From assembly GCF_947568905.1 (NCBI RefSeq), contig NC_079167.1, forward strand, positions 26,474,001 through 26,538,000: 64,000 nucleotides of DNA. Direction: 5' to 3'. The notes under the pieces were generated by a model. The model ran no database searches, was not told where the DNA came from, and worked only from the letters and a program-made list of their open reading frames with translations. The position numbers and the translations under genes are program-made. The stretch's first letter is position 1. The number at the start of each line of letters is the position of its first letter. Positions 1 through 64,000 of the stretch are shown piece by piece. The stretch is from Ostrea edulis (Eukaryota).

Positions 1-427
1 CCGCCAGAACAAATGGCTACAGTACCGATATCAATTTGTAATTTGTAAGTAAATAATTATGTAAGGTAAAATTAAGATTGCATATCAAAATACAGTAAAA
101 AGACATTGTACCAATTCCCCTTAGTTTTATATTCTCGAATTAAAGATACTCATTTTTCCCGATTTGTATTCAAATTCTTTCTGTGAAATATGAGTACATT
201 TGTACCCAGTACATCTCTCAGTACAATATGTTTACAACATACATATTTGTAGTCCCTTTAATCACTTTCATCTGCGATAGACCAGTTCACCTCATAATAA
301 CGTTCCCTCCATCATTCCATCACGTAACGGACAGATGGGGGGTTTTCCCGGCCAATATTTCATATCGGTCATGTTGTCTGTACGTAAAAAACTTTTTCCT
401 AATGGTCACCACGTGGTCAACGCGTGA

Positions 428-567
428 TTACTGACAAGTTCTTTGTGAACAGGATGCCTGAAAATGAAATTGATCTATAGAATATGGAAATTTGTTCGTA
501 CATGTATTAAATCACGGGTTCAATGCAGTACCTGTATAGTGTATACATGTAGTTGTTTTTTATATAT

Positions 568-629
<62 letters not shown>

Positions 630-3600
630 GTTTTCAATACTCACCACTCCGTTATTTCCAGTGCAAACACATTCGTTTCCACAATTATCAATGATTACTT
701 TGGACCCCAGTGGTATGAATACATTGGACGCTATGCATCCTGTGAAAGCAACAATAAAATTTCAAAACTTTCAACTCCTCTCTCGTTTTGTAACCAGTCT
801 TTATACAATAGTACCTATATTCATTATGAAAAAATAAACACTCAGAGATTTGACTTTCATTGAAGAAATGAACTGATTACTATGGCAAGCCTTTTTACTA
901 TTTATTCGAAAAATAAGATATATCTTTAAAGTAAAGAGATATCTCTTATTTTATAAGAGATATCTCTATAAAATGAGAGATATTTTAATTTCAAAAGATA
1001 TCTCTTTCACTTAGAGAGATATCTCTTTCACTTAGAGAGATATCCCTTTTACTTTTAGAGATATCTCTTACACTTAGAGAGATTAATTTAAAGATATATC
1101 TCTTTTGGAAAATTTAAAGAGATATCTCTCTCTAACTTAATCTGAGATATCTTTTTTTACATTGATAGAGAGATATCTCTTTACGCTAGAGAAATATCTC
1201 TTTTACTTTGAGAGATATCTCTCTAGCTTTAATAGATATCACCTTAGCGTAAAAAGATATCTCTCTAACTTACAAACAATAGAGATGTATATAGTATAAA
1301 GAGCTATCTCTATCGTGTAAAGAGATATCTCTCATTTAAAGAGATATCTTATTTTACGAATAAATAGTAAAAGGGCTTGCCATTGATTACCGATATAACT
1401 GCTTGCCCTTAATGCATTAATCTCAATTTCTTGGGGAATTGAATATTATAAGAAACTAATCCATTTGAAATGAAATACTAGGGACGTTATACTTCAGCTT
1501 TTGTTAAAACTTAAATCACTATTTTATGACGTCATTACCTGGCAGACATTGACAGATGATAGAATCTACCCAATCAGGACAAAGGAAGTTCCTGTTGTAT
1601 GTGCACTGTTCACCCGCGCGACAGTCAGTACTACAAGATAGAACAGAACTGAATACATACATGTATGTAACAATTTTAGCATGTTTACATCGAATAATAA
1701 AAAGATATTGGACGATCATTTTGGAGTTGTTCATCGTTTCACAATAATTGCGCAAATTGCTGTTCTCATACGGTAGTCCGTTTATTTCTTATGGCTGAGT
1801 TGTATCTAACCCACGTCAGCTGAAACAGTATTGACCACTCGCATTCATTTTAATAATTTTGTATAGGTATTCATGAAGAATTGCACAGTCATTAGTAAGT
1901 CAGATTCAATGAAATTTTGTCTGTATGCTGTTTTGCTTCCCATTCGAGAAATTTTCGTAAAGACGTCACCAGCTGTAAGTAATAAGTGCCACGAAATATG
2001 ACCTGTGCATGGTGCTCATGGCCGTAGCGGGTTCTTGAAAATAACGTGTGAACGCCTACCATGTCACGGGACCTCGGCATACTACCCATAGTCCTCTGCG
2101 CCTCCGCACACAGAGTGCAAACGACCTCTGGCGGAAGTTTGAGGACTTCGGGTCCGAAAAACACGTGACTTTTGCTTCTAATACATGGCACTTGGAGAAA
2201 GAACAAGACTACCTATGTTAAACAGTTGTTGAACGTCCTAGAATTGATGCTGCGCCCGGGAAGAGAATCGTACCTAGGACCTACCGCAAAGCGAGCAACT
2301 TGACCACTCGGCTACTGTCACAGGTCCAAGTCGATTATATGACATGGTGTTTCTCAAATACAATTAAACGAAGTTAGCCAGATCATAGGTGAATTTTTAC
2401 CTTGTTTTACAGGATATGGTATCATTTAATACATTAACTGGAGGTAACGTTGTTCCTTGGGCCATGATATTTACATCCCCATCTCCATTGCTTTCAGGGT
2501 TTGAGGACAAGACAACATTATCTCTCGACGTTTCAATTATTGTAACAGCATTTGGATCAGTATTTCTTGAAACAACATTGTTTCCAGCTTCAGAAAAATT
2601 TGTCGATGCCCTCGCTCTTATTCCGAAATTATTTCCAGTCGTTGTCCCTGTTTGGAATCCGGAACCCTCGGGCGATGTTCCGCCGAGTATGTTGGAAATG
2701 GAACGTTGTGAATTTTGTGACATTCCCGATGAACCGCCATCAGTCATGCTCACAAAGCCACCCATTCTGGTGTTCTGTCGGGAACCTCTAGAGAAGCCAC
2801 TACTTTCAAAATTAGTGCCTTGAACATTTTGTAAAGATCGAACTAAGTTTCCAGAATTAGATGACACAAATTGATTACTTGTTGAACTAGGATCCACAGC
2901 AGCATTGTTGTTAGGGAAACCATTAACAGATGGCGTGTTTTGAGCTTGCACGGTTCTAGACACGCCCCCTCCATTATTAGTATTGGAAGCAGAAACGAAT
3001 CTTGTCCTCGCGGATCGACTGTTTACGCCATTATTAGAGCCCAAGGCTCCTAAAAATGGGCCAGAATTTCCGACATTTCCAGGAAGGACACTTGGGGAAA
3101 ATCTACTAGTCTGAAGAGAGTTTTGAACGCCCATGATTTGTGGATCTCTAGTGAAACCAGTGGAATCCGAGGATGAAACAAATCTGTTTAAAGTTGCTTG
3201 ATCTCCGACGAATAGCCCCGCATTTCTATTAAAAGTGGAGTTAATTCCATTGATTTCAGAGTTGGCAAAAAACCTGGTATTAGAAGGATCTGCAACTCGG
3301 GTATTAATTGTTTGTGACATAGTACCCGAACCATCTTCCATGGAATTAGAAATACGTTTGACAGTTGTGGTTCTTTTGATAAATCTGCTTGTGGAATTTC
3401 CAGATGGAAGTGCATTGCTCTCAATTCCAGATCTTTGCTGATTTCTCATAGTTTGGACTGTTTTCGAATTCATACCACTAGGGATTCTACTCGGATCTGC
3501 AATGTCTATTGCACTTGGGTCTGAATTTTCAACATTTCTGCTAGGTATTTTACTGGTTAGTTGAAATCTTTGTTGGGTTCCTATATCAGACGTAATACCA

Positions 3601-5654
3601 TTGAGAGGATTGAGGGAGGCACCAATATCAACTTCCGATTGTTTGACCGGGAAATTGAGATTTATATTTACTCCCGGTCTGTTACTACCCGATGGGAAGT
3701 TAGTATTGAAATTCACTCCTGACTGGTCTCTATTGCCAATCACTGCATTGTTTTGGAAGTTCGGATCAGCAGAAAAGGCTGATCCTTGTTGGAAAGACCT
3801 GTCATTTTCACTATTGGTTCCGTCTACAAACATAATTTTGCTTCTTCTTTGAGAATCTAACTCAGGGTCCTGAATTCTATTGTTTTGTCTGGTAACGTTA
3901 GTTGTAGGTCCTGTTCTAGCATTAAATATGTCGCTCATTGAGTTAACTAGAACTGCTGCAGGGTCAAGGTTATTTCTTACAGTGGATTTTGTGTTCTGAA
4001 ATTCTGAACGTTTAAGATCAACAGATTGGGGAATGTTTACAAACTTTGTGTCGGAGTTTTGTACATCCACTTTAGAGCCCACTATGTTGCTATTGCCATT
4101 TATTACTACACTGGTCTTCTTCACAGGATCTGTCTCGCGGTTTCTTAGGCTGGCGTCAAAGTTGTTTCCATTTCGTGAAATAGTAATGGCGTCCTGATTC
4201 ATACCACCGCCAACTGGTCTAGACGAGGGAGTGTTATCAAGGACCATAATTCCCGGATCTGTTGCAAAGGAAGATGTGATTAGTCCATCCTGGGTGCCGG
4301 TCCTCGTATTTGTTCTAGAACGAATTTCTGTTTCTGTAATTGTTGTTCGAGGTCCCGCGTTTGGATCATCAATACCTTGAGTGAATATAGAATTAGAGGG
4401 CATTACCATCCTTTCATTTGATGTCGTGAATACTGTACCACGTGACTGAGGAATTCGAGACAGAATATCGCTTGGGTCGGTTTGTCCTCCGTCGGCTCGA
4501 ATAAAGTTTCTGAAGTCCATACTTAATTCATCTACTGGTGTGTTGATCTGCGAAGGGTTTCTGTCAGCGTTAATTTGATTGACTGTTGTAACGGAATTAA
4601 TATTTACTCTTCTCGTTGCGTCATTTCTTCCAGAAGGGTCAGTGCGCACTTGTCTGTTACCACTTCGAGACACGTCTCCCCCGGAAGCCGTAATGGAGCT
4701 CTGAATACCAATTCCATTTACAACTGCACTTTCTTGTACATTATTAGACAATTCGGTAGGTGTAAACATTTGTTGAAGTTCGTTCATTGTAGGAATTCCT
4801 TCTCCGGTGTTTCGGACGGAGACTGTCTGACGTTGTATAAGATTATTAGGCGTGGCATTATTGGATACACCTCTGGTAAGAAGTACTCCAGTTGGTGAGT
4901 TTTCAGTCCCTGTGCGGCTTACTCTACTAGAGCTGGGGTCTGAGTTAGAATTTCCAAAGACGGTATTCAAAATTGAACTTGCATCAAAAGTTTGCTGGCT
5001 AGTGCCAGGAACTGAATCAAACGAATTGAGTTGTCCGTTTACTGTTGTTTGTAACGATCCGCCATCATTGGAATTGCTAAAGCGGGACACAAACGAAGTC
5101 TCCACAGCAGAGGCTGGATTGACTCCATCCGGTACACCGGCATCCGAGGTTATCACCCCTGTCGCTAAGTCGTTAGTAAGTGAGGTTACGGTACCCCCTA
5201 GTAGAGCGTCTTGGCCCGTCAGAGTAGTAATTAAATTCTGGTTGTTTAAAGTGTTTGTAGACTCACCCAAGGTTAGTAATCCTCCATCGAAACCTGATTG
5301 CGACACGATACTTGATGTGGCATCAGGTAACGTTTGAACAGAATTGGAAAATCCACTAAGATCAAGAGTTGATGGTGCTGTTTCACTTGGTAGTGTAAGA
5401 CTTCCTGCTCCTCCAAAAGCAGTCAGTGGAGAAATAATAGGAAAGGGTGGTGGACCAGGGATCCCTGGAAACCCGATAGGGGGAGGCAAAAAAGTCTGTA
5501 CACCTGGCGGTGGGGGCCCAAATCCTTGAAACAAAGGCGGACGTCCGCCGAAACCAAGTAGTCCAAACGGAGTAAATCCTTGTTCTAGAGAGGATTTAAT
5601 GAACAACATCAACAGAACATAGAAGAGATTCACTCCGAGTTTTAGATACTTCAT
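428..5654 (-). CDS. Cluster gene A: secreted Ser/Asn/Gly/Thr/Arg-rich low-complexity protein (~1156 aa) with C-terminal 12-Cys module
   Basis: Exons 5654-2401 (phase 2), 1630-1539 (phase 1), 739-645 (phase 0), 457-428 (stop TAA); all GT-AG, frame continuous. Hydrophobic N-terminus MKYLKLGVNLFYVLLMLFIKSSLE. C-terminus SCKTSTDCRAGEQCTYNRNFLCPDWVDSIICQCLPGCIASNVFIPLGSKVIIDNCGNECVCTGNNGVASCSQRTCQ*. Confidence 0.9.
570..627. repeat. (CT)n microsatellite
   Basis: Direct reading. Confidence 0.95.
882..1383. mobile_element. MITE with ~49-bp terminal inverted repeats and internal AGAGATATCTCT subrepeats (intron 2 of gene A)
   Basis: Left atggcaagcctttttactatttattcgaaaaataagatatatctttaaa is the near-perfect reverse complement of the right end; flanks tgattact / tgattacc (8-bp TSD with one mismatch). 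Confidence 0.8.
1975..2325 (-). mobile_element. tRNA-derived SINE-like element (degenerate), intron 1 of gene A
   Basis: Minus strand has A-box-like TAGCCGAGTGG and degenerate B-box; body shares a short motif (ggtaggcgtt) with 6430-6660. Boundaries approximate. Confidence 0.45.
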
Positions 5655-6429
5655 GATCTCCTGGACGTACTAGTTGTGAAAGAGTCCAGGATAAAGAAGT
5701 CCTGTGGTGCTTTATGGCACAGTATTTACCTATAAGGGTGTTAAAGGATATAATGATGTACTAAACAGTCGGTGTCACTGACGATGCAACGAGTGATTTT
5801 ATGGACAGCTTTATTGCAAAGCGTGTGATGAACACAGAAGTTCTTCACATAATCTATACATGTTATTAGCATTATATATTCCGTTTGTTCATCTGACCAG
5901 CGATAAATCAATTCTTAATCATTGATCTATTAAACAATGCACTCATATACATTAAATCAAAGCGCAATGTAGAATAACACTTTTGTTCCTCACAACAAGC
6001 AAACCTCACAAGTCTTCATGCATGAAAGACTTTCTTCGTGTCAATAAATGAAAGATGTGCCTCGTTATAAATATCGTTGTACATTGATCTTTTTCTTGTT
6101 ATTACCAAAAAATGACTAATCTGTAAATTCAAAGCACTCTTGCGTCCCCATTGGTTCTGTGTCTGTCCTTATGGATGATGTCGATCATGAAATATTTAGA
6201 TTAATAATTACGGATGTCTCACTGCGTTTTTATGAATGTTAGGGCTACCATTTCTTTGTTAATTAGGTATAAATCGGTCTGTCGACCGTATGGGTGCCTG
6301 GGTCAAGGAGAAGCCAATGTCACTCGCTGCGATGGACAATGGCAGTGTTTGATGCATCCTTCATTATCATAAAACCGCTCGCTGTCACATGAATATGCAT
6401 TTGTTTAATTTTGTTTGTCAGCTCGTTAC

Positions 6430-6660
6430 TTCAGTGGTCGCGGTAGCGTAGTAGTTTGGGTGCTTGCTTCGCAACCAGGAGGTCTAGCTTCGATTCTCTT
6501 CGCCGGCGCAGTCAAAGTTAAGACGAGTGAGTCGCCTGGCATAGAAAGTATAAACCCCGAACCTGTCACGGTAGGCGTTGGCTACGAGTCATCACTGCAA
6601 CGGTTCTCAGCGCCATGCATTAGTCAAACTTAGTAGCACTTTATAAAATGCTAGTGGCGT
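6430..6660 (+). mobile_element. tRNA-derived SINE-like element (degenerate)
   Basis: GGTAGCGTAGTAG A-box-like and GCTTCGATTCT B-box-like head followed by tgtcacggtaggcgttgg core. Boundaries approximate. Confidence 0.4.
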
Positions 6661-7534
6661 CCCTACATGAGTAAAGAAATAACGTCATATATTGTACCTA
6701 AAACGTCCTTACCGTGCCAGTTGTCATCGAAAAATAGTCAATGGAAATATCTGGTGTTTATATTATTGGCAACTTATTATGCATTCTGTAAAATGTGTTT
6801 AAATCTTAAGAATTATGAAAGTAGCTCTTCGAAAAGAATTATGATGGTTGGCTGTATATTGTATATTGCTCGAGGATTTTTCACTCATATGGAGACGCCT
6901 CTGGGCTGCAAAATTTAGACCTATGCTCGGCGCTTACGGCTTTTGAACATGGTGCAGACGAATCTTTATCGTTCCACATGCACCTGCTGTGACACACGGG
7001 GCCTCAGAATTATGAAAGTAGCTCTATCTATTTACATATCCATCTATCTTTCTAAAGCACTAAGACTAGCATAAGTTACAATACTTGTTTCCGAATCCTT
7101 TTGCTACTATAATAATAATTGTTATTCATCTGGTTATGTGATTTACAATGCAATAAAATATGTTTTTAAAAAGTAAAGCACTAAGAGATCCATTACATAT
7201 ATATAATATGAAAAACCCACTTCCGTCACTACCCGGGGCTAAACTCGCGACCTGCGGAATCATACTAGCAGGGTGTGATTAGCGCGCTAGACTACTCGAC
7301 CATCTAGGCAAGTCAATATCGCTTCTCTGTCACACGCTACATGGTCATTGAGAATGGAGAACAGTCATTTGACATAAATCCATACATTAAATACAGTGAA
7401 AATTGTAATATGTGAAATTAAAATCATATCAGGGTATATGAAATTTTGAAATACAGAAATATTTAAATATCATGTAAATTTGTACTGAATTTTTGTTCTA
7501 TTTTGGTAACTCGATTCTTTATAGGCCTATCTCC

Positions 7535-8130
7535 TTTTTACATGCCCGTCTTTAGATGAGACGTATTATAATACAGCGATGTCTGTACGTCCATACTTTC
7601 TGTTTCTATTTTCATTTCTGTCATGTAGCTTCATGTTGCTAGCCTATGTAGCTTCATGTTGCTAGCCTATGTAGCTTCATGTTGCTAGACTATGTAGCTT
7701 CATGTTGCTAGTCTATGTAGCTTCAGTATGGATCACTGTAGATGATGTTGTAATTCTTGTTTTATCTTTTTCGACTTCTCTTGGAGGAATTTTGTCCCTT
7801 TATTTGAAAATTAGTGTTACATGGAGGGTACATTATTTGTCCGGCAAACTCCTCCCACAGTTTTCAAGTCGAGACCTTTTTCATTTTACAGATTGTGTGT
7901 ATGATGAAGATGTGCATGTTGAAAGATGTATTTACTTTTTTTAATATTTGAGAAAATCACATGTAGCTGAACTTCATCAGTTTTGAGGAAATGTTACATA
8001 GAGAGTACATGATTTGTCCGTCTCTCAAGTGAGGACCTTCTTATTTTACAGAAGTGTTTGGATGTATATATTGAAAATGTGTATATGGCACGGATTTTAA
8101 TTTCCTTTAATTTCTATGAAAATTACATGT
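7535..8130 (+). mobile_element. Helentron/HINE-like non-autonomous element remnant with a 23-bp tandem repeat
   Basis: T-run plus gcccgtc...gagacg hairpin and gtcc-like microsatellite at the 5' end; tgtagcttcatgttgctagccta x4.4 at 7624-7725. 3' boundary approximate. Confidence 0.5.
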
Positions 8131-8334
8131 TGTTGAACTATTTGGGAGGTTTAAGGAGGTATGGGAACCCAAGAAATTCATAATACAATGTAAAAGGAAA
8201 GCGTTACATTCTTATGATATTGAGCTCATGTAATAAATTTTGTAAACTCATGCAAAAGCACATGTTATTATTATATTAAAAGATTCAAATTCTGCAAGAT
8301 TCAAACTTATAATCCACAGATCTATAGGTTAACC

Positions 8335-8343
8335 TTATATATA

Positions 8344-8409
<66 letters not shown>

Positions 8410-8533
8410 GTTACTTTTCTCAATGATCGGTAAAAGTATAGGTAAAAAATAAAAATGAAACACGAAGACGCTTAGTAAAGCTTTAGCGCTAAAGCTTTAC
8501 TAAACGTCTTCGTGTTTCATTTTTATTTTTTTA

Positions 8534-8580
<47 letters not shown>
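8335..8580. repeat. Two (TA)n arrays enclosing a ~100-bp near-perfect palindrome (8437-8538)
   Basis: Symmetry centre AGCGCT at 8485-8490; arms differ by one substitution and one base in an A/T run. Confidence 0.9.
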
Positions 8581-8583
<3 letters not shown>

Positions 8584-9384
8584 ATAAGCTACCCTGAGTA
8601 GAATGAAAATTTACAAGATCAGGTAATATATTGCTGACCTTCCTTTATTCATATGTTACAAAAGCTTGATGAACTTAAGTAAAGTTCTACAACTCCTGAC
8701 ATTTTTGTCATGTTTGCTAATCAATGTCACAGAACGTGATCTTCTGACGGGCGTATTATGTACCGTTTACTGTACCCTTGTTGGGTGTTAAATGTATTGA
8801 AATGTACATAGTTCGTCAGATGTATTTGTGTATTTTGAGGTAGGTTGTTCATTTTCATTTATATATTTTGTTGTTGTTGTTTTGCTGTTTTCCGCCACAT
8901 TCACCAATTTTTCAGTTATCAGGTGGCCAGATACAATGTACCTGGGAAGAGACCATCGACCTTCCGAAAGTAAACTGGGAAACTTTCTCACTTACCGGCG
9001 CGAGTGGGATTCGAACCCGCGGCGACAGAGGTAAGATATTCATTTATATATGCACTGAATTGTAGAAAGGATTCGGAAATTTTAAGGTACTGGCATGGTG
9101 TCGAATTGTTGGTTTCTCATGAGGTAAGTAAATCCCTTTCTTACTGTGAGACCCCCCCCCCCCCCAAAAAAAGCATTGACTTGTCTTCAAATTACTCATC
9201 AAAATGATAACATTTCGTTGTCAACAGAATAAAAGAACGATATTTGGTATTGAAACATTGAAATCAAATGGTGAGAACACAGACATAAAAAATGTATATT
9301 TATTATAAAATATATAGTACAAAACAATCACATAAATAAAGTTTTGGAGAAGATAAAGGACTAGTTTTTGACGTCTCTTTTGCT

Positions 9385-11278
9385 TTATTTCTTCCCAGTT
9401 AGGTCCGGACAAGCTCTCATAGTACAGGCCGCCTGAAACAGAAGAAATCCGGAACTATTAAGACATCAGTTGTCGTTTTTCAGTCGGCCTAACGGAGCCA
9501 CGACACGTGTACCAGGCATCCTCTCATTGTTCCCAGGTCTACAGCAATCATCACTAATTTCTTTATGTTCACAATGCTCTGTTTTTATTCATAGCCCTAG
9601 TTTTAGACCTAGTTTGTGCCAAGTGGCAATTTGGATGATTCAGGAAGCGAATTAGTCATGGTATCTGTACCAAGCTTCGAAGCAATATTGTCTACAAACA
9701 TATGAAGCCTAGCGTAATGAACGGTTGTCGTCCTTTTCAATGATTCATATTCTATATGTACCTTTAACACAGTATCCCCTTTGTTTGAGAAATAAATTGT
9801 TGAAATACAAATGGTCTTACCTCTCCTGATTGGCTATTGTTACACGTGCACACATTGCCACACTGGTCAACCTGCCGAGACTGTCCGAAGGGAATGAATG
9901 TGTTCTGTGACCGACAACCTATTGAAAGACAGTCATCATGAGTCAAAATTCATCTCGTGAAACACAAGTAAATTTGGAAGACAAAAGCCTTACAATCTAG
10001 CTTATAACCTTACCTGCAACACATTGGCATCTTAGCATAGGGATCCATTTAGGGCACATGTACTGTACTTGGGAGGAACCCATTGGAGAAAAGGCACACT
10101 GCTGACCAGCCGGGCAATCCCTGAAAAGTAATGTCAGCGTGATTAAATCCGATCTTGTTGACAGAACATTTATCTGTAATAAGATAGTACATGTATTAAA
10201 CCTACGTCTGATGGCACTGGGCCTGGTTTGTCTGACCGCCAGGGACTAGAGAGGGCTGGAACTGACCAGGAAATCCCCCAGGTTGTCCAGGAAATCCCTG
10301 TTGACCAGGCATTCCAGGTTGCCCACCAGTAAATCCCGGCTGTCCAGCATTGAAACCCGGTTGTCCGAAACCCGGAGGACCACCATTAAACCCGCCTTGA
10401 CCTGCATTGAAGCCTGGTTGAGGAAATCCAGGCTGTCCATTAAATCCTGGCATGTTGGGTTGTCCATTAAAGTTTAAAGGACCATTGAATCCAGCTTGTC
10501 CGTTGAACCTTGGCTGTCCGTTAAATCCATTAAATGGTTGACCAGGCTGCCCATTAAACCCAGGTTGTCCATTAAGTCCTGGTTGTCCATTAAGTCCTGG
10601 CTGCCCATTAAACCCAAGTTGTCCATTGAGTCCAGGTTGCCCATTAAACCCAGGTTGTCCATTGAGTCCAGGTTGCCCATTAAACCCAGGTTGTCCATTG
10701 AGTCCAGGTTGCCCATTAAACCCAGGTTGTCCATTAAGTCCAGGTTGTCCATTAAACCCAAGTGGTCTATTGAAGCCTGGTTGTCCCATTAGATTGGTTT
10801 GTCCAGGAAAGCGTCCCTGTGGCCCAGCACCAAACTGAGGCGAAAATCCTTGGTTAAGGGGGCCAGGAATGCCCTGATTGGGTGGAAAGCCATTAACTCC
10901 GCCCTGCCTCCCAATGGAAAGTCCTGTCTGCCCTTGACCCAGGGATGTGGTTTGGGATGGAATACCAGTATTTTGCACGGATGCTGTGCTGCCTATTGTC
11001 GAAAATCCTGGTTGCATTGATCCAGTTCTAGTTCCAACAGACGATCCAGACTGAATAGATCCGGTCGGTAATCCAGCTGTATTGGTTGTAGAAGTTGACA
11101 GTCCCGTATTTACTGGCTGTAATCCCGAATTCAGTCCGGAATCCGTGTTCTGAGTTTGACTGCTACCGAAATTTTGGGTAGGAAACGAAAATAAGTCCAA
11201 ACCAGTGCCAGTGTTGCCCTGGCCCAGTGCCACACCAACTAAACACAGCAAAATCCATCCAATACTAATCTTCATCAT
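9385..11278 (-). CDS. Cluster gene B: secreted Gly/Gln/Pro/Asn/Phe repeat protein (~441 aa) with C-terminal 12-Cys module
   Basis: Exons 11278-10206, 10120-10014, 9918-9821, 9432-9385; phases 2,1,0. Signal peptide MMKISIGWILLCLVGVALG. 12 tandem NGQPG[LF]-type hexapeptides. Module CHQTDCPAGQQCAFSPMGSSQVQYMCPKWIPMLRCQCVAGCRSQNTFIPFGQSRQVDQCGNVCTCNNSQSGEAACTMRACPDLTGKK*. AATAAA overlaps the stop. Confidence 0.92.
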
Positions 11279-13313
11279 TTTATCAATAAAGATATAATTC
11301 ATTAAAATGAATTTATACGTGCGAGAGAAAATATTCTTAACCAATCAAACATCAATATCGTGGTCAGTCGTCACGGTGTTATCCACACAGTGTGATCAAT
11401 TGGCAGACGACATCGTTATGTCTCAGTTACATCAAAGATCGTTCAGAAGTTCCATAATCGACTAAACATTAATGTTCCTGGCAAGGAAGTCCCAAATTTC
11501 ATCTAGCAATATTGTACAATATTACGACTTTATTTCATTCATATATTGAAAAAAAAAATTATAGACAGATTAGTAAAATAGTGTTTTCAGGGAAATATTT
11601 CTGTAGGTAATGGAAAATATAACGAAATAGGAAAACGAATTCAACTGCACAATACTTACATCATACAATTTTCAATATTATTTGTAAATTTATTTACATT
11701 TATACCAGGCTTGATGATAAACTTTTCTTTGTAATTTTATGATTATTTCTCCAACATGTGATATTCAAATTACATGTTACAGGGAAATTACAGCAAAAAA
11801 TATAAAGATATTATTTCAAAAGTTTTATTCAAAATTTCCTAATCATATTGGTAAATGTAAGCACAAAACAAACTACTGAGATTTTTTCATGTCTGAAAAG
11901 TGAATATTTGTGGCCACTTCCTTGAGTACTAGTAGTGGGTTTAGTAGATCTTGGGGACAATTCTTTATGCACCTTTTCCCGTTCTTTTGGCGATCTTTAC
12001 TGGACATAATAATGATTAATGTGTTGACCGTATCGTTATACGATCTCTCACCTGAACACTCCTTCGGGCCAAATTGCCTCTAGACTAATCAAGTATATAT
12101 AAAAACAAATAGGGTCATACGTATAGAAAAAAAGCAATCATTTTTCAATGATATACACTATATATGTTGATCTATGCCCAATAACATATCTGTTATCAGA
12201 GTTTGTTTCTTTATATAGAACAGAACAATATTATTGTTACACAAACATAGTTATCAAAGGAAGCCTTAATGAGAGGATTTGTCCGTTAAACAAACTCTTT
12301 ACGGGGAGTTCAGAATTATTTGCCATTTGCCAATGGGTTTTTTTTTTGGGTGATAAATTCAAATTGTTTTCATTTTTCGATGAAGTAACTATGACGCGCA
12401 AGTTACCTATTAACTTTCCATAAGATAAAACCGCTCTCTCAACATGTATATTAAACCTAGTTATTTCACCAGAACAGTTTTGTTCATATTAAAGGGGATA
12501 ACAGAAGCAGGTGATCCAAATGTAATTTACCAATTACCCAAGTGTTGTTCCATGTTTCCATTATTTTTACCACTCCCCCTTAATGTAAACAGAATAAAAA
12601 AGTTTACCCGTTTCTCTGTTGATTGTATGCATATAGATATCAAAGACACATGCACTTGTCATGCTTTTGCCAGTAAATATGATACATACAAAGAAACTTC
12701 TAAAAATACTTGTATATATTTCAGAATTGGATCATCAAACATTTGATCTGGAATAAAAATTCATGACATTGCGTCTGTCAGCAGAAAATATATCAAAAGT
12801 GCAAATGATAGTATGTCAACCACATAAAGAAAAGTGCCACTAGTGGCAGTACTAGAAATTGTTCCACCGTGTTAGTGTGCGGTTACCGCGGGTTGAGGTA
12901 GATTAGCATTCGTTTATGACCCTGTACATTGCGTGGGTGACATGCAAGAACTGTTTTATTTCAAGTTCGCGTGTTACCAATGAATACATAATAATTGCTA
13001 AACCAATTGTCATTACTTCAACCATAACTAGTTCTTTATGGAATGTGCGGTGGCGGTGGCGGCGGCGGCGGATTGGAGACTTAGATAATAAATGTTCATA
13101 CAATGTAGTAGGAGAATAAAAGTTTAAGCTATGATAGAGAGAAGAATTCAACAACTTTGGCTAATACAAACCAAATCTGGTGATTCTGAAATTTTTGGTA
13201 ACATTCAACAATCAGAGAAAATATATTACATCGTAAGGATCATCATCGCATGTTCTGGTATATAGCGAAAAACATCCTACAAATATATTCTACTTTATTT
13301 TCTAGCATGAACA

Positions 13314-13399
13314 TAGCTGCAGAACTGTATATCGCTCTCTGAGAAAATATTGGGACAGATCAGAGATCTTTTTTTCAGAGAGCTACAGTTCTGCAGCTA
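13314..13399. mobile_element. Short foldback (MITE-like) element between genes B and C
   Basis: tagctgcagaactgta..gctctctgagaaaa / tttttcagagagc tacagttctgcagcta inverted repeat with TA at both ends. Confidence 0.5.
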
Positions 13400-14069
13400 A
13401 TAATATGAACAGTGCATTTTATCTAGGATTTTTATTCACATATGTTTACTTACTATCTATATTTGTTTTGACGATGTAACTTTTCCCCTATATCATGAAT
13501 ACTCGCATATATCAAGCTTTGTAAACGCGCATGCACCATAAAAAAAATTTTGTTCGTGCATCTGACTGTCAATGTTAACCCTGTTCTTGGACGAAGCTCG
13601 CATTTTTCTGCCTGGTACAAACATCGCCTGTAATTTTATCAAATCTGTTCTATTTACCAGAATCACGCTCAGAGAGACTTTATGACGATTTCATATCCTC
13701 ATACCAAGATATGCTCACACAAAATAAATTATACAAGCCCTTCTCTTTGTTTCATGGTCCGCTTCCTGACTCAGTAAGGTGACATATTTGACGGTTGTCT
13801 CTGATCATCAAGAGAACAAGCTGGCCATCAAAAATTGTGTATAGCACACAGTAATTATAACCACCATGCCCATTGGTATAAAAGCATAAAGATGTCCAGT
13901 CGTAAGCCAATCAAATCGTGGTTTTCGAAAAAGCTATGACACATAAGTATCAACTGTAGAGCTATATGTCCTCTCGATGTATTCAAACAATGGGATGTTT
14001 AGAAAGCGTACGTGAGATGCACAGATAGTTTTGATAATCATCAAAAAGTTTCTGCTTGTGCTGAAAACA

Positions 14070-17000
14070 ATGTGTGCTTTAAGGATTCTTTTTATGACTG
14101 TGATGTTATTCTGTTTTTGTGACGGGACTTATTTCTTTAAACCTAAGAAAATATTTTTGCCTCCGATTCATCATATGCCTCACATGCATCATCATCCGCA
14201 CCCTCATCACCACCACCACCATCATCACCATCATCATGGAATGAAGGACCACGGACACATTCACAAATTTCACAAGACAAAGATTCTGAGACCGATCATT
14301 CACCACAAAATTCGCCCTCTTCCAAAACCAGTGATGTACAAGACTTTTCTGATTAGAAAATACAGTTTGCCGCCAAATTTTCATGTGCACATTCCGTTGA
14401 ATAAGAAAATCTATGCACACACCCATGGACCACCTGGACCGCATACCCATTATCCAGAAAAACCCATGTTTATGATGCAAAAACGAAAGATGAAGAAGCT
14501 TTATAGACCAAAACAAGTGTTTCCTCCTCGTGGATATCAACAACCTCCAGCAAAGAATATTTTGAGACATAGAAATATACGAAAATATCCACAAATACCG
14601 GATCCATCCATGCAAATGCAGACAAATATGTTTCTACCTACAGGAATTCTACCACCGCCAAAATCTAGGCCCCCCAAAACCCCTGGAATTAACAAGTATG
14701 ACCTGTGGCTTACGAAAATTAATGAGTGGATGATAAAAAATCAGAATACTGCTAAAGGACTCCCAGTGAAGAGAAAAAGAAAACGGATTATCAACAAGAT
14801 ACACATGAATGTCCCAACTCCTGTTCAAAAATTGAACATTAAGAAACCCGAACCGAAAAAAAAGAACGACGGAATCATCGCTAACTTTGTGGTAGTCAAG
14901 CCACCGTTTATCAGCAAGAGTGAGGAGACTGCCGTTCCAGGAATCCCCGTATTTGAAAATCCCAAACCCTCTATAAAAGACAATATTCTGGATATTCCAA
15001 AATTAGATATGAAACTGCGTCCCACAGCGCCAGTGATGGGTATTCCTATCAGTCTGGATGATATAGGACCCCCGTTTGATATTAACGTTGCCAATAACCA
15101 GAACCGGGGTGACCTTCCACCACCCATTGAAATTGTTGACGACCCAGGTCCTAGTAGAACCGGTGATGGTGATAGAATTGGCATTGGGATTCCTGTAAAT
15201 TTGAGTCCGGGACCATTTGAGTCGGATTCCGTTACACCTCCCAACATCATAGTGGACAGGTTACCTACAGAACAGAACGTCAACAGTATTGTTCCGCTTC
15301 CCGGGAAAATCAACGATATGCTGACAAATGTAGGTGACTTGTCTCACTTTCCAAATTTAGATTTGAGTAATGAACCATTAATAATTGAACCCTTTATGCA
15401 AATACCACCGCTCAGTCAGAGTCCGATGCCGTTTGACATACAGCCATTCCCTTGGGATGTATCGCAAATACCTTTCCCACCGGAAATAATTCCACGTACT
15501 TCAAATAAGGAAAAGGAACCGTACGTTATGAAACCATTGGAACCGATTGTAAAGATGATTGGCCGGGACAGCGTGAAACGTAAAAACGACACAGTATTTG
15601 TTCCTAAACCAATATTAGACCCAGAATATAATGATACTGAGATTGCAAAAGAAGCACCGTATAACATATTTACAGAGGGCCCAGCTGATGTATCCACAAA
15701 TGAACATCAAACATCAATGCCGCCAATTCCACTGCAGACTATTAAACATGACCCCAGTGCATCATCAATTTCTACAACAGCGCAACCATCAACTAAATAC
15801 CAAACGACGTTTACTCTACCACCATTGTCTTTAATGGAGTTCAAACATTCAACTTCTTCTCCGGATGTAACAACACAGACAACAACTATGCGAAACAAAG
15901 AAACGACACCAGCAATTATGACAACAACTCCATTACCAACAATCATACCGGTACCAGATCCCAGTATCCTTGTAAATGGATCAACGGGAGAAGGTCAACA
16001 TAATGTGGACATGGTTGACCAAATAATAGATAAAGAACAACAGAATGACACAGCGTTCTTTAAATATCGACCGGAAGAATCGTTCCCCTACTTATCATTT
16101 CATGGTCTAAAGACATCAACAGCAGCTTCAAAAATCTCGGATACTCGCAAAGAGACAACAACGGCTTGGGCGGTAACTACCGCTTCTCAGCCGACAACAA
16201 AACTATTCAAAGAAACACCAGGTGTGCAAATATTTACGACAACACTTCCCGCACCTGTGACAAACGATCAGGTAAATGAGGAAATAATTTTAGATTTTAT
16301 GACTGATAAACAAATTAGATCATCAAGATCCGATGTTGTGCTTGATTATTCAACCTCTGATAAAGACCAAACAACAACGCCGAAAACACAAGAACGTACA
16401 TCGTTAAAGAGGAGCGACTCTACTTCCACGCAGCCGACAACTGCGGAAGCAACAACATCGACCACTACATTACCCACCACAACACAACTCCTGACAATCC
16501 CAAGTTCAACCACAAAAACCACATTAAAAAATCATACCACTCCGAAATTAGATGATGTTAGTATGGACTCATCAACAACACAGTCAGTATCGACAACAAA
16601 GTCTACCACACTTGACCAAACAACAGAACGTATCTCATCCACAACAAGTGACTACTATTCAGAAACACCAACATACGACTATGTTACAGACCTTTATGAC
16701 TGGCCTTTCAACTGGACAGAAAATTCAACCTTTGTATATTTCGATGACGTCCTGAACATAACACAACAAACAACAGAAATACGTGTTGAAAATACAACAA
16801 CGCCAACAGTCAACATGACTTCAACACCAACACCATCAACTTCAATATTGGTTTCTTCCGAGTTTTCCTCAAGTCACAACCCCACCACAACTATGATGGA
16901 TTTTAGAGGCACAAAACAGACGACAACACTCCCGTCACCTCAGACAGCGGATCTTGATCAGACAACAACCAATACCTCTACCGAACCTACATCTACAATT

Positions 17001-18466
17001 GAAAAGCACTGGCAAACATCACTCTCGCAAACTAACACAACGACCCCGATAGCTACTGGACGCTCAACAACAATGTCAAACAACCAAAACATTTCAGTCA
17101 CTACATCAACTCCGAGATCATCAACAACCGAAGGAACAAAGATATGCCAACAAATGTAAATGTTTCACTAATTATGCTAAAACAATTTATATTTAATTAA
17201 TTATAGGTTTTGTTTTGTTCCATAATAACATTATATATACAGTGTAATAAAATATGCATTTTACTTTTTGCAGATACTGCCAAATCGGTCATGAATGTAC
17301 AGAGAATAATACATGGCTTTGCCCAGATGACGCGCCCGGGACTGACTGCCAGTGCACGCAGGGGTGCCGAGAAGGGCAAATGTTCATACCACTTGGAGAA
17401 TCATTCTATGTAGACGAGTGTGGCAGTGTCTGTTCTTGCTTTAACCTTTACGGAAAGGTATTTTTGCCGCAAAATATTTTTATCAATGCATCGATATAAA
17501 TGTCTCTCCATGATTATTCACAGAAATCACGATTCCAAGTTTTATATTATTACAATGTTTTTTTGTTAGGCTGAGTGCCAAAAGATGCAATGTCCAAACA
17601 GCACCGTAGCAGATCCGGAAAAGAACCGACGAAACTATACTGGGATTTCCATCGGCGGCGTGATCTACATTCCTGTACAACGTGTCAAAATTCCAAAGAA
17701 AACCAAATCGAAAATTCCCGGTGACGATGGCTATACGTATGGTATTTCGATTGGTGGTGTCATCTATATACCGAAAAGAAACCACACGAACGCTCAACTT
17801 GATAAAAACACCAATTGGACGTCCGGAATATCGCTGGGTGGCGTCATTTATGTTCCTTCTCGAGAACACACAAATGAACAAAATGTCAATTCTGACTATG
17901 AGAATGTGGTTGACGGGAATTCTAGTTGGACAAAAGGAATAACTATTGGAGGTATAATCTATGTACCAGTGCATAAAAGAAAGAAAACTTTTCAAGAAAA
18001 GAATAAAGAGTTTGAAAAGATATATGACAAGACAGAATTTGCTGATGCGGATGTCATATCTGTTGAAACGCCTTACGGTTCAACACGGGGCATCACTATC
18101 GGAGGTGTTATTTACATACCAAACAAAAAGAGAAATGAGCCTGTCCATTTCCTTGGTGGAAACGAATTGCAATCAAACAATAAAAATCAGACTTCGCCAA
18201 TACAAGTGGAATACCCACTCGGATGGACAGATGGCATTTCAATCGGTGGGATCATTTATGTGCCCGTCCAACAACGCCGGAAGGTCCAAAACGAACCAGT
18301 TTATTTGATACCCAACATCAAAACAGAACCCGACAACAAAAATAACATTCCGTATTTGACTAAAACCGCTGGGATACATATTGGAGGCATCATCAACGTT
18401 CCCATTGCTAAACGATCATCAATTAAATCTATCAAAATAAAAAAGATGAACCCAGCTTTTGGATAA
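14070..18466 (+). CDS. Cluster gene C: secreted His/Lys/Pro/Thr block protein (~1388 aa) with internal 12-Cys module and C-terminal GISIGGVIYIP repeats
   Basis: Exons 14070-17155 (phase 2), 17274-17457 (phase 0), 17570-18466. Signal peptide MCALRILFMTVMLFCFCDG. Module CQQIYCQIGHECTENNTWLCPDDAPGTDCQCTQGCREGQMFIPLGESFYVDECGSVCSCFNLYGKAECQKMQC. TATAAAA at 13877, AATAAA at 18616. Confidence 0.9.
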
Positions 18467-18844
18467 GTTTGTTCCAAAACCTACGTATCCCATTCTTTTC
18501 AATGCTACAAAATTTCATCACGATGAGGCACACAGTCCCATTTGCATGTTATTTATTTATTTGTGATATTGCTTTATCATTTTCATTTTGTCATGTTCTT
18601 TTGAAATCCTTTTACAATAAAATATCTTTAAAACAACTTATTCTTCTAACTTTATCACAATACTGACCCAAATACTGGTGCCTAGTACACAGGTACCTAT
18701 TATTTGTCTTATACAGAATACATGATTCAGGGCGGTTTTATGTCTACCGTCGTTCTGTGATATAACCAGAGTTAAAATGAAGATGCATCAAAGAAACATT
18801 ATTACATTTACGACCACAAATGTTTCTACACACGGATATACTAT

Positions 18845-19020
18845 ACACTATATACAGGGCTCGCGGCTGGTGCGACAGGGGATGCTTACTCCTCCTAAGC
18901 TACTGATCCCACCTCTGGTGCATGTATATCCAGGAGTCCGTGTTTGCCCAACTCTCTATTTTGTATTGCTTATAGGAGTAATGAAATTGATCAATATTCG
19001 TTACCTTCGCCTTTCATTGC
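18845..19020 (+). mobile_element. Penelope-like retroelement 3' end fragment
   Basis: Shares gggctc...ggggatgcttactcctcct...attgatca...ttcgtta...cctttcat with 25590-25795. Confidence 0.55.
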
Positions 19021-20035
19021 TTCTCGCAGATGGTGTTTTCCAAACAAGTTCGGACAATTCAATCATTTTACTAGTACTCAACTTTTTTTCTGCTAGCCTA
19101 TGGTCACACAACCTGACACGTGGCCTGCCGCCTACCTATTTTATTCCTGTATGTATTTTTGGTTTTTTTCTGCGATCTATAGATAATTATATATTTACTA
19201 TGTAATTAGTTTCATCGCATATCTCATATGACTGTCAACTGTCAGCAATATATAATTATTTTCTATCACTTATATAAATATACTCATAACTAATTGCAGC
19301 CTGTTCTGTGTTTGATCCACTAGTATAACTGTCCGTTTCAACCTCTTTATGACAACACGGCTTTTATTGGTGTCAAGTGCTGGACTTTGGATTTTATGCC
19401 ACTCTCATAACATAGAAAAGAACTTGCGTCAAACAGTGACAATTGTCGTTGTTCTTATTTCAAAATGCAAGCAAACATTCTCCAAAAAGAGCATCTGCAT
19501 ATTGCATTACATAAACATTAAATGACGAATATTTGTTTTTTCTTTAACCCGCCGGAAGGAATGTCCGGAGAGCTTATTGTAATGACCCCGGTGTCGGCGT
19601 CAGCGACACACTCTGAGGTAGCTCAGTACACCAACATTTTATTTGATGGCTCGTTAAGACATAATCAAATGTACAATTTGAAATTAAAATTATTATTTGC
19701 GATGCTGAAATTAACCTTCAAAGTTGACCAAAGCAGTGTTTTCCCTATTTTAGCATCGATTTTGGCATCAATTTTGACCTTGAAGTCCTTTAGGACAGGC
19801 CTGTCCCTAAATTGAATTATAAGAGTTTGATAGGTTGCAAACGTAAGGACAATGTACAATAGGATTTTTGGGGGGACTCTTACCTTGGTGTCGAAATTTA
19901 CAAAAAAAAGCCTACAAAAAATTAAGGAACCTGTTTTTGACAACCTGGTTCAAATTTATACCTTCAATCCTTAAAGTAAGCTACACCGCTGTCATTGTAT
20001 ATGCCGTGGTTCTTTTTTGTCATTGTTCGATTACA

Positions 20036-21124
20036 TTTTTAGGTCACCTGAGTAAACTCAGGTGACCTATTCCAATCGGTTGTCGTCCGTCGTCGTCCTC
20101 CGTGCGTTAACAATTGAACATTTTTAACTTCTTCTTGATGATTACCAGTCCAATTCTTTTCAAATTTGATATGAAGTATTTTGGGGACAAAGGGTACATA
20201 AATTGTAAATTTCAGGTCTCCAACACCCCTGGGGCCTTAGGGACGGGGCAAAAACTGTCCAAAATTTACCAATTTTCAAAAATCTTCTCTTCAAGAACCG
20301 CACATGTGTAAGAAAAATTAAATGCGTGGTGATGGAGAGCAGGAAGGCCTCTACCAAAGTTGTAAATTTCATGATCCCCGGGGTAGGGGTTCTGATCCCA
20401 GGGCGGGGTCAAACTTGTTATATAGTGTTTATGTGTAAAACACTTAAATAACATCTTCTTTACTGCTGTTGATACTAAATTGAAACTAAATGGATAGAGC
20501 AGGTAGTCTTTCACCAAGATTGTAAATTTGACGATCCCCAGAGTAAGGGTTCTGATCCCAGGGCGGGGTCAAACTTGTTATATAGTGTTTATGTGTAAAA
20601 CACTTAAATAACATCTTCTTTACTGCTGTTGATACTAAATTGAAACTAAATGGATAGAGCAGGTAGTCTTTCACCAAGATTGTAAATTTGACGATCCCCA
20701 GAGTAAGGGTTCTGACCCCAGGGTGGGGCCAAATTTAGTTTATAGTATTCATGTGTAAGTTTGCTGATACTGTATAAAATCTAAATGCTTCTTTAGGAAT
20801 AGCAGAAAAGGACATACAAACAAATGGTGAATTTCAATCAAAACCCAGGGTTATGACTTTAGGATGAGTCCAAATTAGGCATATGTTTTGATGTTTTAAT
20901 GTTAATACACCTATTATTTAAAGCCTTTCACCAGTGTATGCACTTTTGAAGGCAGTGAAGTTTTAAGAACACATCTTTGTTTTATACTGTTGCTGAACAT
21001 TAGAATTTAGCTTAGATATTCAGAACAGGGAAATTTTTTTCTAGATTCCATAGCCCATGGAAGTAGTGATACTTTTTCACTAATATTCAGGTGACCGATA
21101 AGGCCTGTGGGTCTCTTGTTTTTT
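20036..21124 (+). mobile_element. HINE/Helentron-type element carrying a 160-bp tandem repeat
   Basis: 5' T-run plus hairpin aggtcacctgag-taaa-ctcaggtgacct, gtc(c) microsatellite, 160-bp units (tgtaaattt at 20361, 20521, 20681), 3' caggtgacc...aggcctgtgggtctcttgtt plus T-run. Confidence 0.8.
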
Positions 21125-21334
21125 AAATTTGACCTTTTCCACACTTTCTATATTTTGTACAAAATAGCAATAAATCTCAGAAGTCATAGGACATTCTATT
21201 TCTTTCTTTCTAAAGCTGCATCATAATACTTGATTGAATAGGCTTTTTAAAAAAAATAATAACTGTGAAGTGTGGTAATGTCTTGATTTTCTGTATCGTC
21301 TAAATCAGAGGATAAGTCTTGCAAATTTGTTGAA

Positions 21335-21625
21335 TTGTCTGTTGGAATTCCCATAAGCACAAATTGTGCTCCTTTTTTAGTTGACTTTTTTTATATTCTT
21401 ATGAGACAGGATTTATTCTAAAGCTTCTACAACAGAAGAAAAAATCTCTAAATGTGGCCTTTAACTCTACATTTTGATATATCGACGACGTTTTATCTAT
21501 TAACAATTCTCATTTTCATTCATATGTTGATTCGATGTATCCCAGTGAGCTCGAAATAAAAGACACCACAGAGTCTCCCACATCTGCTTCGAATACCTTT
21601 GCTTCGTTATCTTCACATTTCCATG
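21335..21625 (+). pseudogene. Degenerate Penelope-like reverse transcriptase fragment
   Basis: Translates (one frameshift, one stop) to GIPISTNCAP...LYSYE...AFNSTF*YIDDVLSINN...YPSELEIKDTTES, with the YxDD catalytic motif. Confidence 0.8.
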
Positions 21626-23151
21626 CATATTGTTAACATTGTTATTATGAATAAAGAATAAGAAATGCATTAAATCTTAACCTTGAGGAACTCCAATATG
21701 ATAACTTATATGAGTACAAAACACAAACCCGGTAAAAAGTCTGCTTGATATTTCTGGAAGGTTGTCAATATGAAACTAGTTGTAGGGTTATTGTATTGTA
21801 TTGTAAAAAAAACAAACAAAAAAACAAAAAAAAAAAACCCCTCACTTTTTAAAAATTGTTTTCCCTGACTTACACAGTATAAGTTTTCCTCAATGTCACA
21901 CTGTAATCTAATTTCATTTAATTGTGTTTTATTTTTGCACTCCTCTTCCTACCCCTGTAAAGCGACTCGGAGTAATTTATCTTATATAATTTTTATCATT
22001 ATTATTCTTTGACGTGCGTTATTTCTACTTCTTCAATAAACTGAAACGGTCAACCTGGCGTCGGACAAATTCTATGAAAACTCTAACGAAAATTCACCTG
22101 CGTGATGTATCTTTAGTATGACCACGCATTATGTACATCACTTGTATAATAAACTCACAGTACAGGAGAAAAGTGATCGAATAAACACCTTCAGTGCGCA
22201 TAAATCGTTTTATCTGTATTATACCAGTATTTTGATCTAATCTTTAAAAAAAAAAAAAAAACAACAGCGGCCAAATTGCAATTTAGGATCTTTTCAAGAT
22301 CGCTTTATTTCTGTACATTAATTATATTCTTAATCGTGTTTGTGTGAATCACTAATGTATAAAAAGAAATCTTAACTCATGGAGCATGTTCATCAAGTAG
22401 TAACGAGTGCCTGAAATACTGCCGAAATTTAGAACCGTGTGGCTTTCTCAGTTTTAATAGATTCAGTTAACTTAATATGCATAATTGTTTTCAAAGTTTC
22501 ATCTGATAGACAAGGAAATCTAAAAAGATTTATGAATTATTACAAATTAACGGACAGTACCGTGTTAAATTCAAGTAAATGATTATTATTGCGGACATAC
22601 ACCTGGTGAAATTCAGAGTCATCGCCGGACACGTTGATGTAGGAAGTTTAAGCTTATCCTTTGATCGCCTACCCAGCGTTCTAACTTTATTATGATAATG
22701 ACTCATTGATTTCGTTTGCCATATATTTTTGACAGAGTCTATAATTCATTGTCACTTTTTATTGTTGTGCACGTATGCTGCACGTAATTTCTCGCCGGTC
22801 ATTTACAGCCCACTGGTCACTGTGCGTTGTCCTGACTGTCCTCTAAACCGTATATTTACGTCATGGACCTTAACGACCAGTTTAATATCAACCGACAATA
22901 AAATTCTTGTATGTGTACCCCCACGAATGACAAAACTTGTGAATTTCATTCATGGAGAATGTTCCCATTCATGAAATCCTGGCACTCCGTGATGTGTGCT
23001 TCCTGGAGGTGTAAAATGCGTAAACAGAGCGTAAACATGTGGTGGTCACTTTGTTATAAAAAGAAAACAATGCTTTTAGCAGGCATAATCGAGTTAGAAA
23101 GACAATCAGTTTTATCCAATCTTTCTTAATATCTATTCTTTTTTGCAAGAC

Positions 23152-24625
23152 ATGCATTTCTTTGCTTTATTTATCGTCCTTCTACAAATTGCAAATACAG
23201 CCACAGTCCATATAGGTCACCCTGTTAGACTTAGAAATTATGTAACGATGAGAAGGCCACGATTTCCAATGAGATTTTTCCCACTAATCGGCAGATTTTT
23301 CAGAAACAGAAGAGTGAGACCAACCAGCAGACCGCCGACACACTTCCATGTTCCATTAAATGGAAGACAGTTCGAACACTTTCATGCCTTTGGAGACGTA
23401 GATCATACCCACGACACAACATTTCCATCTGTAGTCAACTCGGAAAACGGAGCCGGGTGGGATATTCCGGTTCAATGGAGAGATACTAATACCTGGTCTT
23501 TGTTCGACAAGGTCAACCCGGATTCTGTTCTCGTATGGAACAATGATCTTCCCGACAACAAACCTGATGCCATTCCAGACTCTTCGTTACCAAATCGGCC
23601 ATTATTTCCTGATAGTGTTCTTCCATCCGATGTTGAGGTTCCGGTCATTACTTCAGAATTTCTACCTACGTCAAACAAGCGGAAGGAACCTGCGGTTACA
23701 AGACCACTACCTCCAGTCTCAACGGAAAACGATGGGGTTTTATTACCAGGAATCATTGTAAATGTAACTGATAGCAACTCTACTGACTTAAACAGAACTC
23801 AGAAAAATACGGGAAATGACACAAACACGTCTGGAATAAACAGCAATTTTGTTCCAGTTTCCATGACGACACCTGAAACTCCAAAGGCGGTGAATAAAAA
23901 GACAAAAGAACCATCTTGTCACAAAACGTAAGTTTAGCTTTAAAGATATGTTATCGTTGCTTTAAATAGAAATTTCTGTATTTATATATCTCAGTTTTAA
24001 GTAAGTACAGTGTAGTATTTATATATCTCAGTTTTAAGTGAGTACAGTGTAGTTGACATTTAAGCATGGCTTTCTATTTTTAAGGGGGTGTTTGACTGGT
24101 CACGAGTGTGTCTACTCCGGATCTTACATCTGTCCTATTTATATACCGGAAGTGGACTGTAAATGTAGAGCAGGTTGCAGAGTGGACTATACGTTTATAC
24201 CTTTTGGGACAACTGTTACCATGGATACCTGTGGAAATTCATGCTCTTGTTTCAATATGTTCGGAGCAGTAAGTATAACTTTGTTTCCTTCAAAGAAAAT
24301 ATTTCAAAACTGTAACAACTATTTTTGATTGAGACTACTAGTCACTATAATCAATCTTAATGAATACGTGTATCATTAACAATATTCATTTATTTTCTAG
24401 CCGACATGTTCAAACAAACCTTGCGTAGATGACCCTCAAAAACAAGTACCAGGCAAAATTCTCATACCGGAAGTAGTCAGCGCCTCCACACGGCAAAGTC
24501 CGTTACCAACACAGGTCTCTTTCGACATCACCACGACAGATCAGCTGGAAATTAATCAACCAAAAGACAACATACAAATGAACTTCCCGGTGATTCCAAT
24601 CGTCAAAGATAACCAGAAGAGTTAA
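23152..24625 (+). CDS. Cluster gene D: secreted Arg/His/Pro/Asp-rich protein (~394 aa) with 12-Cys module and short C-terminal tail
   Basis: Exons 23152-23927 (phase 2), 24085-24268 (phase 0), 24401-24625. Signal peptide MHFFALFIVLLQIANT. Module CHKTGCLTGHECVYSGSYICPIYIPEVDCKCRAGCRVDYTFIPFGTTVTMDTCGNSCSCFNMFGAPTCSNKPC. TATAAAAA at 23055, AATAAA at 24735. Confidence 0.9.
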
Positions 24626-25589
24626 ACTGGCACTTTACTTCTAAGACACCATTTTCCAGCCGCGTACAATACTTCAAGAAATCCCACATGTACTTATATG
24701 TTTATGTGTTTTATAATGCTATGAAATCCATTGGAATAAAATAAACATTATTATGAATTACTCTTAGATCTTGTATATTCTTTCAAGTTAATCAAAAGGC
24801 GTTTATCTAATAAATGAATTCATGTTTGATTTGTAATTCAATTGTGACGGTGGTTAAATAACAGTGACTTTTTATCTCGTAATTACGACTTTTGATCACG
24901 TTATTACGACTTTCTTAAATCATAAAATTACGGGTTTTTTTTTTAAATCTCGTTATTGCGATTTTCTTAAATCATAAAATTATGGGTTTTTTAAAATCTC
25001 GTTATTGCGATTTTCTTTCCTAAGTTGTAATAACGGGGACCAGACTAAGTTGCAAGTAGCCTAAAATATATTGATTTGTTTTACATGATGAAATCATTGA
25101 TAACGCTTATACACTTGTAATGTTTTAAATACCACGCTGGACATTCGGATCGAATCGGATACTAAGAACCGGGTCAAAGATTTAAAACGCCGTTTTGGGA
25201 TCTATTCACTCAGGTGGTCATATTCAAGACCTGGTTGATGTATTTTCCCTCAATGATTTTCCTTTTCTGTGAATGCGAATGACCTCGCATTTATTAGAGA
25301 TGAATGTCATTTACCAATTTCTTTTCTTTGTATTACATTGAATGTGGGCTAATTATACACACAATCTTTCTATCACGTTTGCAATACCGATAAATGAAAT
25401 TCCCAAACATCACTTGCAGAAAATAAAAGTTTTTAAAAACTATAAATTCTAAGTAATTCAAATTACTGTAATAGACATTTTGTAATTAATTAAACATTTC
25501 TTACGACCTCTACTTGCATAGTAGATGATAGATATGGCGCTAGCACCCTAATCTTTTTAAAAAGATAAGGTTGTAACGATCTAGTTTGC

Positions 25590-25795
25590 CAATACAACCT
25601 ATCATTGGGTCAAATGCTGTCTGACGTGTTTCGTACCGATTGTTAGGTCGTTCTTGGCACACTGATTTTGACTACGGATAACTCCGTTTACCTGATCAAG
25701 ATGTGGGGCTTACGGCGGGTGTGACCGGTCGCCAGGGAATGGGTACTCCCCCTGGGTATGAGATTGATCACTGTTCGTTATCTTCACCTTTCATT
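25590..25795 (+). mobile_element. Penelope-like retroelement 3' end fragment
   Basis: Ends in gagattgatcactgttcgttatcttcacctttcat; related tails occur at ~19000 and ~21605. Confidence 0.6.
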
Positions 25796-26719
25796 AATAT
25801 GAAAGGGATGTATACTCGACAAAATGTTCTCTTTAATTCAACAAGGCGGGATGTTTTTTCGTGGTGAAATCATGTCCAAATACTAGTTTAACACTAATGT
25901 CCTATCAGCTAGAAGAAAGATCACCCATCACCACCGAAAAAAAATGCTCAAGGTATGTCTATGATAACTTCTAAGGTATGATAAAAATTATTCTTGGACA
26001 ATTCATGGTAATCATCTGTTTGTAATGTCTTAATGAAATCAGTTTTGAATGATGCGATTTGTTTTCAAAGCGGTGTGATTAACATAGCTTTTATTCAATC
26101 GTTTGGTTGATTAAATGATAAGATATTGTCCAATAGCATTCATTTTGAGCATAAGATTGGCATCTTGTCGACATCTTTTCACCGACTTACAACAAATATC
26201 ATTTCAATGACTTCATTTTTGACGATAAGCTACAAGTCATCATGTTGACTTTACTACAACCAAGACGAGAAAATTATGTTGTTCAGTTCATAATGATGGA
26301 TATTAGCAACATATCAACTTATTGATATCGACATGTCCATGTTTAGTGAACAAGGCTCTTGAACGTAACCGTACAAAGAGGACAATGCGTCTCGCCTTGT
26401 TGATTTTAAGGGAACATATTGCAGAGTAAATTAATGTTGTGAACATTAATACTTTCCCCCCCAGTTAATTTTGACGTTCCAATCAGTCAATTTATCAATA
26501 TTACGAGTTCCTTCACTTTCTGATTGTCGTTGTACAGTTATTCTTCCAAAATGAAAATGCGTCGTGTTTTGAAAATATTTTGTATTTAACAATAATAATT
26601 AAAAAATATATTATGTATAAAGCAACGATTCGACACATAATTCGCGATTTATCGTGATATAAATCAAAAAGTAGATGGACAATATACGTTTCTTTAGTAT
26701 ATGTACATGTATTGTGGCA

Positions 26720-26723
<4 letters not shown>

Positions 26724-26768
<45 letters not shown>
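26724..26768. repeat. (CT)n microsatellite
   Basis: Direct reading. Confidence 0.95.
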
Positions 26769-26771
<3 letters not shown>

Positions 26772-27730
26772 CATACTGATCATCACGGGGGACATTGAAC
26801 ACCTTGTTTTCTTGCTTCTTGCTTACAAAAAGACTATATGATGTAGTACATAGTCTTAAAAAGTAATTAAACTATTTGTACCGACGTTGGTCATTGAATT
26901 CTTTCCCTTGTCAAATTACATAACGTCGATATGCGCAGGTAAAAAAAATTCCAATGAAGCAAGCAAGAGAGATAACTGCTTTGACTGTTAAAATGGATTT
27001 ATGCTTAGAGTAGGACTTAGTGGGCATCCTTGAAGAACGCCTTAATAGAATTGATTTTACAGCAATGGTCGAAAATTGCAATATGACGTCTAAAGTATTC
27101 ATGATATAAAATATTTTCATTTGATAAAATAAGCTCTGATAGATGTTGTATTTACCCATGGAAATCATATCAGATATATTCAATTAGTAAAATAAAATCT
27201 GTCAAAAAGGAAAACCCATTGCATATTAAACTACAGCAAATTGGGGGTTTTTTATATAGAGAAATTGGCTATCAGTTGGTAAACTTATTAAGATTTCTAA
27301 CAGCAAGATTATCACTCTTTCGATATTACCGATTATGAATGACAAATGTCGCCATTTCGTCTGATATCTTAACCAGTTTTGACAGGTCTTACGAAAGCCG
27401 TTATAAGTCGCGGCTGTATATGTCGTAGTAAGCGTATTTTCCGTAAACGTGGGTTGTATGATGTATGTCTTGTACCCACACCTCTTTCTCCCAGGGATCG
27501 TGGTTGTAATTCGATAAATATACCCACCAATATATGGACATGTTTACCTAGTCATAAATAAACACCAATACACACATGTTCATTTCGTCACGATTGTAAT
27601 TACTCAGTGGATATTTGTAAACATTGTGGGTTTTTCAAATCTACGTACATTGGATAAAATATTCCACGAAATAATTAGGAAAACAGGATTTACGATTGTT
27701 GAGATATCAGTGCGCATTAAAAACATCAAG

Positions 27731-28564
27731 ATGATTTATTTTTTTACATTGCTGTGTTGTTTGTCATGTTTTATCCATGTCGCTTCGTTTATCTTTATTC
27801 CATGGCCTATAATAATTTTCGATGATGCCGGAAACGATGCTTCTGGGAACGTTTACACTCCATTCTTGGAAAATCAACCACGTGCCCCTGAAAACAATAG
27901 GATGAGGAGACCCCAGCCTCCCGTCACCAACATGAGACCTCTCCTGCCAAGGAATCCTCAAAACAGATTGTATCCCTCCAGACAACAAGTCGCGACTCCT
28001 CAAAACACCATCAAGTATATCACTCCGTACGTCAGGTAATGGCAATTTCTAGAATAGGAATAGTAAACCTTCAATAATGAAAAGTTGAATAAACAACATT
28101 CGATTTTGTTTAGTTCGCCTTACTGTCCCGCAGGACAACAATATGTTTACATGCCTCCGACACTAGATGGCGATGCAGTAGCATCCATTTGTCCTCTCAA
28201 CAACCCCATCCATCCGCTCTGTAGATGTCAAACAGGTGTGTTTGTTTACAAAGACTTATTCAATATTTACTACTGCGATAGGATTTTTTTACGATCCATA
28301 AACATTCTACACGGGTTCTATATAACAATCTGTCTTTTCCTTGTAGGTTGTCGACATAAAAACTTCTTTATCCCGTATGGAACGTCAGTTATGGTTGATA
28401 AATGTGGAAACAAGTGCTATTGTAATAGTTTAAATGGCGAGGTAGGCTTTCAATGGACCCCAATGTTGATAACAAACCAATTAGGAAACAAATGGATTAT
28501 ATATATTTCGGTTGACTGTCCTTTTTATGTCTTGCAGGTGGAATGCGAATTTGACAGTTGTTAA
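27731..28564 (+). CDS. Cluster gene E: small secreted Pro/Arg/Asn/Gln-rich protein (~182 aa) with a 10-Cys variant of the module
   Basis: Exons 27731-28035, 28114-28235, 28347-28441, 28538-28564; phases 2,1,0. Signal peptide MIYFFTLLCCLSCFIHVAS. Module YVSSPYCPAGQQYVYMPPTLDGDAVASICPLNNPIHPLCRCQTGCRHKNFFIPYGTSVMVDKCGNKCYCNSLNGEVECEFDSC*. AATAAA at 28690. Confidence 0.88.
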
Positions 28565-29050
28565 ACGAGGCTCTACATATATTTTCGTAAGCACCAAGAA
28601 GTTGTTAATTTCAAATCTATCTGGTTTGATCTGTATCTTTCATAAAGACTTACATGTACAATCGCTAATGTATTCCAAAGATTTTTATAAATAAAAATAT
28701 ATTTACAATGAGCACATCCGTTATTTTTCATTGTCTACAAAATGCAATGGCGACATCGGGATTTTAGAGAGGTCGGGAAGAGTGCCAAAGGCATGATTTG
28801 AGCACCGATAGCACAGACCCTTCGGAAAGGAGGGTCTAGAGGTTTGTTCTATCAGAAAAATTAATTTAAATTGAAGTACGTGAAATAGTCAAGTCTGGGT
28901 TTGAAAGATATCCTAAAATCAAATCCGAAAGGGCTACGTTATTGTAGCTATAGATAATGTCTCAGACGAGAATATCTTTGAATAGTTAAGAAATAAATTA
29001 CATGAGGACATGAATTGCAACGCTTTACGCCAGTATACTTCATGAAACCC

Positions 29051-29053
<3 letters not shown>

Positions 29054-29092
<39 letters not shown>
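29054..29092. repeat. (TA)n microsatellite
   Basis: Direct reading. Confidence 0.95.
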
Positions 29093-29095
<3 letters not shown>

Positions 29096-30139
29096 TACTT
29101 TTACTAAAATAGTCAGACTGTATTTGTCAAGATTCGCACGCACATTGTTCACATTCATGAGGAAAAGGCCATCATTTCAATTGGTACAGATACCAAAGGT
29201 GAAAAATTGGAAATGTATACGTAAAGAGGGTAAAACTCTTTTCTTGATATGTGTATGGTTTAAAAGAGGGGGGAATCCAGTTGGGAAAAGTTACAAAAGC
29301 GTCATGGTAAAAGACAACAGAAGGAGAAATGTTATTTACAGTAAGAACACCTGATCTAGACCTGCAAAAGCTGTACGTTAATGACATCAGTGTTTGTGTA
29401 CATAAAGCCTTATGACGGTATACGCATCTGAACTTCGCAATTCACTAGAAAGTAGAAGATGAATTAAACTTGAGTCGAGCTTTTTCTTCACCATACTGTA
29501 GAACTTGTTCTATTCTTATTTATGGACATCCTTATATATTTCATATAATTTGATATTCATTTTACACGAGTAGTCAATATTTTCTAGCAAATCAAAATTT
29601 AACATTTGAAACTTTTCAACATTATGTAAAATGATTCCGTTGAAAATTATGATACTACGTATAACGCAAGGAATGGCAGACGATTGAAGACAGAAAATAT
29701 GCTGAGTTGATGTAAATTTCCAGTCATCTGGTCGCCCTTGTATATGTGGTCAAAGGGCCAAACCTAAATAAAAACACGTTATAAACAGTTGAAGCATTTC
29801 TTTGGGTAAAACTATCCCTCTAGGCTGTGGAAAAACATCAATGTATTGCAGCACATTCCTCGGACCGCCTGTCACCGAACAAGCCCCTGTATCCACCTTC
29901 TACATTGGATGGTCATAAATGAAAAGCCAATCATGCAAGACCTCTCTATCTGTAATGATAAGCATGCATGGCGTTACGTTGCTTGTCAGAATCTGATTGA
30001 TGGGCATGATTTAGAAATCTGAACACGAGCTGACGTCTTTTAGCTCTCATACCCACACTAGAAGCGTCACAAGTCTGTTATAAATTCTAAAAACCATCTA
30101 CAACAACACATTGTGTGATATATCCAAAGACCAAGGACA

Positions 30140-31223
30140 ATGAAGATCCAAATAACTGTATTTGTATTGTGTTTATTATCTATAACAAATGCTTATTCTT
30201 ACAAAAGGAGAAAAAACTGTGTGAAACGACGTTTGCCATATCCTCCAACGTACCACTATTATAGACCGCAGTTTCCTCCACTTCGTCCAATGCCACAGCC
30301 ACAGTGGCCGATATGGAACGTACCTGCTCCAACCCCTGTGGATATGAGGTTTTATGAGGTTGTAGGGCAACCGATAAGAGGCGACATAGGACAGACACTT
30401 CCTGTGTTTCCGCAACCACAGCCTCCCATAGACACTAAACCAATCGTCCCGGATAATTCCGGACCTGTCATTGTAAATCCAGTAAAACCAGTAATTGAAG
30501 ATTCCGGACCCCTCCGAGGAGACATAGCACCTACCCGTGACACCATGCCACCTGCTGGGATCGGTAAACCTTGCAATGCTTTGTGAGTATACATGTAGAT
30601 CAGTCAATTTGGTTATGTCCCATACTCGTATACAAAGTATCTAATATCTTTCCATCGTTTTTTAAAGATTACAGGAATATTAATTTTACTTATTAGTGAC
30701 TATTTTTTTCTTTGACAGGAGTAATAACTGTGCTATGGGGGAAGTCTGCATGTACGTTGACCAGTCTGTGGGAAATAGCTTCGTATGTCCATCTGCTGCT
30801 GCAGTTTCATGTACTTGTCAACCAGGTAAATATATATATTTTAAGAATTAGTCACTACACTGTCCACATCCTCTGCTAACACTTGCCAAATTCCCCATAG
30901 ATCTATTCTGAGCACTCTGTATTCCTAAGACCTCACACCTCTTTAAAACCTTAATCAAAACGCACACTAATACACAAGTCCATAATGTACTTTCTGTGGT
31001 GTTACACAGGGTGTCGGCATGGGGACCTTTTTATTTCACTTGGTAACACGGTGACGGTGGACCAGTGTGGCAGCAAGTGTTCTTGCATGTCTTTATACGG
31101 AGCAGTAAGTGTCCACCTATCAATTATTGTTGCAGTTTCAGTTTAGATGTGTACCACTCCTAACCCTCAAATCAAAATTCTTTGTTTCACTTTCAGGTCA
31201 GTTGTGAGAAAAAAAATTGCTAG
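30140..31223 (+). CDS. Cluster gene F: secreted Lys/Arg/Tyr/Pro-rich protein (~223 aa) with two RGD motifs and C-terminal 12-Cys module
   Basis: Exons 30140-30582, 30719-30825, 31010-31104, 31197-31223; phases 2,1,0. Signal peptide MKIQITVFVLCLLSITNA. Module CNALSNNCAMGEVCMYVDQSVGNSFVCPSAAAVSCTCQPGCRHGDLFISLGNTVTVDQCGSKCSCMSLYGAVSCEKKNC*. TATAAA at 30079, AATAAA at 31313. Confidence 0.92.
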
Positions 31224-33640
31224 GTCAAACCCCAAGCATTACATTTATGGATCAAGAGAAAGCCAAAGACTTTTCTACAAGGTTTATGAAATTGTCATTA
31301 TTTAACGTATTTAATAAATTATGTCTAATATCCATTTGTTATTTCTGAGTGAACAAATGAAATGGAATCATCCTATATGTACTTCGTCGGCTCATACCCC
31401 GAGTTATTGCACCATGTGATGTAAATAATCTTCAATGGTAAGAAACATATTTAGATATCAATTTCAGACAAAGGTGATTATAGAATATAATATAAAAAAT
31501 GTTCTCGCTGTCTGATTATTCAATAACTAAATGTTATACTGTAAAGATGAAGTTAAGATAATCTAAAAACAATTCTACCATGATTATTGCAAAGATCATA
31601 TGAATGCGATGGTCATTATTCTGCGATATACCTTCATATGTAATAACATATGAGAAAATTGATACACATCTCGCTTGAACTGTGTTTTGCTAATACAACA
31701 ATAAAGTCAATTACTATATTCCTATACCGTACTCATTAAAATTAATATATGTTGCAAAACAAATTTATAAATGAATGAAGAACATTTGTCATTCAATATA
31801 AATCAATCGTCTGCATTCCCAGATCGATATACATGTAAACAAACATGGCGGTGCATATCTTCTACGTATGTGTAGTGTTTTTGAACTGCGTTATTCAAAG
31901 CAGTTGATATCATCCGTCATAAAACTAAATACTTGAAATATTTTTTTCAAAATAGATCTAATATCTTGTATCCTACCATCTCAAATTTTTGTCAGCAACC
32001 CCCCCCCCCCAAAAAAAAACTACCATGTAGATCTAGTCCGTTTCAGAAAGTGCCATGACGTCGTGGTGACCAATTTCGTAGTTGTACAGGTAAACGATCA
32101 GCTGTATATTTCTAGGCCGTGGTAGAATGGAAATAAAGTTCTTGTTTTGGTGTATAACCTCCTCGGTCTCAAATGTTTGAAATATAAAAGCCTCAGCTTT
32201 TTTCGAAGCCAGATAATTCCTGGATATTCGCAAAAATATGCTCTTCCTCGAATTGATAAAACAACATGGCCAACTTTATCAATACTTTTATTTTTTATAA
32301 GCTATTCTCATTTTCTCTCTACTTTCAAAAACCCAACAAACATCATGCAAATTACAAAACCTCAGTCTAACATTGTATTATTTGTTGAGCTTTATTAAAT
32401 TTACTTTAGTAACACATTTTTCTTCTCATAACTTTACTACAACATATATACCGATAAAATACTGGTGCAAACAACAAAGTCTTGCATACTTATCATAGGC
32501 AAGTTAGGAGTCATTGAAAACGGTCGCATAAACTACGTACTGGAAATTTTTAAAGAAGCATAATACTGATATTTATCATGTGTATAGCCACTTAAATACT
32601 ACATTTGTGCAACATATTTCCCAACATTTATAGTAAAACAAAGTTTCCTACAAGCTTTAAGTTCAGAAAACACAGATAGCCCATACAAAGCCCAAAACCT
32701 GTTCTACATATAATGATCTGATAATACTGGTATCTTAAAAACAGAAAATACCACATTCAGGGACTATAACAAAGTAAATTTTAACACTGCTGTGATACCG
32801 CAATGCTCATCAACACATCGATAAGGAATGTAAAATGGAGCTATAATAACAATGAGATGTCATATGTGAAGTATGACAAAGGATTAAAATATAAAATAAA
32901 TATATCTATGAATACATACATGTAGCATGCACTATACGCGAAAAGATCACTACAGCATTGGATATTCTTTAAACTTAGAAGCAATGCTGTCTTCTTAGAA
33001 AACTGACACTTAACATTTTGTTCAAATAGTAAGGATTATGCCTTTTATATCACATAAAATTGTAAGATCATAATCATAATTTACAATTACCCACAAATTG
33101 TTGGAGAAGAAATTCATCAAGGACATCAAATAAATAGATTCACAGGAATATTTTCCTGGTTAAATATAAATAAATTAAATAACCTATCACAACAATATGA
33201 TGATAATAAAAATTTCCTGGCAAGTTACCATACGTGTGTATATCACAATATGAACAAGATGAGAGGACGGAATCTATATACAATACATAAATAAATTGCT
33301 AATATCACAGTTTTTTCTCCATATGTATAAATAACAGGATAAGTGCTCTACTGAATAATACTAATAGCGTATTGTGCTATAAATCATAAGCAAAATACTG
33401 GTCCTAGTCAATTCTTAAATATTTTATAAGCTGAACTATAAGATTTGCCAATATATTTTGAAGTCAGTAAAATCTGCTGAAAATTGTAGGAATCCCCATA
33501 GTAACAACTATGAAATCTTTAGATAAATATTATGATAAATTAATGACTCGGTATATAATTTAACAATGATAACAAACATCTTCCTACAACAACACTTTGT
33601 ACAGGATCATCCTAATCTCGAGGTGGACAATAGTCTTTGA

Positions 33641-36600
33641 TCAGATTTGACATATCTTCTCGCAGTCGCGGCACACATCAGCTTGAAACTGGGAGACCTA
33701 TTCAAACAGAGAAATATACTGCCTTAAAACAGAATTAGAAGTACACTCACGGAGAAAGTATATACACTGCAATTACTACGATTATCATGCAAATAATTAA
33801 TAATATTCAGCATGCAACATATATTAAAAAAAAAGTTTTGTCCAAAAATATTTCCAAGGTTGGAAAAGATTGTCAAACATGCATTCCGTTTTCAGTTAAA
33901 GTTTTCTTGAAGAGCAAGGTTCGATAACTCCTATACCTTTAGTCGTGTTCCTGCTTGCTTCTTACGGAGTTTGTTATACCGAGCCCTACATACGTCACAA
34001 TCAACGCTATCCTCCATGTCAAAGCGAATAGTTCTTCTGCCAACAAGAACATTTCTCAAGAAACATTACCAGAAACAAACACGCAGTTAACACTGAACCA
34101 ACCCACATTTCAGAAGAAAATACCATTTTGATCATTGTATTGCTACATCTGATATTTCGGGTCTGGAGATTTGCAACTACGCATGACCAAATATGATTTT
34201 CCACGAAATAACAAGATGGTCCAGCGAACACCCAATTTTATTTAGTAACCACGAAGCTCTGTTTGACAACCCTTTCACCTTGCAGCTGTTACTTTGCAAA
34301 CTTTCACAACAAATTAAAACATTGAAACTTAATTCAAATTAAGGTTCCATCACCGATTACATTAATATGCATATCATTTTAGTATCGTATGCCCCGGCCG
34401 CATGATTAACTTTCAAACCTCTTCTTACTTTTCCCCAAATTTTTTCCATTATTCCACAACAGATTCAATGCGTTCCTTGCATCTTCCAAGAAAAGGAAAA
34501 CATTTTGTAAAGAAGCTATTTCACCATTTGCAAAATTACATTGATAAGCAATGCAGCAGCCGATTCATAGCTTTCCCTAGAATCTACAAACCTATGGGAC
34601 CTGGTTACATAGTGATAACTATATGGTCACTGTACGTCCAAAGCCATGTTGCTTGGTGTATTTTGCTATAAGAATATCTGCATATCTTCTCTCATCTTCA
34701 GATAACAATGGCGGAGTTCTACTGTTGGAAGAGAATATTGGTCATCCCGAATACAGGAATCAAGCACAGTGGAATTTCTTGGTTATATGTGTAGAGAATT
34801 AATTCAGCCTTCGAAACCATAATCCATCAACATATGGGATTAGATGTAGTTTTATAATTAGGTCTTTTTTATTCCTCGAAATTTGTTATACAAAATCGAT
34901 GAATCATTTAGACCATGGTTTCAAAAGCTCGATAGAGATGGATATGCAGTTCAAGGTTCGCGCGTATCACACAGAATCGCATTTGCTGTCGGTCAGAATT
35001 GACAAAGTACCAGAAATTGGACACTGGTATCCTGAATCCCTTCCCCAATACTTAAAAGAATTTGTTAAAACTTTCAACAAAGAATATTTCAACATGTGCA
35101 TGGAAATTTTTGTGAAGGAAACAAAAGTTATCAACTTTAAATACTGGTTAAACATAACAAAATAAATTGAGTGATTAGTCAACACATGCAAAATTCTGTG
35201 TAAATGCGATCAAACATTGAACAGCACAGCAGCGCAAGCACATGCAAATTAGTAGAAACTGGACATGTAAATGTCTTATATATGGGTTAACTGTTTATAT
35301 AAAAATGTGAAAACGACCCTTTCTTGACTGTCGTAAACGATAGAATACGGATTTTCAAACCAGGACGAAACATAACTGGTTTACGTATTTTGTCAAGAAA
35401 GCGTCGTTTAGGATGACTAATAATGGGGTGGCTAATGGGGAGTGAAGATATATATTCCAAATGTATAAACTACATAACGGTGATCTAAAATAACCAATGT
35501 TCACCTTTTAATAATAAGTATCATCTGAAATTAGCAAAGGATGAATGGAAAGGATAAATTTCACTTAACCCTACATTCATAGGATGGAAATGAAGATGAT
35601 GACATTCAATAGTACGTAAAACAATACCAACAATTAAATCAAAACACCTTACTAATTCATTATCATACTAAGTTTACCCTAACCATGCATAACGACAGTT
35701 ACTAAAATATTTCAAGAAACCAAATTACCTACTTCTATAACAGTTAGACTGAATCACCTTATCGTTAAATTTCCAACACCAACCTATAAGACCAATCTTT
35801 CTGCCAACCCCCAACGTATTAAGGAAACAGGAGAGGTCTACTTACAATGGCTGGTGTTGATATCGGATAGGAGTTACGGGTCTCCCTGGAGACGCATCGT
35901 CGTCAAAAATATCCCTGGAGGTGCGGAGAGACCCGCCTCGTTTGAGCCCTGAAGAATAAATTGGTTTGGTGGGGGATGAACACGTCTTGCTGCCGTCGAA
36001 AGGTTTGTATGTATGAGAGCCTATTTCTTTAGTGGGAGTCCTAGAAGGACTTCGAGTTGGAGATGCCGACTGAGAATAGAATGAACGTCGATGAGCGCTG
36101 TTGATACTTTCTTTAATACTAAGGTTGGTTTCGCTTTTGGCGTTTTTGAGAATGCTTCTGATGTTGGGATTATTTCGTTGTGGAGAGAAGCCGTAAGAGG
36201 ACCTTGTGGGTCCGTAGCTGGAAGACCGGTATGATGGAGCATAATCCTCTGTGTTATAGTAACGATTGCAGCTCTCCTGCTGCACTGCATATTCAAGAGC
36301 CTTGATGAACGTTTTGTCGCCGTTTCGACTCTGAAATTCCTTAGGATTTGATCTTTGATATTCTTCTTTGTAACGATTGTCAATCGGAGATTCCACAATA
36401 CACTCGATTGTCTCCTTTGTGTTGTCGTATCGGGAGTTTCTCGGAGACACGACATACGATCGCTGATGTCTAACTGCCTCATTAGAGTTCATTAAATACG
36501 GACTATACATTAATTGTCTTTTTGCCGGCTTCTCGTCAGTTAAATCTGTGTATTCCAGATCTCTTCCCTTAGGACTTTTGCATCGATTGGGACTTTTTGA

Positions 36601-39600
36601 TCTTAAAGTTGGGCTCTTTCGCATTTCTTTTTTTGGAGTTCGCTGAATATAATTATCCTGTTCATCATCATCTTCATCAAATCTACCTGCGGGTCTTTTG
36701 ATGAGGTATCTTTGAACTTCTAGATCATCGACTGAATCATCGTCTGCGTCTCCAAGAGATGAATTAAAGTTTGATTTATAAGATTGTGTTCTCCTGTGAG
36801 GGTAGATTTCATGCCGAGCTGAATTAGGTGGAGACATTTCGTCGTATCCACTTTCTCTTCCAACGGAAACGGGAGTGGATCTACCTGATGTGAAGGAACT
36901 AGGTTTGTGTAGAGTAGATGTGTAGGAATCATCATACAATCTCCGAGAACTACCTGCTGATTCAGAGCGGGACCTGTATGTTGGAGTTGATGTCATTTTA
37001 ATATCCGTTGGGATTTCTCGTCTTTGAGGTGTCCAGAAAGAATCTTTTGTAAATCCATTTGGCTGACTCTTGATAGAATACCCGTTGATAGAATCTCCAA
37101 AATCTTCTTCATCATCTTCTTCCTCCTCCTCATCATACAGACCATTTTCAATATATTTTCCAATGATTCCACTAACTTTTGATAACTGACCATGTTTCTG
37201 AAATTTTGATAGTTCCAAAAACAGCTGTTTTCTTTCTCTTCTGGCATCATCAAGTATATTTTTCAGATCAGTAATGATACTCTGTTGCTTTCCAGTGAGT
37301 TTCTTCTCCCTAGCCAAATCCTACAAAATGAAACAAGAATTCTAAAATTAAACCGTTACATACAACGCTGATGGAATAAAGGTTAGAATGGTGAAATAAC
37401 TGTCATATGAAAATAAATACTACCTTACCTCTTTTAATTCAGAGTTTTCTCTCTGTGTATTTGCTATAATGTTTTTAAAATTATCCCTTTCTTCAATCAC
37501 CGATTGAAGTGTAGGAATATCTTTCTTGGAGCTGCCAGCTAACAGGTTTCTCATTTGCTCTAGTTCTGCTTCCAAGTCATCAATGCTTGATTTGGATGCT
37601 TGTAGTTGCTTCTCATTCTCCCTAAGTCTCTCCTCTGTACTTTCGTTTCTTGTTTTCTCTTTTTCTAACTGTGTCCTCAGTTCCATGTTTTCTGCCTGGG
37701 ATCTTGAAAGATGTGCTCTACAGTCATTTAGTACATCATTAGTTTTTTCCATTTTTTCTGTCATTTCGACGTTTGAATTCTTGAGCTTAGCTTGTAAAAT
37801 GTCATTTTCTGTAATGGCAGTGGCAAGAGCTTGTTTCAGTTCTATGACATCTTGGTCGGACATGCGTGATTTGTTGGTTAGCTTCTTCCATTTTTCTATT
37901 TTCCTAGGATCATACCCAAGATTATCTGAGGAATCCATTCCCCATATTTCTTCTGATACTTTCCGAACTGGACTAGAATATCCTAAATTTATAGGCTGTC
38001 CTCTTCTAGTTGGAGCAAAGGTTAGGTTACCATCGGGTGCTTCATTGATAGATAAATCCTGCAGACTTCTTGATGTGTGAGAATCAGGTGTAAGCCTTTC
38101 TGGTGAAGTACTAGAGTGAAGTCTTGTTTCTGACTTTGATCTAGTTGGACTCAAGCCCTCTTCCTTCTTCTGCCTGAACATCCTCCCTCTTGTAAAATCT
38201 GGTGATCTGGAGGACCTACGAGGTGACCTTATAGGAGAAACCCGGGGTGATCTTGCTTCTGGGCTTTTTGCAATTTTGTCCTGAACTTGTTCAGAGAGTT
38301 GTTTTGTTAGTTTGTCAATATCTTCTAATTCTGTGTCGTCTGATAAATTTGACTTTTCTAAAACATCCATTTTCAGTTTTAAAAGTTCCAATTCTCGATT
38401 AAGCACTCTCACTAATCTTCTGTTTGGATCGGTGTCCCTGCTCTGCCTGCCTGGTGATGTCATGATTTCCACTTGAGTCCCTTCAGCAGGGGATTTGGCT
38501 CTTGGAGATTTATCTCCTTTCCCTGTGGTTCCCTCCAGAGTAGATCTAGGCAACCTTTCTAAACTTGATCTCGGTGACCTCTCTGAACTTGATCTCTGTG
38601 ACCTATCTAAGCTTGATCTTGGTGATCTTTCTAAACTAGACCTTGGGGACCTTTCCTGACTGAAATCTACTGATCTACTTAGCCTCTCTCTATGATATGC
38701 TCTATCAGGACTTGTTCTTTCTAAGCTTGGAGATTTAGATCGGCTTGATGACCTATCTTTTAGAATAGATTTTGGGAATGTCTCCTCCTCAAACCCAGAC
38801 CCTGGGGTTAATGATCGTGACCTGTATCCTGATGGCCTTTCAGGTGATCTTCTCTCCCTTTTTCTGTCCCTCCCTGTGACAAAATCCTTCTGCATCTTCT
38901 CTTTCAGAGGTTCCACTATATCAACTCGAGGAAATTTTCGTTGATCTCCTTCACTTTCACTACTAGTTGCCTTGCTATCTCTCATTGGTTTTGATAATTC
39001 TAAAAAATGAGGACTTCTTTCAAACCCATCACCCACAACCTCTAGTATCCCCCGTTTAGTTGTTGGTAAGCTTGAAACATTACTACTACTTTCTGGTTTG
39101 GAAATGGGAGTTGCATTAGGTGCAAAGGTTACTTTACTTTCTGTGTCTGGTATTCTTTGTTTAGTTTTTTGACTATCTGGTTCCATGGTTGGTGCAACAT
39201 CATCCACAGCATTTAAATCTAACAAGTTATGAAGACCTCTAGAAGAATGCTCTTGTGGTCTATTTGTTTCCTGATCATGGAAATTGGCCTCATGTCTGGC
39301 TTGGCGAAGAGCCTGAAGTAAAAACTGCATTTCAGGACTTGTGGCTCCCTGTCCAGGCATGATAAAAATGGGCATCCCTCTTCCTATCCCTGGATAGTAA
39401 TATGGAGGAGCTGTACCAAATGTCCCCTGATAGCCAGCTTCAGCACCAATATCTTCAATTTCTTCTTGAGATTTTGAATCACCTTCCTTCATACTAGATT
39501 TGTCTAAGTCACTGGAGGTAATAGACAAATTATCTACTTCTTGTTGTTCAAGAGATTTCCGAGCTTCTTCCATTTTCTGCCATTCTTGTTTTCTAATTTC

Positions 39601-42600
39601 AAACTTTTGTTTGGCCTCGGCCATAATAGACTCCGTAGTCCTGGCACGTTTCACAGTTCGAGACACTATATGAAGTGGCTCTTTAACATTGGTATCTCTC
39701 TTTGGTGTTGTTTCTCGAAATTCTTCTTTCAAAAAAGTTTCATCAACATTTATTTGCAAGACTTCATCCTTTTCGTCATTGTCTTTCGAATAAGTGTTTT
39801 CTTCATCTGCCTCCTCAAATGTTTTCTGTGGTGCACTTTCACTTGTTTCAACTTTCACTGTTGGTAGCTGGTCTTTCTTATCAGTAGTTAAAGACACAGA
39901 TCCTGACAAAACACTTATACTTTCTTCATCATCACCATCGTCTCCTTCAACAGGTAAATGCTCAGACACTTGTTCAGAAATAGTTTTGATGATCAGGCTC
40001 TCACCCTCGGGTGTAACATCAGGATCACCGGACTTTGCAGAACCATTGGAGGAGGAGAACCAATCAGAATTATCATCTGCTAGGTCGCCCACTGATGAAT
40101 GTTTGACCAAAGGTGATGTTGTTTTTCTTCTTTCAGGTGAACCTGCTACAGCACCTTTGGGGATGTCCTTGGTTGACTGCTAGAAGACAGAAAAACAAAA
40201 CAATGATACTAGATGTTTCATACAGCTAGACAGAAAATAAGTTCATATGTTCAGTTTCAGTGAAGATTTACCTTTTCCCTCTCTGAACTGTCTTGTCTAT
40301 AATCAACTCGATCAGTTGCAACCTGCAAACAAAATTTGGATAACAATGATATTAAACTGCAAAAATGCAGGTACACTATTCTATAATTTGCATTGATACT
40401 GGTATATTGAAGTATTTGGAAGTAATGAATGCTAAAAGAGGTTAGGAAAAATATACAAAACGTTACATTCCTGAAATATCTGGTATTAGATACAGACATA
40501 AATGAGAATCAAAATCCCAAACACATGCTATTTATTTGTTTAAACAAACACTAAAAGGCTATATATATAAGACTGAAAATCAACAAAACATTAATAAGCA
40601 TTAACACAATGACATTCTTCACCGTGTTATATTTGCTTAAACCAAAATATTGTTGAAATTGCGTAACATGGTTGAAAGCTCATGCGTGTGTTATACTGAT
40701 AATGCATGAAATTTGATTACACATTTTCAGACACAGATTTACTCACACACCAGGTGACAAGTCACTGTATTACAGGTAAAATAAAAAAGGTGTCATAAAA
40801 ACTTTGTCACCTTGATTTCTTTATGTCATGTAATCAAAAATAGAAAATTTCGTTACTGAATGACTTCAGTTTTGATCAGGCTTTTTTTTAAATGGTCTTA
40901 ATTTTCTTTTCATGGAGTAATGAATTGTACCTTTCTTTTCAGTAGGGAGATATAGATCATCAACGTGTGCTCATCTATATTGCTTTTAATCACATCTGCT
41001 GGGCTGGAAAAACGAGAAAAAGAAAGCACATTAATCACAATCACATACAAGAGGCCAGGTAGCAAATAAATAGTCTCTGCAGAAACAAGTCAAGACACAA
41101 ATTATACTCTACAGCAATGAGGTCGCCAAAATCCATTCATATTTTTAAATACATCAGTAAATTTTCCAATTTCTTTTCCATAGTACAAACATTTTGCATA
41201 ATATGGTGAAGCACTTTTTATGCCGTTGTTAAGTTAAACACATAATGGTCTATAAATTGTATAGAAGGTATCCCACGGGTAAATGTACATGATTGGATCT
41301 GTACATTGATGGCTTCCCTCATACAAAATAAGTAAAGGCATTATTCAAGCAACACAAAAAGATAGATTTAAGAATAAATAAGACCAAATGATAAAAAGTG
41401 CTCAGCCATCTTGCATAGAGATATTGGCTATTCAGCAAGATTGTTTAAACTGAACAGGCATACAAGAGTGTGTGTTGTCCGATGATCAATAACCGCTCAA
41501 CTATAAAAACAGGTTGATGATATAATCTCTGTTTTTTAATAAATAGTACATTGGAAACCCGATGATTTGCCAATTATGCCCGATGAAATAAAAATTTCTA
41601 GACACCAGGTTAACAGTGTCATATGAAGATCATGCATTCTTTCTATGCCGTTCTGTACTTCAACAATACTGGATTTTTCAGTTACATGTATAGGCCCAAC
41701 ATTTTGGACATTAGCACATTTGAGATAATACTTTAAATCTCATGTTAGTACCTCAGTCTTGTTCTATTGCTTTGATTTAAACAATTCGGTTTACACTGCG
41801 ATTAATTTGGTATAAGAATTCTCTCTTGTCAACACAAGTGGTCTTTAAAAGCCAATTTTACTATCACCACTTGCTGAGGGTCTGAAGTTGAACTCATTAG
41901 ATCATATAGAGGGAAAGAGGCAGTATTTGATGAAGTGCACTCCTGTAACCTTAAGTATCACACTGTCTAAAATGTGTTAAAATCTAATCTACTGTGTAAT
42001 CATTAGTTAAAATAGCATCTTAGATTATGCCACAATGACAACATCATACAGTTCTGGTTGTTATGCATTCGATATCTGCAAATGTTCTACCTGTATAATT
42101 ACCAGCATACGAAAACCTGTCGATAATCATAACCTGCGCAAATATGAACCTGCAGTCTAAAAAGCAAATGAAGTTTCTTTCACTTACACATAGACAACAG
42201 CAATGTGGTAAGGAATTCAGCACTTACTTTACGATGTCCTGACGAATGCCTAGCTGTTTCTCTAACACCTCCAACAAGGCTGCTAATTCTTTCTCCTTGT
42301 TCCTAGCCTGATATGGTAAATAAAGATGTTGATCAATTACATTAACTGTGTGTCAATCAATACTGGCCATTATCTGTCTATCAATAGACATGCTTAGGTC
42401 AGGTGTCTGGAAATCCTAGGGATATTGTGTTGGAGAAATTCGGAATTGAGATTTTAAGTCAAACTATAAATTACTTTCTTTGGAATATATATCGATTGCA
42501 TTACAGGATTCCTAAATTGAAAGGTCATGGGTTTGGGGATTTTAAAGGAATTTTAGAATACACAGGTATTTTGCTTGTGTATTTTGTACAAGAAATATAG

Positions 42601-45600
42601 ACCCTTATTCAAATATTGAATTTAAATGAAACATCTGAGTACATATATTCCAGCATTTACATTTCAACAAAAACTGTCAAGCTGTCTAAAAGTGAGTGAT
42701 TTTCTTCCAATAAAAGGGATTTGATTGGTACAATTCACTGTTACACATCACTACTTCCTTATTGCCCAAAATATACATGATTATATATTTTACTGAAGCA
42801 TCAGCAATAAAAAGTTTAAATATGAATGCCGTGGCTGGTACGTCTTCTCTATTTGTATTTAGGACCAAAGAAATAGACCCATTTCTAATCCTACTGACAA
42901 GTTCAGCATTCAAATATCTCTCATCAATATTCTTGCAATGAACAGCAAACAAAATATTTAACGTTAGAATATTGATCAATAGTACAAACATGGAGGTAAA
43001 GTGTCAACACTTATCAAAAGGGCTTCAGGGTATGGTAAATAAAAGTTCGCAGCATTACGAGGATAAGTTCAGGTGCATTTACTGTCCTTACCCAATACAC
43101 TAATAAATCATACCTATACATCTCTCAAACAAATATCAAAACTACCAATATCTTTATGGTTGTGTGAACCATAAATGTAAAGCAATATCAAATGATCTAG
43201 TAAATATTGTCATCAAAGACGAGTAGATATATATATAGTTATTGAAGACAAACGGCTCGCTCAAACAGAAATTTGGAAAATACAAGTACATGGAGATATC
43301 CTGGATATGTGTCTAGTGTATTCTGGTATTGATTCAGAAATGCTTACCTCTGGTTGTTCACCTCTGTTGGCAAATTTTTTCAAGAGTTGAATAAACCAAT
43401 CCCCTGTAGCACACAAACTGCAAAATTTAAGGGGGAAAAGCTTGCTTAAAGAATAACAAGGTACGAACACGAAACTGTGATAAGTGTGTTAACCTTTAGT
43501 GGAAAGGAAAAGGCAAACACTGATTGCAATACAGTTCATTCTGGCTAATCTAACTCTCAACTTGAAAATAAGATTGCTTTGATCAGGAACAATTTATTCA
43601 AGCAATGATGGGTGCCAACATAAGTGTATTGATTTTTTGTGTTTCCTTGCACATCTAGGGAAACTAACTTAAGCTTAAAAAGAACATATTCTTAGCAACT
43701 TTAGAAACCACCTAATTACTTTTTCACTCTCATCTCTTAAGAAAACAAGTCTTCAAGCTGGCCATACCATGTCCAAATGTCAAAACTATTTTTGACTATT
43801 TGCAACACCAATATATGAAGACAATTTGACTAGAAATAACCATGCAAGACCATGCTATATCTCACAAGTACAATATTAGTCGACAAGAAATTCTATAGAA
43901 AGAATGCACCTTTAACTGAAACTTTAATTAAGTACAAGACGGACTAATTAGAAATTTTTGCTGAGTTCTGAAGATTATGATAGTATTGGGTTTAACACCC
44001 TCCATAATCCTAGACTAATTCAACTCAACATTTCATAAGATTAAATTATTTAAAATACCTGCCAGGTTAAATGCTTAGGTGAGAGATAATGTAACACCCT
44101 GTACATGACAGTGTGATATCATATGTAACTAAGAAGCACTCGAAATTCAATATACCATTGTTGCAATGTCATTAGCAATACTCCTAGAACATAATTGAGG
44201 TTAATGCTGGAAACTTTAATTGATTTGAGCCCTATATTCTGAAGGGCTTGTGTTGTAACAATATCAAGAGAGTTTTCCAAGGAACCTATAATTACACTAT
44301 AATTTAGAATAGTAATTTTCATTCTCAATTTTCAAAAGAGGGAGTTTTATAAATAGGGCCAGATTTTGATGATTATTGGGGAGCTATCTCTGCAATTTAA
44401 AAGCATTAGCTCGAGGTAACGTCTGTCTATCAAATTTACACTCATAATTTCCACAACTGATAATGCTTGAGAAAATAGTGAGGAACTTGTGTTTTTTTGG
44501 TTGTGCCAAGTAGATAGCATATTTTTTCACAATGCTTTTTGTGGCTGCAACAATATCTTATTATTACGAACACCCCCCATAAATGTATTAGTAAAGCTAT
44601 TTCTATTTTATTGCTATCAAAACAATTTTGTAAGCCTTTGAAAACAATTCTTAAAATATGCTAAATAAAATGTAGATAAGCTACTTTAAACAGCTTTCGG
44701 TCTCCTGACAGTTTTTTTTTGTGTGTGTGTGTTTCTCTGGTTGTAAAAAAAGCCATAACTCAAAAGACTCCATTCAACTTAGTTCTTACAATTCATTCCG
44801 ACACTGAGAGAAGTTGTCACTTACACAGAGAACATAGAGAGACCGGTAATGGAGACAATAATTTTACTTACGGCCATTAAACGCTTACAGTTTAGAAAAG
44901 AGGAATCCTTCAGTGGATAAACGTTCTGAAGTACAAGTGGAGTGTGAATAATAGGCAAACATTATAGAAAAGTTTTGATCTTTCAAGAAAATATTTACAT
45001 CTAATACCTTTAAACTGAAAAAGCCAGAGTATTGTGTACAAACAGTTAAATATTTAAAGCTTGCATTAAACTGTTAAATGTACAGGCACTACCCGGCTAT
45101 ATGTTCATATTTTGATTCCACATAAAATAGAGTAAAAAACTTCCTACAATTAACGTTCACAGCACAAAATCTCTTCTGCTGGATCACTTCATATGTCATA
45201 TGTTGAATGCAAAACTCCTATGAAAGTACACCCTAATTAGATCAGGTCATCTATGTGAACAAGTTTGAACACATCTAGAAGTATTCAAATAAAGTAACTA
45301 TTGATTTCAAATCTATTCAATTTTATATAAAAGTGAGTATATCAGGCAATCAATGTCATTGTACAAGATGAATTCATTCCATTGCATAAGCAATGAATGA
45401 TAACATAATAAACTGCTCTGCTTTTAACGAAGTAAGAATGCCACACAAAAATTACACCAAAAAAATCTTGTATGTACCAAAGTTGTAAAAGCCCACATGC
45501 ATATCAAACCAATGGAAAGGGAAATGCGGTACTTTGTATGTATGTGAAAGGGAGGATCAAGATGCAAGATCTATGAATAGAACATGAATTTTGAACTTGT

Positions 45601-48600
45601 AACCCTGGTTTTATTTCTCCCCCTTAAATCTTCTGAAGTTATTCATTAACTAGACCTGTCCCAATGAAACTGTTACTAATATGGTAAACAAGGAATTTTT
45701 TACCTGCTTTAATTTTTACCTATCCATCCTCATCCTAAATGGGTAAAATTCAAAACTGGATTAATATAAATTTACTCATAACCAGTAATAGTACATAATT
45801 GGGGGCAAATATAAAATGAGAATGAGGAATCAAATTTCAATGTGTAGATCTATCAAAGCAAAAATTTCCCAGCATCAGGCAACCTCTGCAGGACTCATTC
45901 AAAGTGGGGCATATTCAAAATACAGCTCCTGTCAATGTCATTCTCATACAAAATTTCCACAATCCCTGCATTACAGAGTTTTAGATGAGACATTGATTGT
46001 AACCAACCTTGATTATGGCTGAATGACCTTGGGTAAAGTCATGACATGCCATCTGACCATAAGCAACTTTTGTGTCAAGTATGAGGTTTCATTGTTTCTC
46101 CATTATAATGTCATTGGCCAGATAAAAAATTCAAACTTTTTTATCACAATCAACCTTGACCTTGGCAAAATAACTGGCCAAAAGCAATGTCTATGTCAAG
46201 AATAAATTTCTTATGTTTCTCTAAAATTATGTCCAGACAAAAATGTTGAACTTTTTGTTATACCAGTGACCTTGAATTTGGCCAATGACCATGACTCAAA
46301 GTCAAGGGATTTCATCTGGCCATGAGCTACCGTATTCTTGTGCAAGAAAAAACTTGTAATTTCTCTCTGTAACAAAGTTATGGCATGGACAAAAATTCAA
46401 ACCTTTTGTTATGAGTAACCTTGACCTTGGCCAAATGACCTTGCATCAGGAACATGAGACACCATTTGGACATAAGCAAACTTTCAGCCAAATACAAGCT
46501 TCAAATGTCTTTCAAATACAAAGCTATGTCTTAGACAATGAAAATGAAGAATACTTATGAAGTAATTGAGATTAAAATCATTTGTTCACCTTCTAGCATA
46601 CACATGTATTAAAGACAGAAGAATAACATATAAATGTACCAGATTATATGTGCCATTTTTCTTATAAATCTTCATAAAGAAACAATAATACCCCGAAAAT
46701 GATTAACTGCAACCTTAAGTTTCTCAAATGACTATGTACATCAATATAAAGCAGTAACCTCCTAAAGCTAACAAAATATGTTCAATCTCTCTTTCACTCA
46801 ACACTCACTTGTGGGTCAGCGTGTTGCGAGAATCAAATTCTGTGGACAATTCCTTTTGGCACCACTCTAGCAGTTGCCTCTTAGCTGCTCCTGCATTTCT
46901 CTCTTGAGGAGGTTTTTCTGAAGAAAACCAGAAAACTGTTCCGTTAGGTCACAGACTCCATCAACAGCAGCACCACCTACAGCCTTAGTAAGACCTCCCC
47001 AACCCGATTGTGTTCCTAGACATGATTTATTGTTGACAATGAATGCATCCGTGGCACAAGTCTCCCAGTGTGGAATTAAGTCCGCGGATCACAACATTGT
47101 CCCACACACAATCAGAGTCTTATCGGCCGATCTTATCCTCCTTTATATTAGAATCAGAGAATGTAATCAATCCCAGATCATAGTAACATTTACCTTGGTA
47201 TATTTAGTAAACAAATATCCTTTGGAGGTCAATTTAGGATAAGGCATTAAGGGGAAAAAAAATTTCATTCAAAATTCCTTTAAGCTAGCTTTTGCAGATA
47301 CATGTAAATGCTGACCATCCTAAAAAGGAAAGTATTTTGATAATTAAAAATGGCTGTTAGTTTTACTGACCTGACAAAGTAAAAATGATTGCTTTATAGG
47401 TGAGTGTTTAAAAATCTGATGCACTTTGGCACCAACAATTTTCTCTCTTAATAAGCTTACCCAAGTGTAAACACACATATTGCACATACATGCACCAAAA
47501 GGGTGGCTCAATCTTGATTTCATTCTTTAGAGTTTAATAAAGAAAAACAAAACGTCATATCCTTTAAATTGACAAACAAAGCGACCCATTTTAAGTCCTA
47601 CAATGTCAATATTTTTTCAATAACACCAGAACCAAAAGCTAGGTCACTCTTTTATTAAATTTTGATCTTTTTCTTTGACAGGTGCTTATGGCGGTGATTG
47701 CTTGAAGTAGTCAAAGGTGTCCTACCATTATTGTCCAGAGGTTGAATCCTGATTAAAGCCACGAACACGCTCAGTGACTTTTACCGTACAAGGATATTGA
47801 ATAGTGTTTATACATATTTGTTTTACCAGAAAAAATAATAATGTGCCACCCTAGGGTAAAACAGAAAACCCTTTGAAATACGATTTGAATTAAAGTCTTC
47901 TCACAAAAGTAAGAAAAATATTTAAATCACTTATCTACTGATGTCCATAAATTCTAAAAACGTTGGAATAATATTTTGAGGCAGTTCAGGAGGGATGTAA
48001 AGTTTAGTGTCCTATATTGACTAAAATAAAATTGAGACACATTTAATAGAAATTTAGATATAGCTATATATTAATCAAAAGGACTCAAAATAATTTACAT
48101 ATAAACAGTTCTTATTGAATTCTCTGATAAGAAACTTAAAAAGCCTACCTGCACCAGACAAACATTCTACATCATAAAATAAAATCTTCAAAATATTGAA
48201 TCTCAGTTATGTATTCTACCAATCCTTTTAGTTGCAAATTAAAAATGTTGAACCACCCCCAATCAATCCTATGTAATCTTTTGAATATCATCATCAACAT
48301 CTAGTTCAGCCAAACTCACATAATGGTCTTTACACAAAATATGATCATCCCTCATCAATTTCTGAATTCACTGTATACCCAATGAATAAGCAAACTAACA
48401 TTATAAAGCTCTTAGACACTTGAACTTGTTGAGTTTTGTTTGCTCTTTGATATGGGAGTGCTTACCTATAGTATGTATTCCGTAATTGAGAATGGTCAAC
48501 CATAAAATATCCAGCATGGACTTAATGTCTCCATCAAGTATATCTGTAAAATAAAAAAAACAAACAGAAAATGAGAGGTTCCCGAAAAACTGTGGTGCTA

Positions 48601-62300: not shown

Positions 62301-63600
62301 TTTGAATGATAGGTTAAGTAGAGTCATGCTTACCGGCGAGCTATGTTGTCTTCTGACGACTCTTGTTGATATCTGTTGTCCTCTACATGGAATGGAAGAC
62401 AAATTGAAGGAAGTGTGTTAGCATACTCACATCAAAATGAAAAAAATTCAATATGATTGATGTTTTGGCGCTGTGATGTCATCCTGATTGTTTTGTCTAA
62501 AAACGTCTTTGAAATTTTAAAGTAAGCTGAAATAGTAACACAGTGGTTGTATATAATGAAAATGTTATCACTGGCTGTGGCATAATCACACTCTGTATAC
62601 TGAAAGGTGAGAGCTTTACCAGCTAAGCTATTTAGCCCTACAAGCAATAGTGCAATCTTTTTTCACCAAATTGCCCAATAAAACTATAGAATAAAGTTGG
62701 GTTTTCTTTTTTGCTATTTAATTTGTATTTCAAAAACTGCAAAATAAAGCATTTTCTGTACTTTGAAATGAAATTCATAACAGTCATATATAAAAATGTA
62801 AACAGGTGCATTTCTGAAGGTTTGTTAAAGCTGTATGCAATTGCAGGGTTTTTTAAAGGTCTTGATTTCAAGGGCCTGGGCCTTCCCAATTGGTGAAAAT
62901 AGCGACATTTGCTTGAAATTTGGAAAAAATATTCCATACAAAGAAGTAGGGAGAAAAGCAAACCAGAGCATCAAAGTATGATTGGACTCCTTCTGACTTG
63001 CAGTTTGATCAAAGCTGACCTCATTCAAATAATCAGAGGCCAAAAAATTAGGTTTACTTAACAATTTTGAAGCAAAAGTTGTAATATGTGGGCCTGTGAA
63101 GAAGATTTTTGAACAAAAAAGCTACCCTGCTTTGATTTGTTTTCATTGTTTGGGAATTTAAAAGCAATAATTAGGGAAAATGCCTACCTTTTAGCATTGG
63201 AAATGGGGCCTTATTTCACCCTCCTACAGGCCCTAAAAAAATCCCTGAATTGTTGTATACAAATTAAACTCTGCTAAATATAACCCATAATATTTTGACC
63301 CTTGCATTTGTAATAAATTTGATAGTTTATTGGATATACTGCAGTTTTCACCAAATCAACATGTACACATATAGATTAACTACAATCAAAAAATCACATA
63401 TAGATTAACTGCAATGATAAAATCACGATTGGAATACTTTGAAAACAGGTATTGACATAATGTGTGTCTGAGATTCTGTGTGTTGTGTTGATCACCTGTA
63501 TTTAAAAAAACCCAACTTATTTAATTCATGCTGTATTCCTTCAGTGTCAAAAGAATATGTCAGCTTTTGTTACCATGGAGTAAAGCAAAGAGCCTGAGAC

Positions 63601-63719
63601 ATGTCTACCATGACAACCATGGATGCCCGGCCAAAGATGCATAACATCAGGGACCGTCCTGCTTATAAACATCCTCAGCATACACAGAAGGCATTTGATG
63701 TTCTTAACCACATGAGAAG
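63601..63719 (+). CDS. First coding exon of a Kelch-like BTB protein (KLHL2/KLHL3/Drosophila kelch-like); gene continues beyond the window
   Basis: MSTMTTMDARPKMHNIRDRPAYKHPQHTQKAFDVLNHMR then ag|GTAGAC donor; resembles the pre-BTB segment of KLHL2/3 (HMxKAFKVMNELR). Upstream acceptor ttccttcAG at 63543-63544. Confidence 0.65.
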
Positions 63720-64000
63720 GTAGACAGTTCAATGCAGATTCAAAATTAGTTTTCCTTTAGATTTAATAAATATTTATTCTTATTTCTGCACATAAGTTGG
63801 GTAGATTTCTACTATATTTTATTTTCTGTGTATTTGTATATGTGTAGCTATTAGCAGTTGGGTAGAACCTGGTCGCTCCTGGTAAATAATTTTTGTTTTG
63901 ACTAGGTCCCGCCTACTTTTTCAGTTACTGTACATCATGAAATGGGTCTTTAATTGAAGTAGTTTCCTATATATGTATTTCTTCAGTTAGTATTTTAGAT

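What the first reader, a model, noticed from the sequence alone, without database searches (positions are those of the whole stretch)
428..31223. Six-gene tandem cluster: swappable low-complexity exon fused to a conserved 12-Cys module
Seen in sequence: six spliced genes share one plan. It is signal peptide plus one hypervariable exon (~100 to ~1085 codons, mostly unalignable between copies), then a phase-2 intron just after Cys1, then small exons encoding C-x(4-6)-C-x2-G-x2-C-x(7-15)-C-P-x(6-8)-C-x-C-x2-G-C-x5-F-I-[PS]-[LFY]-G-x5-D-x-C-G-[NS]-x-C-x-C-x(8-9)-C-x4-C. The ORF track misses the module because it is split over exons under 200 bp. Established: variable repetitive cores on a conserved Cys-rich assembly domain are the design of spidroins, gel-forming mucins and byssal collagens. 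Inference: this is a co-regulated kit of secreted building blocks for one biomaterial (shell organic matrix, periostracum, ligament, cement or mucus), co-assembled through the common module. I recognise no named family.
Basis: partly seen in the sequence, partly recalled or inferred. Interest (0 to 1): 0.92.

Follow-up and report, generated by a model that had tools for sequence, protein, structure and literature searches.

The report
Bivalve secreted-protein cluster sharing Cys module
Six neighbouring oyster genes each encode a secreted protein made of a very different, probably floppy, low-complexity region plus the same small disulfide-rich end-piece; the family occurs across bivalves, always labelled "uncharacterized", and its job (most likely building an extracellular matrix) is still untested.

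Summary
The window is Ostrea edulis. It carries exactly six spliced genes, each with a signal peptide, one long Cys-free low-complexity exon (101 to 1084 codons), and a roughly 75-residue Cys module. The module is split by GT-AG introns at conserved positions and phases (2, 1, 0).

A spliced Magallana RNA contig and RefSeq models confirm the junctions. The module has no Pfam family. It gives only sub-threshold TILa, VWC2L_C and pacifastin hits. AlphaFold models it confidently (pLDDT 90). Residues 37-78, the C7-C12 half, superpose on VWC, E-module and FnI units; the whole module matches only family members.

An exhaustive HMM search of 1.84 billion proteins found 30 hits. Every named one is a bivalve (oysters, pearl oysters, mussels, scallops, a unionid, clams), and all are uncharacterized. 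Gene order and a flanking gene are conserved in Magallana, and the flank also in Mytilus.

The "co-assembling biomaterial kit" reading is plausible (mucin-like, collagen-like, His-rich, Pro-rich and RGD regions) but untested. "Swappable exon" is not supported. I found no expression, proteomic or literature evidence. Verdict: a real, ancient, undescribed bivalve family built on a divergent VWC/TIL-E-like domain, of moderate interest.

The parts
2401..5654 (-). Gene 1, exon 1: signal peptide plus a 1057-residue Cys-free S/N/T/G-rich region, ending at C1
   Evidence: 99% identical to P0001 and to the O. edulis protein XP_056017309.1.
1539..1630 (-). Gene 1, exon 2: module C2-C6
   Evidence: The junctions are used in the RefSeq model P0010.
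645..739 (-). Gene 1, exon 3: module C7-C10 (FIPLG...DNCGNECVC)
428..457 (-). Gene 1, exon 4: C11-x4-C12 and stop
   Evidence: The equivalent exon is present in M. gigas XP_011445898.3. It is skipped in the O. edulis and S. echinata RefSeq models, which run on into the next gene.
10206..11278 (-). Gene 2, exon 1: signal peptide plus G/Q/P/N-rich region with 25 uninterrupted Gly-X-Y triplets, ending at C1
   Evidence: (Pfam Collagen 44.4 bits, cut-off 27.2)
10014..10120 (-). Gene 2, exon 2: module C2-C6
9821..9918 (-). Gene 2, exon 3: module C7-C10
9385..9432 (-). Gene 2, exon 4: C11-x4-C12, short tail and stop
14070..17155 (+). Gene 3, exon 1: signal peptide, poly-His/His-Pro block, then Pro-rich and Thr-rich mucin-like region, ending at C1
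17274..17457 (+). Gene 3, exon 2: module C2-C10 in one exon (intron 2 absent)
17570..18466 (+). Gene 3, exon 3: C11-x4-C12, then a 290-residue tail with seven GI[ST][IL]GG[VI]I[YN][IV]P repeats
   Evidence: 77% identical to the C. angulata tail with all motif copies kept. The AF2 model is uninformative.
23152..23927 (+). Gene 4, exon 1: signal peptide, Arg/Pro-rich stretch and His-rich motif, Pro/Asn/Thr-rich region, ending at C1
   Evidence: The His-rich motif is also present in Saccostrea and Pinctada relatives.
24085..24268 (+). Gene 4, exon 2: module C2-C10 in one exon
24401..24625 (+). Gene 4, exon 3: C11-x4-C12 plus a 66-residue tail
27731..28035 (+). Gene 5, exon 1: signal peptide plus Pro/Asn/Arg-rich region; no C1
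28114..28235 (+). Gene 5, exon 2: module C2, (C3 replaced by Tyr), C4-C6, with a long C3-C4 loop
   Evidence: The same losses occur in the Magallana orthologues.
28347..28441 (+). Gene 5, exon 3: module C7-C10
28538..28564 (+). Gene 5, exon 4: C11-x4-C12 and stop
   Evidence: The orthologous exon is in the spliced RNA contig L002.
30140..30582 (+). Gene 6, exon 1: signal peptide, one extra mature Cys (KNCVKRR), Pro-rich region with two RGD motifs (one of them GPLRGD), ending at C1
30719..30825 (+). Gene 6, exon 2: module C2-C6
31010..31104 (+). Gene 6, exon 3: module C7-C10
31197..31223 (+). Gene 6, exon 4: C11-x4-C12 and stop

Best explanation
This is an ancient, bivalve-restricted tandem family of secreted modular extracellular proteins.

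Each member joins two parts. The first is a long, Cys-free, probably disordered region of distinctive chemistry: Ser/Thr/Asn-rich and mucin-like in genes 1 and 3, Gly-X-Y collagen-like in gene 2, His-rich in genes 3 and 4, and Pro-rich with RGD in gene 6. The second is a compact C-terminal two-lobed disulfide module: an N-lobe (C1-C6) and a C-lobe (C7-C12) that is VWC-SD1 / E-module / FnI-like.

Most likely the module is a common protein-binding or anchoring handle. It would dock the different disordered regions to one shared partner, or to each other, in an extracellular matrix or secretion made next to cells. The conserved RGD motifs point to integrin contact.

Shown: gene structures, splicing, module conservation, predicted fold class, taxonomic range, synteny.
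Inferred: secretion (hydrophobic N-termini read by eye), disorder, the C1-C3 disulfide (both are lost together in gene 5), the binding-handle role, and the matrix function. Which material is involved is unknown.
For: - Six copies with conserved intron positions and phases.
- Splicing confirmed by an RNA contig and RefSeq models.
- The module is more conserved than the variable exon between Ostrea and Magallana for genes 2, 3, 5 and 6: 77-89% against 47-71% identity. For genes 1 and 4 the two values are similar (about 53-56% against 49-53%). The module is 90-96% identical among scallop genera.
- The variable regions contain no Cys. Cys outside the module lie in the hydrophobic N-terminal leaders, apart from one in gene 6.
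- Compositions are those of structural or glycosylated extracellular proteins. Pfam Collagen scores above its cut-off on gene 2, with 25 GXY triplets in O. edulis and 43 in M. gigas.
- GPLRGD is conserved between oyster gene 6 orthologues and the tail of a Mytilus member, and GPTRGD occurs in another Mytilus member.
- The AF2 model of the module has pLDDT 89.8. Residues 37-78, the C7-C12 half, superpose on the VWC2L C-terminal domain at 1.8 A over 44 residues, and on FnI, pacifastin and E modules. The best whole-module PDB neighbours are the TIL-E parts of MUC2 and the VWF D' region.
- The family is confined to bivalves among named hits. The cluster and a flanking gene are syntenic in Magallana, and the flank also in Mytilus, where a family member lies next to a CH-domain gene.
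Against: - No expression, localisation or proteomic evidence was obtainable. Eight literature searches and two supplement searches by accession found nothing.
- No Swiss-Prot shell-matrix entry matched the fold.
- Mature proteins 1-5 have an even Cys count, so covalent polymerisation through the module is not indicated.
- No shared upstream sequence motif was found.
- Whole-module structural matches outside the family are all non-significant (E above 0.05, Z at most 3.8), so the 'TIL-E-like' label for the N-lobe is weak.
- VWC-type domains are also used by soluble regulators.
Confidence: 0.5

Rival explanations
1. The proteins are soluble mucus or gel glycoproteins of the pallial organs or gut, not components of a solid biomaterial. 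The Cys module would act only as a stable folded cap or lectin-like binder.
For: Genes 1 and 3 are Ser/Thr-rich and mucin-like. NCBI auto-names the orthologues 'mucin-5AC-like' and 'mucin-17-like'. The nearest PDB folds are mucin and VWF TIL-E units.
Against: The members lack VWD, C8 and CTCK domains. Genes 2, 4, 5 and 6 are not mucin-like in composition. The RGD and collagen-like features suggest a matrix in contact with cells.
Confidence: 0.17
2. The proteins are extracellular regulators of signalling ligands (BMP/TGF-beta or similar), using the VWC-like lobe as chordin, CV2, brorin and VWC2L do. The disordered regions would tether them to matrix.
For: The C-lobe superposes on the VWC2L C-terminal domain (probability 0.99, 36% identity). 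Sub-threshold VWC2L_C and TILa hits appear. Language-model neighbours are VWC, VWC2L and brorin clusters, but at score 0.77, which makes them a lead only.
Against: The module has only the SD1-like half of a VWC, and no Pfam VWC hit. Known BMP antagonists lack kilobase-scale low-complexity regions and are not bivalve-restricted six-gene arrays.
Confidence: 0.12
3. The proteins are immune effectors or protease inhibitors, in the manner of pacifastin, TIL or arthropod single-VWC proteins.
For: Sub-threshold Pacifastin_I hits. Pacifastin structures align to the C-lobe at 2.2-3.8 A.
Against: All scores lie below the Pfam cut-offs. The most conserved non-Cys residues (FIPxG, DxCGN) follow the VWC-type structural consensus (my own reading of it, not tested here), not a variable reactive loop. 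Strong orthologue conservation and stable synteny are unlike fast-evolving immune arrays. The long variable regions would be left unexplained.
Confidence: 0.07

Closest known systems
E module / TILa (PF12714) and the TIL-E units of VWF D' and gel-forming mucin D assemblies
   Same: A small all-beta unit with three disulfides follows another small disulfide-rich lobe. The best PDB Foldseek neighbours of the whole module are MUC2 and VWF D'D3, including the TIL'E' NMR structure 2mhp. TILa is the recurrent Pfam near-hit.
   Different: All matches fall below significance (TILa 10-17 bits against a cut-off of 27; Foldseek E of 0.2 or more). The N-lobe has 3 disulfides, not the 5 of TIL. There is no VWD or C8 context. 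The unit sits at the C-terminus of a low-complexity protein.
VWC domain (PF00093) and VWC2L C-terminal domain (PF23331); arthropod single-VWC proteins
   Same: The C7-C12 pattern parallels VWC subdomain 1. Superposition on the VWC2L C-terminal domain gives 1.8 A rmsd over 44 residues at 36% identity. UniProt auto-names three members 'VWFC domain-containing'.
   Different: No Pfam VWC hit. The spacing is C-x3-C-x-C, not C-x2-C-x-C. There is no SD2 with a CC-x2-C motif. The extra N-lobe is not part of VWC.
Pacifastin inhibitor domain (PF05375) and the fibronectin type I finger
   Same: A similar three-stranded, disulfide-stapled mini-fold aligns to the C-lobe.
   Different: These are sequence-unrelated or sub-threshold. 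The resemblance is a shared mini-fold only.
Modular biomaterial proteins (spidroins, byssal preCOLs, gel-forming mucins, mollusc shell-matrix proteins with repetitive low-complexity domains)
   Same: The design principle is the same: a variable repetitive or disordered core plus a conserved folded terminal domain, tandem paralogues, and His-rich and collagen-like segments.
   Different: There is no sequence or fold relationship to their terminal domains, and no evidence here of assembly, material or tissue. This is an analogy only.

Membership tests
VWC (PF00093) | Pfam VWC model hit at or above the gathering score | tested here: not met
   No VWC hit at E up to 10 on the window exons, or up to 1 on ten family members.
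VWC (PF00093) | Ten Cys with C-x2-C-x-C in subdomain 1 and CC-x2-C in subdomain 2 (consensus from my own knowledge) | tested here: not met
   The module has C-G-N-x-C-x-C (three residues between the first two Cys) and no CC pair anywhere. Only an SD1-like half is present.
VWC (PROSITE VWFC profile) | Match to the PROSITE VWFC profile | not testable with these tools
   UniProt auto-names A0A6J8BNC4, A0A6J8BQE7 and K1R506 'VWFC domain-containing protein', which suggests a profile match. I could not run it.
TILa / E module (PF12714) | Pfam TILa hit at or above the gathering score (27 bits) | tested here: inconclusive
   Recurrent hits of 10-17 bits (E 0.0075-0.9) on gene 3 and three relatives, always on the C7-C12 region. 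Structure searches agree with an E/VWC-SD1-like lobe.
TIL (PF01826) | Ten-Cys TIL pattern and a Pfam hit | tested here: not met
   No TIL hit. The N-lobe has only six Cys.
Pacifastin_I (PF05375) | Pfam hit at or above 27.9 bits | tested here: not met
   14-16 bits only.
Gel-forming mucin / VWF | VWD-C8-TIL assemblies and a C-terminal cystine knot | tested here: not met
   None of these Pfam domains was found in any member. The variable regions contain no Cys.
IGFBP-N / perlustrin-like 12-Cys domain | Pfam IGFBP hit; GCGCC-x2-C motif (from my own knowledge) | tested here: not met
   No IGFBP hit and no such motif in the alignment.
Collagen triple-helix repeat (gene 2 only) | Uninterrupted Gly-X-Y triplets; Pfam Collagen at or above the cut-off | tested here: met
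   44.4 bits against a cut-off of 27.2. There are 25 triplets in O. edulis and 43 in M. gigas, but not in scallop or mussel relatives. Triple-helix formation itself is not testable here.

The most novel reading that the evidence does not exclude
The locus is a bivalve-specific matrix toolkit that has kept its place beside the same flanking gene since before mussels and oysters diverged. Its members would co-assemble, through a previously undescribed two-lobed TIL-E-like docking domain, into one bivalve-specific extracellular structure (hinge ligament, byssus or larval cement, periostracum, or the cell-shell attachment layer). Each paralogue would contribute a distinct chemistry: hydrated mucin-like, collagen-like, metal-binding His-rich, or integrin-binding RGD.
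Probability: 0.25. Interest if true: 0.75.

Novelty: new variant of a known kind. Interest (0 to 1): 0.5.

Why it matters
If the shared module is a docking handle, this would be a compact, evolutionarily stable parts list for a bivalve extracellular material. It would also add a new small disulfide-rich domain family (about 75 residues, confidently modelled) to the VWC/TIL-E superfamily.

It gives biomineralisation and bioadhesion researchers six co-located, clearly orthologous candidates in farmed species (Ostrea, Magallana, Mytilus, Pecten, Pinctada). All are currently annotated 'uncharacterized'.

It also flags annotation errors. The O. edulis and S. echinata RefSeq models skip the tiny terminal exon and fuse gene 1 to its neighbour.

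Tried and rejected
- **Pfam on window exons and ten relatives.** Only sub-threshold TILa, VWC2L_C, Pacifastin_I and EGF1_RECK hits.
- **PDB sequence search with two profiles.** Nothing, or chance RNase hits at E of about 0.5.
- **First exon-wise alignment (A1).** It mis-aligned the two C-x-C motifs, so I dropped it.
- **Word-indexed searches.** The module-region query returned only close scallop orthologues, and the family profile added one clam. No protein carried a functional name.
- **Literature.** Eight full-text searches by accession, LOC number, UniProt id, SRA run and descriptive terms, plus supplement searches in two oyster shell-proteome papers. No mention of any family member. The one VWC passage found concerns a different six-VWC protein.
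- **Tissue of expression from Logan contigs.** Only one spliced RNA contig was found, and I had no way to look up the run's tissue metadata. Other contigs were genomic exon-1 ORFs.
- **Shared upstream k-mers among the six genes.** None.
- **AF2 of the gene 3 repeat tail.** pLDDT 28, uninformative.
- **Module tree.** Mostly unresolved. Only the gene 2 / Mizuhopecten and gene 4 / Ylistrum / Mytilus groupings had moderate support.
- **Perlustrin/IGFBP-N, macin-type antimicrobial peptides, canonical EGF.** I considered and rejected these on Cys pattern and the lack of hits.
- **Disulfide connectivity.** I could not read it from the model because no coordinates were available.
- **Full spliced O. 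edulis proteins.** I did not submit them to remote tools, because they have no single reference. Database orthologues were used in their place.
Full report
**1. What is in the sequence**

A regex for the core of the module (F-I-[PS]-x-G-x5-D-x-C-G-x-x-C-x-C) hits six times in the six-frame translation. Two hits are on the minus strand (663-719, 9842-9898). Four are on the plus strand (17383-17439, 24194-24250, 28367-28423, 31030-31086). One hundred shuffles of the window gave none. An HMM built from the six modules found no further or degenerate copy anywhere in the 64 kb.

I read the DNA at each junction and built complete models:

| Gene | Strand | Exons | Length (aa) |
|---|---|---|---|
| 1 | - | 2401-5654, 1539-1630, 645-739, 428-457 | 1156 |
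| 2 | - | 10206-11278, 10014-10120, 9821-9918, 9385-9432 | 441 |
| 3 | + | 14070-17155, 17274-17457, 17570-18466 | 1388 |
| 4 | + | 23152-23927, 24085-24268, 24401-24625 | 394 |
| 5 | + | 27731-28035, 28114-28235, 28347-28441, 28538-28564 | 182 |
| 6 | + | 30140-30582, 30719-30825, 31010-31104, 31197-31223 | 223 |

All 16 introns are GT-AG.
- Intron 1 is phase 2, two to three codons after C1.
- Intron 2 is phase 1, inside the Gly codon preceding C7. It is missing in genes 3 and 4.
- Intron 3 is phase 0, before C11.

Gene 5 has Ser at C1 and Tyr at C3. Its Magallana orthologues show the same two losses. This is therefore a conserved 10-Cys variant, and I infer that C1 and C3 pair with each other.

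Each protein starts with a hydrophobic leader (read by eye; no predictor was available). Cys outside the module lie in these leaders, apart from one mature Cys in gene 6 (KNCVKRR). That Cys is conserved in Saccostrea.

**2. The variable exons**

The variable exons do not align with one another, apart from weak gene 3 / gene 4 similarity (E 0.005 and 0.019). Their compositions differ sharply:
- Gene 1 is S/N/T/G-rich.
- Gene 2 is G/Q/P/N-rich.
- Gene 3 is T/P/S-rich, with an N-terminal poly-His block.
- Genes 4 to 6 are Pro-rich.

Gene 2 scores above the Pfam Collagen cut-off (44.4 against 27.2 bits). It has 25 uninterrupted Gly-X-Y triplets, and the M. gigas orthologue has 43. Scallop and mussel relatives have none.

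Gene 6 carries two RGD motifs. The context GPLRGD is conserved in the Saccostrea orthologues. It also occurs in the C-terminal tail of a Mytilus member, and GPTRGD occurs in another Mytilus member.

Gene 3 ends in a 290-residue tail with seven GISIGGVIYIP-type repeats. The tail is 77% identical in C. angulata, with every repeat kept. AlphaFold could not model it (pLDDT 28).

**3. Where the window comes from, and independent support for the models**

Exon 1 of gene 1 is 99% identical to a Logan protein whose 90% cluster contains Ostrea edulis XP_056017309.1. The window is therefore O. edulis.

That RefSeq model uses my exon 1-2-3 junctions. It then skips the 30-nt last exon and continues into the next gene. 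The Saccostrea echinata model does the same. The M. gigas orthologue XP_011445898.3 ends with the complete module.

For the gene 5 orthologue, a 1034-nt RNA-derived contig (SRR24489168) encodes the whole 182-residue protein. It aligns to the C. angulata chromosome in four blocks, separated at the predicted intron sites.

**4. Family range and synteny**

I ran a profile of four module sequences against 1.84 billion representative proteins, read exhaustively by HMMER. It gave only 30 hits at E up to 0.001. A few of the weakest are low-complexity noise.

Every hit with a source name is a bivalve: Ostrea, Saccostrea, Magallana, Pinctada, five Mytilus species, Argopecten, Mizuhopecten, Ylistrum, Pecten, Sinanodonta (a unionid), Mactra and Mercenaria. 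All are labelled 'uncharacterized' or 'hypothetical'. UniProt rules name a few 'VWFC domain-containing' or 'EGF-like domain-containing'.

Synteny:
- In C. angulata the order is gene 3, 4, 5, 6, followed by a large gene on the opposite strand with a faint CH-domain hit, matching the gene order in the window.
- In M. gigas, gene 2 and gene 1 are followed by a 497-residue gene and an astacin gene.
- In Mytilus galloprovincialis, a family member lies next to a CH-domain gene, the domain faintly hit in the C. angulata flank.
- Consecutive accession numbers in Mytilus and Argopecten also indicate clustering.

Between Ostrea and Magallana, the variable exons are 47-58% identical (71% for gene 6). The modules of genes 2, 3, 5 and 6 are 77-89% identical. 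For genes 1 and 4 the module is no better conserved than the variable exon. Among scallop genera one module is 90-96% identical.

A module tree is poorly resolved. It groups gene 2 with a Mizuhopecten protein, and gene 4 with Ylistrum and Mytilus proteins. Composition and motifs show matching variable-region types in other orders: G/Q-rich, GF-rich N-terminus, His motif. The paralogues are therefore old, diverged duplicates. I see no evidence that exons were swapped.

**5. What the module is**

- **Pfam.** Only sub-threshold hits, and always on the C7-C12 half: TILa 10-17 bits, VWC2L_C 13-18 bits, Pacifastin_I 14-16 bits, EGF1_RECK 17 bits.
- **PDB sequence search.** Nothing.
- **Structure prediction.** AlphaFold2 on an 18-sequence alignment, with the M. 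gigas gene 1 orthologue as target, gives pLDDT 89.8 and pTM 0.73, mostly short beta strands.
- **Foldseek against PDB.** No match better than E 0.2. The top rows are the TIL-E parts of MUC2 and VWF D'D3 (including 2mhp, TIL'E'), then FnI pairs, pacifastins and the collagen IIA VWC.
- **Swiss-Prot models.** Residues 37-78 superpose on the VWC2L C-terminal domain at 1.8 A with 36% identity. Whole-module neighbours (RECK, Jagged, kielin, NELL) are non-significant.
- **AFDB clusters.** The only significant hits are family members K1R506, A0A6J8BQE7 and K1QNY2.
- **VIA-align over 48,161 chains.** Z is at most 3.8 (NELL2 VWC, FnI).
- **ESM Atlas.** The shape search and the language-model search point to the same VWC/TIL/TILa neighbourhood at TM of about 0.5 or less and score 0.77.

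My reading is a two-lobed unit. The C-lobe belongs to the VWC-SD1 / E-module / FnI mini-fold class. The N-lobe (three inferred disulfides) has no convincing named counterpart. The arrangement resembles a reduced TIL-E pair. It fails the membership tests for VWC, TIL, pacifastin, IGFBP-N and gel-forming mucins.

**6. Function**

Nothing I could reach gives tissue, stage or proteomic evidence. Eight literature searches and two supplement searches were blank. No shared upstream motif was found.

From anatomy alone, the most likely role is extracellular matrix or secretion proteins whose differing disordered regions are presented on a common binding handle (confidence about 0.5).

The even Cys count argues against covalent polymerisation through the module. 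Gene 6, with its one extra Cys, is the exception.

The alternatives are soluble mucus glycoproteins, VWC-type ligand regulators, and inhibitor or immune proteins. They are listed with their tests under the rival explanations.

**7. Verdict**

The genes already exist as uncharacterized database entries. The family, its domain, its conserved cluster and its bivalve restriction appear undescribed in the literature I could search. I rate it a new variant of a known kind (the VWC/TIL-E superfamily on low-complexity secreted proteins), with interest 0.5.

Noticed in passing
window 428-739 and beyond the left edge: The O. edulis RefSeq model XP_056017309.1 and the S. echinata model XP_061195266.1 both skip the 30-nt terminal exon of gene 1. 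They splice on into a downstream gene, which is a separate 497-residue gene in M. gigas. This is either a read-through isoform or a shared annotation artefact.
   Followed up: partly
window 17570-18466: The tail of gene 3 has seven GI[ST][IL]GG[VI]I[YN][IV]P repeats about 35-45 residues apart. It is 77% identical in C. angulata with all repeats kept. It has no Pfam family, and the AF2 model is uninformative (pLDDT 28).
   Followed up: partly
window 10206-11278: Gene 2 has 25 uninterrupted Gly-X-Y triplets of the form (GFNGQP/GLNGQP)n, and the M. gigas orthologue has 43. Scallop and mussel relatives are G/Q-rich but have no triplet register. This looks like an oyster-specific collagen-like segment.
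   Followed up: partly
window 14070-14300 and 23300-23420: Genes 3 and 4 have His-rich N-terminal blocks: a run of His and His-Pro in gene 3, and an FEHFHAFGDVDHTHD-type motif in gene 4. The gene 4 motif is shared with Saccostrea and Pinctada relatives. Metal binding is possible.
   Followed up: no
window 30140-30582: Gene 6 has two RGD motifs. The GPLRGD context is conserved in Saccostrea and also in Mytilus family members. Gene 6 also has one extra mature Cys near the N-terminus, conserved in Saccostrea.
   Followed up: partly
window 553-640: A (GA)n/(TC)n microsatellite lies in the last intron of gene 1. It produces the spurious SLSLSL / ERERER ORFs in the ORF list.
   Followed up: no
window 35842-40110, minus strand: Two long ORFs (491 and 896 residues; Ser/Arg/Glu-rich, coiled-coil-like, no Pfam hit) probably belong to the large neighbouring gene. 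A CH-domain gene flanks the family in Mytilus, and the C. angulata flank gives a faint CH hit; I did not align the window ORFs to either. This gene is not part of the family.
   Followed up: partly
P0038 (Pinctada imbricata KAK3091606.1): This pearl-oyster model looks like a fusion of a gene 4-like N-terminal part, which ends in a C1-like CHKT, with a gene 6-like Pro-rich part and a module. It is probably a merged annotation of two cluster members.
   Followed up: no

What the first reader, a model, noticed from the sequence alone, without database searches (positions are those of the whole stretch)
17642..18403. Seven copies of a GI[ST][IL]GG[VI]IY[IV]P motif in the tail of gene C
Seen: after the Cys module, the ~290-aa tail has seven motifs: GISIGGVIYIP (x2), GISLGGVIYVP, GITIGGIIYVP, GITIGGVIYIP, GISIGGIIYVP, GIHIGGIINVP. 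Most are preceded by [YWSK]Tx and followed within a few residues by basic clusters (KR, KRK, KKR, RRK). Spacers are unalignable and of variable length, and synonymous sites vary, which points to protein-level selection. Inference: a beta-hairpin (GG turn) self-assembly or cross-beta sticker, loosely recalling the amyloid-beta GGVVIA zipper; alternatively processed peptides or Tyr sites for tyrosinase cross-linking. I recognise no known domain.
Basis: partly seen in the sequence, partly recalled or inferred. Interest (0 to 1): 0.75.

Follow-up and report, generated by a model that had tools for sequence, protein, structure and literature searches.

The report
Oyster-only seven-motif tail on a mucin-like protein
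The seven near-identical 11-residue motifs are real, are kept almost letter for letter across four oyster genera, and match no known protein family; they probably let a secreted mucin-like protein lock into a material by beta-sheet contacts, but this is untested.

Summary
Seven copies of G-I-[S/T/H]-[I/L]-G-G-[V/I]-I-[Y/N]-[V/I]-P lie at exactly the stated coordinates in one frame, and nowhere else in the window.

Gene C has three exons and encodes 1388 aa:
- a signal peptide;
- a His-rich stretch;
- a Pro/basic region;
- a Thr/Ser mucin-like region;
- a 12-Cys module whose second half matches Pfam TILa;
- a 290-aa tail.

Spliced transcript contigs from a related oyster join the three exons as predicted. 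Annotated orthologues in Saccostrea and Crassostrea virginica ("mucin-2-like", "proteoglycan 4-like", "uncharacterized") have the same layout.

- No known family matches (Pfam, NCBIfam, PDB, a profile search of 1.84 billion proteins).
- The motifs are conserved. Each copy keeps its own variant, 73 of 77 motif columns are invariant, and motif dN/dS is about 0.005 at saturated dS.
- The exon is transcribed with gene C.

The linkers are also constrained (dN/dS about 0.06). Conserved basic sites are missing after motifs 3 and 5, which weakens the released-peptide idea.

AlphaFold finds no confident fold (pLDDT 27-30).

My best reading, at about 0.35, is a defined beta-sheet assembly element. Tissue and function remain unknown. 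I found no paper on it.

The parts
14070..17155 (+). Gene C exon 1. Encodes the signal peptide, the His-rich stretch, the Pro/basic region, the Thr/Ser-rich mucin-like region and the first Cys of the 12-Cys module. GT donor at 17156.
   Evidence: ORF; junction read; the three-exon CDS is 4167 nt with a single terminal stop; orthologue layout; composition.
17274..17457 (+). Gene C exon 2. Encodes Cys 2-10 of the module. Its second half is TILa/VWC-like.
   Evidence: AG acceptor and GT donor; the spliced orthologue contig L001 joins it on both sides; TILa scores 30 bits (cut-off 27) on the spliced C. virginica module.
17570..18466 (+). Gene C last exon. Encodes Cys 11-12 (17570-17593), then the 290-aa tail (17594-18463) and the stop codon.
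   Evidence: Tail pI is 9.5-9.6. It is the most conserved part of the protein: 81-82% identity to Saccostrea and dN 0.121 against a Crassostrea-type genomic contig, versus 0.24-0.42 in exon 1.
17642..17674 (+). Motif 1, GISIGGVIYIP.
   Evidence: identical in all six lineages compared.
17741..17773 (+). Motif 2, GISIGGVIYIP, followed by an invariant KRNHTN.
17825..17857 (+). Motif 3, GISLGGVIYVP. The Leu is specific to this copy and there is no basic cluster after it.
   Evidence: The SNP 17842 C>T seen in one DNA run is synonymous.
17936..17968 (+). Motif 4, GITIGGIIYVP, followed by an invariant VHKRKKTFQEKN.
17969..18088 (+). The longest linker (40 aa), between motifs 4 and 5. It is almost invariant across oysters, and part of it is drawn as a helix.
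   Evidence: Invariant columns; helix at residues 141-154 of the tail model, at low confidence.
18089..18121 (+). Motif 5, GITIGGVIYIP. The basic cluster after it occurs only in the Ostrea lineage.
18233..18265 (+). Motif 6, GISIGGIIYVP.
18371..18403 (+). Motif 7, GIHIGGIINVP. This deviant last copy has His and Asn (Lys in C. virginica) where the others have Ser/Thr and Tyr, and the deviation is conserved.
18404..18463 (+). Basic C-terminal end, ...IKKMNPAFG, conserved in all oysters examined.

Best explanation
The tail is an oyster-specific C-terminal assembly element of a large secreted mucin-like protein. Seven short hydrophobic strand-GlyGly-strand units sit in polar, basic, partly glycosylatable linkers. 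Each unit ends in Pro, and most are followed by Lys/Arg. I infer that the units pair or stack with one another, within one chain or between chains, into a defined beta-sheet core. That core would tie the protein into an extracellular material or gel. The Pro and basic flanks, and a more polar seventh copy, would limit uncontrolled growth of the sheet. What is shown: the motifs, their extreme conservation, the gene structure, secretion signals and the absence of known relatives. What is inferred: the hairpin geometry, the stacking and the material role.
For: There are seven motifs, far beyond chance. Conservation is extreme and copy-specific. 73 of 77 motif columns are invariant over five lineages. 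Only 4 substitutions occur across the five other lineages. Motif dN/dS is 0.004-0.011 with dS above 1.3. Even the Ile/Val choices are fixed per copy, which points to tight packing. The seventh copy is conservedly more polar, as the end unit of a stack would be. The tail is as constrained as the disulfide module and more constrained than the rest of the protein. The context is a signal peptide, a PTS region and a TILa/VWC-like Cys module of the kind found at mucin C-termini. Both AlphaFold models draw every motif as strand-turn-strand, but at pLDDT 20-30, so this is only compatible, not supporting.
Against: There is no confident fold in either AlphaFold run: mean pLDDT 27 and 30, pTM 0.15-0.21. 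Both alignments held only 8-9 oyster sequences. No experimental or expression data exist for tissue, material or aggregation state. The linkers are also strongly conserved (dN/dS about 0.06), which a simple sticker-and-spacer picture does not predict. The very strict motif conservation would fit a specific partner-binding site equally well.
Confidence: 0.35

Rival explanations
1. The motifs are seven copies of a docking site for one specific partner, so the tail acts as a multivalent ligand rather than self-associating. The partner could be an enzyme such as a tyrosinase or peroxidase, a lectin, another matrix protein, or a Cys module of the neighbouring paralogues.
For: Near-absolute conservation of an 11-14-residue motif, including the Ile/Val choices, is typical of a recognition interface. 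The region is not predicted to fold on its own. Six paralogous module-bearing genes lie side by side in the window.
Against: No partner is known. Docking motifs are rarely this hydrophobic. The copy-specific variants are fixed, which is not expected if all copies bind the same site. The linkers are conserved too.
Confidence: 0.2
2. The tail folds on its own as a monomeric repeat domain, such as a hairpin-stack solenoid or a seven-unit toroid, with a binding or structural role. AlphaFold misses it because the alignment is shallow.
For: The whole tail is strongly constrained, linkers included (dN/dS about 0.06). Copy-specific variants are fixed. Extra short hydrophobic segments lie in linkers 5-7. 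The last copy deviates like a cap.
Against: pLDDT is below 50 at every residue of the tail-only model and across the whole tail of the second model. Linkers 1-3 are only 17-26 aa and almost entirely polar, too little for a blade or a rung beyond the hairpin itself. Pfam and PDB give no match.
Confidence: 0.15
3. The tail is a precursor cut at basic sites by proprotein convertases, releasing peptides that end in the conserved motif.
For: Basic clusters follow five or six of the motifs. KRNHTN after motif 2 and VHKRKK after motif 4 are invariant. The protein ends in KK-MNPAFG, which looks like a dibasic site followed by a C-terminal Gly.
Against: There is no basic site on the N-terminal side of any motif. 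Motif 3 has none after it. The site after motif 5 exists only in Ostrea, and the KNRR before motif 1 is not conserved. The linkers are conserved, unlike typical precursor spacers. The tail is attached to a 1100-aa mucin-like protein.
Confidence: 0.08
4. The motifs mainly present Tyr residues for enzymatic cross-linking (DOPA, quinone or di-Tyr) into a hardened material.
For: Tyr is invariant in six of the seven motifs and makes up 5% of the tail. From general knowledge, not tested here, oysters have many tyrosinases.
Against: A Tyr substrate site would not need seven invariant hydrophobic and Gly positions around it. The seventh copy conservedly lacks Tyr. This could coexist with the best explanation rather than replace it.
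Confidence: 0.08

Closest known systems
Functional-amyloid repeat proteins (curli CsgA; Pseudomonas FapC, which has conserved repeats separated by variable linkers)
   Same: They have several imperfect copies of a short strand-turn-strand unit with invariant Gly and hydrophobic positions. In FapC the linkers vary in length. They are secreted proteins that build extracellular material.
   Different: There is no sequence relationship: no Pfam hit and no hit in the profile search. This protein is animal, not bacterial, and its units are 11-14 aa rather than about 20-35 aa. Cross-beta structure is not shown, and AlphaFold gives no solenoid here.
C-terminal segment of human amyloid-beta 42, residues 33-42, GLMVGGVVIA (sequence from general knowledge)
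   Same: The pattern Gly-hydrophobic-x-hydrophobic-Gly-Gly-Val-hydrophobic-hydrophobic-hydrophobic is shared, with a Gly-x-x-x-Gly-Gly spacing.
   Different: This is a resemblance over about ten residues only, with no homology. The oyster motif ends in Pro and sits in a basic polar context. It recurs seven times and is under purifying selection as part of a normal secreted protein.
C-terminal regions of gel-forming mucins and related proteins (PTS region followed by VWC/TIL-type Cys modules)
   Same: It has a signal peptide and a long Thr/Ser/Pro region. The Cys-rich C-terminal module has a second half that reaches the Pfam TILa threshold in the C. virginica orthologue. NCBI names the orthologues mucin-2-like and proteoglycan 4-like.
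   Different: Pfam finds no VWD, C8 or cystine-knot domain. The His-rich and Pro/basic regions and the seven-motif tail have no counterpart in those families.
Aggregation-prone segments with gatekeeper residues (the general principle that Pro, Lys, Arg, Glu and Asp flank beta-aggregating stretches)
   Same: Every motif is closed by Pro. Six of the seven are followed within a few residues by Lys/Arg.
   Different: Gatekeepers are described as protection against unwanted aggregation in globular proteins. Here the arrangement recurs seven times and is itself the conserved feature.
P0053, a small secreted protein from a high-GC bacterium found in a metagenome
   Same: It has three copies of x-I-G-G-I-x-Y-V-P after a signal peptide, with variable linkers. 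It was the only non-oyster protein with the same motif in 1.84 billion representatives.
   Different: The match is borderline (E = 7e-4). The protein is bacterial (its neighbour is ArgJ) and has no family name. No relatives turned up in reference genomes. This is most likely convergence or chance.

Membership tests
Any curated protein family or solved structure | A significant profile or sequence match covering the tail | tested here: not met
   Pfam's best hit has E = 0.0097, far below its cut-off. NCBIfam's best is 19.6 bits against a cut-off of 65. The best PDB profile hit has E = 0.68. The ESM Atlas feature search gave no usable hit.
Curli/Fap-type functional amyloid | Sequence homology to the CsgA or FapC repeat families | tested here: not met
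   No Pfam hit. The profile search of 1.84 billion proteins returned only oyster sequences plus two marginal bacterial hits of another kind.
Curli/Fap-type functional amyloid | Repeated strand-turn-strand units with conserved Gly and hydrophobic ladders | tested here: inconclusive
   The sequence pattern fits, and all seven motifs are drawn as strand-turn-strand. However, pLDDT is 20-30.
Curli/Fap-type functional amyloid | Cross-beta fibres shown by dye binding, diffraction or microscopy | not testable with these tools
   This needs recombinant protein or peptides.
Multi-copy peptide precursor (prohormone type) | Each copy is bounded by conserved basic cleavage sites | tested here: not met
   There are no basic sites N-terminal of the motifs, none after motif 3, and the site after motif 5 is absent outside Ostrea.
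Multi-copy peptide precursor (prohormone type) | Spacers evolve much faster than the peptides | tested here: not met
   Spacer dN/dS is 0.05-0.07 and 107 of 197 spacer columns are invariant. One 40-aa linker is almost invariant.
Gel-forming mucin / VWF-type C-terminus | Long Pro/Thr/Ser region in a secreted protein | tested here: met
   Residues 521-1024 are 24% Thr, 12% Ser and 8% Pro, and a signal peptide is present.
Gel-forming mucin / VWF-type C-terminus | VWD, C8 or cystine-knot domains | tested here: not met
   The only Pfam hit on the full-length C. virginica orthologue is TILa.
Gel-forming mucin / VWF-type C-terminus | TIL/VWC-type Cys module | tested here: met
   TILa scores 30.0 bits (cut-off 27) with E = 5.5e-7 on the spliced C. 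virginica module. It falls below the cut-off in Saccostrea (20.8 bits) and on the window's middle exon alone (15.2 bits).
Seven-bladed beta-propeller (for example Kelch, which also has a GlyGly doublet) | Seven units of about 40-50 aa, each with four strands, and a profile match | tested here: not met
   Units are 28-51 aa with polar linkers. There is no Pfam hit and no predicted fold.

The most novel reading that the evidence does not exclude
Oysters encode a dedicated seven-fold cross-beta zipper whose unit resembles the C-terminal segment of amyloid-beta. It is capped by a polar last copy and restrained by Pro and basic flanks. It turns a His-rich mucin-like protein into a functional amyloid-type component of an oyster-specific material, such as cement, periostracum, shell matrix or a gel.
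Probability: 0.2. Interest if true: 0.75.

Novelty: new variant of a known kind. Interest (0 to 1): 0.45.

Why it matters
If the tail is a controlled beta-sheet assembly element, it would be a compact, genetically encoded design for building or anchoring an extracellular material: an 11-residue unit, a Pro and basic stop, and a polar cap. That is useful for understanding oyster cement, shell or mucus biology and as a template for peptide materials. It would also be a natural case of a strongly aggregation-prone motif kept harmless and functional for a very long time. Even without a known function, it marks the most constrained part of a protein that public annotation labels only "mucin-2-like", "proteoglycan 4-like" or "uncharacterized". 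It also gives a simple sequence signature for finding the gene in other oysters.

Tried and rejected
- **Family and structure searches.** Pfam, NCBIfam, a PDB profile search and the ESM Atlas feature search on the tail gave nothing meaningful.
- **Structure prediction.** Two AlphaFold runs, on the tail alone and on the C. virginica Cys module plus tail, gave pLDDT 27 and 30. No fold search was run on them because matches to such models are meaningless.
- **RNA evidence in this species.** The four runs that hold the stretch are all DNA-type contigs that include the introns. Transcription in this species is therefore not shown directly; the evidence comes from spliced contigs of a related oyster.
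- **Literature.** Searches returned either no papers or nothing about this protein. Terms tried were the motif strings, the orthologue accessions and gene number, the run accessions, "mucin-2-like" or "proteoglycan 4-like" with oyster or Crassostrea, and His-rich/mucin-like/VWC with oyster.
- **Bacterial look-alike P0053.** It has no family name and no relatives in reference genomes. I treat it as convergence.
- **P0052.** This is a bacterial Ig/cadherin repeat protein whose last strand pair matches weakly. I rejected it as chance.
- **P0048-P0051.** These look like translations of bisulfite-converted oyster reads (Ser to Phe, Pro to Leu, Thr to Ile). They are not independent relatives.
- **Kelch or propeller reading.** Rejected on unit length, polar linkers and the lack of any profile hit.
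- **A splice-junction slip of my own.** An off-by-one error was corrected.

Full report
**1. The observation**

A six-frame regex scan of the whole window finds exactly seven matches to G-[IVL]-x-[IVL]-G-G-[IVL]-[IVL]-x-[IVL]-P. All are on the + strand in one frame:
- 17642-17674
- 17741-17773
- 17825-17857
- 17936-17968
- 18089-18121
- 18233-18265
- 18371-18403

They lie in a 293-aa ORF at 17585-18466.

- Chance: only 3 of 200,000 shuffles of the tail's residues contain even one loose match.
- DNA level: the copies share only a 34-nt core at 68-74% identity, and Tandem Repeats Finder reports nothing.
- Codon level: among the 21 copy pairs, 129 codon positions differ synonymously and 50 non-synonymously.
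- Spacers: 22, 17, 26, 40, 37 and 35 aa, not alignable with one another.
- Flanks: Thr sits at position -2 in six copies (at -1 in copy 1), often after Trp or Tyr. The eight residues after the motif carry net charge +2 to +4 in six copies, and -1 in copy 3.

**2. The gene**

The sequence gives clean splice sites:
- Exon 1 runs from 14070 to 17155, with a GT donor at 17156.
- Exon 2 runs from 17274 to 17457, after an AG acceptor and before a GT donor.
- The last exon runs from 17570 to the stop at 18464-18466.

The joined CDS is 4167 nt with one terminal stop and encodes 1388 aa. The parts, in order, are:
- a signal peptide;
- a stretch that is 30% His;
- a Pro/basic region (pI 9.8);
- a Thr/Ser/Pro region (24% Thr, pI 4.8);
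- a 12-Cys module spread over all three exons;
- a 290-aa tail of pI 9.6.

The model is not only a prediction. Two Logan contigs from a related oyster (L001 and L002, from two runs) are intron-less. They read straight from the Thr-rich region through ...ICQQT-YCKIG...NLYGK-AECQK... into the seven-motif tail. NCBI gene models have the same layout and all seven motifs:
- Saccostrea echinata, XP_061169054, 1410 aa, "mucin-2-like".
- Saccostrea cucullata, XP_062603481, 1385 aa, "mucin-2-like".
- Crassostrea virginica, LOC111118160, XP_022313192, 1329 aa, "proteoglycan 4-like" or "uncharacterized".

In this species itself I have no RNA evidence. The four public runs that hold the stretch are DNA-type contigs that include the introns. 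Earlier notes of this scan call the genome a flat oyster, and the orthologue pattern fits an ostreid.

The second half of the Cys module reaches the Pfam TILa threshold in the spliced C. virginica sequence (30.0 bits, cut-off 27, E = 5.5e-7). No VWD, C8 or cystine-knot domain is found.

The window holds six such modules. The paralogues at about 431-511, 9388-9465 and 31164-31220 stop right after the 12th Cys. The one at 24401-24622 has a 66-aa tail without the motif. The seven-motif tail is therefore an extension peculiar to gene C.

**3. Conservation**

Tail orthologues are 75-91% identical to the window. Each copy keeps its own variant in every lineage:
- Copy 3 always has Leu.
- Copies 4 and 5 have Thr.
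- The Val/Ile choices at positions 6 and 9 are fixed copy by copy.
- Copy 7 always has His, and has Asn (Lys in C. virginica) where the others have Tyr.

Only four substitutions occur in the 35 motif copies of the other five lineages. Over five lineages, 73 of 77 motif columns and 107 of 197 linker columns are invariant.

| Comparison, and part | Measure | Value |
|---|---|---|
| Window vs three other oyster sequences (L001, L003, L006): motifs | dN/dS | 0.004-0.011 (dS above 1.3, i.e. saturated) |
| Same comparison: linkers | dN/dS | 0.05-0.07 |
| Window vs genomic contig L006: whole tail | dN | 0.121 |
| Same comparison: Cys exon | dN | 0.123 |
| Same comparison: Pro/basic region | dN | 0.236 |
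| Same comparison: His region | dN | 0.255 |
| Same comparison: Thr/Ser region | dN | 0.424 |

Identity to Saccostrea is 81-82% for the tail, 72-76% for the Cys module and 55% for the mucin-like region. The two SNPs seen in the tail among the DNA runs, 17842 C>T and 18086 C>A, are both synonymous (read).

The tail is thus the best-kept part of the protein.

**4. Relatives and known families**

- Pfam, NCBIfam and a PDB profile search give nothing above noise. The ESM Atlas feature search gives no usable hit.
- A profile of nine oyster tails searched against 1.84 billion representative proteins returns seven hits:
  - one is the oyster orthologue cluster;
  - four are short fragments that look like translations of bisulfite-converted oyster reads;
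  - one is a bacterial Ig/cadherin repeat protein whose last strand pair matches weakly (Pfam Big_9);
  - one is P0053, a 136-aa secreted protein of a high-GC bacterium with three copies of x-I-G-G-I-x-Y-V-P (E = 7e-4).
- P0053 has no family name and no relatives in reference genomes. I read it as convergence.
- A word search tuned to long proteins finds only the Saccostrea orthologues.
- No paper in the library holds the motif strings, the accessions or the gene number.

One caveat applies. The full-length Saccostrea and C. virginica proteins were not among the hits. A cluster whose representative lacks the tail can therefore hide it, and "oysters only" is the present evidence, not proof.

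**5. Structure**

AlphaFold on the tail with a nine-sequence alignment gives mean pLDDT 27.2 and pTM 0.15, with no residue above 50. The C. virginica module plus tail gives mean pLDDT 29.9; only the TILa-like half of the module reaches about 60.

In the second model every motif is drawn as strand-turn-strand around the GlyGly. At this confidence that is only compatible with a hairpin, not evidence for one.

Their mean hydropathy is +1.5 against -1.3 for the linkers. The linkers are rich in Lys, Asn, Thr, Glu and Ser and carry net charge +14. Sequons NYT, NHT and NSS next to motifs 1, 2 and 4 are invariant.

If the GlyGly forms a two-residue turn (an inference), the two faces of the hairpin would differ:
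- One face would carry Ile1, Ile3, Val/Ile6 and Tyr8.
- The other would carry Ser/Thr2, Ile7, Gly0 and Val/Ile9, a mix of small and hydrophobic residues suited to tight sheet packing.

Copy 7 would then put a polar residue on each face, as an end cap would.

**6. What it most likely does**

I commit, at about 0.35, to a defined beta-sheet assembly element. The seven units would pair or stack, within a chain or between chains. That would tie this His-rich, mucin-like, disulfide-module-bearing protein into an extracellular material or gel. Pro and basic flanks, and a polar last copy, would limit sheet growth.

The fixation of even Ile/Val choices per copy and the conserved linkers argue for a specific architecture rather than loose stickiness.

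Rivals:
- A multivalent docking site for a specific partner (0.2).
- An autonomous monomeric repeat fold that AlphaFold misses (0.15).
- Released peptides (0.08). This is weakened because there are no N-terminal basic sites, none after copy 3, the site after copy 5 is not conserved, and the linkers are conserved.
- Tyr cross-linking sites (0.08), which could coexist with the main reading.

The tissue and the material are unknown.

**7. Comparison with what is known, and novelty**

- It works most like the repeat units of functional amyloids, especially FapC with its conserved repeats and variable linkers. It is not a member of those families (no homology).
- It resembles the GLMVGGVVIA end of amyloid-beta only over about ten residues.
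- The host protein is mucin-like but lacks the defining VWD and cystine-knot domains.
- The genes are already in public annotation as uncharacterized or mucin-like proteins. I found no description of the motif or the tail.

I rate it a new variant of a known kind: a repeat-motif assembly tail in a secreted structural protein. Interest is moderate at 0.45. It is real, unusually constrained and lineage-specific, but no function is shown.

Noticed in passing
L004:270-680 (protein P0053): A 136-aa secreted protein from a high-GC bacterial metagenome contig, next to an ArgJ gene, carries three copies of x-I-G-G-I-x-Y-V-P separated by variable linkers. It was the only non-oyster protein with the same motif in the 1.84-billion-protein search (E = 7e-4). 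It has no family name and no relatives in reference genomes.
   Followed up: partly
proteins P0048-P0051 (hits): These short library proteins are oyster tail fragments with systematic Ser-to-Phe, Pro-to-Leu and Thr-to-Ile changes. That is what translating bisulfite-converted (C-to-T) reads would give, so they are artefacts rather than diverged relatives.
   Followed up: no
window 431-511 (-), 9388-9465 (-), 24401-24622 (+), 31164-31220 (+): These are the last exons of four paralogues of the 12-Cys-module cluster. Three end within a few residues of the 12th Cys. The one at 24401-24622 has a 66-aa Pro/Gln-rich tail without the motif.
   Followed up: partly
window 17155: T>C is seen in two DNA runs at the last base of exon 1. 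After splicing it changes the junction codon from Ile to Thr. Thr is the residue in all other oysters, and a 99%-identical library protein (P0043) also reads ...ICQQT.
   Followed up: partly
window 18443-18463: The protein ends in K-K-M-N-P-A-F-G in every oyster examined (Asp for Asn in some). A dibasic pair followed by a short peptide ending in Gly looks like a cleavage-plus-amidation signal. This is unexplained.
   Followed up: no
window 14193-14240: The reads tool skipped the His-run coding stretch as a repeat. Its length differs between oyster species, so it may be length-polymorphic.
   Followed up: no
window 17275-17457 with 17570-17596: The middle exon of the Cys module alone scores only 15 bits on Pfam TILa. 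The spliced C. virginica module reaches 30 bits (cut-off 27). The match therefore appears only when the exons are joined.
   Followed up: yes
window 35842-40110 (-): Two long ORFs (491 and 896 aa) encode Ser/Arg/Glu-rich, partly coiled-coil-like sequence. They are probably exons of one unrelated intracellular gene.
   Followed up: no
window 10202-11344 (-): The paralogue's low-complexity exon is built of about twenty N-G-Q-P-G-[FL] units, an elastomer-like Gly/Pro/Gln repeat in front of the same Cys module.
   Followed up: no
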